Assembly (NCBI GenBank): GCA_000165345.1
Contig: CM000432.1
Location: 1 to 64,000 of the forward strand
Direction: 5' to 3'
Length of the DNA: 64,000 bases
Shown: positions 1 to 64,000 of the stretch, piece after piece
How the letters are laid out: the number at the start of each line of letters is the position of its first letter
How positions within the stretch are numbered: the first letter of the stretch is position 1
Program-made: the position numbers and the translations under genes
The notes under the pieces: model-generated
Database searches by the model: none
Told to the model about the DNA's origin: nothing
What the model saw: the letters and a program-made list of their open reading frames with translations, nothing else

Positions 1-45
1 CCCAGCTTGGCATGCCTGGCGGGGCGGATCTCGCGGGATCCCCCC
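1..45. other. non-genomic adaptor or cloning-vector polylinker remnant at contig end (pUC-like MCS with base-call errors)
   Basis: CCCAGCTTGGCATGCCTGGCGGGGCGGATCTCGCGGGATCCCCC resembles AAGCTTGCATGCCTGCAGGTCGACTCTAGAGGATCCCC (HindIII-SphI...BamHI-SmaI). It is GC-rich and unlike the rest of the window, and it sits directly distal to the telomere repeats. Confidence 0.4.
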
Positions 46-770
46 CTAAAACCCTAAACCTAAACCTAAAACCCCTAAACCTAAACCTAAAAACCGAGAC
101 CTAAACCCTAAACCCCTAAACCCTAAACCTAAACCTAAACCCTAAACCTAAACCTAAACCCTAAACCTAAACCCTAAACCTAAACCCTGAAGCCTAGACC
201 TAAACGTAAACCTAAACCTAAGACCTAAACCTAAACCCTAAACCTAAACCTAAACCTAAGGGCCGGAAACCCTAAACCCTAGACCCCTGAAACCTGAACT
301 AAACCCTAAAACCTAAAACCTAGACCTAAACCGAAACCTAAACCTAAACCCTAAACCTAAGACCTAAACCTGAACCTAAAACCGAAGCCCCTAAACCTAA
401 AAGCCTAAACGCTAAAACCCTAAACCTAAAACCTAAACCTAAACCCTAAACCTAAGACCTAAACCTAAACCTAAACCTAAAACCCTAAACCTAAACCTAA
501 ACCTAAAACCCTAAAACCTAAACCTAAACCTAAACCTAAAACCTAAACCTAAACCTAAACCCTAAAACCCTAAAACCCCTAAACCTAAAAAAAACCTAAA
601 ACCTAAAAACCTAAAAACTAAAACCTAAAACCTAAAACCTAAACCTAAACCTAAACCTAAACCTAAACCTAAACCTAAACCTAAACCTAAAACCTAAACC
701 TAAACCTAAACCTAAACCTAAACCTAAAACCTAACCCCCTAAACCTAAACCCTAAACCTAAACCTAAACC
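41..770. repeat. telomere repeat array, CCTAAA on + strand (TTTAGG on - strand), about 120 units. Variants such as CCCTAAA and CCTAAAA are common in the distal 450 bp, and the proximal 160 bp is near-perfect.
   Basis: Hexamer periodicity can be read directly. The C-rich strand runs 5'->3' on + at the left end, which is the correct polarity for a left chromosome terminus. TTTAGG is the telomere unit reported for Cryptosporidium. Confidence 0.95.
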
Positions 771-1451
771 AATCACCTTTTTATTTAATTGTCTGTAAAG
801 TTATAATCAAATCATATTCTTGAAATTGACAATGAGAAAATTACTAGCAACGCTTAGTCATTTCAGAAAACTATTTCACAATATTCTTTTTAAATTAATG
901 ATTTATTAATTATGATTTTTTTATTTATAAATATATTGCTTAATTTGTATTTTTTTTCAAGTCGCCCATTTGTAAAAATTAAAAGAATTCATTTAATAAT
1001 CATTTCATATGCAATTTTATTTAATCACAATTATTTTTTTATTTATTGGACATTTCGCAAAGTGGTTGCTTGATACGGCTATTAGTTTATTGATATTTTT
1101 TTATAGAGACCAATAACAAAAATCTGATGTTAAAATATAAAGATGCCAAACATACAAATTAGATCGATTATAACGATCATTTATCGTTAGGTTTTGGTTT
1201 TGGACATTTTTCAAGCAACTTAATGAACTCAATTTAGTTATTTTTATTATTCAAGAATGCAAAATAAGGTAGAAAATATTACACCAATTGGTTGGACAAA
1301 CACAAAATAACTTTGAAAATATTGTTAAAGTAGAACTAACGCCTACAAAACATTATTGATATATCTATATAAGGTACCAATTTAATTCAGTTCATAGAAC
1401 CAGCTTCACACGAAAAGTTATTAAAATTTAATCCTGAGAAATTGATATTTT

Positions 1452-1934
1452 TCATATGTTAAGAACTCTCCTCAACACTGATCTTCTGGGCTTTGGTAGA
1501 ACCGGTGGAGGGGGTGGTGGAAGTGATGGAAGTGAGTCTGGATCTTCAGAAGAAAATGACGAACCAATTTCTTCTTGTGAAGGTGGTGGTGAGAAAGAAA
1601 GTGATTCTACTGGAGCTTGTGGGGCCGGGAAAGGAGGTGGTGGGGGGATTACTTCTAAATCAATTGATTCAGGATTAAATTGACAGTTTGAGTGGCCTTG
1701 TTCTTCAGAGGTATTGCTTGAAGAATTAAGTTCATCCTCAGAATCAGAATCGCAACTTGTTGAGCAGCAGCAACAACATAGCCTACGTCTAATACGTCTC
1801 ATAGCTTTACAACATGGGCTCTTTACCTTAATAAAAGAAAAACTTAATAAGTTTGAATGAAAAGAAATACTACTTGGATACTGAAATATTAAAAACAAGA
1901 ATGAAATAAATAAGTGGAGTTTAAATATTTTCAT
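1452..1934 (-). CDS. hypothetical small secreted Cys/Pro-rich protein (160 aa) with a signal-peptide-like N-terminus, a CCCCC run and PPPPP tracts. It is the telomere-proximal gene.
   Basis: Intact 160-aa ORF whose GC content is clearly above the surrounding AT-rich DNA. It has a hydrophobic N-terminus (MKIFKLHLFISFLFLIF). The + strand ORFs 1456..1683 are its antisense shadow. Confidence 0.35.
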   Translation of the reverse strand: MKIFKLHLFISFLFLIFQYPSSISFHSNLLSFSFIKVKSPCCKAMRRIRRRLCCCCCSTSCDSDSEDELNSSSNTSEEQGHSNCQFNPESIDLEVIPPPPPFPAPQAPVESLSFSPPPSQEEIGSSFSSEDPDSLPSLPPPPPPVLPKPRRSVLRRVLNI

Positions 1935-4409
1935 TTTCCAAATAAAAAATTAAACGCGTTTTTCACTAAAAATTGAACGGCATTATTCTAAAAATGTCCT
2001 TAAAAAAAAAACCCGCTCATATCCATTGCAATGATTTGGCAATACAAGTATTTGTCAAGTTTGCACTAAAAATAATGTATTTTAAAGAATTATAACTATC
2101 ATGAATTTAATTTGTTGTTAACTTTGAATATCCTTTTTTAGTTACAACAAACAATTTATAAATAATTTTTTCTTTTGGGATTTTATTCAATACAAAATTC
2201 ATTTTTTTGTCCATTAAGAACATTAGCGCTAAATGTTGATTAAAGCCACTTCAATATATACTTTTAAAATTACCGTTTTGTTTCTTATTTTTTTATCATT
2301 GGATAAAAAGAAAATTGGATGTATTTTACTAACTTGACATCTTCGTTTCTAAACTATTAAAAAACTTAAACATAAATTAAATAACTAATTATAACAAACT
2401 TTTTTGTTAGAAAAATATTATTTTTCTTGAATATTTAAAATATTCAAGAAAAAAATTTACAATATATTTGCGAATTTATCCAATTTTATTGGAAATAAAT
2501 AATAGGGTGCAAAAAATTGGAAATCTGACAATTGCGCACTGTGGTCACTTACAATAAGTTAAACCATGTGAGCAGATGTTGTCTAACTTAAATAAACTTT
2601 GAAAAATATATATAAAAGTTTCAAATAAGAACTGCGAAAAATTAGTTTAAATTATTATGGTGAATTAAAATTACTAACGTCAAAAACTTATTTACTTAAG
2701 TGACAACAATAACAAATTGTAAAATGTATTGTTAATAAAAAGTAACTATCGCTTTAGTTAATGAAATAAATAACTACAATTATATTGTACTAATATTGAA
2801 AAGAGTTTAATTAATTATTTTTTTGATGAATTTCTTTTACTAAAAAAAAATTTCAAATGACACTTGAGAAAGCTGATTAGTTAAATAAACTCATTCAATA
2901 AATCCACTAGAGAATAACTGAATGTATCATAAAAATCCATCTTCTTTTATCATTAGTAAACAATCTTTAATAATGTAATTGTTAGTGGCATTGAATAATT
3001 TACGAATTTTATGATATATTGATGATTATTTATCACTAATATTTTGAAGAGAGGAAAAAAAAAAGAAATTTATGATAAATTTTGGTTTGAAGCTCGTTCT
3101 TAATTTTTTATTATAACTTGAATTTAAAATATACAAATATTAAAATTTATTAGATACCAAAAAAAAATCTTTGACATTTGCAATTTTAAAGAGAAAAGTT
3201 AATAAAAATTAATCAAGATTAAAGTGTATTCATTTTGACTATATCACTTTAAGTTACTATAAATAAATTAAGGGATCATGTGGCATACATCAAATTAATT
3301 CCCTTCGGAAAAATGACTAATCAACTTTTTTCTAAATTAGAAATATTGAATTGTAAACACTCATTTGTTTATATTAGCTTTTAAAACTCGCTTTAATAAA
3401 AATGAATAATTATGTGGCTAAATAAATAATTACATATCAAAATCTATGATATTTATTTAAAATAATTAAGCTATCAAGCGAGAAATCAAAGGGTAGCAGT
3501 TGTAATAGCAAGTCCTAATATATTATGAATAACTAATTTAAGAAATAGAAAAAAATTGTAATTTAACTTTGTTCTTAGTATTAGACATTAATACCTTTAA
3601 ATACAAAATAGCATCAAATATAGCATATGAAAGACAAAATGTACTATCAAATTAAAATGTCAATTTCTGGTGTATTGAAAATGAATATGAATTATTTTGA
3701 CTATTTACAAGAATTTTATTATAAAATAAATTAACTAAAATGTAATTTGTAGTTTATTAAATAATTTGATATTATATTTCAAAAGCTTTTGTTTTGATAT
3801 ATAATATTTTTTAAAAAAATTAAAAAAAGTGTTTAAAAGTGATATTAATTAAACATATTATGTAATTAATATAAGAATTAATCACAAAAATAATGAGAGT
3901 ATGTAGTGTTTTTGTACTATTAATCTGTAAAGTTGAATATTTTAATTCAGTTAACACGCAAGTGCAGCCTGCCACAAATTATTTCTAACAAGATTTGATT
4001 AATTAAGTATTTTTGTAATATTTTGCCACTATAACTGAATTTTCACAAATAAAATGTCGAGATGATCAGTGTAAAGTAACAGAATAAATTATTCGGTAAT
4101 AAAATGATTAATACCTACAATTATTAAGCATTAGAAATAAATTAGAGTGCAATAAATACTGAAATTATTGAAATAATGTTATGGTCAACCCAATAATAAA
4201 TAATACCATTCCAATTATTTTTATTTAATAGTTTATAAAATTTGGTAATTTAAAAAATCGATTTTGGCGGCAAGAGAGTATTATTTAAGCTAGTCTTGAA
4301 ACAGCAATGCAACTTAATCTTAATTGGATTAAATCAAATATTTATACAAGTTCAGCTTAGATTATTAAATTTCACTATTTGATTTGATGTACTAACTTTA
4401 AAAAAGAAT

Positions 4410-5417
4410 ATGAAAAGAGAATTGTTATTTTCTTTGAAATTACTTTTTTATTTTACGGTAACAGCACTAATATATAATAAAGCAAATGCTGAAACTATTA
4501 TTAATAAAGTTAATAATAAAAATAACAATTATAAAAGACCAAGCTACTTAATCTTTGGGAAAAATAATATTCTTACTCCAAATTATTCTAAAGAAGTGGA
4601 TTGTCTTGGCCCACCAATATATTTTTTTGATGTTGCTAATAGAAAAATTGTGAGCTTGAAGGTTACCTGTAAAGATACATTTTTACTTATTAACAATAAT
4701 GGTGAACTAACTGTAAGATTAACAGATGAAGTCTACTATGTTAATGATCGCAAAGCTAAAAAGCATTTCTTTTTTGATTACAATTTTGATCCAACAACTT
4801 TTATTCAAAAAGAATATAACGATTTGACTGAAGTTGAACATAAAACTAATTATTTGTTGGAAAATAACTTTAATGAAATTCCAATAGATTACGATACATC
4901 TAATGATGGTAAATATTTAGACTGGATAGTGAAGACAGAGTTTTTAGGAGTTATTACAATTTCAGATACTACTGTTAAATTACCAAATTATAATTTTGGT
5001 CAACCAGAAAGTGAATTCGAAATTAAAATACCTGTTGAAACAAAATTATTTTTAATTTTTATAATTAAAACAAGTCTTCTTGGAATTCAAAATACTTTTT
5101 TTGCAGCTTTCCCTATTTTCTTTCTTTCTAAGATTATATATGATGTTAGGAAGCCACTACTAAAATTCCAATTCGATCAGATTGGCTCAAACAGTTCAGA
5201 AATATATGATATTAAAAAGGGTATTCATTACTATAAAGGATTAAAATTAAAAATCAACAAGATTCATGGTGAAAAAATTTTATTTAGTGAGTCTTTATTT
5301 GAATTAGAGAAGTTAATTAAGGATAGATTTGATAAATTGAAAATTGAGCTAGATTCAAAACACAACCTTGGTATTATCAATTTCTTAAATTCAGTTAATA
5401 ATAATGAAGGAATTTAA
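4410..5417 (+). CDS. hypothetical secreted protein, 335 aa, N-terminal signal peptide (MKRELLFSLKLLFYFTVTALIYNKANA)
   Basis: Long ORF in otherwise ORF-free subtelomeric DNA with a canonical signal peptide and an ATG start. No recognisable domain. Confidence 0.5.
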   Translation: MKRELLFSLKLLFYFTVTALIYNKANAETIINKVNNKNNNYKRPSYLIFGKNNILTPNYSKEVDCLGPPIYFFDVANRKIVSLKVTCKDTFLLINNNGELTVRLTDEVYYVNDRKAKKHFFFDYNFDPTTFIQKEYNDLTEVEHKTNYLLENNFNEIPIDYDTSNDGKYLDWIVKTEFLGVITISDTTVKLPNYNFGQPESEFEIKIPVETKLFLIFIIKTSLLGIQNTFFAAFPIFFLSKIIYDVRKPLLKFQFDQIGSNSSEIYDIKKGIHYYKGLKLKINKIHGEKILFSESLFELEKLIKDRFDKLKIELDSKHNLGIINFLNSVNNNEGI

Positions 5418-6572
5418 CTTCAAATAGAACAAACTATTTTAAACAATTCATCTGACAAACTTTAAAATCAAGTCTTAAATAATATACAAATTACCAACAC
5501 AATTATGGTAATAACCGCTAATACCAAATAATCAACATCAACTTCTGTAAACTCGAATAATACTATATCCTTCCTAGTAACTAAAACTGGCTTTTTTAAT
5601 AAATCTATTTCGTAATTAAATGCGCCTATTTGGCACAAATAACATAAATTTTAGTTTATTACCTGTTAAAATGATATTGATTAATAATCTATATTATAAT
5701 AATTGTTATAGTTATTCTACTTTTTTAATATTATAATTTTTATATTAATTTATATAATACCTATTATTGAAAGGCAAAATTTCCAATTGATTGTATAAAA
5801 TATAATTGTTTAATTCAATATAGTAATAACTAATTAAATATTAACATTTTAATTTTAAGAACATGTAAAACCAAATTAAAACTTTTAAGTATTTTTTATT
5901 TTTTTGTGATTCATTAAACAATATAATTCATAAAATCAAATAATTATTGCAAATACGAATTAAAAATCTTAAATAAAATGGATTAAATAATAGGAAACTC
6001 ATACCATCATATTATATATCTAAGATATTTTTATTATTGTCTGTTTCGTCTGTTTATCTTTAAAAAATATTCAGCTGAATTGTAAACTTTATTTTCAATT
6101 TACATTATTTAAAAACTAAGTTGTTTTTATATATGAATTATCAGAATGATTCTGTGATAATTTAAAATATTATCTAGAATTTAATAATTTTTACTTGAAA
6201 TTAAACTATAACAAAAAATATTGCAAATATCAATTTGACTTGTATTGAATTCTTAAGGTTTTTAAAATACTTTAATTTTTTTTTGGAAAAAGCTGTATCA
6301 AATCAAAATTCAGCTCTTAAGTTAGAAATATAAAATAATTGAAAATCAAATAGATTATGAAAGCTGGTTCATATCGCATATAAACCATTCTTAGATAAGA
6401 TTTTGCTCATAAAAATAAATAAAATGAAAAAAATGCTAGTCTTTCAATAATATCTTTAAAGTAATAGTTAATTTCACAAAATCTTAAACTATATTCCCTC
6501 AATTAACTAGTTTTAAAACTTTAAATACTTCACAAAAATTGAAATATTTATTAGAAAATAAGCTCTATTCGC

Positions 6573-6860
6573 TCATTTTCGTCCCAATTTTTGCTTAGCT
6601 TTTTTGATCTGGTCGTCGTAGAATGCGACCTTATCCTGATTCCCAGATAATTGAGCTTGAGCCCTTTTCTGTTCCAAAGTTTTAAGTCCATTCTCTAAGC
6701 CTCTCTTATCTTCCTTACTGAGAGGTTTTCTTAGTTTAAGACGTACGAAGGATTGCTCGAAAGAAACTGTGGAAACCTCGTATTCGGTGTTTCTAAAGTT
6801 TCCAAATAAAGCAACAATTGCAAAGATAAAAACAAGCTTAGCGAAGTTGAAAGTCTTCAT
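6573..6860 (-). CDS. hypothetical small secreted protein, 95 aa, signal peptide plus a lysine-rich tail
   Basis: ORF with a hydrophobic N-terminus (MKTFNFAKLVFIFAIVALFG). Its codon and GC composition is distinctly less AT-biased than the flanking DNA, which argues for real coding sequence. Confidence 0.45.
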   Translation of the reverse strand: MKTFNFAKLVFIFAIVALFGNFRNTEYEVSTVSFEQSFVRLKLRKPLSKEDKRGLENGLKTLEQKRAQAQLSGNQDKVAFYDDQIKKAKQKLGRK

Positions 6861-7431
6861 ATTTCTTGTAATATAACAAATTCGAATAATAAAAGTTAAT
6901 TATTTATTATCAAATAGATTTCTGAAAGTGATTGGTAGGAAAATTTATATTGTTAATTATTTGAGATTTTCACACTGTGTGAGTTCAAAGTTATTTTTTG
7001 GGATAACAATATTCAGATTTGACCAGTCTCCTGGTCTCCTTACTACCGATTATTTCTCTAAGATAAAAATTTATTAATGTATTGTATATATATGTGTGAA
7101 TAATTTTTACTGTGTTAAATATATACTTGTAACAAATTATTTTACTATTTACTCTTATATTTAGATGTTTAGTCTAATTTGAGTAGAATTTTTACAACAT
7201 TCATTATTTCAAAAACGGTCTTTAATGGTGCATTTAGCATTTGTGTGCACCCAAAGATATTGGGTGAAACTAAATATTTCCAGCTAATTTAATATAGCTA
7301 AATAGAAAAAATAAAATCTAATACTATATTTATTTTTGAGCTAGCTTAAACATTCAGTCTTACTATAAAAGAATTAAAATATTTATAATTACTTTCTTCA
7401 ATAAATTTATAAAATAATGCGGGATAATGTG

Positions 7432-7441
7432 TGCATGCGCA
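7432..7441. promoter_or_regulatory. TGCATGCGCA motif about 300 bp upstream of subtelomeric gene A
   Basis: Read directly. Confidence 0.3.
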
Positions 7442-7737
7442 TTTAATGTTAAATAAATAATAAAAGTCAGATTTAAAAGATAAGAAATCCTTTTATTTGT
7501 TAAAGAGTTACATTATTTCTGTTTAATTAATCTTCATTCGTCTAGTAAATTATCTAAAAGTGGTTGATTTTTTTTTGATGAATACATTTTTAATTAGTAG
7601 GAAAAATAATTAATTTTCGTAAATATATTTTTTGTAAAAAATAGACAGCACATAAATATAAATAGATAAATGGCATTGAAGGGAATTGAATTTTTTGGAT
7701 TTGAAGGCAGAATTTTATCATTGTTTAATAGTTGAAA

Positions 7738-9078
<1,341 letters not shown>

Positions 9079-9265
9079 ATTTCAATAACTACATTTTCGA
9101 GGCTCTATACTTCAAATTCAATATTTTTTTTTTAAGTTAATTTTTTTTGTATAGTAAATTTATCTGAGTGACTTCGATGTTAATATTTAAATATTTAGAT
9201 AATTAATTTGTTTGTAATAATTATTTCATCATTTTATTTTTAAATTGCACTAAGACACAAAATAT

Positions 9266-9275
9266 TGCATGCAGA
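9266..9275. promoter_or_regulatory. TTGCATGCAG motif about 170 bp upstream of subtelomeric gene B
   Basis: Read directly. Both paralogs therefore carry a GCATGC element at a similar upstream position. Confidence 0.3.
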
Positions 9276-9436
9276 GACTTTGCGTAAATATTTTATTTTA
9301 AATTTCAAATAATATTCTAAAAAAAATCAATATAATTAGGCATTGAAACATATTTTCCATTGTTTTAATTGAACCTAATTTGAAAAAATCCATTCTATTT
9401 TTGGGCAACGTTAATTTCTTTAGTCTGTAAGACAAA

Positions 9437-11383
9437 ATGGGTGCTGAAATAAGTAATTGTCAATTCACAAAATTAGGTGATGCATGCTATTCACCATTTT
9501 CAATGATAAATAACACATTAAGTGAAGCTGCTGCAAATAATTTTGTCTTAAATCTTGAAAAGTCTAAATTCAAATCAGAAAATAATCAATATTGGCTTTC
9601 ATGTATGGTTGGTTCAGTGCCATATAATGGAACTTTAGAATGTGATGTTGAAAATTATGCAACAATCATCTGTGGAAATAGTAAGTTATACAATTTATTT
9701 TAAATTTGTTGTTAAGTTATTTACTCTTATTATTCATTTTAAAGAAAGAATGAGATTTAGACACAGAGAAAATTGTCTTTTTGGATTCCAATTTAGAAAA
9801 AATGAAACTATTGTTTTTGATGTAAGTAAAGAAAATAAAAAACATCACCAAATTCAAAATATAATTCTCTTAAAATGTTTAAATTATAGAATAGAGATCT
9901 TCAGAATCCTTTGTTAGCTTTCCCTCTTCCAACGAATCAATTGGCTGTTGCAACTCAATTTTATGATGAAAATTTCCAAGAGAAATGGGTTTTAAGAAGT
10001 GGCTTTTCAGGTAAGTCTTATGTATATTTCAAAATAGATTTTATCAAAACTATAATTATAGGTTATGTTCCAAATCTCGGACTTGTATTAGATTCAACTA
10101 TTCTTCATCCAGAGAATATTAAAACTCCTTATGATCAACTTAACAAAAATGATGCTAACGATAAAGAAACTGTTGTTTCTGATGCTAACGATAAAGAAAC
10201 TGATGTTTCTGATACTAATGAAGAACAGGCGAGCAATGAATATTTAATTCCGGTAGAGCAGAATAAAATTGAAAATGGAGGGACATTATCATTCAATATC
10301 ACTATTGGCAACTTTAAAAATGACCTTTTTCTTATAATAAGCGATAAAGATAAAAAGCAAATGATCAATCTGGAGTTAAGTAAATGCTGTGGCAAACTTA
10401 TTGACTCAATAAACGAAAATTATGATAGATTTTCATATCCAGAGGAATTAATGGCAAGTAATGCAATAGATTTAAACTTGACGTGGCAATCATCAATATA
10501 CGCCTTGAAAACAAAATCTTCCGATACACCTTTAGCAATAATTCCAATAGAAAATAAAAGCATTCCCTATCAAGCTGTTTTGCTGAACTCTTCAACAAGA
10601 GAAGAATTAAAAACAAACTGGAGTTACACTACAGGAGTCAAAAATCTAAGTTCTGTTTCGTGCACAATCAATGCATTAGAAGGTAGATGCAAAAGTTCAA
10701 GTGTTACAGTCACAAAAATGGTTAATCCAAACATAGAATTTTTGAGATTTGGCTTCCTGTTTTCTAAAGATACTTTGGCTCCTTTCGAAATGACCATTTC
10801 TCAAAACTCTAATAATTTGGCAACTTTACAAATATCATCAAATGTCATTAAAGTTCAATCTAGTGATTCAGAGGAAATAACTCTCAAAAAAGAATTTACT
10901 ACTGGAGAATGGGTTTCCGGAGATATTTTTATTATTTCAGATGATATTCATAATGTAATTGAAGAAGATAGCAGTATTTCATGTAAAAACTATAATGATT
11001 CGTGTTATAGTACACAAAATAGTCAGGACTGGATGGGTATAGTTAGTGAAAAATCTATTCTTAGATATGCGTACTTGAAGAAGCAGGCTGTGGAAAATAA
11101 AGTCAAAACAGATACAAACACTGAAGCTGATTCATCATCGTCTAGCTCAAAAACTCAGTATTACCTTTATATCTCATTTAAAAATTGTATTATTGCTAAA
11201 CTTAATATAAACTCTAATTCTTTTAACAAAGTTTCAGTTTCAAACAGACAAGGCTCAAGCAATTTAGTCTATTGGAGATTGAAAGGTGGTGTCTCCACCT
11301 CTATTAATATTCCCGATAGCTATCTGGATAATCTCAAAACAGATATTCCAAAAGAAATTGAGGCAAACACAAATAAAAACTAG
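9437..11383 (+). CDS. subtelomeric family protein B, 4 exons: join(9437..9680,9745..9821,9890..10010,10062..11383). It starts MGAEIS (N-myristoylation-type motif) and its C-terminal domain is paralogous to gene A.
   Basis: There are three GTAAGT donors, at 9681, 9822 and 10011, with AG acceptors at 9743-9744, 9888-9889 and 10060-10061. The introns are 64, 68 and 51 nt. The phases are consistent (1, 0, 1) and link three ORF-track fragments (9437.., 9642.., 9911..) into one reading frame. A 33-bp tandem duplication (NDANDKET x2) lies at 10147-10212. Confidence 0.6.
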
Positions 11384-11637
11384 TTATCAGATTCTAATAA
11401 CAAAATAATAATAAATTTATCTGTAGTAATGTAAATTATTATTTATTTAAAATAATGCTGATATCAAAAATATTGATTATGTTACCAACTAATCCAATTA
11501 ATTTTTTTATCCCGATATTATACATGAATTTAGCAACGTCTCGTCTCGCATGTAAATCGAGAATTTGTATTTTATGGAAATTTAATCCACAATATATTCT
11601 TGAGAAGGTTTGCTCTTCGGGTGTTAAATTAAATTAA

Positions 11638-13671
11638 ATGACTGAAAATTTACAAGAAGGTTCCTTGAATTTCGAATTGCCAAAATTTCAAATAGAAGTT
11701 GGGTTTTGGAAGGCTGCTAGTACTCTTAAATACGATGTTATTAAATCCAGTGAGGATTCGTTTGATATACTTGGTTTTTACAATCAAGAAACAAATATTA
11801 TTCGAATTAGACAAGAGTCTTTGAATTCGAAAAATAAAGAGTATTTAGGTAAAGTTTCAAATTAATATTTCTAACTTAATTTTTTTTTAAATTTCATTTT
11901 TTCGAAAAATTTTTTAGAATACAATAATTCCGTGATTGGAAAGTTGAGTTTAGTCAACTCCATGTCAGCTATCATTAATTTTGGTAATATTGATCATGGC
12001 TGTGACTCCTACCTGGAATCTGCAGTTGATAATGCAATGATGTGGATTAATAATAGTTCTAACCATGAAAAATATCCATTTACTTTCAAATTATGCATTT
12101 ATTTTGATTTTAAAACCCAAATAGCTTATTATAGTGCTTTTTTTCCTAATGTAAACACTAATTTCAACATTAAGACTGACAAACAATCTGAGCTGGGAAT
12201 TGAAATTAAATCAAATTTGCCCGAATATTCTGGTTCGTATATAGATTTAAGCAGCATTAATAAAAACTCAAATTCACTAGCAGTTCTTAAAACATTAAAA
12301 GATAGAGTGGAGGGAAAAATTGGCAATTTTAATGATGAAACAAGCATTGAAAAAAAAGAAAGATTTGATTGCCCATGGTTTTTTTCAACATTACTTACCA
12401 TTATACTTTTTAAAGACAAGTATAAGAATTTACTCAAAACCAATGAAATTATAAAGCTTTTGAAAGAATCAGGTTCGAATGGGAATTTTAAATTTGATTC
12501 GAGAAGCTGTTTTATTTCAAATAAGCATGTTAAAAATGTGCTTGCTATTAGCGATAAAGAAATGAAAGAATTACAATCTGAACACATTCTACCATTTGAT
12601 TTGAAAAATTACTTAAGTCCGCATGAACTCCAACAGAGATTGAGCACAATGAATATTGACTTAATTAAGTGGAGGCTAATACCCAATTTCGAACAGATTC
12701 ACTTTAAGAATTTGAAATTCTTGATAGTAGGTAGTGGTACATTAGGTTGTAGTGTTGCTAGAAATCTTATTGGATGGGGCATACGAAATTTTAAATTCAT
12801 TGATCACTCTAAAGTCAGCTTAAACAATCCAATGAGGCAGTGCTTATTTACATTGGAAGATGTCAAAAATAAGAAAAATAAGGCCATAGCTGCGGTTGAG
12901 AGACTACGATATGTTTGCCCAGATATTCATGCAGAAGGAATCGACTTTGAAATTCCAATACTTGGTGATTCAACATTAAGTCTTGAACAGTTTTTGAAGT
13001 CAGTTAATGAAACAAAAGATAACATAATTGATTCTGATGTGGTAATGTTACTTACAGATAACAAAGAATCAAGATGGCTACCTACAGTCCTTATTGGGCT
13101 AATCAACCGCTATTATAATAGAAGGAGGCCAATATTATGCATCACAGTTGGATTAGGATTTGATTCATTTATTGTAGTCAGAAATACATTCACAGAAACG
13201 GATTATTCTAGTTCTGGGTGCTACTTTTGTGGAGATTTTTCAATTAATTCAAAAAATAATACATTAGATATTCCAGTTGATCAACAATGCTCTGTTGTTA
13301 GAATGGGGGCAAGCTACTTTGCATCTTCAATTGCAGTTGAATTAATTATGAATCTATCTCAGCATCCATTGACATGGAATGCTCCTCATTTAAGTAATGA
13401 ATCTAATAAATCTGATGAAAATAAAAGCCTTCTAGGCACAACTCCACAATGTATTAGAGGGTTTTTAGCTGATTTTTCATTCTGTACTGATCCTATTCAG
13501 AGGAATAAATGTTGTATTGCTTGCTCAGACAAACTAATTGATAAAATTCATAAAGATGAAGTTAATACATTAAGCGAAATTTTTATCAACCCTCGAAAGG
13601 TTGAATCAATTTCTGGATTAACCAATTTTAAATCTGAAATGGAGAAATCAATAACAGAAAGTTATATCTAA
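11638..13671 (+). CDS. ATG7: ubiquitin-like modifier-activating enzyme ATG7 (E1-like, ThiF family), 2 exons: join(11638..11848,11918..13671)
   Basis: The Rossmann motif VGSGTLGCSVARNLIGWGIRNFKFIDHSKVSLNNPMRQCLF matches the ATG7 signature LLLGAGTLGC..R.L.GWGV....VD...VS.SNP.RQ. SRWLP, GFDSF, GCYFCGD, LDQQCSVVR and CCIACS are also conserved. The 69-nt intron has donor GT at 11849 and acceptor AG at 11916-11917, and is phase 1. Confidence 0.85.
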
Positions 13672-13730
13672 CGAGAATACTAGAAAGTTTCCTAAATATT
13701 CAATAATAATATTTCCGATTAATAAATATT

Positions 13731-16700
13731 CTATTTATTCTTTCTTTGTGATAGAGATTTTGATTTTTCTTGCCTATTATTTTGTACACTCATATTTTTG
13801 CCATTTCTAGATTGAAATGTAAAGTCTTTCACTTCGGATTCGCCATCAATTATATACTTAGATCCTACCATACTAGTATGATTATATCTCTTCGATGATT
13901 CTATGGAAAGCCCCTCATTATACCATTTCATGAAATTCCTTTCAACTTCTTCAGCCGAAATGATTGAAGTCCCTGCAATCGGAAGAATATCTTCAAACTG
14001 CTTTCGAATCTTAATATATCTTGCATGATCAAATTCGTGATCAAGTCTCCCATCCAAAGGATCCCATCTCGGTGGAAGAATTAACTCATTTAATCTCTTC
14101 ATTTCAAGTAACTCTTTAACATCAGGCCTTACAGGGATATTAAACCCGAATACTTTATCATATATTCCATCATTATTAAATTCTTTAAGTTTCTTATTTC
14201 TTTCTTTTCTAATTTCTTTAGCTACCATTCTTGCATCTATTATTCTTAATCTAAATTCTTCATCATCTGGATATACCATTGGCAATGCATCTGGAAATAG
14301 TAATTTAAAATTTTTACTTTGTACTTTATTCTCTTTTGAATTTGAACATCTAATATCCGAAAGAAATTTAAACAAATCATCTGATGCAGTTTTTAATACT
14401 AAATTAAAAAATAAAATTATAGTTAATTATTTAAATGTATTTTTAAGTCAAACTTACGTGTTGATTCTCCAAATTGTTGAGAAGAAAATATTACCCTAGC
14501 TCCTTTAGCTCTAAATTGGGAATTCTTTACGGCTGATTCAATTCCAAGAATTCTTATTGTATTCATAACACATTTTCTTACTTCTCCCAGTAGCTCAGTT
14601 TCATTTTCAACAGGAATATCAGAACTTGATCTATAACCTTTAATCTTTGGAATTAAGTACCTCAAGGTTTGTCCTTGTGGTTCATAAAAACCAGCTGAAT
14701 AAAGGGTTTTACCGATATCTTTTGCCTCACAATCGAAGATGTTTCCTTGTTCGATTAAATAAAGCATCTGTGCAGCAGCTTCTTCAGGAAAAGGTGATTT
14801 AAGAAGTCCTAGCATGAAATTGGTTTGTTCATTATCACCAAGTTTGTGTTTGTAATAAAGAGACAATCCATCATTAGATTCTTTTGCATCCAAAATCTGC
14901 TCTTTATCGCCATATAATTGTTTATGCTTGTTATATTGATGAATTAAAAAAAATGTATCAACAAATACTTGTTGAATCATAAAAAAAGCTGTTCCAATAT
15001 GAAATGTCATAATTGTAATCTCAATAATAAATTCAAATTTTGGATAATAACTATAAAAGCAAAGTAAACAAGGAATAAATATTAATGTGAAACCGGAAAT
15101 TATTGTATTAATATTTAAACTTGTAGAAAATATCCACCAGGGCTTATCCATTCCATTCTTTTTACTACTATCACTGTCATCAACTGGAGAAATAATACTT
15201 TCAAAGAATACTAGTATGGAGTAAATTGAAAGTACAAAGAGTATTAAATATCTGGCAAACACATAATTCAGATTTAGAACATTAATTATTCCAGAGATAA
15301 TGTAAAATCGAACTGATTCCCAATATAAAACTGAAATTTTATAACCAGAAAAAAGAAAACTGCTACTAATTGTATACAATTGATTTTGTCTGATAATTTT
15401 TTTACGAATTACAATACCAGAAATTATATTTATGAGTGGAAACATTGTACAATAATAAATATATCCAATAAGTGCATCGCTATTAAGTGTTTTACAAGGT
15501 AACAAGTAGCATTGTGATTGGACTGTACCAAAACCTGGAATATTTGTACATGTCATAGAAACTATAATAGACCAAGAAACTGTTGAATAAATAAGTGTCA
15601 AATAGACTTGAGAAGTACAAATAAATCTGTATGTAGACTTTTCCGTTTGATCCTTAAGTATTTTATTAAATTTTTCTAATCTTGCGGATGATTCCATAAC
15701 TTTCATCCTGTTTAACTCGGTTTTTGTATCATTTTCTTTATATATTTTGTTTACATCGATTATATGTTTAATAGTAAACGTAATAAATAAGATTGCAATA
15801 CCAAGAATTGGTACTGAATTAGCAATAAACAAATCTGCATTTGCATCAGTTAAATTTACTTGGCCAACTGATTGCATGATAATTGGAAATAACTTAAAGA
15901 GGCATTTTGACGGAAAAATCCCCAATGGGAGCCATAGATTAGGTGATAGAAGTTTTATTATTTTGAGATAATGGATAAAGAATTCATCCATATTTTGAAA
16001 TTCAGAATCCTTATACTTAACAAATATACCATATGTTGTGCTAATGGAAATGAAAAATAGTAAATTCTTAAATTTAGCAATTACTGCAGAATTTCTTCTA
16101 CTTAGTGCTGTATATTTTATAGATAATTCACTTACTCTTGCAATACCATAAGAAATGAGTAATACTAACATAATCATTCCAATAAAAGCCACCAATAACA
16201 AATATTGATTTGGGCATTCAATACATGATTTATCTAATCCATATTCTAATGGGAAGTAGCCGCTTGTGCATGTATTACATAATGGACCAGTATATCCTTC
16301 TTTACATCCTTTGCATTCTGGTAAGCAAGCTTCTTCATGAGGACATTTTATTACTATACCAACATAATTATCGCTGAACCACCAACCTCCATTTTTAAGT
16401 TTTTCGTTAGTAGTACAATAATTGCTATCAAATTTTCCTGGGCAAACATATTTTTGAGAATTCAAAGGACATGAAATACAACTGTTAGTTGACTCTAATT
16501 TAAAAAATCCTGGAAGGCAAATGCATGAATCTAAACTGTACAAGCCGGTATCTCCATATGTACTGGAATTTATTGGACAGTTTACACAAGAATATAAATT
16601 GGTAGTTAACCCCACAGTATTTTCTGGGCAAGGTGTACATTGATTACCATCAAAGTAGTTGCCCTTTTTGCACGGAGTATCTGATGAATTTATGGCATCA

Positions 16701-16789
16701 ATCAGTCCTGAAAGGAAAATTAAGAATAAAGCCTGACTAATTAATGAAAATCTGGCTTTGAATCCATTATTTTTTTTAATCATTTTCAC
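13731..16789 (-). CDS. Cys-rich multi-pass membrane protein of about 1000 aa: signal peptide, TNFR/ephrin-receptor-like cysteine-rich ectodomain, about 9-10 TM helices and a cytosolic tail. Two exons: join(13731..14398,14458..16789).
   Basis: Minus-strand GTAAGT donor at 14457-14452 and acceptor AG at 14400-14399, giving a 59-nt intron. This fuses ORFs 14423..16789 and 13731..14375 in phase. The first ORF has a hydrophobic N-terminus, Cys-x-x-Cys repeats, then multiple hydrophobic helices. Confidence 0.6.
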
Positions 16790-17008
16790 ATTTTATTACC
16801 TATCCACATTGATTTTTTATGAAAGAATATTTCAAAGAACTTTATTTTGAATAGATTTTTTTAAATTGTTAATTTTACTTTATGATCTTATAAAATTTAA
16901 TTTGGAGTTTACAAAAGAGTCAGATGAATAAATATTTTACCAATATTGTTAGTAGTTTGAATATTTGACTTCTTAAAATAAGTCATCTTACATGCAGACC
17001 GCCACCAG

Positions 17009-17022
17009 TTGGCGCCATGCAT
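17009..17022. promoter_or_regulatory. palindromic E2F-like motif TTGGCGCCATGCAT in the same divergent promoter
   Basis: GGCGCC palindrome flanked by T/A. The same core recurs at other promoters in this window. Confidence 0.4.
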
Positions 17023-17152
17023 TAACTTATTAAGATTTAATTGTGAATTGAAAAATACATATGAAGAAAGGAGTTTTATTGAGTTGTTGGCGTTTAATAC
17101 TTCAAAGTTATTAAAAAAATTAATAGATTTTTTAAATGCAATTTATGTAATT

Positions 17153-17190
17153 GTGCATTTATTGCATGCATTGCATGCCTGCATGATTCA
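17153..17190. promoter_or_regulatory. cluster of TGCATGCA-type motifs (GTGCATTTATTGCATGCATTGCATGCCTGCATG) in the divergent promoter between genes 13731..16789(-) and 17604..18169(+)
   Basis: Three overlapping GCATGC cores read directly. TGCATGCA is a recognised over-represented upstream element (AP2-type binding site) in Cryptosporidium and other apicomplexans. Confidence 0.5.
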
Positions 17191-17603
17191 TGAACAATTA
17201 TTTAAAAAAAAAAAAAAAAAAACTAATAAAACTGAATGCTTGAAAAATGGATCTAAACATTAAAGTAATACAAAGTATTTGATTACAAGTATGATTTATC
17301 CTATTAAACATTAGGTATGGACTAGAAATTCTATATTGATCAATTTTATTTCATTATCTTTAATTTTCAGCCATTAGGAGTTAATGCTATTAGTATTATT
17401 AACCTGTCACTTTGTTTTGAATTCATAATTAAATTGATATATAATTTATACTTAAAAAACATATTGAATTGTTTTTTTTTTTTGATTTTTTTTTTAATTT
17501 TTTTTTTTACGAAATGACGATTATGGGAGGGTAGATTAAACAACGAAAAAAATCCTACTGAATATTAACAATAGAATTATACATGAATTAACTTTTTTTA
17601 ACA

Positions 17604-18169
17604 ATGAAATTAAATTTATCATTGTTTTTTTTCTGGTTAATTGGAACTTTTACACTAATATTTTTTCAAACTTCAGAATGTATACAGATTAACAGTATTA
17701 ATTTATCTTCTAATAGAACTATTTCCCACAACCAAAAATTAGAAGAAATTAAAGAACACTTAATAACAAATGCTACAAATAATTCCACAGAAATAAATGA
17801 AGAGGTAAGATTTAAATTCATTAATTTTATTTTTCCAAAATTTCATTTTTTAGGTGCTGGATAATACTATAGAAGAGCTTACTGACCTTTCTAATGAAAT
17901 TGAAATGAAGCTTAAAGAATTAAAGAAAAAAGAATTAATGTAAGTTTGAATCAATAGTCGGTATATTTAGTTAATTTTCTAATTTAATTTCTAATAGAAT
18001 GGATGTTGATAAGAAAAATATTGGCGTATTTGCAAGCATCACAATGATTGCTCTTGTTTTATTATTTTACCTTGGTGTGGCACATATGGAAGACGCATTG
18101 AAAGATGCAAGTATTCTTAATGGTGATATCGTTTCACCTCAAAATGTAATATTTGACCCAAGGTGGTAA
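17604..18169 (+). CDS. hypothetical small membrane protein of about 155 aa with an N-terminal signal/TM segment, a coiled-coil middle and a C-terminal TM. Three exons: join(17604..17804,17854..17939,17998..18169).
   Basis: Donors GTAAGA at 17805 and GTAAGT at 17940. Acceptors ttttttag at 17852-17853 and ctaatag at 17996-17997. The introns are 49 and 58 nt and the phases are consistent (0, 2). The stop lies 21 nt before the stop of the convergent eIF2D gene. Confidence 0.5.
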
Positions 18170-18189
18170 TTAAAGAAAATTTAAAGAAT

Positions 18190-20346
18190 TCAGCGTTGTT
18201 GTATATAAGACTTTGGAATTCCCCATCTTGAATTCAAGAAATCATATAATTGTGAAACTACATTGCCTTGAATAATTATCCCCAAATTGTTATTTGATGG
18301 GTACTTTTTTATTTGAGAAACTGACGCAGAACAAGCAAACTTTTTCTGGCATGACTCTGCAACTTCTTGAAGGTCTAAATTGAAATGGCTTATAAATGGG
18401 CTAATAATAGTAACATGCTTTCTAGTTCCCATTCTAGACTCGGTATAAATTTCAATGATTTTACAAGGTCCTTTATGTATATTTGGTTTCTTCTCAGAAT
18501 CAGGATCTGCTTCATTCCTAATATAATGAAATACTTTCAAGAAGTTTGGAATCTCTTTGTAAGCCAAAGAAATTGGTATAACTTTATCCTTAGCATAGTT
18601 AGATTTTCCATCTAAATGCTTGTGGAATAAGTTGACGAGGACTTCATCCAATTTTATATTAGAAGGCTTTCCTGAAAAATTAGAGTTTGGATCGTTTGTT
18701 TTGAGATCATTAGAATTTATATAATATTCCAATGCTGTTCTTGCATCTGCAATTGTAATAAATAACTGTTCTTTTTCGCCTCTGGATGTTCTTATTGGTA
18801 AGATTCTACCAAGATGGTGTATTTCTTTAGAATTATAATAATCAAAAATTGGAAGGAAGCTTTGTTCTGGTTGGTATAGTGAGACAACTTCGAATTGCAT
18901 ATTTCTTGCCTTAATTGGCGCACCTTCAACTCCTGAAAGCTTTTTAGGTTTTTTTTTAATTGGAGGTAGTTTTGATGAGATTTCACTGTTCAAATTATTT
19001 TCAACCATTTTAATAGCCTCTTCATCGTTAATATCTACAATATTCAGCACTCCTCCTCTTCCATGCTTAATTAAGAGAATGTTCTTCTTAGAATAATATT
19101 GGAAAAACTTCTGAACTTTTACAAATGATGATTTTTTTATGTCAATTTGAATTCCGTAATTTTGTAAACAGAGCTTTGAAATCTTATTCCAAATAGCTGA
19201 TGAATCTGTAGGCAGTAAAGCTTTATTAGAAGAATATTCAGAAATTACTTTTAATAGTAATGTCTCTAATAAAAAATCATATGCTTCTTGAGAAAGATCT
19301 TCATGCTGTTTTTCGCAGTAGTTTTCATCAAGGGTATGCACAGATTGAATTTGTGGTGATATTTCATTTTCAGAAACTTGAGACTCATTAGTGTGTTTCA
19401 TTAATAAATTTTGATTTTCATTAAAAATTACATCTTTTTTCTCTAAAGTAATATTTTGAAACTCTTCGATGACTTCTGAAGTTGTCTCATTTTCATTATT
19501 GTTAAAATTGGTTTCTTTGTCAGAATTTAAGTAATTTCTTTCGTTGAAATCCATGCTTCCTTCTAATGAAAGAGTGTCATTACAATGGTGAATAACCTTC
19601 AACACCTTACCTTTACGAGCGCTTAGATCTGAAATATCATTCCAATCAACTAAAGAAGTCCCAATTGCAATTGGAAGATTATCACCAACGCATTTAATTG
19701 TCCAAATCTGATCCTTTCTTATGTTTTTTAAATCGCTAGTCAGTTCAAAAATTATTCCACCTGCCATTAGATCAGCTCCATTAAATATGAACTGTTTTGC
19801 ATTTCTTAAAATTATTATGCTTGGGATAGAGAATAAAGAACTATGAATCCATAGAAGGTGCATTGTAGGGAATAATCTGTCCATATTTAACTCAAATAGC
19901 CATGGCAAAGTGGCTGGGAGACTTTTCAGATTTGATAGATTTGGACAGTAGTTAAACTCTGAAATAATAGTTATTTCATTTTCAGATTTATTTTCTGAAT
20001 TTGACTCCATATATTCCTGCATTTCTGAGTTAATTGTTTTTATTTCGAATTTATTTTCTAAAGATTTACTTTCAATCTTCTCCAAGTTTGATATGTTTGA
20101 GCTGCTAAACAAAAAATTAGATTCATTTTCAAACTCTAGCCTGTAAATAACGCCTCTTTCCGTTTTATTTCCCTCAAATTTCGTAGCAGTAATCTTCAAA
20201 TCATTTTTTTTTCTTTTACCCAAAATTAAATCACCAATTTGAGATTCTAGAGTAAATTGCTTTATTAAACGATCTCTCAGCTGTAGAACTGCACGGCGAC
20301 CAATCAGGGTCTCCCCACTTGTTTGGATAACTTTTTTTTTGAACAT
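18190..20346 (-). CDS. EIF2D: translation initiation factor eIF2D/ligatin-like (PUA domain plus C-terminal SUI1 domain)
   Basis: The N-terminal segment FNGADLMAGGIIF...IWTIKCVGDNLPIAIGTSLVDWNDI...RKGKVLKVIHHCND matches the MCT-1/eIF2D PUA region. The C-terminal HVTIISPFISHFNLD...FACSASV...IIQGNVVSQLYDFL is a SUI1/eIF1 fold motif. Confidence 0.7.
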   Translation of the reverse strand: MFKKKVIQTSGETLIGRRAVLQLRDRLIKQFTLESQIGDLILGKRKKNDLKITATKFEGNKTERGVIYRLEFENESNFLFSSSNISNLEKIESKSLENKFEIKTINSEMQEYMESNSENKSENEITIISEFNYCPNLSNLKSLPATLPWLFELNMDRLFPTMHLLWIHSSLFSIPSIIILRNAKQFIFNGADLMAGGIIFELTSDLKNIRKDQIWTIKCVGDNLPIAIGTSLVDWNDISDLSARKGKVLKVIHHCNDTLSLEGSMDFNERNYLNSDKETNFNNNENETTSEVIEEFQNITLEKKDVIFNENQNLLMKHTNESQVSENEISPQIQSVHTLDENYCEKQHEDLSQEAYDFLLETLLLKVISEYSSNKALLPTDSSAIWNKISKLCLQNYGIQIDIKKSSFVKVQKFFQYYSKKNILLIKHGRGGVLNIVDINDEEAIKMVENNLNSEISSKLPPIKKKPKKLSGVEGAPIKARNMQFEVVSLYQPEQSFLPIFDYYNSKEIHHLGRILPIRTSRGEKEQLFITIADARTALEYYINSNDLKTNDPNSNFSGKPSNIKLDEVLVNLFHKHLDGKSNYAKDKVIPISLAYKEIPNFLKVFHYIRNEADPDSEKKPNIHKGPCKIIEIYTESRMGTRKHVTIISPFISHFNLDLQEVAESCQKKFACSASVSQIKKYPSNNNLGIIIQGNVVSQLYDFLNSRWGIPKSYIQQR

Positions 20347-20398
20347 AAGACTTTAGTCTTATTTAAAAAAAGGCATCAAGTCAGATAGTACAATAATG

Positions 20399-20408
20399 TT
20401 GGCGCCAA
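20399..20408. promoter_or_regulatory. TTGGCGCCAA palindrome in the divergent promoter between eIF2D(-) and SAC1(+)
   Basis: Read directly. It sits 53 nt upstream of the eIF2D ATG. Confidence 0.4.
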
Positions 20409-20581
20409 TTTGACTTTTAGCGGTATCTTCATTATTGGATTTAACTAAATAACATGAGAATAAGCATGCCTATTATGAGAATAAAAAAAGAAGGGAAATA
20501 AATATAAACATTAACAATAGTTGGCAATATCTGCATAAGAAATTTATATTAGTAAGAAGTTAGTTTAAAGCGAATATTAGT

Positions 20582-23113
20582 TTGATAGAAAGACAAATTA
20601 TAATGATTGGCATATTTGAACCTGAGTTAAAAGTTGTAGAGCTAATTTCCCCAGTGGGAAAATGGCTAAAAGTTACTAAAACAGTGAGTAAACTTAATGA
20701 AATGAACCCAATAAAACAGAGAAGCACCTCTTTGTTGCGTTCTTACTCTAACAGGAGTACTGAAACAGAAAATTATGTAGTAAGTAATGCAGATAATATT
20801 GGGAATATCTTTCAAACAACGGAAGAGGATCTCTATATAGGATATTTAGGATCTGTAAGCACTAAAGAACCAGCTAACATCCAAGGAATTACTGAAGGAA
20901 GTTTTTTCAATGCCTATGCATTACTAGGAATATGGCGTTATGATAAAGGAATTACTAAATGTCTATTTGTTACAGAAGCGGAATTCATCACAGAAATTGG
21001 CCAAAATGAGAGAATATACAAGGTTAATGATGTTTTATTTGTATCATTGATAGCCAGTGAAAAAGAATTTTTATGCAAAAATATTGGGAAAGAAAATGAC
21101 GAAGCTAATTCTGAGGAACAGTTCGAGTATGAATTCGAGAAAAAGATTGAATCTGTAAGAATTGCTGAAAATATGATTCTTTCAATTTTTAGAAGAGGAG
21201 GATTTTATTTTTCAACAAATCCCAACGTTGATATTACAAGAAATATTAGGCAATCAATAAAATATGCAAGTAAATCCGGAGATCTTCCTGAAGAAAGATT
21301 TTGCTGGAATTACAACTTTCTTATGCCTTTGTATGAAGGAGGATCAAGCACTTCAAAATGGGCAACTCCTTTATTATCAGGGTATATTGGCTTCACTAGG
21401 TTGAATTTTGAACATACAAATAATGACGAAATGCAAGAAAACACTAAAGTTGATTTCTTATTAATTTCGAGAAGAGATTGTAGACGGCAAGGCGTTAGGT
21501 ATTTATGCAGAGGCGCAAATTCAGATGGTAATGTTTCTAACTCTGTAGAAACAGAGCAGATTATTTTGGTTAGGAGGCCTGAATCTATTTACATTTACAG
21601 TTATTTGCAATATAGAGGCTCAATACCAATAGTTTGGAGGCAACCCCCAAACTTGAAAAAGACTCCACCTGTTGAAATTTACAAAGGAGAAAGATGCCAA
21701 CAAGTTGTATTGAATCGTCACTTTAATGAACTTTCAAGGAAATATTGTAATCAGTCTGGAGATGGAGACTCCAACATTGAATCCGAAATTAGAGAAAATA
21801 GTAATGGAAAGATACTTGTAGTTAATTTGATTGATTACCGACAACATGAATTAAAATTGGGTTTGGAATTTGAAAAATATCTTGAAAAAGTCGATATTAA
21901 TGACATTTACTGTGATTCTGATTCGCTATTGAAAAAAGATAACAGTTCTGGAAGACCAATATTTAAAGATGAAGAATGTAATAAAAACTCAAATATTAAA
22001 TTTTGTTGGTTCGATTTCCATAGTGAATGCTCAAAAATGAGGTGGTCAAATTTAAAGTTCTTAATTAAGAGACTTGTTGATATTGGAATGGACGACTTAG
22101 GTATTACATCTTTAGAAATTCAATTAAGAGATAAAGTTGGAGATTTATCTCCAATAATTGGTATTGTCCAAGGACATTATTCTAGTTCAGACAATGAGTT
22201 TAAAGTTGTAATAAGTAGTATTCAAGATGGGATTTGCAGAACAAATTGTATTGATTGTCTAGATAGAACGAATGTCGTACAGTCAGTAATTGGAAGAAGG
22301 GTTATCCATAATATTTTTAAACAACTTCAAGAATTGAAGTTAATTACCTTTAGCAATACTAGTCAGTCTGAGCACGGGCCTGCATTCGAACCTTTACCAG
22401 GAAAAAACTCTTTAAATGAGAAAATATTCAGACAAATATGGAGTAATAATGCAGATGCTCTTAGCAAGCTATATAGTGGAACTCCAGCACAAAAAACAGA
22501 TTTTACAAGATATGGAAAGCGAACAAAAAAAGGTGTGATACAAGATTCAATTTATTCAATTATTCGATTCCTTTTAAATAGTCTAATAGATGGTTATACC
22601 CAAGATGCGTACTATGTTTTTACTAATCAATGCAGTTCGCCAAATAGTGACTTAGGAATTAAGAAGAATATTCACAACCGACTTCTAAATAATAAGAACA
22701 AGTATTTAAGTCCTCCTGTAGTAACAGCAATTGGGCAATATTTGATAATTATTACATTTCTACTGCTCTTGCCAATAGTTCAGCTTTTATTCACATATTC
22801 TCAAACATTGACTGGTAATTTGGCATGCATGCTTTTGGACATTATTTATATTCCTTCAAAATTGTTCTTCCATTATTATGATACTACGAACACCCAATAT
22901 TCGTATTTAAATATCATCCCTACTTTTGCAGATTATCTTTCGAATCAAAATCAATGTTCAATTTATAACATTTCTGGTAGAGTGATTTCAATTTTTCTAG
23001 TTATCTTCGGATTTATCCAGTTCCTTAAGTTTAAAGGTCCGAAAGCAGCAACTAAACCTCTCTTAGATGAAACAAATTCTCAAATCTGGAAAAAACAAGA
23101 AAGCAAAAAGTAA
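20582..23113 (+). CDS. SAC1: SAC1-domain phosphoinositide phosphatase with C-terminal transmembrane helices
   Basis: Catalytic CX5R(T/S) motif RTNCIDCLDRTNVVQS is present. LISRRDCRRQGVRYLCRG and SIPIVWRQ are conserved Sac-domain blocks. Hydrophobic helices lie near the C-terminus. The start may be at an internal Met (20603). Confidence 0.8.
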   Translation: MIERQIIMIGIFEPELKVVELISPVGKWLKVTKTVSKLNEMNPIKQRSTSLLRSYSNRSTETENYVVSNADNIGNIFQTTEEDLYIGYLGSVSTKEPANIQGITEGSFFNAYALLGIWRYDKGITKCLFVTEAEFITEIGQNERIYKVNDVLFVSLIASEKEFLCKNIGKENDEANSEEQFEYEFEKKIESVRIAENMILSIFRRGGFYFSTNPNVDITRNIRQSIKYASKSGDLPEERFCWNYNFLMPLYEGGSSTSKWATPLLSGYIGFTRLNFEHTNNDEMQENTKVDFLLISRRDCRRQGVRYLCRGANSDGNVSNSVETEQIILVRRPESIYIYSYLQYRGSIPIVWRQPPNLKKTPPVEIYKGERCQQVVLNRHFNELSRKYCNQSGDGDSNIESEIRENSNGKILVVNLIDYRQHELKLGLEFEKYLEKVDINDIYCDSDSLLKKDNSSGRPIFKDEECNKNSNIKFCWFDFHSECSKMRWSNLKFLIKRLVDIGMDDLGITSLEIQLRDKVGDLSPIIGIVQGHYSSSDNEFKVVISSIQDGICRTNCIDCLDRTNVVQSVIGRRVIHNIFKQLQELKLITFSNTSQSEHGPAFEPLPGKNSLNEKIFRQIWSNNADALSKLYSGTPAQKTDFTRYGKRTKKGVIQDSIYSIIRFLLNSLIDGYTQDAYYVFTNQCSSPNSDLGIKKNIHNRLLNNKNKYLSPPVVTAIGQYLIIITFLLLLPIVQLLFTYSQTLTGNLACMLLDIIYIPSKLFFHYYDTTNTQYSYLNIIPTFADYLSNQNQCSIYNISGRVISIFLVIFGFIQFLKFKGPKAATKPLLDETNSQIWKKQESKK

Positions 23114-23179
23114 TATCTATTATGGAAAGTATAGTTTTTAAAGCTATATAAACCTGTTTATTTGTTATATAATCGCATA

Positions 23180-24105
23180 TTAAGAATAATTGAGTTTTTG
23201 TATTTCCTTCTTTTTATTTTCCCTTATTTGGAATCTATAGAAGTCATTATATGTTTTCTTCTTTTCCTTTTTGTTGATTTGTTTCTTTGTATTAAATCCT
23301 TGCGTGGTTTTGTTGGATTCAAAACTGTGAATAACTGTGCCATCTGGTGCCTTTTGTTTTTTGTTAACAACTTTAATGAACCCATCTTCGTCTGGGATAG
23401 TCGATTCTAACTTTAAGTTCTCTTCCTCTATTTCTCTTTCAATATCATAATTAGTCATATATGAGTCAACCTCTCTTTGAAGCAGAGTCGAGTTTACTCT
23501 TTTATTTGTAATCCTCATAAGAATATTTTTGAACCTTAAATCACTTCTACCTAACAAAAAGTTACTCGAATCATTAATATAAAGCTTTCTAATAGAATCT
23601 TTATTATTAATTATTGAGTCATCCTTTATTTTTTGTATTGAATCTATCTCGTTAAAAACAATATATACCCAAGAATTTTCAGAACCAGTTTCTGAAGTCT
23701 TAATTCCCATCTTATTTCCATTAGAGTCATATTGATTCACCGTTATCTGTATTTTATAAAATATTCGAAATAGTTAATTTAGTGAATTAGGAACTTACCT
23801 CTTTAATAGAACCAAACCTTTCAAAAAGATCAATAATTGAGTCTTTAGTAAGAAAAATAGGCACGTTATAGAGTAATAGACTCTTTTCCTCGTTATTTAT
23901 ATTGAAAATGTCTGAGTTGCCATTTGTATTAGCTTGATTATTAATTCTACCTATTATCTATCATACGAAAAAATGATTAAAATATAAATATTTAAAATGA
24001 AATACATAAACTTACCTCCAAATAAACAGGACTATTTCCATTAAATGGAATGTTGAACTGAACAAGTTCTCCTCGTTTCTGTAACTTTGACTCCAACTTA
24101 TTCAT
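23180..24105 (-). CDS. RRP7: ribosomal RNA-processing protein 7 (RRP7/UTP) homolog, 3 exons: join(23180..23746,23799..23957,24016..24105)
   Basis: C-terminal DEDGFIKVVNKKQK...YNDFYRFQIRENKKKEIQKL matches the RRP7 C-terminal domain (DGF.V..YRFQ.RE.KK). The N-terminal exons encode an RRM-like LLLYNVPIFLTKDSIIDLFERFGSIKE. Minus-strand donors GTAAGT at 24015 and 23798. Acceptors at 23959-23958 and 23748-23747. Introns 58 and 52 nt, all phase 0. The ORF track shows only the last exon. Confidence 0.6.
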
Positions 24106-24155
24106 AGTTTTTAATACAAAAAAAAAGATTAAATGTCAAAGGCATTCATAAATTT

Positions 24156-24173
24156 CGGCGCTTTTGGCGCTGC
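24156..24173. promoter_or_regulatory. tandem GGCGC motifs (TCGGCGCTTTTGGCGCTG) in the divergent promoter between RRP7(-) and the mitochondrial carrier(+)
   Basis: Read directly. Confidence 0.4.
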
Positions 24174-24377
24174 TTGATATAAAAACTATTCAGAAAATTA
24201 AGCATGTAGAGCTTTTAAACAAAACCAATTTTGAAATTGAATTAAGAACGAGATAATTATATTCATTATTATTTTAAGAGTTATAGAGCTTGAATGCACA
24301 TTCTTATCCAGCTCTTGACTAATTTCCTTTCAGATTATTATATTTTTTAATGGCTACAAAATATTGATTTACCACTC

Positions 24378-25330
24378 ATGAGCGAATCAACAAATGATCT
24401 AGCATTAAATGATATATTAATTGGAAGCAGCCTAGCAGGATTTGTTGGTAGACTAATACTCCACCCATTTGACACTTTGAAGACCCGAAAGCAAATTCTA
24501 GATAATTTAGAAATTTTTAATTGCAAGAGAGTATTTTTAGGAAAGAATTTATACTCTGGAATTCAAATTAGTCTACTTGGTGGAATTCCAGGAACAATGT
24601 TATATTTTTCGTGCTATGAATATTTAAAGAGGTTAAAGTTCAAATTTATTGAAAATAGGGATTTAACTAACTTTATTTCAGGATTCCTGGCTGAATGTGT
24701 TTCTTGTATAATTTGGGTTCCAGTTGATATTTGCAGAGAAAGAAGTCAATTAGATTATTATTTGAAATCAGTTAATGGAAAGAAGCCATTTTCTTATTCT
24801 GACTCTTTTGGAAAATTCAATCTAAGGGGAATTAGACACTTTTATAAAGGATATATACCAACTGTTGTATCTTTTGGTCTGTTTTCTTCTATTTATTTTG
24901 TGATACTTGAAAGACTCAAAACTAGACAGTTTAAACAGGATCTGAGTGAAAATAAACAACTACTTCTAAGCTCAATAGTTGCAGGTACGCTTAGTAATAG
25001 CAGATATCACAAATTTAAGCACTTAATCACAATAATAATAATATTTTGCTTGTTTTAGGCGCATTAGCATCGGGAATTACTTCACCAATAGATTTAATTA
25101 AAGTGAGACTACAGATAAACCACTCACACGGATATAAGATATACAATTACAATAATTTTTTAAGTGCATCACATGAAATTATGAATAAAGATGGGATATT
25201 GGGGGCATTTAGAGGATCTTTTTATAGAATGCTATTCCATTCTCAAATGACTGCTATTAGTATTTTGATTATTGAAAATTGGAAGAAACTTTGCCAATTT
25301 AAAATCACTGGTGGCGCCAAATGTGTTTAA
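24378..25330 (+). CDS. mitochondrial carrier family (SLC25) protein, 2 exons: join(24378..24984,25059..25330)
   Basis: Carrier signatures HPFDTLKTRKQ and SPIDLIKVRLQ (P-x-D/E-x-x-K/R-x-R/K) are present. Donor GTACGC at 24985 and acceptor ttgttttag at 25057-25058 give a 74-nt intron in phase 1 that joins ORFs 24378..25058 and 25046..25330. Confidence 0.75.
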
Positions 25331-25463
25331 GTAAATTGTAAGTTTGACCATTTTAATAAAATGAAAAAAAAATAACAAATTTAGAATAAGAGAGATTATT
25401 GACTAATTGTTGTTATATGAGTATAAAAGTTTACTAGGTTTTTCTAATTTAATCAGGTACAAA

Positions 25464-27320
25464 ATGAGGGAAGATATTGAATTATTATGTGAAATAATTA
25501 GTACTCATTTCGGAGGCTTGCCTGCAATAATTATTAAGAAATTAGTGGTAAATGGGCCACTGCCAATGGACAGGTTATACCATTTAGTTATTAAGGACAA
25601 AGAATCATCTAAGTATCTATCCTCAAATAGCAAAAATAATTTTCTAAGTTTTAGAAATTCCATGATGTATTTAGTTCATCACTATTGCATAATTTATTAC
25701 GAGATATCAGATCCAAATATAGAGTTAGATAACTCAAAAGAAGGAAAAAATGTTGTTTTTGAGGTTAATATTGATCATGTAATTTCAAGGCTAAGATTTC
25801 CGCTTTATATGGCCCATATTGAGAAATTATTGGGAGAGACATGTAAATATATTTTTATGGAAGTAATTAAGCATGGACGAATATCTACTAAAATTCTAAT
25901 TTCAGAACTTTCTGAAACAGTTGAGAATATAGAAGAAAATATTAATTTACTTATTCTATATGATTTTTTACTTATACTAAATGATAAAAACGAAACAATG
26001 AATGTAACAGAATCCGATAAAAATAATGGTAAGAAAGCTTTAAGTAGCGCATTTACAGATTTATTGTTTGATTACAATGAAGATTGTTTTACTAATTCAG
26101 AATCAATTAACTCTAATTTCCAAGGATCAACATTTAGTAATGTTCAAGGCGAATTTCCAAATATTGAATCTAAAAAAAACACTTCAAAATCTAATAGTGG
26201 TTATTTAATTAATTCTATTAAAAATAAAATATTGTCAATAAATATTCTCGGTCTAAATAATTCTATCTATAGCCAATTTATTGAGGAAATGGTGAGAAGT
26301 AGATATAATAATTTACTTTCATCTATAATAGTACGCGTTATGTCAGATAGTAAGGGTTTAAAGAGAAAACCAGTGGATGAAGGTTGGACTATTGAGGAAA
26401 TATCTAATGAAATATCCGAATTTTTGGAGCTTAACCAGGCTTTAAAAACTGATCTTGATATTTCTGATGATTCTAAGCTAAAATCCTCTGTATTGAGGGT
26501 AATTGATGTTTTAACTAAGCATTCTGACGAATTCATATCTTATAATCTAACTTCAATGGGTACTATATATAAACTCAATATTTCAAAAATTAAGTCATTA
26601 ATTAAGTACAAAGTTCTATACGAGTATATTGGGCATAGAGTTGGACAACTTGGTTCAAGAGTTTGGAGTATGATGTGCAATCCACATTTGATTTCTAGAT
26701 GTGATAATATTCAAGTATTGGATTCTGATAAAACTAAATCTCTTTCTGAATCTGGACCGTCTAGATCTTCTAAAGTATTTGCTCCATTTCCAAAATATGA
26801 TATTAAAAAAAGAGTTTATTGGGACGACGTTACTTTAGCTGAAAAGTGTCTTTTACCTAACAATATTGCAAGAAACTTGCTCTATTCTCTTGGAAGTGAA
26901 AAATTCATTCGAGTTCACAACTCGGATACAGTAACCATTGACCATTCTATTAACTCAAGTCAAGACTTAGTTAATTCATCCAAACTTTCTATGGCTGATT
27001 CAGTAAATACGAATTCTTCGCAAACTAACAAAGTATCCTATAATACTATTTCACAATCCTCACTTAGTAAACATGGGATATTTTATAGTACTTGTATTGA
27101 AAGCACTGTCAAAGAAGTGCAACTCAAATTTTATAGGATACTACTAAATATATTAACAAGATGCAAAATTCAAAATGATCAAATTCTAAATTTTGAAATA
27201 AGATCTAAGCATCTAACTCAAATTGAGATGGAGTATCTTGAGAAACTATCTTATGGACTAAACTATTTATTCAATAATATTACACAGATTGACAGATTCC
27301 TACTCATTTTAACTGTTTAA
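25464..27320 (+). CDS. RPC82: DNA-directed RNA polymerase III subunit RPC3/RPC82-like
   Basis: The N-terminal EDIELLCEIISTHFGGLPAIIIKKLVVNGPLPMDRLYHLV parallels human POLR3C EIKLCSLLLQEHFGEIVEKIGVHLIRTGSQPLRVIAH. A C-terminal winged-helix-like block (FYRILLNILTRCK) is also present. The likely start is the Met at 25464. The ORF-track start at 25407 is a non-ATG extension. Confidence 0.55.
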   Translation: MREDIELLCEIISTHFGGLPAIIIKKLVVNGPLPMDRLYHLVIKDKESSKYLSSNSKNNFLSFRNSMMYLVHHYCIIYYEISDPNIELDNSKEGKNVVFEVNIDHVISRLRFPLYMAHIEKLLGETCKYIFMEVIKHGRISTKILISELSETVENIEENINLLILYDFLLILNDKNETMNVTESDKNNGKKALSSAFTDLLFDYNEDCFTNSESINSNFQGSTFSNVQGEFPNIESKKNTSKSNSGYLINSIKNKILSINILGLNNSIYSQFIEEMVRSRYNNLLSSIIVRVMSDSKGLKRKPVDEGWTIEEISNEISEFLELNQALKTDLDISDDSKLKSSVLRVIDVLTKHSDEFISYNLTSMGTIYKLNISKIKSLIKYKVLYEYIGHRVGQLGSRVWSMMCNPHLISRCDNIQVLDSDKTKSLSESGPSRSSKVFAPFPKYDIKKRVYWDDVTLAEKCLLPNNIARNLLYSLGSEKFIRVHNSDTVTIDHSINSSQDLVNSSKLSMADSVNTNSSQTNKVSYNTISQSSLSKHGIFYSTCIESTVKEVQLKFYRILLNILTRCKIQNDQILNFEIRSKHLTQIEMEYLEKLSYGLNYLFNNITQIDRFLLILTV

Positions 27321-27622
27321 TTATATATTAAATGAATATAAATTACGTATAATTATTTTAAATTGTTTTTTTTTTAATCTTGGTTTTGTAGTAGCTGTTA
27401 AAAATAGATTTTCTTAAAGTTACTTTAATACTTCCTTATTACCTTCTAATAGTTATTTTTAAAATAAAATTGTTGAATATTTAATTTTTTTTTGTCGGTA
27501 CTATTTTTCTATTTCGTTGATACCGGCAATATTAAAATTTCGCAAATTTAATTAATTTTTTTAAAAAAATTAACAATTTAATGGGAATAAATAAGGCTTG
27601 TTGGAACTTCAAGAATTAATAT

Positions 27623-29347
27623 ATGGACAAGTTGAATAATAATCCAAAAATACAAGAGCATTGGCTTTGGAAGAAAAATGTACCTTTTATTTATGACTAC
27701 CTATTTATTACGCCCCTCAGGTGGCCAACATTGACATTTAGCATACCTCCAATAAGATTTAATAGCGAAGACATGAAAGCTGAAGAGGCGAATTCTGATA
27801 TTAGCAATGACTCTGAAATAAGCTTATATGGTCAACTATTGATCTACGGAGCGTATTCATCTTCAGTTCCATCTAATATTGAAGGAAGAGCTATTGATTC
27901 AAATTCACATGAAAAGTATATAACAATCTCTATGTTAGATACTCCGAATTTTGATGTTGATCTTCTAATGTGCGATGATTTACCAGATGGTAATTCCGAC
28001 AAGAAATTAGAAAAACCTAATTACTTATCTCCTGATATAAATTCTATATTTAAAATAATGGTAAATGATGATCCTATAAAAATTTGCTCACGATTAGATG
28101 AATCAAAAAATAGGATTTTAATTGCTTCAAAAATGCTAAGAGGTGAAATATGGTTTCATAATATTGGAATTGAAGAAATTTGTGATGAGACGTTTAAAGT
28201 TAGAGCAAGAGCAATTAATTCTAAAGAAGAATCTGAAATTGTTTCTGTATATAGCTCAGATTATGGAAACGACACAATATTAAACCATAAATATAACTCA
28301 GGCAAGTCAGGATATGGAATGGAATGGGGAACAACAAATTCCAATTGGTTATTAACAGGAAATGAGGATTCTTCACTCTACATTTTCGATGTAAATATAT
28401 GCGAAGCAGTATTTAAGGATCAGTCATATAATATTAGTTGCGGAATTAATGATCTATGCTGGATTAATCCAACCTTAACTCCGAATATATTTTCAACAGT
28501 AAATCATCAGGGCTGCTTATCAATATATGATTATAGATGTAGCTTAAAGAACTCAAAATCAAATGTAAATAGTCCTATAAACAAATGGAGTATTTCAGAT
28601 TCTCCTTGTGTTTCGATTTCGGCTCATCCAACAGTTTCAAACCTAATAAGTATAGGGGGGTACGATGGAACCATATATATAGTTGACTTGAGATATTTTT
28701 CAAATAATAAACAAATTAATGGGTTTCATTCTCATAACAAAGGCATAGTTAACAAGTTTAAATATAACACTGAACCTGTACACAGACTCGAATGGCATTC
28801 AGGAGGTAACGGGCTTTTGCTTTCCTCGAGTTTGGACGGAAAAGCTTGTATTTGGGACATTACTAGATGCAATAATTTACCTATTTGGGATCAAATGGAT
28901 CCAAATATTACTAATAATTTCTCGAGCACCTCAAACTCATCTCCAAATAGTTTTAGAAAAAATTTAGAGAGCACTAATAAATCTCTTGATAATCCAGTAG
29001 ATCCAGAGATTGATATAAAACGATCACTAAAGCTATTGATAAATAACAATTCTTCAAGCTGGACAAAAAATGAAAAATCAGATGGCCCTAATGAGCTAAT
29101 AGGGGTACATTCTGGACATACTGGACAAATTACTGATTCTCATTGGATGTTCAGTCCTAATAATGACTCTTGGACTGTAGTTAGTACCGACACTTTAAAT
29201 GGACTTCATGTTTGGTCCTTTAACGAAGCTATATTTACTTCAGAAAATGATCTAGTGGAACTATCTTATGCAAAACAGACGAAGTTTGATCAATCCATAA
29301 TATATAGTACAAAAGATTCTATACAAAATTTAGTCAACAGCCTATAA
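27623..29347 (+). CDS. WD40 histone-binding protein of the RbAp48/RBBP4/MSI1 family
   Basis: N-terminal WLWKKNVPFIYDYLFITPLRWPTLTFSIPP matches the RbAp48 helix [31 protein letters not shown]. C-terminal GVHSGHTGQITDSHWMFSPNNDSWTVVSTDTLNGLHVW matches [35 protein letters not shown]. Low-complexity insertions lengthen it to 574 aa. Confidence 0.7.
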   Translation: MDKLNNNPKIQEHWLWKKNVPFIYDYLFITPLRWPTLTFSIPPIRFNSEDMKAEEANSDISNDSEISLYGQLLIYGAYSSSVPSNIEGRAIDSNSHEKYITISMLDTPNFDVDLLMCDDLPDGNSDKKLEKPNYLSPDINSIFKIMVNDDPIKICSRLDESKNRILIASKMLRGEIWFHNIGIEEICDETFKVRARAINSKEESEIVSVYSSDYGNDTILNHKYNSGKSGYGMEWGTTNSNWLLTGNEDSSLYIFDVNICEAVFKDQSYNISCGINDLCWINPTLTPNIFSTVNHQGCLSIYDYRCSLKNSKSNVNSPINKWSISDSPCVSISAHPTVSNLISIGGYDGTIYIVDLRYFSNNKQINGFHSHNKGIVNKFKYNTEPVHRLEWHSGGNGLLLSSSLDGKACIWDITRCNNLPIWDQMDPNITNNFSSTSNSSPNSFRKNLESTNKSLDNPVDPEIDIKRSLKLLINNNSSSWTKNEKSDGPNELIGVHSGHTGQITDSHWMFSPNNDSWTVVSTDTLNGLHVWSFNEAIFTSENDLVELSYAKQTKFDQSIIYSTKDSIQNLVNSL

Positions 29348-29379
29348 CGATTTAATATATTTAGATAATTAACTAATTT

Positions 29380-29982
29380 CTAACTTTTTAATAGTAATGC
29401 ACAACATTTCTTGTATTTTTTTCCAGAATTGCATCTTGGGCATTTCTTATTTGAGAATTTAGATATCGGATAATTCATTTCATCATCACTATACTTTTCT
29501 TTAGAATCTTCGATGCTATTCTCCATCTCTTCTTCGTCGCTCACTACGTATCTATTGAAAAGCTGTCTTTCTAATTGTTCTAATCTCAAGTCACCAAGTA
29601 TTCTGCGGAAACCTTTAATAAATTACTTTACTTCTTTCGACTTTATTTATTAGTTAAACATACCTGGATTTAAAATTCCATATGCGCTTAATTGATTCCC
29701 ATTCCTTGGATTGGAGGATGTATTAAGAAACATACAAACTATTGTCAAAATAATTACACCTCTATAAAATTAATTAATTAAACAACATTTTTTTTTTGTT
29801 TCAAACATTGTTGCATTGTTATAGTACATTCTCAATGTTACAATACTTGATTACGACAAAGTAATCAAAACTTACGAAGTTCCAAAAAAATAACCAGAAA
29901 GAAAGTATAATGAGAATAAAACCAAGTATTTGAATACTCTACCCTTCAAATACTCAATAATATTGGTATTTTCATCTTCCAT
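29380..29982 (-). CDS. hypothetical small protein of about 145 aa with two N-terminal TM helices and a C-terminal SEC-C-like motif (CPRCNSGKKYKKCC). Three exons: join(29380..29612,29664..29761,29876..29982).
   Basis: ATG at 29982-29980. Minus-strand donors GTAAGT at 29875 and GTATGT at 29663. Acceptors ttaattttatag at 29763-29762 and tattaaag at 29614-29613. Introns 114 and 51 nt, with consistent phases (2, 1). The ORF track shows only the last exon, with a TTG start. Confidence 0.45.
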
Positions 29983-30522
29983 TATTCATCTTTTTAAATC
30001 TATTCACAATGATTTTACCCACATAAGACAAATAGAACCCGCCAAAGATTCTAATTATTTTTTCTTCCATTCATGACATGTAATATATGTAAATATAGTA
30101 TTTTTATTAATTTTTGAAATAAATAAAGCTAAAAAATCCAACATTTATTGGATTCCAGGCTTAATTAGTTGAGTTTAAATATATATTTTTTGTAATATTT
30201 CCTCTTTTCATATTTGTGAACTTGTAGAGCAGTTAAGATACGGGAAAAATTTGCGCCAAATTACAAAATGCAAGATATTGCACATAGAAATGCTATAGTG
30301 TGAGAAAGGCAATAATGCGCGTGGGGGATTGCATTTTATTGAATGCAAAGCTGAATTTACGAGTTTTGCGGTTAAGCATGTATTGCAAAAGAGATATTGT
30401 TGATATTTAATATTAAGAGTTATTACTAGAACGAATTTATATGATGCTTTAAGAATCTGGAATAAATTAATATTAAAAATATTAATAAGGAGAGAAGAGC
30501 AGTTATATAATATTCTAAGGTT

Positions 30523-32928
30523 ATGATAAAGAAACAACAAAGCATGAGTTTTAGCTCATTGCAAGAAGCATTCAAACCATTAGAATATGATTCATTCAAA
30601 CAGAATGAAATTTTTGAGCAAAGCTGGCAAAACAAAGGCGAAAATAAAATGAATTCAGGCGAATACATTAATATTGATAATTCGAGGCTCTATTCTTCGC
30701 AATTAATTGGAGGAGACTTAGAAAATATTAATTTAAATGGATTGGAAATGAAATTCGAAAGGGAAATGACAACTTTGAAAGAATCTTTCATACCAAATGA
30801 ACGAGGATACCACGAAATTCCAAAGTTTTTAATGTCCTACTCTGATTTATACCAAAATCAGGCACCTAAATATGAAGGAATTGACGAATTTCAAAACTCA
30901 AAATTTAGCAATACACTACTTACTACTCAATCATCCTCATGTTGGAGCAATAATTTAATTGAGCAAAATTATTTAGAAGCAAATACAAATAAAATATACC
31001 GGCCAAAGGATGAAAATACATTTTTAGAAGAAGATGATGGAATCTTAGATGTACTAAGCCATGCATTAAGTAAAACATGTTTAGATGATGAAACGATTGA
31101 ACAAATTAATTCTGGAGACGAGCCTTGTAAATACAACTTTACCAATAATATTTCCTCATCACCAACTTCATCCTCATCTCAAAAACCAATTTTACAAGCT
31201 TCAGGGTCAAGCTGCTCATCTTCATCATCAAACTCGAATTTGTCTTTAACTCCGTATGTCTTAGGACTCAGAGTTTTTAAGTTAATCAATTCAAATAAGA
31301 AGCAAGTATCTAACTTTCAGCTAAATACATATGATATTATGAATTTATGCTCGCAATTTGGTAATATAATTGATATAAGTATTAATAATGAGAGTCATTG
31401 CGTTACCTATGAGAATAGGGAGTCTTTAGAAAGAGCTTTAAATTCGCTTCAGAATCTTCAGATATCATCAGAAGGGGATTTTATTCATGCATATATACAT
31501 CAAACTTCAAATGCAATGATTGGTGGACTGGAGAGATCAATGAACCTTGTACAAAATAAATGGAGTCACGACTTTAACCAATTAAATTTTCCGAATATTA
31601 AGGAAATGTGTGGTTCAATAAGTTTTGTTGATAATATTGGCATTTTTGGTAATACAACTACGAGTGCTTCTACATCTTGTCGTTCAAATACAGAAATCAG
31701 TGCATCAGGAGCTTCAACAACTACGAACACTTCAACAAATTCACCATGGAATAGTTTTGATAGCTCAATAACGACTTATGAGAGAAATCTTTGGACAGCT
31801 TGGTTACAAGACAACAAAAATAATCAGAATAATTCAATTTCTAAGAGTATTCTAAATGAGAAATGCGAAAACTCTAATATTATACAAGATAAGATTGAAG
31901 AAAATGATGACCACATTAATCAAGAAAAGAGTAAAATTAAACAAAATTCGAATGGAGAATTCCAAAATACTAATACTAATACTACTAGTAACAATAGTAA
32001 TAGTAATTGCAATATTAACAAAGGACAATTAGGTAACCCAATAATAAGTAATGCTAGTTCATTAAATAACAATAGAACGAATACTATTACTTATTCTTCG
32101 ATAGTTGGATCCAATTTAAACAAAAATAATTTAGTGAAAGGGGTTAGCCAAAATTCTAATGTCCAAAATAACGAAAATTCAGTAATTTGTACAAATAATT
32201 CAGTTGTGAATAAACCTAATATTCAAGATATTAATGCTTTTAAGTTAACAAAAATTATTGGTAAATTAGATGAATTAAATTCAGATACAGCCGAAATGAA
32301 AAACTCTGGAAACTTACCACCAATTATTACATCAAATCAATCTCCAACTTCTACTTCATCATCTTCATCTTCAGTCTCATCTCCTTCAGCAATATCAACA
32401 TCTTGTCAAAATTCTTCAAACATGTTAAAGAAATACACAGCAAGATATGAGATCCAAATACCACCAGATAACCAATTTCAAATTGCAAGAAGAATTATTG
32501 GAACAAGAGGAATTAATATGAAAAGAATTTTCAAGTTAACTCAATCAAAACTTAGATTAAGAGGTAAAGGTTCTGGCTATTTAGAAGGTTATAACAAACA
32601 AGAGGCAGATGAACCATTGCATTTGTGTATTTCCTCTACAAATTCTGAACAATACATTAATGCAAGAAAGCTAGTAGAGCGATTATTATTAAAGATTTAC
32701 CAGGAGTATGATGACTTCTTATTATCAAATAATGATGATCATAAAACTCTTAATTTACAATTAAAATTCAAAGAAACAATGAGAACTAAGCAATTGCCAA
32801 CAAACCAACCCAATGGAAATAACAGTAATAATAATCATAATAATAATATTAATAACAATAATACGATTTTATCTGGAGTTGAATCTAATACAAACGACGA
32901 TGATTTGTTGAATGAATTTAATTTTTGA
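30523..32928 (+). CDS. KH-domain RNA-binding protein of STAR/GSG (Quaking/Sam68/SF1-like) type with long Asn/Ser-rich low-complexity regions
   Basis: The C-terminal YEIQIPPDNQFQIARRIIGTRGINMKRIFKLTQSKLRLRGKGSGYLE...ADEPLHLCISSTNSEQYINARKLVERLL follows the STAR KH pattern (IGPRG...K.LE..TG.KI.IRGKGS...EPLH.LI.A). The N-terminal part has an RRM-like block. Homopolymeric N/S/T tracts are present. Confidence 0.6.
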   Translation: MIKKQQSMSFSSLQEAFKPLEYDSFKQNEIFEQSWQNKGENKMNSGEYINIDNSRLYSSQLIGGDLENINLNGLEMKFEREMTTLKESFIPNERGYHEIPKFLMSYSDLYQNQAPKYEGIDEFQNSKFSNTLLTTQSSSCWSNNLIEQNYLEANTNKIYRPKDENTFLEEDDGILDVLSHALSKTCLDDETIEQINSGDEPCKYNFTNNISSSPTSSSSQKPILQASGSSCSSSSSNSNLSLTPYVLGLRVFKLINSNKKQVSNFQLNTYDIMNLCSQFGNIIDISINNESHCVTYENRESLERALNSLQNLQISSEGDFIHAYIHQTSNAMIGGLERSMNLVQNKWSHDFNQLNFPNIKEMCGSISFVDNIGIFGNTTTSASTSCRSNTEISASGASTTTNTSTNSPWNSFDSSITTYERNLWTAWLQDNKNNQNNSISKSILNEKCENSNIIQDKIEENDDHINQEKSKIKQNSNGEFQNTNTNTTSNNSNSNCNINKGQLGNPIISNASSLNNNRTNTITYSSIVGSNLNKNNLVKGVSQNSNVQNNENSVICTNNSVVNKPNIQDINAFKLTKIIGKLDELNSDTAEMKNSGNLPPIITSNQSPTSTSSSSSSVSSPSAISTSCQNSSNMLKKYTARYEIQIPPDNQFQIARRIIGTRGINMKRIFKLTQSKLRLRGKGSGYLEGYNKQEADEPLHLCISSTNSEQYINARKLVERLLLKIYQEYDDFLLSNNDDHKTLNLQLKFKETMRTKQLPTNQPNGNNSNNNHNNNINNNNTILSGVESNTNDDDLLNEFNF

Positions 32929-33246
32929 TTCAATGTTATTAAGATCCAAAAGAAATATTAAATGATGAGTAGTGGAGAAGCAATAAATGAAAAAATTAAA
33001 GGTTGGTTTATTAAAATAAAAACAAAACAAGGGTTATAATTTATAAAAGTAAACATTACGAACCTCACTCCTTTTATATCAATTCAATTTACCTAAGCTT
33101 TTAGCTGCATTAAATCGACGTGTTTTGATCTACAAAACATCTATCAACAAACAAAAAGAACTTATCTTCTCAAAGCAAAATTGGATATAAAGATTGTTTT
33201 ATTACTTGGGAATTAATAAACTGGAATAATATAAAAATTAATTAAT

Positions 33247-36200
33247 TTAATTTTGGAATAAAAATTTAAGATCATCAGAATTAAGTTTATTTAGAGCATT
33301 ATTAGATGCTCCAACGGTACCGTCAAAAACAAGTTGTTTCTTTTCTTGTAGTTGAAACATTCTTTCTTCAATCGTATCCTTTGTAATAAACCTTAATGCA
33401 GTAACTTTTTTCTTCTGACCGATTCGATGAGCTCTTTGGAATGCTTGTAATTCAACTGCAGGATTCCACCAAGGATCAAGTAGAAAAACGTAATTAGCAA
33501 CCTGTAAGTTAAGACCTTCACCGCCAGCTTTGAGGCTGATTAAGATTATTTTAAGGTCCGGGAATTTATTAAATGAATACAATATGCTATTTCTTTGAAG
33601 AATTGACATTGAGCCAGCAAGCATTACGCATCCAATATTTGCCTTTTTTAAGCGATAGGAAACCAAGTCAAGCATATTTGTGAATTGAGAAAATACGATT
33701 CCCTTTGATTCAGGATCTTCTTGCATCATTTTATTAACTTCTTCTAATAGTGTATCAATTTTTGTAGAGCTTTCGAACCCTTGAGTTTTAATTTGTCGAG
33801 TAATAAATTTATTTCTAACACAAGAAAGAATGTCTTCATTTTCTTGCTTTGGTTCTTGTTTAAGATTTTCTTTGCTAACATCTATACCTAATTGTTTAGC
33901 CATTTCCATTCTTTCAAGCTCTCTTTCAATTTGCTCTTGCATTTGTTCAGACTCCATATTGTCATTTGTATCATTTTCTTCGTCATTCATTTCATCATAT
34001 CCGGATTTAATCTTTTTATTTTTCTTATTTAAATTCGAAACTTTATTAAAATCAATTGTAAGAGGTACATAGCAAACAGGGCATCCAAGAACTCCTCTCA
34101 TTGTTTGTTCACCTTCTGTATCAAAATCAGTAATTATTTCGTCTTCCTGGGGAGCTTGTTCAATGTATTCTTTGATACATTTAATATGGAATCCATGTTT
34201 GCATTTACTTGTAACTCTTTGATCAATTGTAACATTATCCATGCAAATATAACATAAGTCTTCATTACTGTCAGCTCTGCTTTTTGACGGTATAACTTTT
34301 TTTGAGTCAAAATTTGTTTTTTCTTCTTCTGCATCGTTTAAACATTCAACATCCTTTTCTTCATCATTATCTTCTTCTTTGTATTCTTTTTTATATTCTA
34401 GATCTTTTTTGTGGTTGAATTTTCCATAAACAATTAGATATGGATGATCTACAGCTTGTCTAAGACGACTAATCAAATCAAAGACGTGAGCATAATTGTG
34501 CAAAACTGTTCCTTGATTAACATAAGTATCAAACTGAACTTTAGATCTTTGATATAAAGAAGTATAGAAATCTTTTTCTGGGGCAGAAAGCTCATTATTT
34601 ATAACTTTAATTTCTAATGGTGGAAGCCTAACGTCTTCTTGTCGTTGAACTTTTGTTCTTCTTAGTAAAACTTTATCTAATACCTCCTTTTTAAGCCTTC
34701 TTAAGGCTTCAGAGCCTTCTCCAGAGAAACCATATCTTTTGATTGGATTAATAATTAATTTGTTAAAATATGAATAATGACATGATCTTGCATGACCACA
34801 AAACGAACAATATTTTAAATGTGTAACATAGTTTAATTGCCTACAATCGCAATCTACCTTATTGCAAAAGTTATAAGCATAGGGATGAAATCCAATAAAT
34901 CTAACAAGAGAGTAGAGTTCGCCAACCCTATTTTGAAGAGGGGTACCTGTAAGACACCATTTTGTTCCTCTAGACTTTAAAGCAAAAATTGCCTTTGCAG
35001 TAGAAGTTGTTCTTGCCTTAATTCTGTGCGCTTCATCCAAAATAATGCGATTCCAGCTTCTTCCAAAAATCGCTGAATATTCTCTTAACTTTTGGATAAT
35101 TTCATCCTCTTCATTATCATCTTCTTCATCATCAATTTCATCAATTTCTTCTACTACTTTATATTCATCGTCATCATCATCATCATTCTGCTTTTTTTTT
35201 TGGTTCTTAGCATTTTTTCTACGTTTTATATTCAAGTCTTGGGAGTCATCAGATTCGTCATATTCGGAATATTCATCAATTGATTCTTCTTCGGCATTAT
35301 AATCGTCCTCGAATTCATCTTCGTACTTCTTCTTTTTTCTACTATTCTTAGAATTATTACTCTTCGTATTTGCTTTTTTATTGCTATTATGAGTAGACTT
35401 TGAAGTTTTTTTAGTATTTTGATTCAAATGATTCCCTTCATTAGAATTATTGTCAGGGTTATCAAGTCCCAATATATTTGACAGTTTATCCACGAGTTCA
35501 GCCTTTCGAAGAGATTTACAGTTATCATATAATTCAACCAAGGAATCCAATATTTGTCCATCAATATTGAATCTAGTAGATAAATACTCCTTGCTATTTT
35601 CAATACTTGAAAGGAATTCCTTTATAGATTTTACTGTCTCTGATTTTAAAGGCAGTTTAATTCCTCCCCATTCCAATAAAGAAAGTAAATTTTCTTCAGG
35701 TTCATCCTTTACAATTTCAGTCTTTTGAATTTTTTCTTCAGTATCGTTTTCCTTTAACGAATTACTAGAGTCTTCCTTTTTAACTAATTGTTGACTTTTT
35801 CTTCTGGAAGTAAACCAAGGCAAGGCTGAAGACAATGATTCATCGTCAAGTAAGTCTGCTTTAGCAAGTATTTCTCTATAAACATTGCTAATTGTTGGTA
35901 AACTACGAGCAATATCTTCCAACTGTTTTGCCTTATCAACACCTTCCTCTAATCCAATCTTTAAAGTTCTCATAGCTTTTTTTAAACCTTCATTTTTTCT
36001 TTCAGTAAGTGCTTGTTTAGCTGTTCTCATGGAGTTTGGACCACAAAAGTATCTAAGGTGAATCTTCAAAGTCCTTTTTAAGAATGATCTATCACAGTAA
36101 GGACATTTAGATTTGAATGCTGATGCAATCTTTCTATATTCAGCTTCCAATGTAGGGTAGGTGGTAATTACTACGTCAGCATCATCAATGTCAACTCCAC

Positions 36201-37083
36201 CATAATCTTGTTTAGTACCTTTATTTCCTTGGTTCTTATTTCTTTTTGAACCATGGTAAATGTGTACTTTTAATGAACCAGGTTTTGTAAATCTTTCAAT
36301 TTCCTGTTTCCATTGTAGCACTGCTGCGACAGGAGCAATTACCAAATTTTTTCCAATAACTTCTCCTTTTTCTGCTTTATTTGTAACAGGTGGAATATCA
36401 TGTTCTAGAATTAATGATATTGTCTGAATGGTCTTTCCCATACCCATTTCATCAGCTAAAATACCTCCTCTTGCAGTTGATTTTTCCTGATTACAAAGCC
36501 ATGCTAAACCTTCTTTTTGAAATTGTAATAATTCATATGTAAGTTTTATGGGGGTAGGTTTTACTTCTACAATTGAACGGCTAATTAGGTCATCTGAGTT
36601 TTCAATGGTGAATTCATTAGGATTTGTTATGATTTCTTTTGTGCACAAATCAAGAAATTCGTCCCTTATTCCAATAGGTAAACAACTCCAACCATAGGTA
36701 ACTTCTGAAATTCTCCTCTCAATTTCATCTAAGTTAAATTCATGGCCTTGAATTGCTTTTTTAAGATACTTTTGCGAGCAAGGATTAATGTGGTTCCATC
36801 TATTTATTATCCCATACATTCCTCTTCTATCATATTCAGGCACACCTAGTCTATAAGTACCTTTTGTTATTGTTTTTCCACATACTGCACATCTAGATAT
36901 ATTACTCGGAGTCAAAACAGCAACAAATAATTTTTGTTCTATAATACTCTTCTGATCTTCATCCAATTCATCTATTTTTAAATTTGGTACCCATTCTTTA
37001 ACTTTTGGCTCCCAGTATGCATTATTTAAAAGTACAATAGGTTTTCTGCTACTAAGCATTTCTCCCAAGTCAGGATCTGCCAT
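33247..37083 (-). CDS. SNF2-family DNA-dependent ATPase with an embedded RING finger (RAD5/RAD16/HLTF-like) and an N-terminal PARP-type zinc finger
   Basis: DEXH box [20 protein letters not shown] is present. The HELICc block [47 protein letters not shown] is present. A RING (CYICMDNV...CKHGFHIKC) sits between the helicase lobes. The N-terminus has [11 protein letters not shown]...RWNHINPC (zf-PARP-like). Acidic and basic low-complexity insertions are present. Confidence 0.85.
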   Translation of the reverse strand: [1278 protein letters not shown]

Positions 37084-37555
37084 TTTTTTTGTAAATTAGT
37101 AAATAATTGTCTTATTTCAATTTTCATTAATTTATCTATTTATCGATAATTATATCTGATTTTTCCCTCTTAATGCTTGCGACAATTACAAATATTTTTT
37201 TATACCGGTGTTTTAATATTAAACCGGTAATACACGTAATATATTTGAAACGTATTTTTATTATTTAAATTAAACAAAAATAAGATATATAATAAATATA
37301 CTTGTGTTTATTACATTTTGTATAATGTTTGTTTTAAGTATATTAATAGATTAAAAACTTACTATCTTAAGAATTTCCGAAATAGTTTTGTCACGCAATA
37401 ATATTAATTTGATTAGAATGATTAATAATACAAAAGAAAATGTTTAATATATTTTTAAAAAATAAAATAGTAATTTTAACTAATTTAATTCAATGGTTTA
37501 ATACAGAAATTTAGATATTATTTAGAATGTAATATAATATATATGCACGTATTTC

Positions 37556-38959
37556 TTAAAATATCATTCCTTGGTATGGAGTAAATGAGATAGAAGTGCT
37601 GCTTCCCAATTTAGAATCGCTTCCAGATAGTGTTTCAATCTTACTACTAGAACTAGAGCTTTTTAGGCTTCCAACTTGAAGACCTCTAATTCTTCTACCA
37701 CCTTCACCGGCGCTCAATAGTCCCAAACCAATGGTTTTCCCATCAACAGTGTATTCTTCCTCTTCCTCTCCGAATTTCATTCTATTCATCTCTTTTTTAA
37801 TTTTAGTTTGTTTGAATTTTTCTTTAATTTTTCGAATTCTTTTTCCACCTCTCCTAGATTTTGGAAAATCTTTTGGAATAGGAAGTGGCTTTTTCATAGG
37901 TTTTTGAGGAGGTTCCTGAGCTTTTTCTAAAATATTAAGTATATAGTTTCGATAGTTAACTCCATGATCTGGACTTTTATCTGTACTAGAGAAGTCAATT
38001 CTTGCACATAATCCACATTTTAAAGATACAAGTCTGATTGCCTTCTTCTTATATTTATCTTGAATGTTTCTTACAATATCGCTTTGAGAAATAATGCTTT
38101 GAAGTAATTCTAACCTTACTGGACCAGTAGAAAAGTGACCATTTTTTTTATTGTTTTTTAAGCTTCCAAGTACCATAATGTTTTGTGATGGCATTTCCGC
38201 TAAATTTTTAAGTCCTCCTGAGACACATAAAAGATTAGCAGCAATTTCGGGGCCAATTAATGCAGACAGATTTGGAGTAATAGCCTCTATTTGAAATTGT
38301 AGAAATTCTAGTATTTTTGATTTACTTTCGTTGATTTGATTAACAAAATCAATACATTTTAAAATTGATTCTTTCTTTTCTAAAGTTGGAATGTTTCTTT
38401 TGCTAGTACTTGAAGAAATGGTAATTGTCATAATTGTAGAGTTTGGTAAAATATCATTAAGCTTCACATCTTCAAAGTTTTCATGAGTAATTATCCTTTT
38501 CACAACTTCTAAATAGTCTATCTTGTTTATTATTATACTTGCAAGCTCACCAAAGTGATCCTTATATAAAGCTTTAACACATTCATATTTTTCTGAAACT
38601 TTTGAATCAATTATTCCTACTATATCTATAATTTCTTGAAATGTACCATAAATTTCATTACCAAAATCTTTTAATTGGTAATTTGAATTCATAACATTAG
38701 TTGATGAATCGATCATTTTTCCAAATAATCGGTCATTTAAATTACCGATTTTACTAATAATTTCATCATCACTATATTTCCCATCTTCGGAAATCTGGCC
38801 TTTATTGTTAATATTGCTAGATGCTGAATAATCAAGATCTTCCAAATCTTTCAACAGTAATTCCTGCAATGAAGACTGATATGATTGAAGATAGACGAGA
38901 AGAAAAATACATAAATTAATCAATAATGTGGGATTAAGAACATGAAATTAACTTACCAT
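37556..38959 (-). CDS. PRP31: U4/U6 snRNP protein PRP31 (Nop domain), 2 exons: join(37556..38875,38957..38959). The first exon is the ATG only.
   Basis: Nop domain LSALIGPEIAANLLCVSGGLKNLAEMPSQNIMVLGS...RLVSLKCGLCARID...KPLPIPKDFPKSRRGGKRIRKIKE matches PRP31 (LSALIGP..AAKL...GGL..LAKMPA.NI..LG). ATG at 38959-38957 is followed immediately by GTAAGT. The acceptor caatcatatcag is at 38877-38876 and the intron is 81 nt. The spliced N-terminus MSSLQELLLKDLEDLD parallels human MSLADELLADLEE. Confidence 0.85.
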
Positions 38960-39054
38960 TATTAATTTATTTTTATTCAAAATCAGTTCATTTTTAGAAA
39001 AAGAAACGAAGAAAAAATATAAAAAACAAAAAATATAAATTAAATATCAAGTGT

Positions 39055-39062
39055 TGGCGCCT
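39055..39062. promoter_or_regulatory. TTGGCGCC motif just upstream of the PRP31 start, between PRP31 and the next gene's 3' end
   Basis: Read directly. Confidence 0.3.
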
Positions 39063-39094
39063 AATTTTAAATTATTGTCATGAAAATCTTTTTA

Positions 39095-39976
39095 TTAATT
39101 AGTAAGCTTTCGCCTTTTGGAGCGGAGAATCATATGGGAATTCCATGCTCTAATTAGCTTTATAGATGCATTTGTATTCGTAGCTGTTGACTGAATAACT
39201 AAATCTTGATCTACATTTTCGTAATGAATTGTTGCATCATTCTGAAGACTATTAGAACTGCAGATTTCTTTCTCAGCTACCTGCTCTGTAATTAAATCAA
39301 TGAATGAGTTTTTTACATCCGTCTCTGGTTCTAGGCTGTTGTTATCATTGCTGATTTTCAAGGAAGTACTATTTTTCGAGTTAAGTGGGATATCACTTTT
39401 CTCAACAATTGAACTGTAAGATACAACCTCTCCCAAATCCTCAACTTCTTCATCAAAGTATTGCATCTGTAACGGTTCTGAAGTTTTATTTATGAAGTTC
39501 GAATTTATTTTATTATTTTTATGACTATTTATAGAAATGGAGCTGCTTTGATTAGAGTGGCTTGACTTAACTGGTATAGTAGGAATAATATGATCGATAG
39601 TAACCTTAATATTAATTATCACTGAAAATATTCTACTCAAAATGGAAAATAAAAGGAAAACCAAAGTCAAGAAAAAGCCGTGTGATAATAATCTAGAAAT
39701 AGATGTTCCAGCATCCTTAAGATCCCATTTAATTCTGCGAACTATTTTTCTGAGGTCTTTGAGATTTTTATAGTAATTTTCAGCATTTTCTGTGGATTTA
39801 TTATTATAAAATGTTTCTTGCAAAGCAATATAAAAAAGTTTGAGTTCTTTTGTAATCCTAAAGATACTCTTAAAATAACCTAGCCTACCATGTTGATTCT
39901 TAAATTTATATATAACTCTTTCAAGTAACTTTAGCTCTTGAGATAAGGCTTTACAGTAGTAGTTAATTTTTTCCAT
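39095..39976 (-). CDS. hypothetical protein, possibly an RNase MRP subunit RMP1-like (NEPRO/RMP1 N-terminal domain)
   Basis: The N-terminal ELKLLERVIYKFKNQHGRLGYFKSI resembles the RMP1 signature L.LL.HRNKNQHR...W. It is followed by a hydrophobic block, as in yeast Rmp1. Weak similarity only. Confidence 0.3.
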   Translation of the reverse strand: MEKINYYCKALSQELKLLERVIYKFKNQHGRLGYFKSIFRITKELKLFYIALQETFYNNKSTENAENYYKNLKDLRKIVRRIKWDLKDAGTSISRLLSHGFFLTLVFLLFSILSRIFSVIINIKVTIDHIIPTIPVKSSHSNQSSSISINSHKNNKINSNFINKTSEPLQMQYFDEEVEDLGEVVSYSSIVEKSDIPLNSKNSTSLKISNDNNSLEPETDVKNSFIDLITEQVAEKEICSSNSLQNDATIHYENVDQDLVIQSTATNTNASIKLIRAWNSHMILRSKRRKLTN

Positions 39977-40023
39977 TACATTTCTTAAAATGTCATAAGT
40001 GAATTTTTAAATTGAAATTAAAG

Positions 40024-40032
40024 TGGCGCCGG
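40024..40032. promoter_or_regulatory. TGGCGCCGG motif in the divergent promoter between 39095..39976(-) and 40092..40415(+)
   Basis: Read directly. Confidence 0.3.
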
Positions 40033-40091
40033 ACTAAATCTAAATAAAAATTATTAAACAAGATTGAGATTAGAATTCAATTACACTAAAT

Positions 40092-40415
40092 ATGAGCACA
40101 AATCAAAATATTGATATTGAAAAGTGGCAAAAAGAGTTTTTTTCAGTTGAAAAGTCTTCACTTCCTCAAGAAGACACTAGAATAAATTCTTCTATAAAGG
40201 ATGAAAGAAGTTTAATAGAACAAAAAATATCTGAAGAGATACAAACTTTAGAGCTTATGAATCCTGATGCATTTAATAGAATTCCTATGATATATGAAAA
40301 GAAGGATCCAAGTTATATTGAAGAAAATTGGAGAGAATATAGAGGGCATCTTACACAAGATTATTTAAAAAAGTCAAAACAAGCAAATAGAAAGTTAAAA
40401 AAACAAAATTTGTAA
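40092..40415 (+). CDS. hypothetical small basic protein, 107 aa
   Basis: ATG-initiated ORF between a divergent promoter with a TGGCGCCGG motif and the convergent 3' end of the next gene. No recognisable domain. Confidence 0.4.
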   Translation: MSTNQNIDIEKWQKEFFSVEKSSLPQEDTRINSSIKDERSLIEQKISEEIQTLELMNPDAFNRIPMIYEKKDPSYIEENWREYRGHLTQDYLKKSKQANRKLKKQNL

Positions 40416-40499
40416 TTAAAATCCTGATTTACTTATTTCAGAGAAATCTGATTACGCTACCACTTCATTTAAATCTATTATATACATTATTATCTATTG

Positions 40500-43400
40500 C
40501 TAGTAAATATGATCATTTAAAGTCAGAATTTTTAATTTTAAAATACACGACATTTTTCTCAAACCTTTATTGTTGTCATTATTTGATGAGTTTGTTAGTG
40601 ATTTTACAATATCATCTTTGATATTTGTTCTGAAAACTGTTGGAAACTTGAATATTTGAGAAATTATTAAATTGCATAAAAACCTAACTAGAGCGTTTGG
40701 ATGATTTTCCAATATATTTGAAACCAAAATAGAATATACACGAAGGTTTTCTAATACAAAATCTAGTGAGTGTTTATTTTGATTTCTCTTTTCATAAATC
40801 ATTAACTTGTTCTCTCTTGTATAATGTAATATTCTCATTAATACTGATAATAATTGCAAATTGTGAATTTGCAATTCATGCATTGACTTATTCCATTTTT
40901 CACTTTCTTTTGAAGGCTGTTTACAAATTAAAAGTTTTTTAATTTCTTTAATATATTCTGATAAATCTAAAGTAGATTCATCCTTACTAGTTTTTTCTGT
41001 TAAATATTTAACTAACTTAGGATTTTCCAACTTTACAAGTTGATACTTTTCAAAATTTGTACATTCAATCAGACTTATCATTAATATAAGATTAATTGAA
41101 CTTGAAGATAAACTATCAACAATATTTTTAATGTTCAAATTACTCATACTAGAAATAATTGGAACTAGCAATAGAGGATAATCATATGATTCTCTTTCAA
41201 CATATGGGCTTAAAGGATAAATTCCAGAAAATGATTCTAATAAAATATTATGAACTTTTAATACCTTTTCTTGAATATCTGGATGATTCAGATTAATTTT
41301 ATTATAACAATTATCAGATAAGGGTATAACTTCAGGCCAAAGCTCCTCTATTGGATCAGATGAATTGTTTTGACTTAAATATATAGGTTTCGTCTCTTGT
41401 TTATTATCTGCTTTTAGAGTAGAGTTTTTAGCATTTTCAAAATTGATAGAATTGGATGTTTTAAGTTCAGTCAATTCAAATAGGTATTTTCCAATGTTAT
41501 TATTACAGATTGTCATAATTGAAATAATTTTGCAGGAAATATTTTGGTTTGAATTAAATTGAAATTCGTTTTCAAATTTATTATAATCAACCTTTTCACT
41601 TTTATCAAACAAATATTTAGTCTTTCCAATTGTTATAGAGAAATCATTAGAATTTGGATTTTTAAGTAAGTTTAAGTCACTACCAGTAATATAAAGTGCC
41701 GAAAATAAATCAGAATATACATTTTCAATATTACTTTCACTATTAGTAGTAATTGAATCATAATAATCATGTGAAACTTTATCAAACAGCTTCTTTATTT
41801 CATTATAATTGTTCTCAAGGTGACCAATATCATTAAATAAATAATACCTCAAAGTTTTATTATAGATTATTTTATTTTTTTCTTTATAATCTAGCAAATT
41901 ATTATTTTCATCATTTTCAACTTTATTCTCTTTTGATTTTATTAGAATTAATAAATTAATTACTAGCTTTTCAACTTCCAAATTAATTAACCTGTAAATT
42001 TTCTCAGAATTATATGAATCAATATTATAGTTTTCAATTTTATTATTTATCCAGTGAATAAAAATTCTCCCAAACTTTTCCAAGAATAATTGATTTTTTA
42101 AATTACTAGAAAGTATTTGAATTAATAATTCATTAATATAGACAAAAATTAACCAGCAATTTACAGAATTATTTAATTTTGATTCAATTTCTTCAAAAAC
42201 TTCATCATTCAATGACATGATTTTGTCATTTTGATTGCTTAATTCAAAAATATGTTTGAACAATTTATATGTTAAAATTCCAAAACCTTTAGATATTTCG
42301 TAAAACAGATTTTTGTTTTCAAAAATTAGCTCATAATCTGTAATATTAGAAATTGAATCAATTATAGTTCCTACCCAATGATTAAATTTAATGGAGAAAT
42401 GATCAATAAAACAGATATTATTCCACTTTTTAGAACTCAAGATATTAATAATATTTGATATTTTTTTATTGACTAATTCCCATTTATCTAAAGACATTGT
42501 TGAAGAAATTGAATCCAAAATTGAAACATTTATATTATTTTTGATGAAAATATTTACCATATTTGAAGGAATTTCCTCCTCCTTTATAATTGTATAAATA
42601 AGATTTTCTATAATTGAATTCGAATTTTGAATAAAAGATTTTCCATCATTTTCGTTAATATTTATATTGTTTGTATCCAAATAGTTATTCCAATGTTCTC
42701 TTGACTCTAAACTATTTGTTAATAGCAAAAAGGCACTTATCCCAGTTATATAATTCTTTTCAATTTCAGTTCTGTGTATATAATTACTCCAATGGAAATC
42801 AAGAGCTTGAAAGAATTGGTTTATAAATTGCTTGTAATCATTCAATATATATTTGAGTATCAAGAACAGGCAAAATTGAGGTAATTCTAAGTCTTCTAAA
42901 TTTCCACTTTTACTATATTTTTCGTTTTTTTCTATACTCTCAATATAAGTAAACATTCTTGAATTAAAGGAGTCAATACAAGAATCTTGAACTTCTTCTG
43001 AGTCCAATTTTTCAGATTTTATTTCCTTTTCAATATTATCTTTAGCTTCTGATGCTTGAAAATATTGATTGTTTTCATTAGAATCTGTTAGATAAAGTGT
43101 AATTAGAAGCTTTGAATTAATATGAATTCTTTCTAGATGGTTATTATTTAAAATATCAATTAGAATAAAATTATTCTTAATATTTTCAATAACTGCTTTG
43201 TTATTTGTTAAAATAAAGATTTCCAGAATATTAAAGGCAAATAAATCTAGTTGTTGATTTGAGTTAAGCTTTAACAATAATTTTGGAATAATAAATTGAT
43301 TTACAGCTGTATTTAATATTTGTTGACCATTTCTAAATTTAAGCTCAATATTAATAAATATAAAGAAAATGCTTAACAATAATTTATATGTTGTTTCTGA

Positions 43401-44927
43401 ACAAACAACAGTATTTTTGAGAAATTCATTAATTAAAAGAAAAACACTTGAAATGTATTTATTAATAATTTCAGGGCTTATGTCATATTTTACCATTCCT
43501 AAGATAGTTAATGATTCAACAAGAATTTCTTGGTCAGATTTTTTTAAGTGGATTGGCTTGTTTGATACCTTATTATTGATAATATTAGAATCTAAGTATT
43601 TTTCCAGTTCTTTTTCATCCTCAAAGTGTAAATCATCATAATTTATGATTATATTCTCTAGTAAGCCTTGAGTATCGATGTATTCAACAATTGCTTGAAT
43701 CAAAGAATCTTGTATAATATTTGAGCAAGTTATTACAGAAATATAGGCTTCCTTTAGATCCTTAGGAGATATTACTCCAGTACGAGGTAGTTGGCTTGAA
43801 GATGATTGGAATTGAAGTGGGAAATAAGAAAATAGTACTTCAGAAATCAAATTTGAAAGAATTCCATTTTCATTCCCAGAATATAAGTCATTACTAATTC
43901 CTTGACCATTTTCGTCATTTTCTTTAATATCTTTTGAGTTGTATATTAGTTCAATATTTTGTTTCTCTTCTTCGGAAAGTTTTGGAATTCGACCATTGTA
44001 AAGTTGATAAATATCATATTCTCGATTTATTTCATGTTTTTCGCATGAAGATAAATTATTATTAATACTTTGATTATCATATTGAGAAATAACTTCTTGA
44101 AAATTTTCAATCATGTTTTGAATTAATGGAAAAGCCTTAATAAGGACTCTTGGATCTTTTTCATTCTCAATATGTTGGATAACAATAGGAACAATTCCTG
44201 GTCCAAGTCTAATTAATTCACTATAGTATTCCTTTTTATTGAATATATAAAGGAAAAAATCAATAATCTTTATTCTAGAAGAGTATATTAATTGTCTAGT
44301 GGATACTCTGTAAAGTACTTGAGTAATCAAATAGAAAGAAATACTCATTTTATAAAGTTCATCGTCATTTTTAACATCCTCAATGCCAAAATGATTAATA
44401 AACTTATGATATGAGCAAATTTCTGAGTAACTTTTAAAGTATTTCCCTTCATTAATAACCTCTCCTGGACCAAGATCTTCTAATTTTGTATTATTACCAT
44501 TCTCCAACTTAATTATAGGATTAAAATAGTATTCATCCTTAATATTTTCGTCTTCTCGTATATCAATTTTTATCTTTTGAAGTAAAGTAAAATCTTGACA
44601 AGCAAAAATACACTTAATAATCCCAATAACACTATCCACACACGCCCAATCTGAAATATAGTTCAATACAAAGCAGCTGAGTAATTTAATATGTGTTAAA
44701 GTAAAATCTTCATTTGGAAGGTAATTCAATAATACTTGTTCGATTATCTCTATTCCTCTCTTTTTTTGGGATACTATTGGTGAAACAAGCTCAGCTTCCA
44801 AAGCAACAATGAGATCTTCAATAGTTTTTTGCTTATTAGTCAGAAGAGTTGATATTATTTTAACATCATTATTTTGAAGTTTGTCACTACTAATGCAGCT
44901 GGCAATAGTAATCTCAAAATCCATCAA
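40500..44927 (-). CDS. large HEAT/ARM-repeat protein, possibly MMS19-like (CIA targeting complex), 1475 aa
   Basis: The N-terminal TIEDLIVALEAELVSPIVSQKKRGIEIIEQVLLNYLPNEDFTLTHIKLLSCFVLNYISDWACVDSVIGIIKCIF fits the MMS19 N-terminal domain pattern (tandem L-rich helices, RG, F..RL.D). The rest is helical repeat sequence with Asn-rich insertions. Confidence 0.35.
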   Translation of the reverse strand: MMDFEITIASCISSDKLQNNDVKIISTLLTNKQKTIEDLIVALEAELVSPIVSQKKRGIEIIEQVLLNYLPNEDFTLTHIKLLSCFVLNYISDWACVDSVIGIIKCIFACQDFTLLQKIKIDIREDENIKDEYYFNPIIKLENGNNTKLEDLGPGEVINEGKYFKSYSEICSYHKFINHFGIEDVKNDDELYKMSISFYLITQVLYRVSTRQLIYSSRIKIIDFFLYIFNKKEYYSELIRLGPGIVPIVIQHIENEKDPRVLIKAFPLIQNMIENFQEVISQYDNQSINNNLSSCEKHEINREYDIYQLYNGRIPKLSEEEKQNIELIYNSKDIKENDENGQGISNDLYSGNENGILSNLISEVLFSYFPLQFQSSSSQLPRTGVISPKDLKEAYISVITCSNIIQDSLIQAIVEYIDTQGLLENIIINYDDLHFEDEKELEKYLDSNIINNKVSNKPIHLKKSDQEILVESLTILGMVKYDISPEIINKYISSVFLLINEFLKNTVVCSETTYKLLLSIFFIFINIELKFRNGQQILNTAVNQFIIPKLLLKLNSNQQLDLFAFNILEIFILTNNKAVIENIKNNFILIDILNNNHLERIHINSKLLITLYLTDSNENNQYFQASEAKDNIEKEIKSEKLDSEEVQDSCIDSFNSRMFTYIESIEKNEKYSKSGNLEDLELPQFCLFLILKYILNDYKQFINQFFQALDFHWSNYIHRTEIEKNYITGISAFLLLTNSLESREHWNNYLDTNNININENDGKSFIQNSNSIIENLIYTIIKEEEIPSNMVNIFIKNNINVSILDSISSTMSLDKWELVNKKISNIINILSSKKWNNICFIDHFSIKFNHWVGTIIDSISNITDYELIFENKNLFYEISKGFGILTYKLFKHIFELSNQNDKIMSLNDEVFEEIESKLNNSVNCWLIFVYINELLIQILSSNLKNQLFLEKFGRIFIHWINNKIENYNIDSYNSEKIYRLINLEVEKLVINLLILIKSKENKVENDENNNLLDYKEKNKIIYNKTLRYYLFNDIGHLENNYNEIKKLFDKVSHDYYDSITTNSESNIENVYSDLFSALYITGSDLNLLKNPNSNDFSITIGKTKYLFDKSEKVDYNKFENEFQFNSNQNISCKIISIMTICNNNIGKYLFELTELKTSNSINFENAKNSTLKADNKQETKPIYLSQNNSSDPIEELWPEVIPLSDNCYNKINLNHPDIQEKVLKVHNILLESFSGIYPLSPYVERESYDYPLLLVPIISSMSNLNIKNIVDSLSSSSINLILMISLIECTNFEKYQLVKLENPKLVKYLTEKTSKDESTLDLSEYIKEIKKLLICKQPSKESEKWNKSMHELQIHNLQLLSVLMRILHYTRENKLMIYEKRNQNKHSLDFVLENLRVYSILVSNILENHPNALVRFLCNLIISQIFKFPTVFRTNIKDDIVKSLTNSSNNDNNKGLRKMSCILKLKILTLNDHIY

Positions 44928-45226
44928 ATTTAAATAAAATCTTGCAATAAATAAATAACTTGGAATATATAATAATAAACTTAATTATGATCAGAATATA
45001 TTTGATTATTCCTTAAGTCAAAAAGAATAAAAATATTACAATATTAATCAATTTTGCAAATATTTAAATTTGGAGCCAAAAATTATTTTAAATAATATAA
45101 TGTATAAATTTACTACAAGCGTATAAAGTGTGAGGGTATCGTAAATAATATTTTAAAAAAAATTAAATTTAATAAATATGTAATTAAAGCTAAGACTTTG
45201 TCTGAAACAGATGTAAATTCAAAGCC

Positions 45227-48200
45227 ATGACTGAAGATCAGATAAAAATGTCTTCAACAGATTCTCTGGACTCTTGTTCAATATCTAATTCATCAGATGA
45301 AAATTCTCTGTTTCTCGAAGAAAATTATACAAATATTATTACAATTTCAGATGATAATTTGGAAGATTCAGTTTCAGAAATTGAAGGGGAAATTAGCTCA
45401 AATCTTTCAAGTTTTGAAGAAAACTCTTTAGTTGACAGTTTTTCTTCAGACTCTAATGATCTTAATAAAGATGATGAAAATGAGAAATTAGAAACAAATT
45501 TTGATGATGTTTTTAAAAAATGTGATAATGATGTTTTTATTAATAATAAAGGATTTTCAACAAATTTAAGCCATAAGAATATTTTTAATTATAGTATTAA
45601 TGATTATTTAATATTAGAGCCTTATTTACATTATAGTGAAGAATTTGATAAAAAAGATGACATATTATCTAAGAAATACGACTTAATTAATGGTTTAAAG
45701 CAACAATTAATAGAAGATGAAGATAAATTTGCTGTGAATGGAAACAAAAGGATCTTTCAAGAAGAGCTTATCAAGTTAAACAATCATAATTTTGGTCATC
45801 CTTCATCTATTTGCCATGACAATAATGGACTAATTTTTGTGGGTACAATTAAAGGTTTCTGCTTAATTTTCTTAGAAACAAGCTCAAAGAAGTGTATAGT
45901 TATTGATCCTATTAATGGCTTTTTTTCAAAAATTACTTCAATTTGTATTTCAAAATCAGAAAGTAAAGATTTTGTTTTTTTGTCATTAGCTACTATTGAC
46001 GGAAACCTTTGTCTTTGGAGATTAAATATTGCTAATTTAAAAGAGTTTCTCATGAATGATTGTAATTCATCAAATCATTCAGGCAAAGAAGCTTTACAGG
46101 ATAATATTTTACTTTTTTCCGATTCAAGTAAATGTAATGAAAAAGCATCTCTAGGAGGTACTCAAATTTATCATATTAAAGGCTCAAGTGAAGAAGAGAA
46201 AGAATACTTAAATGATGGTACGATCAAGGATACAGTTAATATAGAGATTAGTAACCAAATTGAAAATGAAGAAGTAATTGAGAATGGAATAGTTTCTAAA
46301 ATGGCTATTTTGTTGAATAATTCTCCAAAACATATAAAGTATGGAATTTTGAATCACGAATTCATTGATATTAGAAGTCAAGAATCTGTTAATAGATTAG
46401 CTATTTTCATTAGTGATTTACAAGGGAATCTTTACGTAACTTTATTAGTTAAAGGGTCTCCAAAAACGAATAATGAAGATGAAACCAATAAAAATATTGA
46501 AAAGATGATAGATGAATGGATAATTCATGAAAAGATCTTCCTTTATAATTCAGAAGAGGATATTATTCATCAGTTTAGAAGTCTTCCTCCTCCACCATTA
46601 AGAAAGAATTTACCCCAAGAAAATACTCAGGTAAATTCAGGACAAACTAGTAAAAGAGAAATTCATCCAATGGATCATTACCAATTTTATTTGGTAGCTG
46701 GAAGAAAGGGATTTTCACTTATTAGTATGCTTCCTCATCCTGCTCTCTGTAATGTAGTGAATTTAGTGGATGATCTAAGAAAAATGAATTTCAAAATACC
46801 TGAGAATGAGATCAATGGAGTTTATTTAACTTGGCTCCGTCCTAGTATAATTTCAAAGAATGCAGAAAGTGTACAGATGCAAATTAGAATCTTAGCTTCA
46901 ATCTCAAGGTATTTGTGTATTTACGAAATAAAATCATTCGAAGAATTTGAGAATTCTGATGAAATTAAGGTCGAGTTAAAATTATCAGCAGTTTGGACAA
47001 TTTTTGACTCAATTCATGGAATATTTGCATTGAGTGAAAATATGATAGCTTTATTAATTGGATTTCGAGGAATTTATATATATCAAATAGTAGAAGATTA
47101 TGATGGATTTAATTCTACTACAAAACTATGTAAAAACACAAACAAACTGAATGTTATAACACAGGCATACATAGAAGAGGAATATCAGCAAAATCTAGAA
47201 CAAAAACAAATACTTGATAATTCGTCAAATAATGTTTTTGATAACTTAAAGAGTCCACAAGATGCATATTTAATTATTAAAAGTAAACCGATAGATTTAA
47301 ACAATCAGGTAAATGAGATGCTAGTTTGCATTCATAAATACAATGACAATAATAAGAAATTATTTGTTGTTTCTCAGACTGTGACAAATGATTTACAAGA
47401 ATCTATTGACTTATTCAGTCAATCTTTTATTCAGTGCAGGACTGGGAAAAGCGTTCGTGTATTACTTCTACTAAATGATAAGATTATTTCACTTTTGATG
47501 TTATTTAAATCGTGGATACCTTTTTTAGAAAATGAATTCAATACAAATATGGAACAAATTAAAAGCTTTATATATGATGATATTTCATGGTCCAGACTTT
47601 CTACATCCTTTATATCACTTTACGAGAAAAGATTACCAAGCCTTCAGACTTGGACAAATATTGATAAAATGATGATTTTAAATATATTAAAAAATATTTT
47701 CAATTCATTATTAGATAATGTAGCTGGTTTCCACTCTAAGATTGAAAGTAAATTATTTGAAGTCTATATAAAGCAAGTTATAAAGCTAATTATAGACTCA
47801 AGTATTAGGTTAAAGTTTTGGGAGTATTTGTTTGAAGAGTTAATACCAGTTATTCAATCTTTAAATTTCGTTCAATTATCTCTAATAGTCAAGGAAGAAC
47901 AGTCAGAAATGATTTCTCTGTTAGACTACTACCTAATTTCGATTGTGGATAGATTTATTGGAAAAGAAATAAGCTGGGAGCTGTTGGATGATGACTTTTT
48001 AAAGCTATTGATTAGCTGGTACAAAAATCGAATTCTAAAATTTGAAAAGCACAAAATTGAGAACAGCCTAGAAGATAATAAGGCCAAAATAGATGATAGT
48101 ATCAATGATATATTTAATCAAGTCCAATTTATTTTGATTAGAACCTTGAAAGTGGACTACTCAGCAACAAGTTCAAATGGAGGAATTGGAAATCCATGGT

Positions 48201-51200
48201 TAGTTTTTGTACCACTATTTAAAAAGTATGACGTTTGGACAAGTTATATATTACTATATCTATTTAGTAGAAAAGATCCAGTTGACCTATTTAAAAGAAT
48301 TATGGTTCAAATGTACGATTATTTCATTCAAGTACATACATTAAACCAACAAAATGAGGCTTTTAATCTGGAAAATAATTTATTACAAGTAATAGATATT
48401 GTTGAATTGCAAAAAAAACTTGAAGAAAACAAAACAATACAAAGCTATTACTACTTTATTTATTCTTTAATTTTTAGAGAAAGTTACCCTTTTAATGAGG
48501 ATGAAGTTAAAGATTTTGACCATTTACAAATAACTAATATTCCATTAATTTTAGATACTGATGTATTTATCAAAGCACTTCTTGAGGAGATTAATGTTGA
48601 AAAACTCAAAATAATTAAAAATAATTGTGAATTATTGATTTTCACTTCATTCAGATTCTATGTATATATATTAGTTGAACTAAAAAAGAAGAAGAACTCT
48701 CTAATACATTTGTCAGAAGAAACTGTTAATGAAGATAATGAAGAGGAGAAAGAGAGAAAAATGGTGAGATTTGAAAAGATTTATTTAATAATGGAAGATC
48801 AATTGGAGTTGTTTGTTTACAAAGTATTGAAAATTGATGAGGCTGATGATTCTAAAAAACTGAATCATTTAATTAATTCTGATTCCCCATTGAAAAAAAA
48901 TTTAGATCTAAAAACTGATATTTTAAAAAACATTATTTGGAAGAGTAGCAAACTTGGGTTATCTGTGAACTATTTATTAGGAAATTACTTGAACTGGGTA
49001 ATATTTAATATTAAAGATTGCAACATTAAGAAAGAGAGCAACTACAAGATATTAATCAATTGTTTCTTTAAAATAATAGAAAAACTAAAAGTTAATTTTG
49101 AAGAAACAGAACAAATTTCAAACTTAGTAAAGAGTATGGAATACAATCTAATAATGGCAATAATAAATAGCAACAGAAATAATGAGGGAATGAATTTTCT
49201 TAATATTCTTTTGAATTGTGTAGGAATTGATAATTATCATACTCAGGAAGATGAATTATTATTTTTTGATCATAATCAAGTTATTAAAGAGTACAATAAA
49301 CTTGAAATGAATCAAAAATTATCTAAAATATTGAAAAAATATTCACTATATAACTTATCATTGTATTTATCAATTCAAGTTTATGATTTGGAAAGTATAT
49401 TGGATATGTACTCAAAGAAGCACTTTATTAATAATAATATTTTGAGAGAATTATATATAATGGATGAAGAGAACAATAATATACTATTTTCACTAAATTA
49501 TATTCTAAGCACAATTGAAAAAGGGATAAATTTTAAGGTATTTGATTATGATCAGGCATTTATATTGATTATTAAATATACAGATTTACTGATTAAGATC
49601 GACTCACTAAATACAATAGACTTGATCATACATATTTTGAGTAGGTGTTTGGATGATGAATTTAATTCCATAAGTAAGAACCCTGTATCGTATTATGCCA
49701 AAATAATTCAAGATGATTTGGACCAAAAAATAAAGAAATTATTATTAGGATCATTGTTATATTACAATGGTACTAAAAATAGTTGTTTTCAGGAAGAAAT
49801 TCTTCTAAGTGATAATTCAATATATAAGAATAAACCAGAATTGAAAAGATGGAATGAGCTGGTTAATCAACTAATACCTCAGTATTTAGAGAGCTTTTTG
49901 AAAGAAAAGAGAACTAATGATTCATCAGTGTTAAATATTTTAGATTACTGGTATCAGAGTTCAGTAAGACATGATGAGTTACTCAATACTCCTTTTGAGA
50001 AATGTTACCACATATGTAGAGAATTAAACAATGAATTTGGAATGATTTATATAAATCAGATATTTTCTGTTAACCCAAATCTATACAACTCTAGTGTTTG
50101 TGAAACGTCAGATCAAATTTTCAAATTTTGCATTTTAAGATTTAAAAGTTATCTTTCAAAAATTAGGGGATTATTAGAGGGAAGATTTAGTAAGGAGACT
50201 TTTAGCTTAAATTCGAAAATGATAGCTAAAGATAAAACTATATTATATTCATTTGATCTTGAAGAGATGAATTCATTAAAGAGTAGAAAAGACTTTTATT
50301 TATTATGGGAGGAATTAATTGAATTTACCAACTTTATTTATTTATATTGCTTTACGAACAATAATTCCAATGTTAATCACTATCATTATGAAATCAAGAA
50401 TGGAAGATATATTGAGTTTTATAAAGATATTTTAGAGTGCTTACTAATAGAAATTGAAAGCATTTCCGAGAGATATAACAGGATATTAACAAAAATAGCA
50501 GAAGAATTTCAAGTTAAAAAGGGAGGTAAAATATCTCAAAATTTGGATTTAAAATTACTTGGGATTGATCTAATAGTTATTTTATACTATATACTGGCTT
50601 GCTTTATACTTGGAAATAATAACTACCAGTATTTATTAGAAAAGTATCTAATAAAGTTTGGTTTTCTTTCAGATTTTCTTTTTAATTCAAAGTTAAATAA
50701 GTTGTTTTCAAGTCCAATTAGCAGTTATTACATTTTTATTAAACCAATTTTGCAGTTAATAGTCAGCGAAGCAAAATCCAAAAGTAATGAAGAAACTAGC
50801 AGAGATCCAAACACAAACTTTCCATGTAAATTTTGGCGCCATTTAGCTCTGGAAATGATGAATTCAAAAATATTCATTGATAAATGCAATGATGAAGTTG
50901 GTCAGCTATTCCAAGGAGATTTACTACATATTTTTTATTCTCTTGTTAATACAATTAAAAAAGCTATAATTGTTCAATTTAATGACCAATCGAATAACTT
51001 TGTGAATTCACACGAGTCGAGATATTTAGAAAATAGAAATAAGATACATGAACAATATTTGAAGTATGGATTAAAGTCAAATTGTTTCTACTGTAAACAG
51101 TCTATTTCTAATTTTGAAGAGGAAGATCTTAAATCAAAAACACAAAACCCTCACTCTTATTCGTTTAATATTATTTCAAATGGGATCAATGAATTTTCGT

Positions 51201-51526
51201 TTAACGATAACAATTTTAATATATTAAACGACAGAAATAGTGAGGGTAGTATTATAATTGAGAGACCAATTCAACGGAAATTCAGTGTGAATGGCAATAG
51301 AGAAAATGAGAATTCCGATGAAGAAAGTGATCCTATGAATATTAATAAACTATATGTATTTCATTGCGGAAATGTTTTTCATAAGAAATGTCTCTATAAC
51401 AGTATTAATAATAAATTTGGTCTCCCGAATGATAAGAAAAATGAAATTTCGGGAAATTTATATACTGGAGATAGAGATTTAACAAATAATTGTTTACATC
51501 AATACAGAGTTTCCTTCAATTATTAA
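45227..51526 (+). CDS. giant protein of 2099 aa with an N-terminal beta-propeller-like region and a C-terminal split RING-H2; VPS8-like (CORVET) or a related HOPS/CORVET subunit
   Basis: The N-terminal FVGTIKGFCLIFLETSSKKCIVIDPINGFFSKITSICIS...LATIDGNLCLWRL resembles the Vps8 N-terminal propeller. The C-terminus has CFYCKQSI...(insert)...LYVFHCGNVFHKKCL, a C-x2-C ... C-x-H-x2-C RING-H2 arrangement typical of Vps8/11/18/41. Confidence 0.35.
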   Translation: MTEDQIKMSSTDSLDSCSISNSSDENSLFLEENYTNIITISDDNLEDSVSEIEGEISSNLSSFEENSLVDSFSSDSNDLNKDDENEKLETNFDDVFKKCDNDVFINNKGFSTNLSHKNIFNYSINDYLILEPYLHYSEEFDKKDDILSKKYDLINGLKQQLIEDEDKFAVNGNKRIFQEELIKLNNHNFGHPSSICHDNNGLIFVGTIKGFCLIFLETSSKKCIVIDPINGFFSKITSICISKSESKDFVFLSLATIDGNLCLWRLNIANLKEFLMNDCNSSNHSGKEALQDNILLFSDSSKCNEKASLGGTQIYHIKGSSEEEKEYLNDGTIKDTVNIEISNQIENEEVIENGIVSKMAILLNNSPKHIKYGILNHEFIDIRSQESVNRLAIFISDLQGNLYVTLLVKGSPKTNNEDETNKNIEKMIDEWIIHEKIFLYNSEEDIIHQFRSLPPPPLRKNLPQENTQVNSGQTSKREIHPMDHYQFYLVAGRKGFSLISMLPHPALCNVVNLVDDLRKMNFKIPENEINGVYLTWLRPSIISKNAESVQMQIRILASISRYLCIYEIKSFEEFENSDEIKVELKLSAVWTIFDSIHGIFALSENMIALLIGFRGIYIYQIVEDYDGFNSTTKLCKNTNKLNVITQAYIEEEYQQNLEQKQILDNSSNNVFDNLKSPQDAYLIIKSKPIDLNNQVNEMLVCIHKYNDNNKKLFVVSQTVTNDLQESIDLFSQSFIQCRTGKSVRVLLLLNDKIISLLMLFKSWIPFLENEFNTNMEQIKSFIYDDISWSRLSTSFISLYEKRLPSLQTWTNIDKMMILNILKNIFNSLLDNVAGFHSKIESKLFEVYIKQVIKLIIDSSIRLKFWEYLFEELIPVIQSLNFVQLSLIVKEEQSEMISLLDYYLISIVDRFIGKEISWELLDDDFLKLLISWYKNRILKFEKHKIENSLEDNKAKIDDSINDIFNQVQFILIRTLKVDYSATSSNGGIGNPWLVFVPLFKKYDVWTSYILLYLFSRKDPVDLFKRIMVQMYDYFIQVHTLNQQNEAFNLENNLLQVIDIVELQKKLEENKTIQSYYYFIYSLIFRESYPFNEDEVKDFDHLQITNIPLILDTDVFIKALLEEINVEKLKIIKNNCELLIFTSFRFYVYILVELKKKKNSLIHLSEETVNEDNEEEKERKMVRFEKIYLIMEDQLELFVYKVLKIDEADDSKKLNHLINSDSPLKKNLDLKTDILKNIIWKSSKLGLSVNYLLGNYLNWVIFNIKDCNIKKESNYKILINCFFKIIEKLKVNFEETEQISNLVKSMEYNLIMAIINSNRNNEGMNFLNILLNCVGIDNYHTQEDELLFFDHNQVIKEYNKLEMNQKLSKILKKYSLYNLSLYLSIQVYDLESILDMYSKKHFINNNILRELYIMDEENNNILFSLNYILSTIEKGINFKVFDYDQAFILIIKYTDLLIKIDSLNTIDLIIHILSRCLDDEFNSISKNPVSYYAKIIQDDLDQKIKKLLLGSLLYYNGTKNSCFQEEILLSDNSIYKNKPELKRWNELVNQLIPQYLESFLKEKRTNDSSVLNILDYWYQSSVRHDELLNTPFEKCYHICRELNNEFGMIYINQIFSVNPNLYNSSVCETSDQIFKFCILRFKSYLSKIRGLLEGRFSKETFSLNSKMIAKDKTILYSFDLEEMNSLKSRKDFYLLWEELIEFTNFIYLYCFTNNNSNVNHYHYEIKNGRYIEFYKDILECLLIEIESISERYNRILTKIAEEFQVKKGGKISQNLDLKLLGIDLIVILYYILACFILGNNNYQYLLEKYLIKFGFLSDFLFNSKLNKLFSSPISSYYIFIKPILQLIVSEAKSKSNEETSRDPNTNFPCKFWRHLALEMMNSKIFIDKCNDEVGQLFQGDLLHIFYSLVNTIKKAIIVQFNDQSNNFVNSHESRYLENRNKIHEQYLKYGLKSNCFYCKQSISNFEEEDLKSKTQNPHSYSFNIISNGINEFSFNDNNFNILNDRNSEGSIIIERPIQRKFSVNGNRENENSDEESDPMNINKLYVFHCGNVFHKKCLYNSINNKFGLPNDKKNEISGNLYTGDRDLTNNCLHQYRVSFNY

Positions 51527-51725
51527 CTGTATCAAAAAAATTATGTATATTTCGACTATATATTTATTTAAAAAAAAAAAGTTAAGAACAATTATAAAAT
51601 ACTGAAATTAGTACTTTAAACTCTCAAATAATAAATTAATTCATATATATTTTTCTTTTATTTACTTTGCATTTTTTTTCTTTAATCCATTTTGCATGTA
51701 ATTAAGATATTTTAGATTCCCCCCT

Positions 51726-51745
51726 AGCGCGCCTTGGCGGCAAAT
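51726..51745. promoter_or_regulatory. GC-rich element TAGCGCGCCTTGGCGGCAAA upstream of the giant repeat-protein gene; the complement TTTGCCGCCAAGG is close to a canonical E2F site
   Basis: It is the only GC-rich island in an intergenic region of about 670 bp that is more than 80% AT. Confidence 0.35.
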
Positions 51746-52197
51746 GCACCATTCTTTATTTTTTAGATATCGAAATTAAAAATTAATAATAAATGTGTCA
51801 CAATTGATAGGTATCGGGTACCTATATTAATTAATGGTTTTATTAACAAATAAAACTTTAAGAAAAAAATAAATTAAAAGTCGAGTGCATGTACGGAATT
51901 AAAAATTAATAGTCAGATCAATAAAAAAAAAGATTCTTAAAAAAATTAAATGATTTAAATGTGTGTAATAAATAGAGGAAAAGTGAATTAATTTGAATAC
52001 CGAATCATAATCAATACAAGCAGATTACATTACAGCCAAATAAAAGTTTGTGAGTCTATGATTTTTTTTTTTTGTCAGTTAAAGTTTTCTAAGTTATAAG
52101 GCTTTTTATTTATTATTTTTTTTTTTTTTATATTAATATTATTAGTAATTAAATAATGAAACGTAATATTTAAATTAAATAAGTTAATTAATAAATA

Positions 52198-55100
52198 ATG
52201 ACAATTTCTAGAAGCAGTTCATCATTAAATGAAGATGGAAAAATCAATCGAAGTAAGATTGTTCCATATATTACAAGAGAGATGAGTATTGCTCAGCTTC
52301 AAGATAAGAAATACCATAGTTTTGTGCAAAATACATTGGCAGATTATCAAGCAAGTGCATTTGATGCTCAGAAAATTGCATTGGAAAAAGATAAAGAGCT
52401 TAAAGAGTTGAGAGATACACAAAATTCAGTTAAGGTTTCGTTAAAGTATTATCAAGAGAAATGCCAGCAGTTAGAAAATGAGCTTAAAGCAACTTCAATG
52501 GGGCTATTATATGGGAGGAAGGAAAAAGAACAAGAGAGAGAAATTGCAAGATTGAGTACTGAAATAACAAGTTTTGAGAAAAAAAAAGAGGAGTTAGAAA
52601 CAAACTTGAGATATTATCAAGATAGAGAAATGTATTTACAGCACGAGTTGGAACTTAAAGAAAATGAATTAAATAAGCTATCTCAAGAATTTGCCACTTT
52701 AACAGAGACATATAATAGTACATATTCGGAATTAGAGAAATGTAAATTTGACTTAAGTACGGAACAGAATAATAATAAAACATTAGAAAATCAATTAAAA
52801 GTAAAGAATGACGAGATTACAAAATATAAAGGAAGTTTAACAACTAAAGAAGCGGAAATTAATAATTTGAAGAATGAAATACAAAAATTGAACTCAATGG
52901 TTGAAATCAATAAATCTGAAATAAATACTATTAGTGAGCAGCTTAAATTAAAACAGAAAGAGTGCTTAGATTATAGTAGTAAGATTCAACAAATAGAATT
53001 GGATATGAGAAAAAACTTGGATGAAAACGAAGTATTAATTAAGGATTTAAATTCACAGATAACTTTGACTAGAAATGACTTGACTCAAAAGGTTGAATTA
53101 ATTAATGAGTTAAACTCTCGAATTTCTACATTAGATTTAAAGCTACAAGAATCGTCAAGAGATATATTGGAAAAAGAAAAAACTATAGGAAAGCTTAAAG
53201 CTGAACAGCAGATTACTAGTTTAGAGGCTGATGGTCTTAAAACGAAGATTCAGATTATTGAACAAGAGAAAACCAATATTGAACAAGAAATTGAAACGAT
53301 ATTGGTAGAAAAGAAAAAAATAGATGAAGAACTTAAAGATACAATTAATAGGAAGAATTCCAAGTTAGATGAAGCTTTAACTTACAGAATTGAATCAGCT
53401 ATAACTGCTGAGAGAGAAATTAATCAACTTAAAGAAAAGAACCAAATAATTGAATTTGAGAAAAAAATGATGGAGGAAAAATTGGAAATTTCTAATAATA
53501 ATATAAAAATAAAAGATGATGAAATTCAACAACTTAAAACTACAATCCAAGATCTTAATCGACAAAATATTAAACTTGAGAATGAGCTTCATTCATTACA
53601 AGAAAGTAGCAGAAGAGAAAGTGTGGAGAATACATTTAGAAGTAGTAGAATTGGCTCAAATATTGTAAGTAGTAAAATCAATGCATCATCTGGGTCTACA
53701 GTTAATACCAGTGAAAATACAATTTCTAGTAATATAGCAACTAGTAATGCTGAAACTGTTGAAAAAGTAGTTAATGCTGATACTTTAGTTGACACATCTA
53801 TTCAAGATTCAGCTGTAAATGCTGCTTCTACAACAGTTAAAATGCCATCATCCAAATCAATTTCAAGTAAAAGTGCAATTTCCTCATTGCCAAAGCCAAA
53901 AGCTAAAAGTGCAGTTAAATCAGCTCCTGCTACTGAAGAGAATAACGGTGATCAAACAATATCTGAACCTGCATCTATATCTGAAGTTAAATCTAAAGCT
54001 GGAAGTAAATCAATGCCAGTTTCAAAATCCAAATCTGTAATTAAAGCTAAATCTCAGGTTGTTGCTAAATCCGATATGGATTCTGGACAAATTGTAAAGG
54101 AAGACAATGAGACCAAGGACAATGAGGATGAAGCGGCCAAGGTTAGAGCTCAGAAAGAAAAGGAGGAAGCAGAAGCAAAAGCTTTAAAAGAGAAGGAAGA
54201 AGCTGAGGCCAAAGCCAAGAAAGAAAAAGAAGAGGCTGAGGCTAAAGCTTTAAAGGAGAAAGAAGAAGCTGAGGCCAAAGCTAAGAAAGAAAAGGAGAAG
54301 GAAGAAGCTGAGGCCAAAGCTAAGAAAGAAAAAGAGGAAGCTGAGGCCAAGGCTAAGAAGGAAAAGGAAGAAGCTGAGGCCAAAGCTTTAAAAGAGAAAG
54401 AAGAAGCTGAGGCTAAAGCCAAGAAAGAAAAGGAGAAGGAAGAAGCTGAGGCCAAGGCAAAGAAAGAAAAAGAGGAGGCTGAGGCTAAAGCTAAAAAGGA
54501 GAAGGAGGAGGCTGAGGCAAAGGCCAAGAAGGAGAAGGAGGAAGCTGAAGCCAAAGCTAAGAAAGAGAAGGAGGAAGCTGAGGCCAAAGCTAAGAAAGAA
54601 AAAGAGGAAGCTGAGGCCAAGGCTAAGAAGGAGAAGGAGGAAGCTGAGGCCAAGGCTAAAAAGGAGAAGGAAGAGGCTGAGGCTAAAGCCAAGAAAGAAA
54701 AGGAGGAGGCTGAGGCTGAGGCTGAGGCAAAGGCAAAGAAAGAAAAGGAGGAGGCTGAGGCAAAGGCCAAGAAGGAGAAGGAAGAAGCTGAGGCCAAAGC
54801 TAAGAAAGAGAAGGAGGAAGCTGAGGCCAAAGCTAAGAAAGAAAAAGAGGAAGCTGAGGCCAAGGCTAAAAAGGAAAAAGAGGAGGCTGAGGCTAAAGCC
54901 AAGAAAGAAAAAGAAGAGGCTGAGGCTAAAGCTAAGAAGGAGAAGGAGGAAGCTGAGGCCAAGGCTAAAAAGGAGAAGGAAGAGGCTGATACAAAAGAGA
55001 AAGAGAAGACAGAAATCAAAGAAAATTCAAAAATAGATTCAGATAGTGAGGAAAACTCTGAATCTAAAGAAAAGAAGTCAACTGGACTACTTGCTAAGAC

Positions 55101-57699
55101 AATAGCAAAAGCTAAGGCAAAATCAAAGTCTAATTCTGTCTTATCAAAGCTTCCTTCTAAAGTTAATAAAGAAACAAGCAAAGCTGAGAATGATTTAGAA
55201 AATGAGATAGAAAAAGATGATGAATCAAATAAAAAAGAAACTAAAAAGGAGGAAGATTCAATAGCAAAGCTTAAAGCAAAAGTACCTGTTAAGCCAAGTC
55301 CTTTATTGAAATCAAAGAGTGAAAAAGAAAAGGAGAAAGAAGAAGATAAAGATGAGGAGAAGAAAGAAAAGGACAAAGAGAAAAAGGAAAAGTTAAAAGA
55401 AAAAGAAGAGGAAGGTAAGGAGAAAAGTAATGAAAAGGATAAAGGAGAAGATAAGGATGAAAAGGATAAATCAAAAAGTAAAATAAAAGACTCTCAGAAA
55501 GAGGAAAAATTAGAAGAAACGGAGAAAAATTCATTAAAGAAAGAGTCCAAAGATGATGAGAAGAAAGAAAAGGAGGATCCAATAGCGAAACTTAAGGCGA
55601 AAGTACCTGTTAAGCCAAGTCCTTTATTGAAATCAAAGAGTGAAAAAGAAAAGGAGAAAGAAGATAAAGATGAGGAGAAGAAAGAAAAGGAGGACAAAGA
55701 GAAAAAGGAAAAGTTAAAAGAAAAAGGAGAGGAAGGCAAGGAAAAGGAGGAAGGTAAAGAAAAGGAGAAAGAGAAAGAAAAGGATGAAAAGGATAAATCA
55801 AAAAGTAAAACAAAAGATTTTGAGAAAGAAAAATTAAAGGAAACTGAAAAGGGCGAAAAAGAAGCCGAAAAAGATTCATCAAAGAAAGAGTCCAAAGATG
55901 AGGAGAAGAAAGAAAAGGAGGATCCAATAGCAAAACTTAAGGCAAAGGTACCTGTTAAGCCAAGTCCTTTATTGAAATCAAAGAGTGAAAAAGAAAAGGA
56001 GAAAGAAGAAGATAAAGATGAGGAGAAGAAAGAAAAGGAGGACAAAGAGAAAAAAGAAAAGTTAAAAGAAAAAGAAGAGGAAGGTAAAGAAAAAGAGAAA
56101 GAAAAGGTCAAAGCTCAAAAGAAAAAAGATGAAAAGGAAGAAAAAGATAAGGACGAAAAAGAAGATGATAAAGAAAAGAGTAAAGAAAGTGAAAATCTTG
56201 AAAAAAAACCAACTATTTCAGAAAAAGTTATAAACCCTGAAGGTAAAATTGATGAGAAGGACTCAGAAAAAGAAACTTTAAATCATAGTAAAACTAAGGA
56301 AATTGCTAAAACAAAGGCTGCAGCTCAACTTAAGGCAGCTATATTAGCAAGAGCATCATCTAAAAAGAATATATCAGCTGATAATAGTGAAGATTCAAAG
56401 TTAAAGAAATCTGAATCTAAGAAAGATATTATCAAAGATGAAGCCAAAGATGAAAGTAAGACAAATAAAGATGGAAAGGATCTCAAAAAAACTTTGAAAG
56501 AAGGTGAGGGTTCAATTTCAAAGGTTAAAGGAAAAGGTAAGGTAAAGACTAAGGCAAAGGCAAAAGAAGCCCCACCTCCAGCTGAAGAATCAAGTTGGTT
56601 CAGTGGTTGGTTTGGAACTTCAGCACCGGAAGAACCTCCCAAAGAAGAGGAGAAAAAAGAAGAGAAAAAAGAGGATGAAACGCCGCCACCACCACCACCA
56701 GCTGAGGAGTCAAGTTGGTTCAGTGGTTGGTTTGGAACCTCAGCACCTGAAGAACCACCTAAGGAGGATCCAGCGAAAAAACCTCCTAAAAAGCATTTAG
56801 TTAAGAAATCATCTTCTGTGAAGAAAGATGATGGCGAAAAGAAAGAAGAAAAGGAGGAAAAGAAGGAGGTGAAGAAAGACGAAAAAGAGGAGAAGAAAGA
56901 TGAAAAAGAGGATAAGAAAGACGAAAAGAAGGAAGGAATAGAGGAGACAAAAGAGAAGAAAGAGGAGAAGAAGGAAGGTGACGAAAAGAAGGATGAAACA
57001 GATAATAAGGAGGTAAAGGAAATTGCTGAAAAGGAAAAAACAGGGGTAGACCCAGAGAAAAAAGCTGTCAAAGCAAAGACAAAATCTAAAGCAAAGGCTA
57101 AAGCTAAGGAAGAGCCACCTCCTGCACCACCAGCAGAAGAATCAAGTTGGTTCAGTGGTTGGTTTGGAGCTTCAGCACCGGAAGAACCTCCTAAAGAAGA
57201 GGAGAAAAAAGAAGAGAAAAAAGAGGATGCACCACCAGCTGAAGAGTCGAGCTGGTTCGGCGGTTGGTTTGGAGCCTCCACACCTGAAGAGCCACCTAAG
57301 GAAGATCCAGCAAAAAGACCTACTCCAAAAGTACATCCGGCAAAAAAATCATCCTCCGTGAAGAAGGATAATGATGAAAAGAAAGAAGAAAAGGAGGAAA
57401 AGAAGGAGGAGAAAAAAGAGGAAAAGAAGGAGGAGAAGAAAGAGGAAAAGGAGGAAAAGAAAGAGGACGATGAAAAAGAAAAAAAAGTAGTAAAAGCTAA
57501 AACAAAAACAAAAGCAAAAGCAAAAGCCAAGGCTAAGGAAGAGCCACCTCCTGCACCACCAGCAGAAGAGTCAAGCTGGTTCAGTGGCTGGTTTGGAGCT
57601 GCTGCACCCGCAGAGCCCGAGCCAGAACCAAATAAAGAAGAGCCAAAGGAGGAACAAAAAACTGAGGAACCTGCTGCAACATCCTGGTGGGGATGGTAA
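52198..57699 (+). CDS. giant coiled-coil / low-complexity protein of 1833 aa. The N-terminal 500 aa is heptad coiled-coil. The rest is Lys/Glu-rich with three distinct tandem-repeat arrays and a Trp-rich C-terminus (TSWWGW).
   Basis: Single uninterrupted ORF. All antisense ORFs (54150..55376, 55494..56111, 56325..57530 and others) are repeat shadows. Confidence 0.75.
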   Translation: MTISRSSSSLNEDGKINRSKIVPYITREMSIAQLQDKKYHSFVQNTLADYQASAFDAQKIALEKDKELKELRDTQNSVKVSLKYYQEKCQQLENELKATSMGLLYGRKEKEQEREIARLSTEITSFEKKKEELETNLRYYQDREMYLQHELELKENELNKLSQEFATLTETYNSTYSELEKCKFDLSTEQNNNKTLENQLKVKNDEITKYKGSLTTKEAEINNLKNEIQKLNSMVEINKSEINTISEQLKLKQKECLDYSSKIQQIELDMRKNLDENEVLIKDLNSQITLTRNDLTQKVELINELNSRISTLDLKLQESSRDILEKEKTIGKLKAEQQITSLEADGLKTKIQIIEQEKTNIEQEIETILVEKKKIDEELKDTINRKNSKLDEALTYRIESAITAEREINQLKEKNQIIEFEKKMMEEKLEISNNNIKIKDDEIQQLKTTIQDLNRQNIKLENELHSLQESSRRESVENTFRSSRIGSNIVSSKINASSGSTVNTSENTISSNIATSNAETVEKVVNADTLVDTSIQDSAVNAASTTVKMPSSKSISSKSAISSLPKPKAKSAVKSAPATEENNGDQTISEPASISEVKSKAGSKSMPVSKSKSVIKAKSQVVAKSDMDSGQIVKEDNETKDNEDEAAKVRAQKEKEEAEAKALKEKEEAEAKAKKEKEEAEAKALKEKEEAEAKAKKEKEKEEAEAKAKKEKEEAEAKAKKEKEEAEAKALKEKEEAEAKAKKEKEKEEAEAKAKKEKEEAEAKAKKEKEEAEAKAKKEKEEAEAKAKKEKEEAEAKAKKEKEEAEAKAKKEKEEAEAKAKKEKEEAEAKAKKEKEEAEAEAEAKAKKEKEEAEAKAKKEKEEAEAKAKKEKEEAEAKAKKEKEEAEAKAKKEKEEAEAKAKKEKEEAEAKAKKEKEEAEAKAKKEKEEADTKEKEKTEIKENSKIDSDSEENSESKEKKSTGLLAKTIAKAKAKSKSNSVLSKLPSKVNKETSKAENDLENEIEKDDESNKKETKKEEDSIAKLKAKVPVKPSPLLKSKSEKEKEKEEDKDEEKKEKDKEKKEKLKEKEEEGKEKSNEKDKGEDKDEKDKSKSKIKDSQKEEKLEETEKNSLKKESKDDEKKEKEDPIAKLKAKVPVKPSPLLKSKSEKEKEKEDKDEEKKEKEDKEKKEKLKEKGEEGKEKEEGKEKEKEKEKDEKDKSKSKTKDFEKEKLKETEKGEKEAEKDSSKKESKDEEKKEKEDPIAKLKAKVPVKPSPLLKSKSEKEKEKEEDKDEEKKEKEDKEKKEKLKEKEEEGKEKEKEKVKAQKKKDEKEEKDKDEKEDDKEKSKESENLEKKPTISEKVINPEGKIDEKDSEKETLNHSKTKEIAKTKAAAQLKAAILARASSKKNISADNSEDSKLKKSESKKDIIKDEAKDESKTNKDGKDLKKTLKEGEGSISKVKGKGKVKTKAKAKEAPPPAEESSWFSGWFGTSAPEEPPKEEEKKEEKKEDETPPPPPPAEESSWFSGWFGTSAPEEPPKEDPAKKPPKKHLVKKSSSVKKDDGEKKEEKEEKKEVKKDEKEEKKDEKEDKKDEKKEGIEETKEKKEEKKEGDEKKDETDNKEVKEIAEKEKTGVDPEKKAVKAKTKSKAKAKAKEEPPPAPPAEESSWFSGWFGASAPEEPPKEEEKKEEKKEDAPPAEESSWFGGWFGASTPEEPPKEDPAKRPTPKVHPAKKSSSVKKDNDEKKEEKEEKKEEKKEEKKEEKKEEKEEKKEDDEKEKKVVKAKTKTKAKAKAKAKEEPPPAPPAEESSWFSGWFGAAAPAEPEPEPNKEEPKEEQKTEEPAATSWWGW
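54150..54990 (+). repeat. about 29 tandem copies of a 39-bp unit encoding KEKEEAEAKAKKE (with KAL/KAK alternation) inside CDS 52198..57699
   Basis: Read directly from the sequence. There is synonymous wobble variation between units (gaa/gag, aaa/aag, gct/gcc), so this is not a sequencing artefact. Confidence 0.9.
55255..56100 (+). repeat. three tandem copies of a 320-345-bp unit (about 110 aa, starting DSIAKLKAKVPVKPSPLLKSKSEKEKEKEEDKDEEKKEK) inside CDS 52198..57699
   Basis: Units begin near 55261, 55581 and 55925 with more than 90% identity. Confidence 0.85.
56570..57620 (+). repeat. five dispersed copies of an aromatic motif module PPAEESSWFSGWFG(A/T)SAPEEPPKE(E/D), separated by KE-rich spacers. 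Four copies form two pairs and the fifth stands alone.
   Basis: Copies begin near 56575, 56695, 57130, 57235 and 57550. Confidence 0.85.
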
Positions 57700-58326
57700 A
57701 TTTAATGTATCATATAATAATAATATTAATTTAATTAGTATTTCTATTAGCGAAATAGTTACGTTTTCATATATTTGAATTATCTTAAAATATAATCTTA
57801 TTTTTACAAATGCACATACACAATTTTTAAGGCGGGAATTCTCTCGTGTAGTATATAATTTTTTTTTCAAGGGGAAAATATAGGTAAAAACAATCGTTTT
57901 GAATTTAGAATATTCTAAAACAATTTCAGTATTAAGGGTAAAGAAAAATAAGATATACAGAAGGTTTTTATAATATTTTTAGTATTACAACAAAATTAAT
58001 ATTATAAAATATTGAAGGGATTAGCACGTATTGTGGAAACAAATTTGTAAATTAAAAAAAAACTCTAAATTCGTGCATAGAGGGGAGATTTTGAATAAAC
58101 AAAAAAAAAAATAATTATTATAAAAAAGATATAATATTCTGTAATCACCAAGTAAAAGGTCGTATATAATCATATTCATAATATTTATGATTTAATATAC
58201 CAAGAAAATATAATTCCACAAAATATTTATTAAGAATTTATTTTTAGATTAATTCAAATTATTAATATTATTTTCAACTAAATTAAACAAAAAAAAAAAA
58301 AAATAATTATCAATATTACAGGTAAA

Positions 58327-58979
58327 ATGGGAGATAACAAAAGAATGACTCTGGTAAGTTTAACAACTATGCTTATTGGCCTTAATTAATTTTTTATTAT
58401 AAATATTTAAAGGAACTCAGAGGCCTCCAAGTATTTACAGACGAGCTTGAAGAAGATAAGCAGGTTGGAATAAAGCTGATTGGTAATAGAAACGACAACT
58501 TTTTGGGTATTATTAGAGGGCCTATAGGAACACCATATGAAGGTGGTATATTCCAACTTGATATTATTGTACCAAAAGAATATCCATACGAGCCTCCAAA
58601 AGTTAAATTCATCACAAGAATTTGGCATCCGAATATTTCTAGTCAAACAGGAGCTATTTGCTTGGATATTTTAAAAGATGCCTGGAGCCCTGCTTTAACT
58701 CTTAGAACAGTAATGCTTTCTATACAAGCATTACTCTCTTCTCCTGAACCAAATGATCCTCAAGATGCATTGGTCGCATCTCTATACAAAAGTGATTACC
58801 AAGAATATATTGAAACGGCCAAAAGTTGGACACAAATGTATGCAAAGCCAACATCAAAGGAAGAAAGGATTAAGAGATTTCTTGATATGGGATTCAACCG
58901 TGAATCTATAATAACAGCACTAGAAAGAAATAATTGGGATGAAAATCTCGCTCTAAATGAGCTATTATTTGAAAACTAA
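58327..58979 (+). CDS. UBE2K: ubiquitin-conjugating enzyme E2 with a C-terminal UBA domain (UBE2K/E2-25K/Ubc1 type), 2 exons: join(58327..58353,58413..58979)
   Basis: The UBC core has HPN plus active-site Cys (FITRIWHPNISSQTGAICLDILKDAWSPALTLRTV). The C-terminal KRFLDMGFNRESIITALERNNWDENLALNELL is a UBA. Exon 1 (MGDNKRMTL) ends at donor GTAAGT at 58354. The acceptor tttaaag is at 58411-58412 and the intron is 59 nt, phase 0. The ORF track shows only 58503.. with a TTG start. Confidence 0.85.
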
Positions 58980-59193
58980 CTTTTTTAACGTATTTTACCT
59001 AACTTTACGTTAATATTCTTAATTACAATTCAGTGTTTTTAAATACCTAAATCAGCTATCAATTACTAAATTATTGCCCACCGAATGCCTTAATATAATT
59101 ACATCTTCCATATTAAATTTTATTTGTTTAGTTCTCTTTCTCATATTTTCCACCTCCCCACATTAAGCATGTATAGCCCATGCATCAATACAA

Positions 59194-59205
59194 GGCGCGC
59201 GCGCC
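59194..59205. promoter_or_regulatory. perfect GC palindrome GGCGCGCGCGCC, preceded by CCATGCATC, upstream of the multi-exon gene at about 59.3 kb
   Basis: A 12-nt all-GC palindrome in AT-rich DNA, adjacent to a TGCAT motif. Confidence 0.35.
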
Positions 59206-59381
59206 AAAGCAGTGTCTTGTGTGATTTTACATGTCAAATTATTGCAATGTTAGTGGTTAAATAAAAAAAATTTAAGAAATTAAAATAAAGTCAATACAAT
59301 CATTAATATTCTATTTACAGAGTAATAAAGGTTTTCTATGTTGGCATTTTTGAATTTGTAAATTTAAAACAAGGGGAAAAA

Positions 59382-60449
59382 GTGTTATCAGTTGGAGTAA
59401 AAGGTTTACATGAAGTCTTTCATTTTGATTTTACTTTTTTTAAATTTTTCTCTAATACTAAAGGTAAGATAAATTTAATCAATCATTTATTATATTTCTT
59501 ACAATTTTTCCAGGTTTTAGCAGAAAATCAGTCAAAAAAAGATGATTCTGAATTACTATATACTAAGGATAATGTACGTTTGAATAATATTTTAATGACC
59601 TCAATCAAAAAAGGCTTTAGATTAATTATATTATAACAGGCAGTTGCTTATATAGATATTCTAAATTTGTAAATGAATTTAAAAGAGTTAGTAGAAATAG
59701 TTTATTATGGCCAAAGTTAACAAAAAATGAAAGTAATGCAAAACTAAAACATCGATTTAATGAGAAATATGCAATGCTTAGTTCCTTTATGGCAATCAAA
59801 AAAATATTACAAATTCAATCAAAATACTCGGCAAACAATGATTATTTCGATACTGTTGTGCTTTTGAGGGTCAATATAGCACTAATGGAAATCACTCTTG
59901 AATCTAAGCTGAATGAAATACCTGAAGATGCTAGAAATAAAGTATTTGAACTGAAAAAGAGAATTATAACAAATAATTATGTATTGAATAAGTATTATCA
60001 AAATCAGTTCAATATTCTAAACCTTGAAAGAAAAAATTTATTCAAGGTTTTTTTACGCTATTTTATTTACCCTGCATATTTAGATCTTTACAGTTATGGA
60101 AATATTATATTATCGAGGTAAGTTGTGCTTAAATATACTCATTCAAGTTGAAATGAATAAATAATTAATAAAATCTGAATATCAATAGGCTTGACCAAAA
60201 ATTACAAAAAAAAGTTGCATATATTTATAAAGATGTTAGCTCATTAAAAAAGACGTTTTTAGGATTATTTGACACTGTAAGTTATTATATATATATATAT
60301 ATATATAATTTAAGTAACCTGATTATATTTTAAACCAAAATTTTCAAAATTTAGTGTAACTGAAAGAAACATAGTATAGCATTATTAAAGTAATTAATTA
60401 TAATTTATTTTTCAAGAGCAAAAAAATGAATAAAACGATAAAACAATAA
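59382..60449 (+). CDS. multi-exon gene of unknown function with a partial model. The main exon is about 59640..60117. Later exons are 60189..60276 and a terminal exon ending at stop 60447-60449 (acceptor at 60416 or 60374). Possible upstream exons are 59382..59463 and 59513..59573/59577.
   Basis: An open frame of about 160 codons runs from 59642 to donor GTAAGT at 60118, with no ATG before 59774. Acceptor tcaatag at 60187-60188 gives an in-phase exon of 88 nt that ends at donor GTAAGT at 60277. The following intron contains (TA)n. Upstream, GTAAGA at 59464 / ccag at 59511-59512 and ttataacag at 59638-59639 look like further splice sites, but the phases could not be fully resolved. Confidence 0.3.
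60287..60307. repeat. (TA)n microsatellite of about 10 units inside an intron
   Basis: Read directly. Confidence 0.8.
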
Positions 60450-60471
60450 ATTAGTAAAAGTAATTGATTTA

Positions 60472-61791
60472 TTAACTATTATTTACCATATATATTTTAT
60501 TGTTAATTTGTTTAATAAAGAAGAACGTTGCTTTAGAAATGGATTCAAAAATAACATAAAGAGGTATCTTGTTTTGTACCGTAATATTCTTCCAAAGATT
60601 TCGGACAAGAGAAGAGTGAATTAGAGCAGTATCTTCAATACTTGAACCAAGCAATGCAATAGGAGCTATAAATTCATTGTGAACAAAGTTGATCATTTCA
60701 TCGATTTCTCTGGAAATTTCAATACTCTTTTTTCTATCAATATTTGATAGATCTCTAGTATTCCATATACCAAACCCTTTTTCATGATGCATTAAAATAT
60801 CAAAGTTCTCATCTTGATATCTGTAGCTAAAGGCAGTATGTACCGGACAACTCTTAATATTACTTCTAAATAAGTTTAAATTGGTGGATAATTTTTTGAA
60901 GCTTTTACGTTGAACCTTATTTAATAATAATAATCCAACCTGAGATGCCTTAATATCAATAAGCTTTAGTAATATTCTAATATATCCCTTTAGTTCAATA
61001 ACCATATTAATCATTGCTTCCTCAGATCTTTTATATTTAATTTCTGGAATATTTTGATTAAAATCATTAACAAATAATTTTTTAAATAACTTTTTATATT
61101 TTCTATCTGCAGTTTTAGATTTATTATTCAGCTTATTAATTGTATCTCCCAATTCTCCTTCATCAAACAATGATGAAACCCCCATCTTTTGTGAAATTTG
61201 TCGTAACTGACGTAGAGCTGAAGGAATCCTTTGAACATACTCTTTATGTATTTCATTATCCCAGTAGTACCAAATTGTATTGTGCATCTTTTCCATTGTA
61301 ATTTGCCAATCAAGGTCGTTTAACTTTGATAAGAAATTTTCATCTATAATTACGTTTGAGATTTCCTCACCTTTCTTTAATGGAGTCAAACTTTCAAATT
61401 TGTTATTTCGAGTTAAATTAGAATCAAATTCATGATCTAAAAGAGTTTCAAACATTTCTGTTAAGATTTTATTCTTCTCCATCTTTTCCTTCTCGACAAC
61501 CTTCTTAATATCTTCTTCTGTGATTTCACGAGTAATTTCAGTTTTATTATCGAGCTTTTCAGAATCAAAGGTCAAATTTGTATCTACCTGTAATCTTTTA
61601 ATCATATTTTCAACCTCTTCCATAATAATTTGACCTCTATTGTTTCCAATCACATCGTCTGATGTATTGTTGTAATTTTCAATTTCTTTGTATTCATCAA
61701 TGTTCTCGCTCAATGCTAAACCAAAGAAAATTACAAAAATAAAAACAGCCTGGAAAAAATAAACTTCCAGATAATTTAAATTCATATTCAA
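60472..61791 (-). CDS. hypothetical secreted protein, 439 aa, with N-terminal signal peptide/TM (MNMNLNYLEVYFFQAVFIFVIFFGLALS)
   Basis: Long ATG-initiated ORF with a hydrophobic N-terminus. No recognisable domain. Convergent with the upstream gene, with only about 22 nt between the stops. Confidence 0.5.
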   Translation of the reverse strand: MNMNLNYLEVYFFQAVFIFVIFFGLALSENIDEYKEIENYNNTSDDVIGNNRGQIIMEEVENMIKRLQVDTNLTFDSEKLDNKTEITREITEEDIKKVVEKEKMEKNKILTEMFETLLDHEFDSNLTRNNKFESLTPLKKGEEISNVIIDENFLSKLNDLDWQITMEKMHNTIWYYWDNEIHKEYVQRIPSALRQLRQISQKMGVSSLFDEGELGDTINKLNNKSKTADRKYKKLFKKLFVNDFNQNIPEIKYKRSEEAMINMVIELKGYIRILLKLIDIKASQVGLLLLNKVQRKSFKKLSTNLNLFRSNIKSCPVHTAFSYRYQDENFDILMHHEKGFGIWNTRDLSNIDRKKSIEISREIDEMINFVHNEFIAPIALLGSSIEDTALIHSSLVRNLWKNITVQNKIPLYVIFESISKATFFFIKQINNKIYMVNNS

Positions 61792-62110
61792 ATCTTTTGA
61801 TATCTAGTTTTATTACTTCGATTATATTGATGCCAATCGCTTATTTTTAGATCCTATTTACTGTTAAACAAATACTATGATAAATAAGTTTAATGTATTC
61901 GTTATATTGCAATAAGTTGCAAAGAAAGATATATATTACTCTTTCTTCGGTTAATGTTCTCTTAATTTATGTAGAATTTTCTCATATAATAAATCTTTTA
62001 ATTTCTTTTATTAAATTTTTTTTTTCCCCACGTAATTTTTTGTTATTTCAATTTTTGTGCGCCCAATTTAATAATTGTAGAAATATTTGAATGATATATA
62101 TAAATATGCA

Positions 62111-62142
<32 letters not shown>

Positions 62143-63498
62143 TTAATATTAAATTTTATTACTAATTAAAATTATCTAATAGTTTTCTAATCAAAAAAAT
62201 CTTTAATTTTAATTTAAAAAAGTTAAATATAAAGGAAATTCATCATTTCTTCAATTAATTTGCTTTCACTAAATATTTGTTCAAAATTTTTTTTTACCGA
62301 AATAAATATAATTATAGACAATTAATTTTTTTTTCGTTTAACAAAAAATTTAGGATTTTGCTTGAATTATTTACAAATCACAGTTTATGTGAGTATTTGC
62401 AAATTTGGGAAAAAAATGTAGAATAGATAGTTGAAGGAGCCAACTTAGTCTATTTTAAATAAGAATAATCTATTATCAAGTCAAAAGTTAAAAAAGTATT
62501 GACAATAAAAATGATATCAATTCTATAACTATAAACAAAAAGCGTCGAATTTTTTACTAAAGTTTATTTAGTCTAGCAAATAAATCATTCGATATTTATA
62601 AAAAATATTACCTTAATTAAATAAGAAAGTTAAAATGCCTTAGCCATTTTTATTAATATTTCAAAACATCAAATTTATTGATCCGTGGAATATTTTCTGC
62701 AGATAGACTCGGCGTCTTGTCTACAAGAAGTGCATTTAACAGTCAAAGTATTAAGAGGGGTGTGTGTGTAATGCATATAAATTTTTGAAAATTTTTGAAA
62801 ATCGCGTTACGTAAAAAAAAATTAAATCTTTAAAGTCGGACGTATAATATACAAATTAACGTTTTTTTTGTATTTTTTTCTTTTTTTAACATTAAGTCTA
62901 TTGAATAAGTAAGTATTAAAAAAAATAATAATAGATTGTGGAAGGAGTCCACATTAATTACAATTATTATTATTTTTTTTTTAAATTGGAAATATTACTG
63001 TAATATACAAAAGAATTCAAAGCAAATTCATTTAATAATTAAAAAAAAAATATTGTACTAATTCTTCTGGATTTTATTCTGGAACTAATTTATATTATGT
63101 TTAATAAAAGGCATAGTTAAAGAAAATTGCTCTAATAATAAAAAGACATATATTACACATGTATACACGAAAACTCTTATAAAAAATATTATAAGTTAAT
63201 ATATATCTGTAAGAATATATATGAAAATATCAGTAATTTCTATAATTAAAGAGAATAATTTAAGTTAATTAATTTGAAAAAGCTTATTGTTTTGAAGAAA
63301 TAAAAACAGGAAAAGTTACAAGAATTCAAGGGATAAGGTAAGGGATATATTACAAAAAATATATATATACTAGAGAATAATAATTGTTTTATAAAAAGCA
63401 AGATATTTATGTAACTATTAAGGATAAAATTCCATAAATTACAAAATCAAGTATAAGTTTTGAAAAGATTTGAATTAATTTAAAATAATTGTGTGAAA

Positions 63499-64000
63499 AT
63501 GAGCAATGTTAATGTACAATTATCAAGAAAGCAACAACTATTAGAGAGAGGATGCAACGAAATGATAGAAGAAAAAACTAATTTGACTAATTTAAATCAC
63601 AATGTTACTTTGAGTTCTGGATTATCAACAACTGCAACATCTTCAACAAATTTGGAAACATCATCAAAAAAATATTCACTAGGAAAAACTTTGGGAACTG
63701 GATCATTTGGAATTGTTTGTGAGGTATTCGATATAGAATCAGGAAAAAGATTTGCTTTGAAAAAAGTTTTACAAGATCCAAGATATAAAAATAGAGAATT
63801 AGATATAATGAAGGTTTTGGATCATGTAAATATTATTAAATTAGTGGATTATTTTTATACAACAGGAGATGAAGAGCCAAAACCTCCTCAACCTCCTGAT
63901 GATCATAATAAATTAGGAGGAAAAAATAATGGAGTAAATAATCATCACAAAAGTGTAATTGTAAATCCATCTCAAAATAAGTATTTAAATGTCATTATGG
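63499..64000 (+). CDS. GSK3: glycogen synthase kinase 3 (GSK-3) homolog, 5' part only; the CDS continues past the window end
   Basis: The ATG at 63499 opens a frame encoding ...YSLGKTLGTGSFGIVCEVFDIESGKRFALKKVLQDPRYKNRELDIMKVLDHVNIIKLVDYFYTTGDEE. The Gly loop, VAIKK and LQD(K/P)R(F/Y)KNREL are diagnostic of GSK-3. It is absent from the ORF track because the frame is not closed within the window. Confidence 0.85.
   Translation, partial: MSNVNVQLSRKQQLLERGCNEMIEEKTNLTNLNHNVTLSSGLSTTATSSTNLETSSKKYSLGKTLGTGSFGIVCEVFDIESGKRFALKKVLQDPRYKNRELDIMKVLDHVNIIKLVDYFYTTGDEEPKPPQPPDDHNKLGGKNNGVNNHHKSVIVNPSQNKYLNVIM

What the first reader, a model, noticed from the sequence alone, without database searches (positions are those of the whole stretch)
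1..770. Chromosome terminus with TTTAGG telomere and a vector-like distal tag
The window opens with about 730 bp of CCTAAA hexamers in the left-end polarity. This identifies a physical chromosome end and, with the AT content and gene structure, a Cryptosporidium-like genome. The first 45 nt are GC-rich and look like a pUC-type polylinker with base-call errors (AGCTTG-GCATGCCTG...GGATCCCC). That suggests the assembly end is a telomere clone that still carries vector sequence. The repeat units are more degenerate distally than proximally, the reverse of the usual pattern, and this may simply reflect low read quality at the clone end.
Basis: partly seen in the sequence, partly recalled or inferred. 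Interest (0 to 1): 0.55.

Follow-up and report, generated by a model that had tools for sequence, protein, structure and literature searches.

The report
Cryptosporidium chromosome-4 telomere with vector remnant
The window starts at the genuine left telomere of Cryptosporidium parvum chromosome 4, and its first ~43 bases are a badly base-called leftover of a pUC-type cloning vector, so this is a known structure plus a small assembly artefact.

Summary
Positions 46-770 are a 725-bp CCTAAA array of about 110 units, 49 of them canonical. It meets unique DNA at base 771.

The genes identify the window as C. parvum (IOWA lineage) chromosome 4, left end. Four independent C. parvum assemblies and C. 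tyzzeri place telomere repeats at exactly the same junction. None of them carries the 45-nt tag.

Positions 1-43 align collinearly to the pUC18/19 polylinker, from HindIII through SphI, PstI, SalI, XbaI and BamHI. The match is 33 of 43 positions and stops at the SmaI blunt-cut half-site (GGATCCCC), directly against the repeats. It scores 30, against 13.9 ± 2.0 (maximum 24) in 2000 shuffles. ONT, PacBio, Illumina and pBluescript sequences score 18 or less.

The array contains 24 G's, all at 96-456, in 14 different unit types. About 1950 nt of comparator telomere arrays contain none. The vector stretch shows the same G-biased error pattern, so these units are most likely base-call errors.

The reversed gradient is only partly real. 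The innermost 120 nt are cleanest, but the decline outward is not monotonic.

The source assembly was not identified; the 2004 Sanger IOWA II assembly is inferred. Low interest; already known.

The parts
1..43 (+). Remnant of a pUC18/19 (M13mp18/19)-type polylinker, HindIII side to the SmaI half-site (…GGATCCCC), with about 23% base-call errors. It is not parasite DNA.
   Evidence: Local alignment of 33/43 scores 30, against 13.9±2.0 (max 24) in shuffles; 0 of 2000 shuffles reach it. The same alignment is obtained against public vector-bearing records CP045673.1 and U36911.1. SphI (10-15) and BamHI (37-42) are intact. GC is 75.6%. The tag is absent from all other assemblies of this chromosome end.
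39..48 (+). Vector-insert boundary: GGAT followed by a run of seven C's, then TAAAA. Four C's are accounted for by BamHI/SmaI (GGATC+CCC) and the rest by the first telomere unit. The exact junction base is ambiguous within the run.
   Evidence: Read directly from the sequence; the alignment ends at GGATCCCC.
46..770 (+). Telomere array, with the C-rich strand (CCTAAA)n on the + strand. The G-rich strand TTTAGG therefore runs 5'->3' toward the chromosome terminus on the - strand.
   Evidence: TRF; pattern search giving 45 matches against 0.02 expected; unit parsing. TTTAGG is the published Cryptosporidium telomere repeat (PMC8848321, PMC12179316, PMC4407392).
96..456 (+). Error-rich stretch of the array. 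It holds all 24 G's of the array, in 18 units of 14 different types, including a messy patch at 255-298.
   Evidence: Fisher test against 457-770 gives p=4e-7. There are no G's in the roughly 1950 nt of comparator arrays.
560..637 (+). Stretch with A-run and C-run length variants (for example CCTAAAAAAAA, CCTAAAAA x2, CTAAAA). These could be slippage or base-calling noise, or real length variants.
   Evidence: Similar run-length variants occur in other assemblies, so they are not diagnostic on their own.
727..770 (+). Innermost 44 nt of the array, including the variant units CCTAA-CCCCCTAAA and CCCTAAA. It is identical in IOWA-lineage assemblies and represents the stable, inherited part of the telomere.
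   Evidence: Common suffix of 44 nt with CP141121.1 and CP029783.1. The last 30 nt are also present in a Logan contig assembled from a public sequencing run.
771..1451 (.). Telomere-adjacent AT-rich unique DNA. The junction at 771 is shared by C. parvum strains and C. tyzzeri. Most of this stretch (771 to about 1361) is absent from the C. hominis end.
1452..1934 (-). First gene of the chromosome, encoding a 160-aa Cys/Pro/Ser-rich hypothetical protein (EAK87709.1 / CPATCC_001472). Its 3' end lies 680 bp from the telomere.
   Evidence: no Pfam family.

Best explanation
Window 46-770 is the left telomere of Cryptosporidium parvum (IOWA lineage) chromosome 4. It is an array of TTTAGG/CCTAAA units that caps the chromosome. 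By established telomere biology it is maintained by telomerase extending the G-rich 3' strand. That step is inferred, not shown here.

The innermost tens of bases are a stable, clonally inherited pattern of variant units. The outer part turns over.

Window 1-43 is not parasite DNA. It is the HindIII-to-SmaI half of a pUC18/19-type polylinker. A blunt-ended genomic fragment whose end lay in the telomere, either the natural polished terminus or a shear break, was ligated into the SmaI site of the plasmid. A low-quality Sanger read crossing the vector-insert junction was then incorporated into the consensus.

Vector trimming failed because miscalls left no exact word longer than 9 nt. The same poor read or reads introduced the G-containing and other odd units at 96-456.

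Shown here: the telomere identity, the shared junction, the vector alignment, and the uniqueness of the G-bearing units. Inferred: the cloning history, the read quality, and that the source is the 2004 Sanger IOWA II assembly.
For: - **Telomere.** establish the repeat array. The polarity is correct for a left end. The junction at 771 is identical in CP141121.1, CP029783.1, CM109964.1 and the Logan contigs, and in C. tyzzeri.
- **Identity of the flank.** Unique DNA is 100% identical to CP029783.1 over about 41 kb and to CP044419.1 over 21.7 kb. Proteins match C. parvum Iowa II exactly.
- **Vector.** The alignment is 33/43, collinear through six restriction sites, and ends at GGATCCCC next to the repeats. 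It scores 30 against a shuffle maximum of 24 in 2000. The polylinker sequence was verified in public records. Rival adapters and pBluescript score 6-18.
- **Read start.** The window begins 11 nt past the M13 reverse-primer site in the pUC19 arrangement, or 22 nt past the -40 primer in the pUC18 arrangement. That is roughly where Sanger reads start to be called.
- **Errors.** Of 10 edits in the vector part, 6 create a G. In the array, 24 edits create a G (9 A>G, 4 T>G, 1 C>G, 10 G insertions). They fall in 14 distinct unit types. Comparator arrays contain no G in about 1950 nt.
- **Normal pattern elsewhere.** In the T2T assembly the same end shows the usual pattern, variant-rich for the innermost ~170 bp and almost perfect further out.
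- **Sanger origin of the candidate source.** The 2004 reference was built from Sanger reads (PMC8744675).
Against: - No word-seeded search flags the tag. Blastn with word size 11 against plasmids finds only chance hits, and blastn-short finds nothing at 1-43. The case therefore rests on a gapped alignment at 77% identity.
- The source assembly could not be identified. By coordinates it is none of CP044419.1, CP029783.1, CM109964.1 or CP141121.1.
- The window shows zero differences from modern assemblies over more than 60 kb. That is cleaner than the 99.93% average reported for the 2004 assembly (PMC8744675), although those differences may be clustered.
- The error density is not monotonic along the array (46-95 and 100-185 have almost no G). 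A single read decaying in one direction does not fully explain the pattern.
- The library vector of the genome project could not be checked, because the papers are not held.
Confidence: 0.88

Rival explanations
1. The distal part of the array, together with the vector tag, belongs to a clone from a different chromosome end. The assembler joined it to the chromosome-4 junction through the shared repeats. On this reading the artefact is as described, but most of 1-700 is not chromosome-4 sequence.
For: All chromosome ends share the same repeat. The window agrees with IOWA-lineage assemblies for only the innermost 44 nt, whereas CP141121.1 and CP029783.1 agree with each other for 162 nt. Collapsed repeats are reported for the 2004 assembly (PMC8744675).
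Against: Telomere turnover between parasite stocks, or sequencing errors, would also produce divergence beyond 44 nt. The array length (725 bp) is close to that in the T2T assembly (700 bp). Nothing tested here separates the two possibilities.
Confidence: 0.25
2. The G-containing and other odd units at 96-456 are real sequence of one cloned telomere, produced by telomerase misincorporation or by recombination. On this reading C. parvum telomeres can be more degenerate distally.
For: Variant units (CCCTAAA, CCTAAAA, CCCCTAAA) are real and heritable near the junction, as shown by independent assemblies. A preprint raises telomerase misincorporation as a possibility in this species (10.1101/2021.01.29.428682).
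Against: There are no G's in about 1950 nt of arrays from five other assemblies and three species. The 18 G-bearing units fall into 14 types, with G at every unit position and as insertions, which is not what a templated variant would give. The adjacent vector stretch, whose true sequence is known, shows the same G-biased errors at about 23%.
Confidence: 0.06
3. The first 45 nt come from another synthetic source, such as a long-read adapter or barcode, an Illumina adapter, or a different vector polylinker, rather than pUC18/19.
For: ONT adapter contamination has been reported in GenBank records that include C. parvum (PMC13182109). The source assembly is unidentified. A>G errors on C-strand telomere repeats are also known from nanopore basecalling (own knowledge).
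Against: Adapter and polylinker sequences, recalled from memory, score 6-18 against 30 for the pUC polylinker. Those scores lie within or near the shuffle range of 13.9±2.0. The pUC match also ends exactly at a blunt cloning site.
Confidence: 0.04
4. The 45 nt are genuine genomic DNA distal to an interstitial telomere-like array, and the chromosome continues beyond the window start.
For: The C. tyzzeri record shows CCTAAA arrays with sequence on both sides.
Against: Those C. tyzzeri arrays are each preceded by a single 'n', meaning contigs were concatenated. Four C. parvum assemblies and C. hominis end in the repeats. At 76% GC the tag is foreign to a region that is about 24% GC.
Confidence: 0.01

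Closest known systems
Cryptosporidium TTTAGG telomeres (Liu et al. 1998, cited in PMC8848321; ends of the CpBGF T2T assembly, PMC12179316)
   Same: Same repeat unit, same polarity and same terminal position. The junction base is the same as at the chromosome-4 end of CP141121.1, and the innermost 44 nt are identical.
   Different: The window's array carries 24 G's and a 43-nt non-telomeric tag that no other assembly has. Beyond 44 nt its pattern of 6-mers and 7-mers differs from the other IOWA-lineage assemblies.
pUC18/pUC19/M13mp18-19 polylinker as residual cloning-vector contamination at the end of a Sanger contig
   Same: The order HindIII-SphI-PstI-SalI-XbaI-BamHI-SmaI(half) is preserved. 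The match ends at the SmaI blunt cut, the classic shotgun cloning site, and lies at the very end of the sequence.
   Different: Identity is only 77%. HindIII, PstI, SalI and XbaI are corrupted, and no exact word exceeds 9 nt, so ordinary screens miss it. No further vector sequence is present to confirm which plasmid it was.
Variant-repeat zones of telomeres (proximal degenerate repeats, as in human or Plasmodium telomeres; own knowledge)
   Same: The innermost ~45-170 nt of this end hold fixed, lineage-specific variant units in all assemblies.
   Different: The window's extra degeneracy lies distally and is best explained as error rather than biology.

Membership tests
Telomerase-type eukaryotic telomere (Cryptosporidium TTTAGG type) | Tandem array of the short species-specific unit TTTAGG/CCTAAA | tested here: met
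   TRF finds period 6, 109 copies, score 720. There are 45 matches to (CCTAAA)3 against 0.02 expected, and 49 of 110 units are canonical.
Telomerase-type eukaryotic telomere (Cryptosporidium TTTAGG type) | G-rich strand oriented 5'->3' toward the chromosome terminus | tested here: met
   At this left end the + strand reads CCTAAA toward the centromere, so TTTAGG on the - strand points outward.
Telomerase-type eukaryotic telomere (Cryptosporidium TTTAGG type) | Array lies at the physical end of the chromosome, with no genomic DNA beyond it | tested here: met
   CP141121.1, CP029783.1 and CM109964.1 (C. parvum) and CM098021.1 (C. hominis) all terminate in the array. The three C. parvum records share the window's junction base; in C. 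hominis the junction lies ~590 bp further in. The only sequence beyond the array in the window is vector-like.
Telomerase-type eukaryotic telomere (Cryptosporidium TTTAGG type) | 3' G-overhang, telomerase-dependent maintenance, capping proteins | not testable with these tools
   Requires biochemistry or genetics. This step of the mechanism is inferred from general telomere biology.
pUC18/19 / M13mp18-19 polylinker remnant (vector contamination) | Collinear match to the polylinker in the order HindIII-SphI-PstI-SalI-XbaI-BamHI-SmaI | tested here: met
   Match of 33/43 with 3 single-base gaps; score 30 against a shuffle maximum of 24 (0 of 2000 shuffles reach it). The same alignment is obtained against public records CP045673.1 and U36911.1. 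SphI and BamHI are intact; the other sites are damaged.
pUC18/19 / M13mp18-19 polylinker remnant (vector contamination) | Match ends at a cloning site where insert DNA begins | tested here: met
   The alignment ends at GGATCCCC, the SmaI CCC^GGG half-site, directly followed by telomere units.
pUC18/19 / M13mp18-19 polylinker remnant (vector contamination) | Hit in a standard vector screen (UniVec/VecScreen or equivalent word-seeded search) | tested here: inconclusive
   UniVec is not available here. Blastn with word 11 against PLSDB gave only chance hits, and blastn-short gave none at 1-43. The longest shared exact word is 9 nt. This is a detection criterion, not proof of absence.
pUC18/19 / M13mp18-19 polylinker remnant (vector contamination) | Further vector backbone (lacZ-alpha, primer sites) continuing beyond the polylinker | not testable with these tools
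   The window starts at the polylinker, 11 nt downstream of where the M13 reverse primer site would end.
Interstitial telomeric sequence | Repeat array flanked on both sides by genomic DNA of the organism | tested here: not met
   The distal flank is 76% GC, vector-like and absent from all other assemblies.

The most novel reading that the evidence does not exclude
The G-bearing and irregular units at 96-456 are the true sequence of a single cloned C. parvum telomere. That would mean the outer, newly synthesised part of the array can be more degenerate than the inner part, through error-prone telomerase or recombination-based maintenance.
Probability: 0.04. Interest if true: 0.4.

Novelty: already known. 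Interest (0 to 1): 0.12.

Why it matters
Biologically there is nothing new here. The TTTAGG telomere of C. parvum and this chromosome-4 end are already represented in telomere-to-telomere assemblies.

The practical value is curation. About 43 nt of cloning vector and roughly 360 nt of error-laden repeats sit at the start of a public chromosome sequence and escape word-seeded contamination screens.

Such a tag can hide a telomere from detectors that are anchored at contig ends. This may contribute to the discrepant telomere counts published for the 2004 assembly (10 present in PMC8744675, 3 in PMC12179316), though that link is speculation. The tag could also be mistaken for telomere variant repeats or for sub-terminal sequence.

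Tried and rejected
- **Word-seeded search of window 1-60.** Blastn (word 11) against PLSDB plasmids gave only chance hits with E of 0.4 or worse. It was uninformative because miscalls leave no seed.
- **Blastn-short of public vector segments against the whole window.** The only result was a 13-nt chance word at 17171-17183 (E 0.15). No other vector is present in the window.
- **Alternative synthetic sources.** PacBio SMRTbell, ten ONT adapter and barcode flanks, three Illumina adapter sequences (TruSeq, universal, Nextera) and the pBluescript polylinker were tested. All were recalled from memory. They score 6-18 against 30 for pUC and were rejected.
- **Literature on the library vector and telomere cloning.** Abrahamsen 2004, Liu 1998 and Liu 1999 are not held. 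No paper reporting this artefact was found.
- **Identifying the source assembly by coordinates.** CP044419.1, CP029783.1, CM109964.1 and CP141121.1 were excluded. The 2004 assembly and GCA_019844115 were not retrievable.
- **Interstitial telomere arrays in C. tyzzeri as a precedent for sequence beyond the repeats.** Rejected, because each array follows a single 'n' spacer.
- **tRNA scan of the window.** None found.

Full report
**What is in the sequence.**
The window opens with 45 GC-rich bases (75.6% GC). These are followed by a CCTAAA array that TRF places at 53-770 (period 6, 109 copies, score 720). The triple unit with up to 2 mismatches occurs 45 times, all on the + strand within 53-768, against 0.02 expected from shuffles. 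There are no matches in the remaining 63 kb. Parsing 46-770 gives 110 units, of which 49 are canonical. The commonest variants are the 7-mers CCCTAAA (13) and CCTAAAA (12). Unique AT-rich DNA starts at 771 with AATCACCTTTTT. The C-rich strand reads toward the chromosome interior, so the TTTAGG strand points outward, which is the polarity required of a left-end telomere.

**Which chromosome end this is.**
Three ORFs of the window are exact matches to C. parvum Iowa II proteins EAK87709.1, EAK87708.1 and EAK87703.1, and to their IOWA-ATCC and CpBGF counterparts. The C. hominis ortholog of the third carries the locus tag CHM_4g70, indicating chromosome 4. Unique DNA at 771-15417 is 100% identical to CP029783.1 and 99.986% identical to the T2T assembly CP141121.1. 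Further in, the window is 100% identical to CP044419.1 (IOWA-ATCC) over 21.7 kb and to CP029783.1 over 26.3 kb. TTTAGG is the published Cryptosporidium telomere repeat (PMC8848321, PMC12179316, PMC4407392).

**Independent confirmation that this is a physical end.**
- CP141121.1 carries 700 bp of array.
- CP029783.1 carries 311 bp.
- CM109964.1, a different C. parvum strain, carries 453 bp.

All three begin or end in CCTAAA repeats that meet unique DNA at exactly the base corresponding to window 771. Two Logan contigs assembled from public sequencing runs reach the same junction. None of these records has anything resembling the first 45 nt of the window.

C. tyzzeri has repeats at the same junction. 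In C. hominis the telomere is joined about 590 bp further in, at window ~1362-1365.

**The 45-nt tag.**
Positions 1-43 align collinearly with the pUC18/19 polylinker:

- window: CCCAGCTTGGCATGCCTGGCGGGGCGGATCTCGCGGGATCCCC
- vector: CCAAGCTT-GCATGCCT-GCAGGTCGACTCTAG-AGGATCCCC

That is 33 matches, 7 substitutions and 3 one-base insertions, scoring 30. In 2000 shuffles of the 45-mer the mean was 13.9, the SD 2.0 and the maximum 24.

I first used the polylinker from memory. I then verified it at 100% identity in public vector-bearing plasmid records and repeated the alignment against two of them, CP045673.1 and U36911.1, with the same result.

The match runs HindIII-SphI-PstI-SalI-XbaI-BamHI and stops at GGATCCCC, the SmaI CCC^GGG blunt half-site, directly against the first telomere unit. 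SmaI-cut pUC is the classic blunt-end shotgun cloning vector (own knowledge).

The window begins 11 nt past the M13 reverse-primer site in the pUC19 arrangement, or 22 nt past the -40 forward primer in the pUC18 arrangement. That is about where Sanger base-calling starts. The alternative, that the tag is the decaying tail of a read primed inside the insert, cannot be excluded.

PacBio, ONT and Illumina adapter sequences and the pBluescript polylinker, all recalled from memory, score 6-18.

The longest exact word shared with the vector is 9 nt. This explains why blastn with 11-nt words and blastn-short do not report the match. It probably also explains why vector trimming and contamination screens missed it, though that is an inference.

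**The odd repeat units.**
The C-strand of this telomere should contain no G. The window's array has 24, all between 96 and 456. There are none at 46-95 or 457-770 (Fisher p=4e-7 for 96-456 against 457-770).

Comparator arrays from five other assemblies of three species, about 1950 nt in total, contain no G at all.

The 18 G-bearing units fall into 14 types, with G at every position of the unit and as insertions. That looks like scattered noise and not like a templated variant.

The vector stretch serves as an internal control, because its true sequence is known. It has about 23% errors, and 6 of the 10 edits create a G. This is the same bias seen in the array (9 A>G, 4 T>G, 1 C>G, 10 G insertions). 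I therefore read these units as base-call errors.

In the T2T assembly the same chromosome end shows the usual pattern. Variants concentrate in the innermost ~170 bp, and the array is nearly perfect further out.

The canonical fraction is 0.72 in the innermost 120 nt and 0.28-0.50 everywhere else, without a steady trend.

**What is biologically real in the array.**
CP141121.1 and CP029783.1 share the innermost 162 nt exactly, including about a dozen 7- to 9-mer variants. The second strain's chromosome-level record and a Logan contig share 55 nt with each other. Between the two lineages only 8 nt are shared. The junction-proximal variant pattern is therefore heritable and lineage-specific.

The window shares 44 nt with the IOWA-lineage assemblies and then diverges, mostly by single extra A's or C's. 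This could reflect telomere turnover, sequencing error, or an assembler joining a telomere read from another chromosome end. I could not separate these possibilities and give the chimera variant about 25%.

**Source assembly.**
By coordinate offsets the window is not CP044419.1, CP029783.1, CM109964.1 or CP141121.1. A plasmid polylinker points to a Sanger clone-based assembly, and the 2004 IOWA II reference is described as Sanger-based (PMC8744675). This remains an inference. The project's methods papers are not held.

**Mechanism.**
The array caps the chromosome and is maintained by telomerase adding TTTAGG to the G-strand 3' end. This follows from established telomere biology and was not tested here. 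The inner units are copied faithfully by replication and so persist as a lineage signature (shown by comparison). The tag is a cloning and trimming artefact (alignment shown, history inferred).

**Verdict.**
The feature is a known telomere carrying a small, previously unflagged vector remnant and low-quality repeats. It matters for curation but not for biology.

Noticed in passing
L008 (C. tyzzeri PYHZ01000004.1) 1847-1975 and 6301-6357: Two CCTAAA arrays lie upstream of the chromosome-4 homologous end, each preceded by a single 'n'. Telomere-bearing contigs appear to have been concatenated onto 'chromosome 4'. The inserted ~4.3-kb piece carries two SbmA/BacA-like transporter genes (Pfam E 3e-55 and 4e-61) that presumably belong to another chromosome end.
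   Followed up: partly
L007 (C. hominis CM098021.1) 1-210, against window 771-1365: The C. hominis chromosome-4 telomere joins unique DNA about 590 bp further in than in C. parvum and C. tyzzeri. The end was truncated and re-capped (or extended) since the species split. There is no shared telomere-associated repeat.
   Followed up: partly
window 727-770; L001 539-700; L002 150-311; L023 399-453; L024 12-66: The innermost telomere units form a heritable, lineage-specific pattern of variants. It is 162 nt identical between two IOWA-lineage assemblies, 55 nt identical within a second strain, and only 8 nt identical between the lineages. It could serve as a strain marker.
   Followed up: partly
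window 52198-57699 (+): An 1833-aa ORF with a strongly purine-rich, K/E-rich repetitive core: a 33-nt unit x24.8 at 54147-54989 and a 321-nt unit x2.6 at 55250-56101. It causes the GC and AT skew peak at 54-58 kb. No Pfam family is on record for it in the other assemblies.
   Followed up: no
window 7732-9078 (+), repeat at 7768-7826: A subtelomeric 448-aa ORF with an (ACT)x19.7 poly-threonine tract, mucin-like. Pfam matches are below threshold only.
   Followed up: no
window 1452-1934 (-): The first gene is annotated as 160 aa in IOWA II, IOWA-ATCC and CpBGF but as 116 aa in CP029783.1, although the DNA there is 100% identical. CM109964.1, whose DNA over this gene was not compared, also has 116 aa. 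This is an annotation inconsistency at least for CP029783.1.
   Followed up: no
window 17171-17183: A 13-nt exact match to the pUC polylinker word around SphI/PstI. E is 0.15 within the window, so it is judged to be chance.
   Followed up: yes
literature (PMC8744675 vs PMC12179316): The 2004 IOWA II assembly is said to be 'missing six telomeres' in one paper and to have 3 assembled telomeres in another, which used an end-anchored detection script. Non-telomeric tags or degraded units at contig ends, like the one here, could cause such under-counting. This is speculation.
   Followed up: no

Follow-up and report, generated by a model that had tools for sequence, protein, structure and literature searches.

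Short GT-AG introns in ten genes at the left end of chromosome 4 of Cryptosporidium parvum

Results

Intron-bearing genes in the window

The window analysed, a stretch of 64,000 nucleotides, is the left, telomere-proximal end of chromosome 4 of Cryptosporidium parvum. It was 100% identical to CP029783.1 across every stretch compared. Against IOWA-ATCC CP044419.1, two stretches were 100% identical and a third differed by one indel. Ten of the 27 protein-coding genes were interrupted, with 18 introns in total. All introns and splice models were re-derived by hand from the sequence, independently of the feature list of the first-pass annotation. The ten genes which that annotation had described as split were all found to be so, and its counts hold for the first nine genes below (3, 1, 1, 2, 2, 1, 2, 1 and 1) and for the tenth, which has four introns where "3 or more" had been given.

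9437..11383, + strand: gene B (CPATCC_0017130 / cpbgf_40035), 587 aa, 4 exons; spliced protein exactly QOY41890.1; IOWA-ATCC gene range identical
9681..9744, + strand: gene B intron 1, 64 nt, GTAAGT..AAG, phase 1
9822..9889, + strand: gene B intron 2, 68 nt, GTAAGT..TAG, phase 0
10011..10061, + strand: gene B intron 3, 51 nt, GTAAGT..TAG, phase 1, in frame and without a stop in C. parvum
11638..13671, + strand: ATG7, 654 aa, 2 exons; exactly QOY41891.1
11849..11917, + strand: ATG7 intron, 69 nt, GTAAAG..TAG, phase 1; orthologous introns 83, 61 and 117 nt
13731..16783, - strand: EGF / growth-factor-receptor Cys-rich membrane protein, 997 aa, 2 exons; exactly QOY41892.1
14399..14457, - strand: EGF-protein intron, 59 nt, GTAAGT..TAG, phase 1
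17604..18169, + strand: "17.6-kb membrane protein", a small signal-peptide/TM protein, 152 aa, 3 exons; exactly QOY41893.1
17805..17853, + strand: 17.6-kb gene intron 1, 49 nt, GTAAGA..TAG, phase 0; orthologues 53 nt (C. canis) and 62 nt (C. felis)
17940..17997, + strand: 17.6-kb gene intron 2, 58 nt, GTAAGT..TAG, phase 2; orthologues 59, 56 and 57 nt
23180..24105, - strand: RRP7, 271 aa, 3 exons; exactly QOY41896.1
23958..24015, - strand: RRP7 intron 1, 58 nt, GTAAGT..TAG, phase 0; orthologues 62 nt (C. ubiquitum) and 56 nt (C. felis)
23747..23798, - strand: RRP7 intron 2, 52 nt, GTAAGT..CAG, phase 0; orthologues 53 and 51 nt
24378..25330, + strand: mitochondrial carrier, 292 aa, 2 exons; exactly QOY41897.1
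24985..25058, + strand: mitochondrial-carrier intron, 74 nt, GTACGC..TAG, phase 1
29380..29982, - strand: SAYSvFN-domain protein (the SEC-C-motif protein of the first-pass annotation) with a C-terminal SEC-C-like CPRCNSGKKYKKCC motif, 145 aa, 3 exons; exactly QOY41900.1
29762..29875, - strand: SAYSvFN intron 1, 114 nt, GTAAGT..TAG, phase 2
29613..29663, - strand: SAYSvFN intron 2, 51 nt, GTATGT..AAG, phase 1; orthologues 52 and 42 nt at CDS nt 205
37556..38959, - strand: PRP31, 440 aa, first coding exon ATG alone; Pfam Nop and Prp31_C; exactly QOY41903.1
38876..38956, - strand: PRP31 intron, 81 nt, GTAAGT..CAG, immediately after the ATG, phase 0
58327..58979, + strand: UBE2K-type E2 (UBC and UBA), 197 aa, 2 exons; exactly QOY41909.1
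58354..58412, + strand: UBE2K intron, 59 nt, GTAAGT..AAG, phase 0
59410..60363, + strand: "59-kb gene" (CPATCC_0017330), 235-aa signal-peptide protein, 5 exons; exactly QOY41910.1; IOWA-ATCC gene range identical
59464..59513, + strand: 59-kb gene intron 1, 50 nt, GTAAGA..CAG, phase 0
59574..59620, + strand: 59-kb gene intron 2, 47 nt, GTACGT..TAG, phase 0; orthologues 47, 44 and 47 nt in three other species
60118..60188, + strand: 59-kb gene intron 3, 71 nt, GTAAGT..TAG, phase 2; orthologues 71, 50 and 77 nt in three other species
60277..60354, + strand: 59-kb gene intron 4, 78 nt, GTAAGT..TAG, phase 0; the last exon behind it has 9 nt, TGT AAC TGA (Cys-Asn-stop)

Splice sites, length and composition

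The GT...AG boundaries were present in 18 of 18 introns, with GTA at +1 to +3 in every one and G at +5 in 17. GTAAGT was the donor in 12 introns (67%), a majority and not the "nearly all" first reported; GTAAGA occurred twice, and GTAAAG, GTACGC, GTACGT and GTATGT once each. The acceptors were TAG (12), AAG (3) and CAG (3). Intron lengths ranged from 47 to 114 nt (median 59 nt, mean 64 nt), so that the upper limit of the range given earlier, 49-114 nt, stands and the lower one falls with the second intron of the 59-kb gene. The introns were 81% A+T, and their GC content was 0.19 versus 0.30 for the CDS of the same ten genes. Retention would introduce a stop or a frameshift in 17 of the 18, the exception being gene B intron 3.

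The breaks between open reading frames might also be artefacts, either assembly frameshifts or decaying pseudogenes, with the GT-AG pairs arising by chance in AT-rich DNA. Chance reconnection in phase is indeed easy, since gene B alone admits 3,237 different GT-AG combinations that yield an open frame of the right length. GTAAGT is not enriched overall in the window (29 copies on both strands versus about 42 expected from composition, with 12 acting as donors) and is by itself not diagnostic of a donor. In-phase reconnection, which the first-pass annotation had reported for every case, is weak evidence for an intron when taken alone. In all ten genes the spliced product agreed at every residue with a deposited C. 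parvum protein of IOWA-ATCC (QOY41890-QOY41910), an annotation curated with RNA-seq. Independent assemblies also carry the same sequence, domain alignments run unbroken over the junctions, and up to four species share the position and phase of the introns but not their length. The artefact explanation is effectively refuted by this cross-species conservation, and we regard it as extremely improbable.

Conservation across species and protein domains

The same CDS position and phase were found for 17 of the 18 introns in two to three other Cryptosporidium species, with exon lengths kept and intron lengths varying. In gene B, all donors were GTAAGT in four species and the exon lengths of 244, 77 and 121 nt were identical. 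Its intron 1 site (CDS nt 244) was common to C. sp. chipmunk genotype I, C. canis and C. felis (65, 64 and 63 nt), and its intron 2 site (CDS nt 321) to three other species (61, 64 and 55 nt). The EGF-protein intron had orthologues of 63, 63 and 61 nt, with a GTAAGT donor in all. SAYSvFN intron 1 was found at CDS nt 107 with 118 nt in C. ubiquitum and 123 nt in C. felis, and the summed length of the two RRP7 introns in the orthologues agreed with annotated 270-aa products. The first intron of the 59-kb gene (CDS nt 54) measured 48 nt in C. meleagridis, 46 nt in C. canis and 74 nt in C. felis. In the chipmunk genotype, the site of the first intron of the 17.6-kb gene is occupied by a GC-AG intron of 49 nt (GCAAGT). 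The orthologous mitochondrial-carrier gene has decayed in both C. ubiquitum and C. felis, and the conservation of position rests on the other 17 introns.

Pfam profiles were continuous and gap-free across several junctions. ATG7_N aligned with ATG7 residues 11-162, spanning the junction at aa 70, and RRM_7 with RRP7 residues 61-145, spanning the junction at aa 83; the RRP7 C-terminal domain matched residues 165-268. The third Mito_carr repeat of the carrier (residues 195-282, HMM positions 8-93) spanned the junction at aa 202, and SAYSvFN residues 25-86 corresponded to HMM positions 9-70 over both junctions.

The restored helix 1 of UBE2K and the conserved N-terminus of PRP31, both claimed in the first-pass annotation, could be assessed only indirectly. 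For PRP31 and the UBE2K-type E2, local alignments to PDB homologues stopped short of either junction (human UBE2K was among the best PDB matches of the E2, E = 3e-55), and the first exons of both genes were conserved in other Cryptosporidium species. C. ubiquitum PRP31 reads ATG/GTAAGT...AG/TCT TCG TTA CAG, arranged as in C. parvum, and C. felis PRP31 reads ATG/GTAGGT...AG/GCC TCA CTA CAA. Both have an in-frame stop shortly upstream of the acceptor. The 27-nt first exon of UBE2K and its GTAAGT donor were kept in C. meleagridis, C. canis and C. felis, where the intron measures 63, 63 and 94 nt, calculated as gene range minus CDS.

Candidate alternative forms and the end of the 59-kb gene

Some introns could be retained or alternatively spliced, giving two protein forms. 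The candidates were gene B intron 3, the fourth intron of the 59-kb gene (a product about 18 aa longer on read-through), a pair of PRP31 acceptors separated by 12 nt, and a SAYSvFN form that skips exon 2. The second PRP31 acceptor is an in-frame AG at 38865-38864, downstream of the annotated one, and is a possible alternative judged from the sequence. Older records translate through the 51-nt, stop-free gene B intron 3 (a 497-aa model; C. hominis P0081). However, its orthologues at CDS nt 442 measure 59, 68 and 78 nt, the 59- and 68-nt ones would shift the frame if retained, and the 17-aa insert that it would encode was not found in the chipmunk genotype, C. canis and C. felis proteins. A SAYSvFN model of 109 aa lacking exon 2 is present in several annotations, but the skipping deletes the conserved core of the domain. 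All of the alternative forms stem from automatic or ORF-based annotations and not from transcript evidence, and Baptista et al. (PMC8744675) listed no more than three genes with putative alternative splicing, all of them outside the window. We consider two protein forms improbable at these sites.

Of the 18 introns, the fourth of the 59-kb gene is the least certain, and it leaves a last exon of just two codons and the stop. The C. parvum and C. meleagridis annotations contain it (84 nt in the latter), whereas those of C. canis and C. felis continue across its site, which speaks for retention. Both species have a candidate equivalent, of 72 nt in C. canis (ending Cys-Ser-stop) and 68 nt in C. 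felis (ending Cys-Ala-Lys-stop). An end of this gene at 60449, as first annotated, was rejected; no such model was present in the protein collection, and C. meleagridis shows no in-frame conservation of the stretch. In the deposited model the gene stops at 60363, where the short exon behind the fourth intron ends.

Comparison with existing annotations

The deposited equivalents of the ten genes are CPATCC_0017130 to CPATCC_0017330 and cpbgf_40035 to cpbgf_400220. The IOWA-ATCC and IOWA-BGF reference models (Baptista et al. 2022, PMC8744675) have the same ten proteins, gene ranges and 18 introns as here, and the only difference lay in the end of the 59-kb gene in the first-pass annotation. Introns of the IOWA-ATCC annotation are described as 100% RNA-seq supported, a general statement and not per-site junction counts (Baptista et al. 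2022, PMC8744675).

The 2004 Iowa II annotation (EAK87xxx / XP_6256xx), which is largely ORF-based, covers the same DNA and loci and already had UBE2K at 197 aa. It differs in ATG7 (569 versus 654 aa), the EGF protein (789 versus 997 aa), gene B (split into 88 and 497 aa) and PRP31 (a 463-aa non-ATG "partial"), which bears out the earlier claim that ORF-only calling truncates or splits proteins at this locus. In two later GenBank annotations of the same DNA, four genes still have shortened models, namely gene B, that of the EGF protein, SAYSvFN (109 aa, with exon 2 left out) and the 59-kb gene (115 aa).

Intron density

The annotation of 2004 had introns in 4.3% of genes (237 introns) and the revision of 2015 in 10.8% (688 introns; PMC4637869), and IOWA-ATCC has 1,364 CDS introns in 3,892 genes (PMC13125899 Table S1). 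The frequency in the window had been called higher than often assumed; this is true only against the 2004 figure (about 4-5% of genes) and not against the 2015 and IOWA-ATCC figures. The window has 0.28 introns per kb. The genome as a whole, with 1,364 introns in 9.12 Mb, has 0.15 per kb, which puts the window at about 1.9 times the mean. The Poisson probability of at least 18 introns is 0.0096, as would be expected if introns were enriched near the chromosome end. However, the Poisson test overstates significance because introns come in groups within genes, with a mean of 1.8 in the intron-bearing genes of the window. Calculated per gene, P was about 0.055, assuming that about 22% of genes bear introns, which is our own estimate (1,364 introns at 1.6 per intron-bearing gene, over 3,892 genes, with 1.6 derived from the 2015 table, where such a gene has 2.6 exons). 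Moreover, the window was picked out post hoc for looking intron-rich, and its intron-bearing genes are mostly conserved housekeeping genes and no subtelomeric family. A real regional enrichment is unlikely, and after allowing for clustering and post-hoc selection the density is unremarkable.

Discussion

Judged from the sequence, the ten genes very probably carry 18 ordinary GT-AG spliceosomal introns, and splicing would give full-length proteins already listed in IOWA-ATCC and IOWA-BGF. Splice-site sequences, frame restoration, identity to deposited proteins, cross-species position and phase, and unbroken domain alignments form the basis shown here. The introns would belong to the ordinary U2-type class, with a strong 5' splice site, AG/GTAAGTTT, that is a near-perfect complement of U1 snRNA, and with mostly TAG acceptors. 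By inference or from the literature, such short introns would be recognised via intron definition with U1 pairing and removed from the transcripts, joining the ORF fragments into full-length proteins.

The set resembles Cryptosporidium introns genome-wide, which are short (median 61, means 82-99 nt), have 22% GC, are dominated by GTAAGT and, like those here, have no clear branch-point consensus (PMC2483917; Isaza et al. 2015, PMC4637869). Published introns had a median of 61 nt and 78% A+T, with GTAAGT predominant (Irimia and Roy 2008, PMC2483917). The share of GTAAGT is 67% here versus 84% in the 213 introns of the 2004-annotation set, and introns found later by RNA-seq evidently include weaker donors (GTAAGA, GTAAAG, GTACGY and GTATGT).

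The first-pass observation is confirmed as correct, ordinary and known before, the corrected models being already the reference models in IOWA-ATCC and IOWA-BGF. What it still offers is of use to curation, since four of these genes remain truncated in several GenBank annotations.

Ten genes carry short introns

Splice sites were derived by hand, region by region, and the resulting models were assembled and translated. All ten genes that the first-pass annotation had named as intron-bearing were split, at the intron numbers it had given, and the rebuilt models contained 18 introns and encoded proteins matching the deposited ones.

Introns identified in the window (coordinates, strand, gene)
9681-9744, 9822-9889 and 10011-10061, + strand, gene B (CPATCC_0017130, 587 aa)
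11849-11917, + strand, ATG7
14399-14457, - strand, EGF protein (Cys-rich membrane protein)
17805-17853 and 17940-17997, + strand, 17.6-kb gene (small signal-peptide/TM protein, 152 aa)
23958-24015 and 23747-23798, - strand, RRP7
24985-25058, + strand, mitochondrial carrier
29762-29875 and 29613-29663, - strand, SAYSvFN / SEC-C-like protein
38876-38956, - strand, PRP31
58354-58412, + strand, UBE2K
59464-59513, 59574-59620, 60118-60188 and 60277-60354, + strand, 59-kb gene (CPATCC_0017330, 235-aa signal-peptide protein)

The proposed GT-AG boundaries were present in 18/18 introns. Intron length was 47-114 nt (median 59, mean 64, n=18), so the minimum of 49 nt put forward earlier was slightly too high. 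The donor consensus was AG/GTAAGTTT, with GTA in 18/18, G at +5 in 17/18 and T at +7 in 16/18. The exact donor GTAAGT, described previously as nearly universal, was found in 12 of the 18 introns, and the others used GTAAGA (2), GTAAAG, GTACGC, GTACGT and GTATGT. Acceptors were TAG (12), AAG (3) and CAG (3), and phases 0, 1 and 2 were represented by 9, 6 and 3 introns. The GC content was 0.19 in the introns and 0.30 in the CDS of the same genes. Seventeen of the 18 introns would, if retained, bring in a stop codon or shift the frame, and the ten spliced ORFs had no internal stops.

These are canonical U2-type GT-AG spliceosomal introns. They share the pattern published for intron-poor Cryptosporidium, namely an extended GTAAGT donor, very short length and high A+T (PMC2483917). 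T-rich 3' portions were seen by eye, and no branch motif common to the 18 introns was found, as reported for C. parvum, where a clear branch-point consensus is absent (PMC2483917). The near-invariant GTAAGT(T) donor would allow extended pairing with U1 snRNA.

Protein identity and domain continuity support the introns

The occurrence of GTAAGT and in-phase reconnection of ORFs are weak arguments when taken alone. The window showed no enrichment of GTAAGT (29 copies versus ~42 expected, both strands counted), and only 12 copies served as donors. Brute-force enumeration for gene B yielded 3,237 GT-AG combinations that keep the frame open at the annotated length, and phase and length alone are therefore insufficient to identify introns. 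Exact-protein threading and junction-peptide scoring were used instead, and the stronger case for the introns rests on protein identity, domain continuity and comparative evidence.

Nine of the ten spliced proteins were identical, residue for residue, to public C. parvum IOWA-ATCC and IOWA-BGF proteins at once, and the tenth, from the 59-kb gene, matched exactly after its 3' end had been corrected to the IOWA-ATCC gene range. Identity to deposited proteins was thereby seen in 10/10, and the loci coincided with those of the deposited gene models. The paper on the IOWA-ATCC annotation claims 100% RNA-seq support for its introns (PMC8744675). That the introns are removed from transcripts is taken from this literature; our own analysis concerns sequence features and conservation.

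Pfam domains that cross exon junctions
ATG7_N, residues 11-162, crosses the junction at aa 70
Mito_carr repeat 3, residues 195-282, crosses the junction at aa 202
RRM_7 (RRP7), residues 61-145, crosses the junction at aa 83
SAYSvFN, residues 25-86 aligned gap-free to HMM 9-70, crosses both junctions

The last of these proteins had been called a SEC-C-motif protein; it does have a SEC-C-like C-terminal motif but is properly a SAYSvFN-domain protein.

Splicing had also been said to restore the conserved N-terminus of PRP31 and helix 1 of UBE2K. Conservation within the genus supported this indirectly for both proteins, as did the alignment register for UBE2K, but the alignments to PDB homologues stopped short of both junctions. 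Human PRP31 starts with MSLADELL. Full-length PRP31 alignments to PDB homologues began at residue 81-90, and a PDB sequence search with the N-terminal 59 aa returned no matches even at E = 10. The alignment to human UBE2K began at residue 16, and we therefore infer helix 1 across the junction from the alignment register only.

A second in-frame CAG lies 12 nt downstream of the PRP31 acceptor CAG at 38876 (- strand; window 38864-38876) and could act as an alternative 3' splice site. The SSLQ residues conserved in other species favour the upstream acceptor.

Intron positions are conserved among Cryptosporidium species

Syntenic loci of C. sp. chipmunk genotype I, C. canis, C. felis, C. ubiquitum and C. 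meleagridis were compared. Position and phase were kept for 17/18 introns in two to three other species, while sequence and length drifted. For the gene B orthologues, threading of the annotated proteins onto the DNA gave one unique solution per species, with introns after CDS nt 244, 321 and 442 and GTAAGT donors throughout; exon lengths were equal across species (244, 77 and 121 nt), whereas intron lengths differed, with many indels. In C. parvum, intron 3 of gene B alone is both free of stops and in frame. The orthologous introns were 59, 68 and 78 nt long, and the 17-aa insert was missing from the orthologous proteins, which settles its status as an intron.

Junction-peptide scoring found same-site orthologous introns for ATG7, the EGF protein, the 17.6-kb gene (both) and RRP7 (both). 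The two SAYSvFN introns and the first three of the 59-kb gene were confirmed by threading. In PRP31, the ATG followed directly by GTAAGT or GTAGGT was kept in C. ubiquitum and C. felis, as was the first spliced-in sequence, (S/A)SLQEL, and both orthologues had an in-frame stop directly upstream of the acceptor. The 27-nt first exon of UBE2K and its GTAAGT donor were kept in three species.

The mitochondrial-carrier intron was the only one outside the cross-species comparison, because the orthologues have decayed. The carrier gene (window 24378-25330) is intact in C. parvum; the corresponding stretches at 14690-15573 of the C. ubiquitum locus (L016) and 15327-15641 of the C. felis locus (L017) contained many in-frame stops, and no gene is annotated there in either species. 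The carrier appears to have decayed or been lost in a lineage-specific manner.

In C. sp. chipmunk genotype I (L012 ~18125-18173), the counterpart of the first intron of the 17.6-kb gene (window 17805-17853) has GCAAGT as its donor, which makes it a GC-AG intron of 49 nt unless a sequencing error accounts for the change.

The 3' end of the 59-kb gene

The first-pass annotation had proposed three or more introns for this gene and an end at 60449. Four introns were found, and the gene stops at 60363 with a 9-nt last exon encoding Cys-Asn-stop; the deposited model likewise has a 78-nt intron and a 9-nt exon. A last exon at 60417-60449 and a read-through version were both rejected, as the resulting proteins were missing from the protein collection, and the stretch up to 60449 showed no in-frame conservation in C. 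meleagridis. An alternative intron 2 (GTTTGA donor at 59578, acceptor at 59639) was also discarded, giving 230 aa while the annotated product has 235 aa.

The Cys-first micro-exon that ends the gene (window 60355-60363) reads CN-stop in both C. parvum and C. meleagridis. For C. canis and C. felis (L018 ~6908-6916; L019 ~6981-6992), the candidate endings were CS-stop and CAK-stop, respectively, and the annotations of these two species translate through the last donor. The C-terminal Cys is conserved on this secreted protein.

Chromosome end and other features of the window

Degenerate (CCTAAA)n telomere repeats occupied positions 46-770. CP029783.1 was 100% identical to the window in every stretch compared; for IOWA-ATCC chromosome 4 (CP044419.1), 2/3 stretches were 100% identical and the third had a single indel. 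These data place the window at the left end of chromosome 4 of C. parvum, starting at the left telomere. The ~45 nt ahead of the repeats are GC-rich and non-telomeric, with GCATGC and GGATCC sites, and look like a linker or vector remnant. GC across the window was 21-39%, and Rfam and tRNA scans gave no match.

Upstream of the SNF2-family gene (33247-37083), a non-coding block on the - strand (~37100-37260) was shared with C. ubiquitum and C. felis (ACCGGT...CCGGTATAAAA...GTCGCAAG...TAAGAGGGAAAAA...GATAAATAGATA), while the remaining intergenic region there was not conserved with these species. The block had no Rfam match and is likely a promoter or regulatory element. An unused GTAAGT at 37362 (- strand), also upstream of this gene, was considered as the donor of a missed intron and rejected; it has no conserved counterpart in C. 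ubiquitum or C. felis. GCATGC repeats and GGCGCC / GGCGCGCGCGCC (E2F-like) motifs occurred in intergenic regions at 17000-17020, 17160-17185, 40025-40032 and 59150-59205; their placement suggests upstream promoter elements.

The 1,833-aa gene at 52198-57699 (1,804 aa in another isolate) had an atypical composition, with GC up to 0.39, a pronounced skew towards purines and A, and repeats within the gene, including a 640-nt self-match at 84% identity. Long antisense ORFs over it look like compositional artefacts.

Consequences for annotation

Biologically these exon-intron structures hold nothing new: the current reference annotation already lists them, and revised figures for the intron content of C. 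parvum were published in 2015 and 2022. Their remaining value lies in curation. The assertion that ORF-only annotation shortens proteins was correct: in the 2004 Iowa II records, gene B, ATG7 and the EGF protein are truncated or split, and PRP31 is a 463-aa non-ATG 'partial' in place of the 440-aa protein; any user of that set will obtain these versions. Gene B, the EGF protein, SAYSvFN and the 59-kb gene are still given short models in the later annotations GCA_031892065.1 and GCA_048859185.1, whose underlying DNA is identical or near-identical to the window. The 109-aa C. hominis SAYSvFN model (P0092) skips exon 2 (window 29664-29761) and so lacks 36 residues forming the domain core, including the SAYxxxN that gives the domain its name. 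Both C. parvum assemblies likewise annotate a product of 109 aa, with an equal gene range.

Annotations of related species contain errors of this kind too. The C. canis EGF orthologue (L014 6885-9926 / L013 8831-11872) is annotated as intronless with 1,013 aa; where the conserved intron is expected, it contains a 63-nt element, GTAAGT...ATAG, that keeps the frame and is probably an intron translated through. In the chipmunk-genotype annotation, ATG7 is divided into two genes and the 17.6-kb gene is cut to a 93-aa product.

Intron density of the window

The IOWA-ATCC gene calls place 27 protein-coding genes in the window. For the other 17 genes the range equals 3 x (aa + 1), and their CDS are therefore intronless. 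Intron-bearing genes thus made up 10/27 (37%), with 0.28 introns per kb. In the 2004 Iowa II annotation 4.3% of genes had introns (237 introns), and in the 2015 re-annotation 10.8% (688 introns, mean 99 nt, GC 22%) (PMC4637869). IOWA-ATCC has 1,364 CDS introns in 3,892 genes and 9.12 Mb, with 0.15 per kb and a mean of 87 nt (PMC13125899 Table S1). The density in the window was ~1.9 x the genome mean. The Poisson P of 0.0096 takes no account of introns clustering within genes or of the window having been chosen after the fact, and the per-gene P was ~0.055 assuming our own estimate of ~22% of genes with introns. We regard the intron density of the window as not remarkable, and a true enrichment of intron-bearing genes at the end of the left arm of chromosome 4 (37% of genes, ~2x the genome-wide intron density) as quite improbable. 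If true, such an enrichment would be a hint that introns are lost more slowly close to this telomere, or that expression or recombination follows a different regime there, in a genome that has otherwise undergone massive intron loss.

Follow-up and report, generated by a model that had tools for sequence, protein, structure and literature searches.

A two-exon Cryptosporidium parvum gene encoding a CRMP-family membrane protein that probably belongs to a third, short clade

Within a 64,000-nucleotide window (positions 1 to 64,000 of contig CM000432.1, assembly GCA_000165345.1), we analysed a minus-strand gene that corresponds to CPATCC_001478. The best overall explanation of the data, to which we give a probability of roughly 0.7, is that this two-exon gene encodes a 997-aa multipass membrane protein of the CRMP (cysteine repeat modular protein) family in type-I orientation, that the protein belongs to a third, short clade of this family, and that it has a role as a contact sensor, which we infer by analogy. 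The two-exon model and the CRMP family assignment, taken jointly, are close to certain. The gene, its spliced model and its assignment to the CRMP family are already public, and what is new here is the residual part, namely the placement in a separate clade and an unclassified cytosolic domain.

Two-exon gene model of CPATCC_001478

The window is AT-rich (approximately 28% G+C) and its encoded proteins match Cryptosporidium parvum. As the original prediction had pointed out, the mechanical list of open reading frames splits the gene into two minus-strand ORFs, one of 788 aa (14423..16789) and one of 214 aa (13731..14375). Direct reading of the DNA places the start codon at the ATG at 16783, not at the GTG at 16789, and the gene is composed of the following parts:

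14458..16783, minus strand: exon 1 (2326 nt; codons 1-775 and the first base of codon 776; ends in phase 1)
14399..14457, minus strand: intron (59 nt, GTAAGT...TTTAG, phase 1; introduces an in-frame TAA if left unspliced)
13731..14398, minus strand: exon 2 (668 nt including the stop codon at 13731-13733; residues 776-997)

With the splice sites marked by slashes, the junction reads ...GAA TCA ACA C/GTAAGT...TTTAG/TA TTA AAA, and a T-rich stretch precedes TTTAG. When 14458 is joined to 14398, the downstream ORF comes back exactly in frame, the split codon C/TA encoding Leu, and the spliced product of CPATCC_001478 is 997 aa long. This product is identical at every residue to the C. parvum protein deposited in GenBank for CPATCC_001478 (QOY41892.1/WRK32136.1). 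Genomic sequences of C. serpentis and C. ryanae show an intron of 67 nt and 69 nt, respectively, that interrupts the same codon in the same phase; its GTAAGT...TTTAG ends are kept, while its length and sequence vary compared to those in C. parvum. Full-length orthologues of 985-997 aa were found in eight other Cryptosporidium species or genotypes, including C. meleagridis, C. hominis, chipmunk genotype I, C. felis, C. ryanae and C. serpentis, and exon 2 is conserved among the Cryptosporidium orthologues to the same degree as exon 1. Moreover, in single polypeptides from Besnoitia, Neospora, Lankesteria and Vitrella, the exon-2 motifs FxLIFPxA and DPLDxRL come after the exon-1 motifs SPFPEEAxAQ and ExQGQTL..P. 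The exact match to a deposited model, the conserved position and phase of the intron and the collinear exon-2 motifs together support the splice. Thus, the 59-nt intron that had been proposed at 14458/14398 from the window alone is borne out by the in-frame join, the exact deposited match and the conservation of its position in two species, and so is the proposal that the last ~220 aa come from a downstream exon, since exon 2 holds 222 codons.

The two ORFs could alternatively represent two unspliced genes, one for a membrane protein of 788 aa that stops at the TAA at 14423, the other for a separate cytosolic protein of 214 aa encoded by 14375..13731. This is how the region appears in the ORF list, in several deposited models of 786-789 aa and in separate 214-aa gene calls. 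However, the older deposited models of 786-789 aa (e.g. EAK87736.1/XP_625616.1) consist of exon 1 read through into the intron, and the 214-aa product of prokaryote-style gene calls is the unspliced downstream half. The 214-aa ORF has no ATG near its start, its first Met lying ~33 codons in, and C. parvum is now annotated with the 997-aa model. Furthermore, a canonical intron restores the frame exactly, its position and phase are conserved while its length and sequence vary, and Besnoitia, Neospora, Lankesteria and Vitrella each have single proteins in which the two halves occur in the same order. Two independent genes are effectively excluded by the in-frame conserved intron and the collinear homologues, and we regard their probability as negligible.

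Protein architecture and CRMP family membership

The 997-aa product can be divided, from its N-terminus, into the following regions:

16691..16783, minus strand: signal-peptide-like N-terminus (residues 1 to ~31; hydrophobic core at residues 12-30, predicted from hydropathy)
16211..16672, minus strand: Cys-rich ectodomain (residues 38-191), an ephrin-receptor-like module followed by an EGF-like/DUF7630 module
14948..16204, minus strand: nine-helix membrane core (residues 194-612)
13734..14947, minus strand: cytosolic C-terminal region (residues 613-997, ~385 aa; intron within)
14501..14863, minus strand: helical subdomain of the cytosolic region, confidently modelled (residues ~641-761)

The signal peptide and the Cys-rich ectodomain of the original prediction were both recovered, the former as a hydrophobic N-terminal segment (residues 12-30) and the latter as a stretch of 153 aa (residues 38-190) with 19 Cys (12%), compared to 11 Cys in the other 807 residues. 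In an alignment of nine sequences, 18 of the 19 ectodomain Cys are invariant from Cryptosporidium to Vitrella. Against Pfam, residues 145-190 of the C. parvum protein matched DUF7630 (PF24633) with an E-value of 2.8e-5 and a score of 24.6 bits, below the cut-off of 27, which the Besnoitia homologue passed with 27.4 bits. Similarly, the match of the C. parvum protein to Ephrin_rec_like (PF07699) was below the cut-off (E 0.63), and the homologues from Besnoitia, Neospora, Lankesteria and Vitrella passed the cut-off of 23.1 with 25.4-36.1 bits. The "ephrin-receptor-like" character ascribed to the ectodomain therefore holds through its clade homologues, the C. parvum protein itself being sub-threshold. 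A sequence search of PDB with the ectodomain gave no significant match.

Where 9-10 hydrophobic helices had been expected, nine hydropathy peaks were found. Family-averaged hydropathy predicts nine TM segments (residues 196-214, 234-252, 318-336, 393-411, 441-459, 485-503, 513-531, 558-576 and 585-603), a number taken from hydropathy only; the full-length AlphaFold2 model built from 10 Cryptosporidium sequences was poor (pLDDT 43.8). Because the TM count is odd, the protein is predicted to have its N-terminus outside and its C-terminus inside. The CRMP-type motif SFLFSGYKISVLYWES is located at residues 474-489, after TM5, and its counterpart in TgCRMPa is KYGFLHNGFVKKYWYWE.

The hydrophilic C-terminal region is present as anticipated, but it is longer than the ~330 aa first estimated, measuring ~385 aa (residues 613-997). 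It is conserved and largely helical, and carries the clade-specific motifs SPFPEEAxAQ, ExQGQTL..P, FxLIFPxA and DPLDxRL. No match to this region was found by sequence in Pfam or PDB, and a fold search with the cytosolic domain returned no informative match, so that no known fold was detectable.

The CRMP family was delimited by Singer et al. in 2023 through a "conserved core", which comprises two EGF-like/ephrin-receptor-like modules and a TM domain, and two putative CRMPs were reported in Cryptosporidia (PMC9815656). CPATCC_001478/XP_625616.1 is included in the supplementary CRMP sequence sets of that study, with the same start as our 997-aa sequence, and the second Cryptosporidium CRMP in these sets is CPATCC_000266 (PMC9815656). 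These supplementary files were the sole mention of the gene found in the literature; no mention of its accessions, of NCLIV_022290 or of BESB_066500 was found in main texts. We compared an 8-sequence family profile with a 12-sequence profile of CRMPA/B cores from the PMC9815656 supplement using hhalign. The two profiles aligned over 480 columns with a probability of 99.94% and an E-value of 3.1e-37; residues 49-572 aligned with CRMP core positions 1-546. This alignment takes in most of the membrane domain as well as the Cys-rich modules, which pair with the EGF-like modules of the core, and does not reach the cytosolic region. Nine TM helices have also been reported for the Toxoplasma and Plasmodium CRMPs (PMC9815656). 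Owing to this profile homology and the matching helix number, the CRMP membership of the protein rests on a test as well as on citation.

The protein shares further features with the apicomplexan CRMPs (T. gondii CRMPa TGGT1_261080 and CRMPb TGGT1_292020, and Plasmodium CRMP1-4), including the signal peptide or N-out orientation, the ephrin-receptor-like/EGF-like Cys modules immediately ahead of the membrane, and the 9-TM core with a GFLxxGY....WYWE-type motif followed by a P(F/V)D motif. Different from the large apicomplexan CRMPs, it is far smaller (997 aa) and lacks the Kringle, MAR, lectin and long repeat regions. Its cytosolic tail also differs from theirs and is conserved inside its own clade, and in pairwise searches its relatedness to CRMPA/B is marginal. 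More distantly, the CRMP outgroups Tetrahymena CRMP1/2, Paramecium XP_001426280 and Dictyostelium Q86I19, as well as the metagenomic sequences P0034 and P0038, likewise show a multi-TM region after ephrin-receptor-like Cys repeats. The motif (F/Y)L..(G)Y....(Y/W)(W/Y)E is carried by P0034, P0038 and the Paramecium and Dictyostelium sequences, a likeness at the level of short motifs. In these ciliate, amoebozoan and metagenomic relatives, however, the numbers of repeats and helices differ, the Tetrahymena CRMPs having 5 TM helices (architecture according to PMC9670195), and none has the clade-specific tail.

A polytopic core behind an extracellular domain might also belong not to a signalling receptor but to a membrane transporter or channel that is regulated through its extracellular part, and a transporter-coupled role had been part of the original prediction. 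Nothing was found in support of it: there was no match to a Pfam transporter family, the TM and tail profile had no significant match in PDB (the best, with an E-value of 1, being to GPCR helices), and no transport activity is described for CRMPs in PMC9670195 or PMC9815656. This candidate was rejected for lack of a Pfam or PDB transporter match, and we consider it highly improbable. A 7TM GPCR was also rejected, given nine predicted helices, no Pfam 7tm match at E <= 1 and a PDB GPCR match of E ~1 over 65 residues.

A probable third, short CRMP-like clade

With a profile of the Cryptosporidium TM and tail regions as the query, HMMER was run exhaustively against 1.84 billion representative proteins and recovered only five distant relatives. 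The four that could be named are BESB_066500 of Besnoitia besnoiti, NCLIV/BN1204_022290 of Neospora caninum, the DN2893 transcript of the gregarine Lankesteria and CEM35911.1 of the chromerid Vitrella. All four are uncharacterised and share ~20-22% identity with the C. parvum protein, and they have the same architecture from end to end, with 18 ectodomain Cys, the TM pattern and four cytosolic motifs in common with it. Compared to them, the Cryptosporidium proteins have a C-terminal extension of ~110 aa, which is confined to this genus, and an insertion at residues 345-380 between TM3 and TM4. The four proteins are likely orthologues of the C. parvum protein. No member from Plasmodium or the piroplasms surfaced in this search of 1.84 billion proteins, which is suggestive of an absence of the short clade from these groups. 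Word-indexed homologue searches with the family alignments retrieved only Cryptosporidium orthologues or unrelated ephrin-repeat proteins.

In pairwise phmmer searches from the C. parvum protein, with the database size nominally set to 1e6 for the E-values, the relatives scored 5e-38 (Besnoitia_066500), 6e-35 (Neospora_022290), 5e-24 (Lankesteria) and 2e-20 (Vitrella), compared to 2e-3 for the best CRMPA/B core. Both Besnoitia (BESB_084890/BESB_019000) and Neospora (NCLIV_026200/NCLIV_012890) also possess CRMPA and CRMPB, so the short protein is a third paralogue in these two genomes. Phylogenetic analysis by neighbour joining (534 trimmed columns, 100 bootstraps), a simple method applied to a hard alignment, grouped the Cryptosporidium, Besnoitia, Neospora, Lankesteria and Vitrella proteins in one clade at 83%, separate from CRMPA (99-100%) and CRMPB (100%); the deep nodes were unsupported (9-35%). 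The C-terminal motifs are common to members of the short clade only. Together, these data make it probable that the protein falls in a third, short CRMP-like clade apart from CRMPA and CRMPB. The coccidian members of this clade are absent from the published CRMP analysis (PMC9815656), and therefore this placement has apparently not been stated before.

Several points argue instead for an orthologue or functional equivalent of CRMPA or CRMPB, which together with CPATCC_000266 would form the only CRMP heterodimer in Cryptosporidium and set off the single rhoptry of the sporozoite. The core homology is strong, only two CRMP-like genes are present in Cryptosporidia according to Singer et al., one A-clade and one B-clade copy have been argued to be kept in most apicomplexans, and the A and B cores heterodimerise in AlphaFold models (PMC9815656). 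However, CRMPA/CRMPB orthology is not what we found, as the best matches in Besnoitia and Neospora are to the third gene and not to the CRMPA or CRMPB that these genomes also contain, the clade lies apart from A and B in the neighbour-joining tree at 83%, and it has a cytosolic domain of its own. In addition, CPATCC_000266 is not clearly of the A or B type. We thus consider such an equivalence unlikely, and even without CRMPA/B orthology, CPATCC_001478 may act as a heterodimer partner.

Placement in a third clade also leads to a bolder reading, to which we give slightly less than even odds. The protein would be a "minimal CRMP", representing an unrecognised ancient third branch of the family whose cytosolic domain is a new signalling or adaptor module, and it may work independently of the CRMPA/B complex. 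As a free-living chromerid has a member, the branch would in this reading be older than parasitism. If the "minimal CRMP" is independent of the CRMPA/B rhoptry-discharge complex, Cryptosporidium has at most one classical CRMP.

Possible function and significance

In Toxoplasma, CRMPa and CRMPb, whose N-termini are extracellular and whose C-termini are cytosolic, are part of a complex that is needed for rhoptry discharge and invasion, and their partners in this complex are MIC15 and TSP1 (PMC9670195, PMC9815656). These CRMPs gather transiently at the apical tip beside the rhoptry secretory apparatus (PMC9670195, PMC9815656), and CRMPs have been hypothesised to be adhesion-GPCR-like contact sensors for rhoptry exocytosis (PMC9670195). 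The sensor or receptor function suggested in the original prediction agrees with this published hypothesis, which is still a hypothesis. Following the analogy drawn in PMC9670195, adhesion GPCRs likewise combine a large adhesive or Cys-rich ectodomain with a polytopic membrane domain and a cytosolic tail. Unlike them, the C. parvum protein has nine predicted helices instead of seven, and has no 7TM or GAIN match.

By analogy with TgCRMPa/b, the ectodomain would face outward at the zoite surface or the apical membrane and sense contact. Another CRMP-type subunit, such as CPATCC_000266, may be the partner of the 9-TM core, and the clade-specific cytosolic domain would transmit the signal to the secretory machinery responsible for rhoptry discharge. 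For the paralogue CPATCC_001478, such a rhoptry-trigger role, proposed by analogy, is conceivable but on balance somewhat doubtful. The CRMP pull-downs in Toxoplasma contained CRMPa, CRMPb, MIC15 and TSP1, and a third CRMP-like protein was not among them (PMC9670195, PMC9815656). Because the short clade coexists with CRMPA and CRMPB and is missing from these pull-downs, it may act elsewhere than in rhoptry discharge.

With rhoptry discharge, an apicomplexan parasite becomes committed to invasion. To our knowledge, CRMPs belong to a small number of surface-exposed factors that this step is known to require, they are conserved, and we know of no host counterpart; being conserved and without a host counterpart, they are interesting as intervention targets. 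Each Cryptosporidium sporozoite contains only one rhoptry, and few invasion factors have been validated in this genus. The design of tagging and knockout experiments in this parasite relies on a correct CRMP inventory and on full-length gene models, and several deposited models of CPATCC_001478 are faulty, in that the last 222 residues are missing, the intron is read through or coding sequence is skipped. The separate-clade refinement, in which this protein is placed in a short clade with a distinct cytosolic domain, leaves the basic picture of CRMPs unchanged and suggests that the protein could serve as a tractable minimal CRMP member for structural and functional work.

Deposited models of the CRMP-like gene

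Database models of the CRMP-like gene (CPATCC_001478) disagree with one another. In the C. canis orthologue model (P0004) the intron is read through, which adds 22 extra residues, RKFKNKTKIITLTINYHVPNIV, and in the C. ubiquitum model (P0003) 26 conserved residues past the junction are skipped. The C. bovis model (P0010) and several models from C. parvum/C. hominis (P0012 and P0018-P0020) lack exon 2 and end at 786-789 aa.

Neighbouring genes and gene order

Two features flank the CRMP-like gene:
11932..13671, plus strand: gene for an ATG7-like E1 enzyme (ThiF/ATG7_N in orthologous loci)
17604..17864, plus strand: small ORF of 86 aa from the ORF list, upstream of the CRMP-like gene

The ATG7-like and CRMP-like genes are convergent at their 3' ends, with stop codons only ~60 nt apart, and the order eIF2D, small ORF, CRMP-like gene and ATG7 is kept in C. 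serpentis, C. ryanae and C. felis. The 86-aa ORF may have arisen by chance, or it may represent exon 1 of a gene for a secreted protein. Its N-terminus carries a signal-peptide-like segment, MKLNLSLFFFWLIGTFTLIFFQTSEC, and several N-x-S/T sites lie within it.

A purine-skewed repeat ORF

A strongly purine-skewed region of the window contains the following features:
52198..57699, plus strand: ORF of 1833 aa
54147..54989 and 55250..56195: repeats inside this ORF
54150..55376 and 56325..57530, antisense: long ORFs opposite it

In this region G+C is 0.37-0.39, GC skew reaches at most 0.47 and AT skew at most 0.62. The ORF holds a 33-nt tandem repeat in 24.8 copies, together with 321/345-nt repeats. 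These features point to a repetitive product in which charged residues are abundant. The antisense ORFs appear to be shadow ORFs arising from the repeats.

Metagenomic proteins with ephrin-receptor-like repeats

Two metagenomic proteins, P0034 (1805 aa) and P0038 (1646 aa), contain Ephrin_rec_like repeats (n=11). The motif FLFxGYR....WYYEF is common to them and the CRMPs; in P0034 and P0038 it lies within the membrane region after the repeats. This pairing of Ephrin_rec_like repeats with the CRMP motif hints that ephrin-repeat multi-TM proteins form a eukaryotic superfamily much wider than the CRMPs.

Follow-up and report, generated by a model that had tools for sequence, protein, structure and literature searches.

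Phase-0 introns that separate the start codon from codon 2 form a recognised class, over-represented in animals, fungi and plants, and they are enriched among short, lysine-rich proteins, ribosomal proteins especially (Nielsen & Wernersson 2006, PMC1626468). Introns of the same class have also been noted in diplomonads (PMC6679479) and in Yarrowia (PMC13309789). For Cryptosporidium, a search of the literature turned up no specific statement on start-codon introns. An RNA-seq-based reannotation of C. parvum brought intron-containing genes up from 4.3% to 10.8% and described introns with a mean length of 99 nt and a G+C content of 22% (PMC4637869). Here, we describe the C. parvum gene for PRP31, whose coding sequence almost certainly consists of a one-codon first exon, an 81-nt GT-AG phase-0 intron and a second exon, together yielding a 440-aa product. 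In both length and G+C content this intron is typical for C. parvum. The PRP31 start-codon intron is itself already known, in that it belongs to a known intron class and its one-codon exon is present in current C. parvum annotations; the small new results of this analysis are the corrected starts of the C. felis and C. ryanae genes and an intron position in common with Theileria equi.

The PRP31 gene and the anatomy of its start

The window, meaning the whole stretch of 64,000 nucleotides that was analysed, is AT-rich (about 28% G+C) and, judged by its sequence, represents the 64 kb next to a telomere of C. parvum chromosome 4. Within its first 360 positions, degenerate telomeric CCTAAA repeats follow a string at 1-45 (AGCTTGGCATGCCTGG...GGATCCCC) that resembles a noisy pUC-type polylinker and possibly derives from a vector or adapter left at the assembly end. 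An 1833-aa ORF on the plus strand (52198-57699), in a region where purine skew is strong (G+C 0.37-0.39, AT skew up to 0.62), probably encodes a protein of low complexity or repetitive sequence. Rfam gave no match anywhere in the window. Over 7404 nt around PRP31 the sequence agrees with C. parvum CP029783.1 at every position and has 5 mismatches to CM109964.1. The synteny around PRP31, with an RMP1-like gene upstream and a SNF2/RING helicase gene downstream, is kept in every Cryptosporidium locus fetched.

The gene under study lies on C. parvum chromosome 4 and encodes PRP31, a protein of the U4/U6 snRNP. Its spliced coding sequence of 1323 nt (440 aa plus stop) encodes a Nop domain (PF01798, E = 8.2e-53, profile positions 4-228 of 228) and a Prp31_C domain (PF09785, E = 2.4e-26, profile positions 3-118 of 123), and the product is 98-100% identical to Cryptosporidium PRP31 proteins. 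A phmmer comparison with solved spliceosome structures returned the human Prp31 chain at 2e-53, aligned over human residues 103-460, and the yeast Prp31 chain at 9e-34. The match to these structures begins at residue 90 and does not cover the N-terminus; as it stops short of that region, the N-terminal match was checked by a separate alignment. The Nop and Prp31_C domains are held in common with human PRPF31 and yeast Prp31 of the U4/U6.U5 tri-snRNP (PDB 3jcr_J, 3jcm_I, 2ozb_B), as is the acidic N-terminal L-x-D-L-E-D-L motif, although the Cryptosporidium protein is shorter (440 aa versus 499 and 494 aa, respectively). By homology, the C. parvum protein would be expected to bind the U4 snRNA 5' stem-loop with Snu13/15.5K and to bridge to U5 in the tri-snRNP.

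The features of the locus are collected in Table 1. The original prediction had placed an initiator ATG immediately before a consensus donor, followed by an 81-nt intron after which the frame resumes, and its coordinates proved exact. Without splicing, the frame opened by this ATG reads M-V-S-stop, and full-length PRP31 from this ATG therefore needs splicing; removal of the intron restores one long ORF that starts at the ATG. Exon 2 opens at 38875 with TCT TCA TTG CAG GAA, corresponding to SSLQELLLKDLEDLD, and remains open for 439 codons. The intron displays in order the consensus donor GTAAGT, a pyrimidine tract (TTTTTCTTCTCGTCTATCTTC) and the acceptor CAG, and it contains putative branch points of the TTAAT/TCAAT type. 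The further claim that exon 1 consists of the start codon only holds for the coding part and fails for the exon itself, which must also carry the 5'UTR.

Table 1. Features of the C. parvum PRP31 locus (positions within the 64,000-nt window)
Feature	Position	Strand	Basis or remark
SNF2/RING helicase gene	33247-37083	-	downstream neighbour of PRP31; ORF list and Pfam
Exon 2, PRP31 codons 2-440 and stop	37556..38875	-	translation
TAA stop of PRP31	37558-37556	-	translation
Prp31_C domain, coding part	about 37897-37565	-	Pfam
Nop domain, coding part	about 38614-37922	-	Pfam
Met55, first internal in-frame ATG	38714..38716	-	start in some intron-less public models (386 aa)
Second in-frame acceptor, CAG	38864..38866	-	12 nt downstream of main acceptor
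Phase-0 spliceosomal intron, 81 nt	38876..38956	-	AT-rich, 26% G+C; read directly
Acceptor AG	38877-38876	-	intron end ...ATCAG; read directly
Pyrimidine-rich tract	about 38909-38881	-	within 3' part of intron
Donor GTAAGT	38956-38951	-	directly after ATG
Initiator ATG	38957..38959	-	entire coding content of exon 1; read directly
Gap to stop codon of upstream RMP1-like gene, 135 nt	38960..39094	-	ORF list
Upstream ATG in AAAATGAA (38987-38994)	38991-38989	-	out of frame, M-N-stop; 32 nt before start
GGCGCC palindrome	39056-39061		minus-strand context AAAATTAGGCGCCAACA; about 100 nt upstream of PRP31 ATG
RMP1-like gene	39095-39976	-	upstream neighbour of PRP31; ORF list and Pfam RMP1

Expression of the gene in this form would proceed from a transcription start within the 135 nt that follow the RMP1-like gene. 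The resulting exon 1 would comprise a short 5'UTR and the ATG only, the canonical GT-AG (U2-type) phase-0 intron of 81 nt would be removed, and splicing would join the ATG to the TCT at 38875, giving a 440-aa protein that starts MSSLQELLLKDLEDLD.

The motif by itself is not significant and does not count as evidence. The 9-mer ATGGTAAGT is present in 2 copies in the window against 0.46 expected, a number reached by 7 of 100 shuffles, and GTAAGT occurs 29 times against 24 expected. Only at the PRP31 copy does an AG in the next 300 nt open an ORF of 150 aa or more. The second copy (12393-12401, minus strand) was considered as another one-codon exon and rejected, since no AG within 300 nt of it opens an ORF of that size. 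The repetition of the entire arrangement in 11 Cryptosporidium lineages, on the other hand, is far beyond chance.

Conservation across Cryptosporidium and in Theileria equi

Orthologous loci from 11 Cryptosporidium lineages were searched for ATGGTA[AG]GT followed by an AG opening an ORF of more than 400 aa. The ATG^GTA[AG]GT exon (^ marks the splice junction) was found in all of the lineages fetched, the gastric species C. serpentis included, with GTAAGT as the donor in 9/11 and GTAGGT in 2/11, and in each of them the first in-frame AG gives a protein starting M^[S/T/A/N][S/T]L[Q/S]. The intron measures 81 nt in C. parvum and C. hominis, 79 nt in C. meleagridis and C. serpentis, 80 nt in chipmunk genotype I, 75 nt in C. 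ubiquitum, 84 nt in C. canis, 86 nt in the SRR31860986 lineage, 78 nt in C. felis, 70 nt in C. bovis and 74 nt in C. ryanae. These lengths (70-86 nt) fall into all three modulo 3 classes (0, 1 and 2); each intron with a length that is a multiple of 3 contains an in-frame stop, and in the others read-through leaves the frame of exon 2. Read-through of the intron therefore cannot be coding. Identity of the intron to that of C. parvum declines to about 0.4 in distant species, with indels, and its G+C content ranges from 0.10 to 0.56 across lineages, tracking the genome, with no sequence conservation beyond the splice signals.

The sequence directly after the acceptor varies in the manner of a coding region. 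Over the first 15 codons of exon 2, variable columns are distributed 12/5/15 by codon position (9/3/15 without C. serpentis), and comparison with C. parvum gave 49 synonymous and 26 non-synonymous codon differences. Codons 2-5 vary synonymously (TCA/TCG/TCT, TTG/TTA/CTA, CAG/CAA and GAA/GAG), and coding therefore begins at the proposed acceptor.

Identification of the gene as PRP31 with a conserved N-terminus, as originally proposed from the sequence, is upheld by the Nop and Prp31_C domains and by alignment of the extreme N-terminus. With the intron removed, the Met aligns with residue 1 of the PRP31 orthologs MSLADELLADLEDL (P0016), MATLADSFLADLEDL (P0012) and MGTLADAFLEDLEDL. When the N-termini of six other PRP31 proteins are aligned with it, L9, D11 and L12 do not vary, and in 5/6 of them the Met falls in the same column. 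The conserved pattern M-x-(S/T)-L-x-(D/E)-x-(L/F)-L-x-D-L-E-D-L is present from residue 1 in the C. parvum product, and it stands at residue 1 only if the 81-nt intron is removed.

Comparison with orthologs, which the original prediction had named as one of its checks, showed the intron position to be kept in the 11 Cryptosporidium lineages and also in Theileria equi. The PRP31 gene of the latter (CP001669.1, L013:801-844), an annotated gene, reads ATG^GTAAGA...TTTAG^GGC ACT TTG GCT GAC with a 38-nt intron. The position of this intron is identical to that in Cryptosporidium, and tblastn puts residues 2-78 directly after it. An ancient intron and parallel gain at an ATG^G proto-splice site would account equally well for the position shared with this one outgroup.

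Public gene models and alternative readings

The spliced model matches at every residue the C. parvum protein P0022 of 440 aa (QOY41903.1 / KAL5368903.1 / WKS77206.1), and the annotated gene span in two NCBI assemblies is 1404 nt (3+81+1320), which implies an intron of exactly 81 nt. The current C. parvum models thus show no difference from the spliced reading, either in protein or in implied exon-intron structure. We take QOY41903.1, by its accession series, to belong to the 2022 C. parvum IOWA-ATCC annotation. The introns of the IOWA-ATCC annotation (2022) are stated to be 100% supported by RNA-seq (PMC8744675), and this published support together with the comparative evidence suggests that the junction is used in vivo. 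The sources of P0022 are NCBI, UniRef, nr and eukprot only; none of the Logan contigs in the protein collection has the spliced product, and on Logan contigs the gene calls made in prokaryote style begin at TTG. The spliced junction 26-mer had 0 matches among metagenome contigs, a collection in which a match is hardly expected, and a look for the PRP31 gene in the supplement of Isaza 2015 returned nothing.

A start of the form M^(S/T/A)(S/T)L is present in the C. hominis models CUV05394.1, OLQ17240.1 and KAL3128372.1 and in models from C. tyzzeri, C. meleagridis, chipmunk genotype I, C. ubiquitum, C. canis, C. bovis and C. serpentis, and the gene spans of the intron-containing models of other Cryptosporidium species imply introns of 70-84 nt. 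Older or automatic models differ from these in that the one-codon exon was missed. The 2004 model (EAK87734.1 / XP_625624.1, 463 aa, 'partial') translates the intron as FHVLNPTLLINLCIFLLVYLQSYQ^SSLQ and has no start codon. Two C. hominis models (PPA65047.1 and PPS93133.1; P0028 and P0029, MIDSS...) begin at Met55 and are, at 386 aa, 54 residues short. The C. felis model (P0007, 354 aa) is 83 residues short, and the C. ryanae model (P0009) starts MYLSELEN from a false start inside the intron and uses a different, 53-nt intron. With the one-codon exon restored, C. felis PRP31 (L010:1174-1254, start 1174) becomes a protein of 437 aa starting M^ASLQELLLKDLVDLD, and C. ryanae PRP31 (L008:1453-1529, start 1453) one of 427 aa starting M^NSLQELLLKDLSELEN. 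A further public model, WRK32125.1 (453 aa, 'partial'), keeps the M^SSLQ junction and adds 13 codons into the 5' flank. The earlier expectation that gene finders easily miss such an exon is illustrated by EAK87734.1 and by the models from C. hominis, C. felis and C. ryanae; for this one essential gene, missing the one-codon exon has led to at least five public models that are wrong. The practical value of this case lies in annotation quality, as a one-codon coding exon is not findable by ORF- or homology-based gene finders.

The divergent models also embody the main alternatives to a one-codon exon with an 81-nt intron. The two 386-aa C. hominis models were built as if there were no intron, with translation from Met55 and a merely coincidental ATG-GTAAGT, and the frequency of ATGGTAAGT alone, which is not statistically unusual in the window, agrees with such a coincidence. 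However, a start at Met55 discards the 53 codons between the start ATG and Met55, which are open and conserved as protein in 11/11 lineages and which hold the conserved PRP31 N-terminal motif, and ATG^GTA[AG]GT stands at the matching position in every lineage; we consider this reading extremely improbable. Coding that continues upstream without an ATG in the gap, either as in the 2004 'partial' read-through model or by way of a further upstream coding exon, can practically be dismissed. EAK87734.1 does run through the intron sequence and WRK32125.1 does reach into the 5' flank, but read-through hits a TAA two codons after the ATG, the 2004 model is without a start codon, and some of the orthologous intron lengths are not multiples of 3. 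An alternative in-frame upstream exon, the arrangement regarded from the outset as incompatible with an initiator at this ATG, was looked for in the 135-nt gap and none was plausible. Upstream, the frame of the ATG runs back to a TGA at a distance of 30 codons, and from there to the donor it has no other ATG. The gap contains two GTs of which neither is donor-like, and only 135 nt lie between the ATG and the end of the upstream gene, which leaves an upstream coding exon without credibility.

A different choice of acceptor was weighed as well. Use of the second in-frame CAG as the main acceptor would keep the one-codon exon and remove a 93-nt intron, giving a 436-aa protein starting M^ELLLKDLEDLD. 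This site is in frame, is a good YAG, lies downstream of the same pyrimidine tract and is CAG in C. parvum, C. hominis, chipmunk genotype I, C. ubiquitum and SRR31860986, yet it is not conserved in 6/11 lineages, being CAA in C. meleagridis, C. canis, C. felis, C. bovis and C. ryanae and AGT in C. serpentis. Splicing to it would skip the four codons S-S-L-Q, which are conserved as protein with synonymous changes and align with M-x-[ST]-L-x of other PRP31 proteins, and all intron-containing public models have the 81-nt intron. In 3' splice-site selection, the usual choice is the first AG to follow the branch point and the pyrimidine tract. Given its replacement by CAA or AGT in 6/11 lineages and the conserved residues that would be lost, the downstream site is at best a minor acceptor, and we regard it as very improbable that it is the main one.

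The upstream region and comparison with known start-codon introns

For the gene with its one-codon exon and 81-nt intron, the 135 nt that separate it from the upstream gene must hold both the PRP31 promoter and the 5'UTR. The gap contains two other ATGs, both out of frame, which open ORFs of 2 and 4 codons. One of them lies in AAAATGAA, and a motif AAAATGA(A/G) with an out-of-frame ATG is found 33-38 nt before the start in intestinal species from C. parvum to C. felis, where the ORFs of the upstream ATG comprise 2 to 8 codons. The AAAATGAA upstream ATG may act as an upstream ORF or as a core-promoter/initiator element, and if transcribed, this conserved ATG would complicate initiation at the PRP31 ATG. 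Further upstream, the GGCGCC palindrome is kept in eight Cryptosporidium lineages though the flanks have otherwise diverged, and in the intestinal species both this motif and that of AAAATGAA are conserved. The palindrome presumably resembles the E2F-like upstream motif reported for C. parvum.

A role of the intron in regulation is conceivable, though we hold it to be an improbable one. The intron position may be ancient, common to Cryptosporidium and Theileria and kept through massive intron loss, with PRP31 output tied to spliceosome activity so that the gene serves as a feedback sensor of splicing capacity, perhaps together with the upstream AAAATGAA ATG. If this were true, production of a core tri-snRNP protein would hinge on splicing, and unspliced mRNA would give only M-V-S-stop.

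Compared with described start-codon introns, the PRP31 intron is a textbook example. It is likewise a phase-0 GT-AG intron right after the ATG, in a gene for a conserved protein without a signal peptide; its position is conserved between distant species, as is also true of the described class; and its ATG^G context fits the proto-splice-site idea discussed for that class (PMC1626468). Unlike the typical proteins of start-codon-intron genes, which are short and lysine-rich (PMC1626468), PRP31 is a 440-aa spliceosomal protein, and its host is an intron-poor genome in which about 10.8% of genes have introns (PMC4637869). The mild interest of the case lies in the genus-wide conservation of the intron and in the fact that a piroplasm has one at the matching site, in genomes with most introns lost.

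Follow-up and report, generated by a model that had tools for sequence, protein, structure and literature searches.

The Cryptosporidium gene cgd4_200 encodes a long coiled-coil protein with three repeat systems and candidate Trp/Phe docking modules

The analysed window, a stretch of 64,000 nucleotides (contig CM000432.1 of assembly GCA_000165345.1, positions 1 to 64,000 of the forward strand), covers the left end of chromosome 4 of Cryptosporidium parvum. The forward-strand ORF at 52198-57699 is cgd4_200 (CPATCC_001494), as identified by gene order; its neighbours are cgd4_190 and a gene encoding a UBC+UBA E2. Two other chromosome-scale C. parvum assemblies contain a nucleotide-identical gene with an intact ORF, and in several assemblies the gene models of the locus are truncated or frame-shifted. 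Three antisense ORFs (54150-55376, 55494-56111, and 56325-57530) mirror the K/E repeats as Ser/Phe-rich sequence and were rejected as genes. The gene and its main parts are as follows:

52198..57699, + strand: complete single-exon gene, 1833 codons plus stop in one uninterrupted ORF
52198..53643, + strand: conserved coiled-coil rod at the N-terminus, aa 1-482, with the invariant SSRRESVENTFRS at its end (alignment, heptad periodicity, dN/dS)
53644..54159, + strand: Ser/Thr/Lys-rich linker, aa 483-654, weakly conserved, with one conserved island ISS[LT]PKPKAKS (composition, alignment)
54160..54978, + strand: repeat system 1, the E/A/K array, with 24 units, mostly of 33 bp / 11 aa (KEEAEAKA[KL]KE) (TRF, unit listing)
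55252..56256, + strand: repeat system 2, three units of ~110 aa, K/E/D-rich polyampholyte (TRF periods of 321 and 345 bp)
56515..57696, + strand: repeat system 3, proposed C-terminal docking region, aa 1440-1833, three super-repeats

The single-exon gene cgd4_200 is under purifying selection and is found only in Cryptosporidium. Its product is a soluble cytosolic protein of 1833 aa composed of five parts in a fixed order, namely a heptad coiled coil of ~480 aa, the Ser/Thr/Lys-rich linker, the E/A/K array, the K/E polyampholyte, and the Trp/Phe C-terminal region. Neither a signal peptide nor a TM segment was found in the 1833 aa, the latter being excluded because the Kyte-Doolittle profile (19-aa window) peaks at 0.52; the reading of the protein as a secreted antigen was rejected since both are absent. 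The first-pass annotation had described three tandem-repeat systems. All three are present, but the third proved to be itself nested, being built of three super-repeats that combine a polybasic tract with two SSWF[SG]GWFG modules. The sole mention of cgd4_200 found in the literature is a table of SAS-4 matches, which is discussed below; no localisation, expression, or interaction data on the gene were found there, and the module motif and the newer locus tags gave no match.

The protein starts with MTISRSSSSLNE. Hydrophobic residues show a heptad periodicity over aa 57-480 (z = 7.8 against shuffled sequences, with none of the 500 shuffles scoring as high), a stretch that makes up no more than roughly one quarter of the protein, and Pro is absent between aa 24 and 549. 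The coiled-coil N-terminus proposed earlier, of about 500 aa, can thus be recognised over ~480 aa. When compared with C. bovis and C. ryanae, the N-terminus is 54-57% identical and has many invariant columns; dN/dS in comparison with C. hominis, C. tyzzeri, and C. meleagridis is 0.03-0.11. We propose that the rod may be the anchoring and dimerisation part of the protein. In the linker that follows, regular structure is absent from the AF2 model before aa 633. A Pfam search with the whole protein gave no match at E up to 1, and searches with four segments at E up to 10 gave only sub-threshold matches to generic coiled-coil families (ATG16, MAD, Fez1, and crescentin).

When a profile of the conserved N-terminal part was compared with 1.84 billion representative proteins, significant similarity was seen to Cryptosporidium proteins only, including the C. 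andersoni homologue (E = 7e-40); the two other, weak matches were unrelated metagenome repeat proteins. Since no relative was found outside Cryptosporidium in this search, a wider apicomplexan family does not emerge. The N-terminus had no match in a sequence search of the PDB either. The search with the full-length protein was swamped by K/E-rich words, and its single match, a metagenome protein (P0009), was rejected, as it has only a convergent KAKKQKEEEE-type array in common with the query. An exact-sequence look-up indicated that the protein is absent from the protein collection, though contigs of two assemblies encode cgd4_200. The protein searches therefore seem to miss this protein and its closest relatives, and the lack of matches from the C. 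parvum group is not biological.

The first repeat system had been read as about 29 units of 13 aa (39 bp), which is wrong: the unit is 11 aa / 33 bp (KEEAEAKAKKE) in ~24 copies. TRF reports a period of 33 with 24.8 copies at 54147-54989, and the 24 units counted include two of 13 aa and one of 15 aa. The 21 canonical units have 18 distinct DNA sequences and encode just two peptide sequences. Their pairwise codon differences comprise 950 synonymous versus 54 nonsynonymous ones; all 11 third codon positions vary, versus one first and one second position. Together with the low dN/dS of the N-terminus and the lower dN of the Trp modules described below, this bears out the view that the wobble differences mark real repeats under coding constraint.

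The composition of the array is unusual: 71-73% of the residues are charged, 0-2% are hydrophobic, the net charge is near 0, Ala accounts for 27%, and Arg is absent. The index of opposite charges at i/i+4 is 0.31-0.39 in the array, the maximum of the protein; the coiled coil has at most 0.12, and the remaining K/E regions are at about 0. In the AF2 model, aa 633-943 form one continuous helix of 311 residues with pLDDT mostly of 72-90. Single alpha-helix (SAH) domains of the ER/K type are known, for example, from myosin VI/X and caldesmon. Like these domains, the array is highly charged and nearly without hydrophobic residues, has dense i to i+4 Glu/Lys pairs and no hydrophobic seam, and is modelled as one uninterrupted helix, the monomeric state being a prediction. 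It differs from them in consisting of near-perfect 11-aa tandem units, in its Ala content and lack of Arg, and in its length polymorphism by gain or loss of units. The composition and the predicted structure suggest that the array of ~270 aa may form a stable single alpha-helix; at 0.15 nm per residue, it would span about 37-48 nm alone.

In the window and in the other two chromosome-scale assemblies of C. parvum, the array is 272 aa long; C. parvum HLJ has a shorter one of 244 aa, and the arrays of C. hominis and C. meleagridis are longer, with 319 and 278 aa, respectively. The copy number is thus polymorphic between isolates and species, as had been anticipated. The expected proneness of the locus to assembly failure was also confirmed: every fetched short-read contig that reaches the array ends inside it. 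Six C. parvum contigs that were checked stop 80-90 nt into the array, a seventh one, which belongs to C. hominis, breaks off at a similar place, and the contigs of C. bovis, C. ryanae, and C. andersoni end in the array as well. At the array position, C. ryanae has a unit of 8 aa (AKEEAEKK) and C. andersoni has a K/E/T unit; the composition has been retained there, the periodicity has not. Assignment of the array to the 11-mer amphipathic helices of the LEA_4, apolipoprotein, or synuclein type was rejected because the unit differs in these two species and the periodicity is not conserved; there is also no Pfam match.

Repeat system 2 agrees with the earlier description of three units of about 110 aa. 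The units are 107, 115, and ~110 aa in length, and each is headed by a basic Pro-containing motif, IAKLKAKVPVKPSPLLKSKSEKEKEKE, with these anchors at aa 1022, 1129, and 1244; four anchors are present in C. meleagridis. This system is unlike the E/A/K array, since its i/i+4 charge index is near zero or negative.

The C-terminal region is organised into super-repeats with the layout polybasic tract, Pro-rich hinge, W module A, KE spacer, W module B. The third super-repeat is shortened, and its second module is therefore the terminal SWWGW-COOH. The elements of the region are as follows:

56518..56565, + strand: polybasic tract 1, SKVKGKGKVKTKAKAK, net charge of +8, with its end 10 aa upstream of W module 1
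56575..56634, + strand: W module 1, PPAEESSWFSGWFGTSAPEE, starting at aa 1466
56695..56754, + strand: W module 2, PPAEESSWFSGWFGTSAPEE, starting at aa 1506
57058..57105, + strand: polybasic tract 2, KKAVKAKTKSKAKAKA, net charge of +8, with its end 14 aa upstream of W module 3
57127..57186, + strand: W module 3, PPAEESSWFSGWFGASAPEE, starting at aa 1650
57232..57291, + strand: W module 4, PPAEESSWFGGWFGASTPEE, starting at aa 1685
57481..57528, + strand: polybasic tract 3, KKVVKAKTKTKAKAKA, net charge of +8, with its end 16 aa upstream of W module 5
57556..57615, + strand: W module 5, PPAEESSWFSGWFGAAAPAE, starting at aa 1793
57664..57696, + strand: degenerate sixth module, EEPAATSWWGW-COOH, invariant in C. 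hominis, C. tyzzeri, and C. meleagridis

The five copies of PPAEESSWF[SG]GWFG... and the TSWWGW end reported previously are therefore all in place, and the 13 Trp residues of the protein sit without exception in the six W clusters. The modules are bounded by Pro and flanked by acidic residues (AEESS... and ...PEE). In the AF2 model they are coil (pLDDT <50), whereas helices are predicted for the long KE spacers (aa 1548-1614 and 1726-1772). Only four 16-aa windows of the whole protein carry a net charge of +7 or more; all of them are in the W region, and three lie 10-16 aa upstream of W modules 1, 3, and 5. On the Wimley-White interfacial scale, the six W clusters exceed all other 8-mers of the protein by far in their preference for the interface (-4.9 to -5.8 kcal/mol, the next best segment having -2.0).

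Four species (C. parvum, C. hominis, C. tyzzeri, and C. meleagridis) have the same number of W modules, five and the terminal one, whereas systems 1 and 2 vary in length. C. hominis and C. tyzzeri share W module 1, and C. meleagridis has it in nearly the same form. At equal dS, dN is 0.004-0.031 in the modules versus 0.018-0.052 in the spacers, and a stretch of ~20 aa, including the flanks, is kept among the paralogous module copies despite their synonymous divergence. This conservation refers to these four closely related species, the contigs of C. bovis, C. ryanae, and C. andersoni ending upstream, in the array.

A query composed of two modules found no scoring match among 5.8 billion protein clusters, a weak hint that distant species may lack the motif, and none in the PDB. 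A degenerate DNA pattern for EESSWFxxWFG, when searched against JGI metagenomes, gave no coding match, and its five hits were attributed to chance because all of them lie in stop-filled frames. As the module was found nowhere else in these three collections, it is not a common low-complexity artefact, which had been named as the finding that would count against it. A reading of the modules as GW hooks for Argonaute was also ruled out, because Cryptosporidium is not known to have RNAi. The suggestion that the aromatic modules are docking sites for membranes or proteins is plausible and fits their physical chemistry, given their predicted disorder, Pro borders, interfacial preference, and polybasic neighbours.

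We tentatively favour the reading that the protein is a long-reach tether or scaffold with a coiled-coil anchor, a helical spacer, and multivalent Trp/Phe docking, and we infer all three functions, anchoring, reach, and capture. The conserved coiled coil would dimerise and fix the protein to a cellular structure, and the helical E/A/K array would act as a semi-rigid spacer setting the reach. The six SSWF[SG]GWFG / SWWGW modules would serve as multivalent short linear motifs whose Trp and Phe side chains enter hydrophobic pockets of a partner protein, in the manner of acid-flanked Trp motifs with vesicle-coat or adaptor domains. The polybasic tracts would add an electrostatic pull towards an acidic surface, either of a membrane or of the partner.

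Two known systems are similar to the proposed tether. The di-Trp motif of delta-COP ligands was reportedly defined by Suckling et al. in 2015 as W-x(1-6)-[WF]; WFSGW, WFSGWF, and the C-terminal WGW fit this definition, although the match has little weight because the pattern is short and degenerate. The mu-homology domain of delta-COP binds Trp-based motifs that have a negatively charged surround and lie in unstructured regions (ELM LIG_deltaCOP1_diTrp_1; PMC7145657, PMC4868844). As in the di-Trp ligands of delta-COP (the Dsl1 lasso, Gcs1, and ArfGAP1), which are tethering or coat-regulating proteins, the Trp motifs of cgd4_200 are acid-flanked and lie in regions that are probably unstructured; AEESSWFSGWFG..PEE and EEPAATSWWGW, both coil of pLDDT <50 in the AF2 model, correspond to them at the level of the pattern only. 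However, the Cryptosporidium modules are longer, conserved over ~20 aa, Pro-bounded, and paired with polybasic tracts, and the protein is unrelated to Dsl1 or the ArfGAPs. In golgins, a short M-S-W-L/F motif with an essential Trp is located at the distal tip of long coiled coils and captures vesicles (PMC5267433). [quoted passage not shown] Golgins, in turn, have a single copy of the motif at the extreme N-terminus and a C-terminal anchor (GRAB, TMD, or Rab6-binding), whereas the polarity is reversed here and there are six motifs, the SSWF motifs being internal or C-terminal. No C-terminal Golgi anchor (GRAB, GRIP, or Rab6-binding domain, or TM segment) was detected by Pfam or hydropathy, and there is no sequence homology with golgins. 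A bolder version of the tether reading is unlikely: that SSWF[SG]GWFG would be a new lineage-specific motif for capturing vesicles or organelles, and the protein a golgin-like tether of reversed polarity invented by Cryptosporidium, its reach tuned by gain and loss of 11-aa units. It might then act in a compartment peculiar to the parasite, for example, in trafficking to the single rhoptry, the small granules, or the feeder organelle.

Direct binding to lipid would account equally well for the polybasic neighbours of the modules and for the highly favourable free energy of the modules at the interface. Each super-repeat would then be a basic-plus-aromatic peripheral anchor, with the polybasic tract on acidic phospholipids and Trp/Phe in the bilayer interface, and the attachment to a membrane or vesicle would be multivalent and reversible. 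The confinement of the polybasic tracts (net +7 to +8 per 16 aa) to the W region, three of them just upstream of modules, the position of one W cluster at the free C-terminus, and the possibility that in a helical module W1/W5 and F2/F6 would lie together on one face, with Ser/Gly on the opposite side, as in lipid-packing-sensor motifs, all agree with such binding. However, the acidic flanks of the modules should repel anionic membranes, and in known unstructured membrane anchors, basic residues are mixed in among the aromatic ones. Moreover, the aromatic core is just 8 residues long and Pro-bounded, much shorter than helices of the ALPS type, and a conserved stretch of ~20 aa would not be needed for insertion into lipid. 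We therefore regard direct lipid binding as possible, though somewhat unlikely; it is the reading closest to the membrane idea of the first-pass annotation. Alternatively, only the N-terminal coiled coil might have a specific function, the repeats being tolerated low-complexity expansions that form an entropic bristle or a bulk polyampholyte, with Trp modules that do not dock. The free variation in length of two of the three repeat systems between isolates and species, the other repeat units at the array position in distant species, and the lack of module homologues in protein clusters, the PDB, and JGI metagenomes would be expected in this case. It is nevertheless quite improbable, given that the W modules are fixed in number and sequence and have a lower dN while the spacers vary, that the array peptide is near-invariant against saturated synonymous change, and that the arrangement of a polybasic tract with a module recurs three times.

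Two further readings assign the protein to known families. FG nucleoporins are commonly anchored by coiled coils, and repeats of the Nsp1 type have the form FSFGAKPEEKK, that is, aromatic-x-aromatic-Gly cores in Lys/Glu-rich spacers. The module sequence aromatic-x-aromatic-G-A-[S/K]-[A/P]-[P/E]-E...KK resembles them, so cgd4_200 could encode a nuclear-pore or transport protein of the FxFG type, in which the xWFG modules would bind karyopherins, the coiled coil would hold the protein in the pore or basket, and the Lys-rich tracts, which resemble classical NLSs, would act as NLS-like elements. This is very improbable: instead of many FG repeats in a disordered domain, there are just five FG dipeptides in the modules, 35-140 aa apart, with spacers that are much longer than those of Nsp1, consist of ~50% K+E, and are predicted to be helical rather than disordered, and no similarity to nucleoporin families was found in Pfam or the PDB. 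The published listing of cgd4_200 as the Cryptosporidium SAS-4 match is based on a BLAST e-14 to human NP_060921 (Table 1 in PMC4348508). Coiled-coil and K/E-rich sequence is indeed common to this protein and SAS-4/CPAP, and the Lys-rich repeats next to a long coiled coil could also suggest another centrosome- or microtubule-associated protein, with the Lys-rich motifs binding tubulin like the KKEE-type repeats of MAP1B. Even so, the defining Tcp10_C (PF07202)/G-box domain is absent from every segment at E up to 10, as are other Pfam domains apart from the sub-threshold generic matches mentioned above, and no Toxoplasma, Plasmodium, or animal SAS-4 appeared in the N-terminal profile search, in which all relatives were from Cryptosporidium. 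A BLAST match of e-14 would probably be expected between K/E-rich coiled coils from composition alone. An orthologue of SAS-4/CPAP or a protein of this broader kind is thus most improbable; the SAS-4 identity is refuted at its defining domain, and the published label, which these sequence comparisons do not support, should be dropped.

Cryptosporidium is a gut parasite and ranks among the leading causes of diarrhoea in children, but little of its cell biology has been charted. Many large "low-complexity" genes of the parasite lack characterisation and are broken in most assemblies. The 33-bp array of cgd4_200 is a potential length marker for isolate typing. If the tether reading is true, cgd4_200 would encode a long-range tether specific to the genus, whose multivalent Trp/Phe docking motif has so far gone unrecognised, and the arrays of 244 to 319 aa would be a natural series of spacer lengths. 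The gene would also be a clear case of a repeat that has stayed constant in the protein while every synonymous site has drifted.

The gene under study comes from Cryptosporidium parvum, from the left end of chromosome 4. This location follows from the ORF 45227-51526 (+), which is an exact match to C. parvum gene 190 of chromosome 4 (EAK87695.1, CPATCC_001493, CPHLJ_4g190), from the downstream neighbours, namely a UBC+UBA E2 enzyme (EAK87733.1 / XP_625630.1) and two hypothetical proteins, and from a noisy CCTAAA telomere array in window nucleotides 45-770 (81% matches, 13% indels). By its appearance, window 1-770 is probably the left telomere of chromosome 4, with what is probably a leftover of vector sequence or with uncorrected reads; the first ~44 nt resemble a plasmid polylinker (GCATGC...GGATCC). 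From the gene order, we infer that the studied ORF is cgd4_200 / CPATCC_001494. The features of the locus are as follows:

45227-51526, plus strand: cgd4_190, upstream neighbour, 2099 aa, no Pfam hit on record, a WD40-repeat protein according to one source
52198-57699, plus strand: gene under study, single ORF of 1833 codons
58327-58979, plus strand: UBC+UBA E2 gene with a 59-nt intron at 58354-58412; the spliced 197-aa protein is an exact database match
54150-55376, 55494-56111 and 56325-57530, minus strand: three antisense ORFs inside the gene (408, 205 and 401 aa)

The antisense ORFs were rejected as genes because they are Ser/Phe/Leu-rich sequences that mirror the K/E/A repeats. The C-terminal end of cgd4_190 contains a Cys/His-rich stretch (VFHCGNVFHKKC...CLHQY) similar to a RING-type finger, and the putative architecture of this neighbour is reminiscent of large vesicle-tethering subunits.

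The gene is real and under constraint. The dN/dS of its first 500 codons is 0.03 in comparison with C. hominis, 0.07 with C. tyzzeri and 0.11 with C. meleagridis. Lysine and glutamate make up 45% of the whole protein, and no signal peptide or hydrophobic segment was found in its 1833 aa (the top Kyte–Doolittle 19-aa window is 0.52). The coiled-coil N-terminus proposed in the first-pass annotation is borne out by the 3.5-residue periodicity of hydrophobic residues in aa 57-480 (z = 7.8; none of 500 shuffles was as high) and by the lack of proline from aa 24 to 549; the Pfam search gave only sub-threshold coiled-coil families. An island ISS[LT]PKPKAKS (window 53880-53915, aa ~561-572), surrounded by an otherwise unconserved Ser/Lys-rich linker, is invariant in C. 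parvum, C. bovis and C. ryanae and may be a further linear motif or phosphorylation site.

The E/A/K array, the first repeat system, had been described as about 29 units of 13 aa, and this was wrong. Tandem Repeats Finder revealed a 33-bp period with 24.8 copies at 54147-54989, and when cut at KEEAE the array falls into 24 units: 21 of 11 aa (KEEAEAKA[K/L]KE), two of 13 aa and one of 15 aa. This array is the most striking case of constraint in the gene: the 21 canonical units (window 54160-54978) have 18 DNA sequences versus two peptide sequences, their pairwise codon differences are 950 synonymous versus 54 nonsynonymous, and the unit varies at all 11 third codon positions but at a single first and a single second position. 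The earlier view that wobble differences reflect coding constraint was thus right, and the effect is stronger than had been stated. Synonymous scrambling among the 33-bp units would also lower the DNA identity for inter-unit recombination.

The composition of the array is 0–2% hydrophobic and 71–73% charged, with a net charge of about 0. Its index of opposite-charge pairs at i/i+3 and i/i+4 is 0.31–0.39, far above the remainder of the protein; other K/E-rich regions score about 0, because alternating K and E place like charges at i+4. The AF2 structure prediction with single-sequence input gave one unbroken helix at aa 633-943 (pLDDT mostly 72–90). The 11-residue period is not conserved across species, which makes a structure specific to hendecads (Ala stripe, 3-11 amphipathic helix) unlikely; a composition-defined single alpha-helix (SAH) of the ER/K type fits better. 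The array has the sequence-level properties of such helices, but it is unusual in its near-perfect tandem units, Ala richness, absence of Arg and polymorphic length. At 0.15 nm per residue, it would span ~37 nm in C. parvum HLJ, 41 nm in the window, 42 nm in C. meleagridis and 48 nm in C. hominis.

The repeat counts of the window are reproducible, since the nucleotide-identical 5502-nt gene is found in two chromosome-scale C. parvum assemblies, GCA_031892065.1 and GCA_035232765.1, which may not be independent. Copy number is polymorphic, as had been predicted. The HLJ protein (GCA_048859185.1) has 1804 aa; compared with the window, its array has lost 2 and 26 aa, a further difference of one residue lies elsewhere, and there is one substitution. 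In C. hominis the protein has 1871 aa, 319 of them in the array, and the intact C. meleagridis UKMEL1 ORF encodes 1894 aa, 278 of them in the array. The anticipated assembly failure was also observed. Among the seven short-read contigs examined for their end point, the six of C. parvum stop at window nt 54240-54249, 80–90 nt into the array, and the one of C. hominis stops at a comparable point; contigs of C. bovis, C. ryanae and C. andersoni likewise break off at the array or inside it. In three further assemblies, the repeat region is disrupted by frame breaks or N-gaps. GCA_039657295.1 (C. meleagridis), GCA_045269125.1 and GCA_001483515.1 (both C. hominis) and a C. tyzzeri assembly show frameshifts, single Ns or a gap of 231 Ns in the gene, and their gene models are split or truncated; these breaks probably stem from indel or scaffolding errors within A-rich repeats.

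The second repeat system consists, as described before, of three units (107, 115 and ~110 aa), each led by IAKLKAKVPVKPSPLLKSKSEKEKEKE; C. meleagridis UKMEL1 has four such anchors versus three in the window. The third comprises the W modules, Trp/Phe clusters SSWF[SG]GWFG, in five copies plus the TSWWGW terminus, again as described before; together they hold all 13 tryptophans of the protein. The initial observation is real and mostly accurate, except for the length and number of units in the first array. The third system proves to be nested and forms three super-repeats, each composed of a polybasic tract, Pro-rich hinge, module A, KE spacer and module B. The third super-repeat is truncated, with the terminal EEPAATSWWGW as its module B. 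Five modules and the terminal cluster are present alike in the window, HLJ, C. hominis and C. meleagridis, and in a four-species alignment of the C-terminal region the length differences are confined to the spacers.

The protein is a genus-restricted orphan with a recognisable architecture of coiled coil, SAH spacer and multivalent linear motifs. Its conserved N-terminus matches C. bovis and C. ryanae proteins with 54–57% identity, and an exhaustive HMMER search with the three-sequence profile against 1.84 billion representatives added only C. andersoni cand_010220 (E = 7e-40); two other weak matches were unrelated repeat proteins from metagenomes. Close relatives seem to be hidden from protein searches, because the studied protein itself was not returned though assemblies encode it. 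The gene order MMS19, gene 190, studied gene is retained in C. bovis, C. ryanae and C. andersoni. In the distant species a charged array occupies the equivalent position, but its unit differs: AKEEAEKK (8 aa) for C. ryanae, K/E/T/I/G for C. andersoni. The sole match of the full-length search, a 2310-aa ENA metagenome protein with a long KAKKQKEEEE(L)-type array at its C-terminal end, is unrelated, and its ER/K-like charged repeat is convergent. The W module had no counterpart among 5.8 billion protein clusters, in the PDB or in JGI metagenomes; five JGI metagenome DNA matches were rejected, as their reading frames are full of stop codons. In the literature searched, neither the motif nor the newer locus tags were found mentioned, and the aromatic module appears to be undescribed until now.

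Judging by this architecture, the protein may serve as a tether or scaffold of long reach. Dimerisation and attachment to a cellular structure would fall to the strongly conserved coiled coil, reach would come from the polyampholyte together with the variable helical array, and the fixed set of six Trp/Phe modules would be the working end, providing multivalent, individually weak docking. Our favoured, still tentative, reading is that the modules dock on a partner protein, because they are acid- and proline-flanked, disordered and conserved over ~20 residues, all of them features of short linear motifs. Coat and adaptor domains are known to bind similar Trp motifs with acidic flanks; in the Dsl1 tether and ArfGAPs, Trp-based motifs amid negative charge are bound by the delta-COP mu-homology domain (PMC7145657, PMC4868844). 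AF2 renders every W module of the C-terminal 412 aa as coil (pLDDT below 50) and places helices solely in the long KE spacers (aa 1548-1614, aa 1726-1772). A role like that of FxFG nucleoporins is very unlikely. Tolerated low-complexity expansion is improbable; in the C-terminal region, dS is equal in modules and spacers, and dN is 0.004–0.031 in modules versus 0.018–0.052 in spacers.

The main rival, which we consider doubtful, is direct membrane binding by units of polybasic tract plus aromatic cluster. It is favoured by interfacial energetics, as the six clusters are the six top interface-seeking 8-mers (-4.9 to -5.8 kcal/mol, next segment -2.0, on the Wimley–White scale), and by the placement of basic tracts: all four windows of the protein with a net charge of at least +7 per 16 aa lie in the W region, and three of them end 10–16 aa upstream of modules 1, 3 and 5. 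However, the acidic flanks of the modules speak against this reading.

A 2015 survey gave cgd4_200 as the Cryptosporidium SAS-4 homologue with a BLAST e-14 (PMC4348508). This label is unsupported: the defining G-box is absent, and no SAS-4 of other organisms was retrieved with the conserved N-terminus in the profile search of 1.84 billion representatives. The e-14 match presumably reflects composition-driven likeness of K/E-rich coiled coils, and a centrosomal or microtubule role is the least likely of the readings considered. Long coiled-coil golgins capture vesicles via a terminal M-S-W-L/F motif in which Trp is essential (PMC5267433). The protein has no N-terminal MSW[LF], GRAB, GRIP, TM anchor or homology to golgins and is thus not a member of this group, but it may work in a golgin-like manner with reversed polarity. 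For a neglected pathogen, the protein offers a hypothesis that is both clear and open to experimental test.
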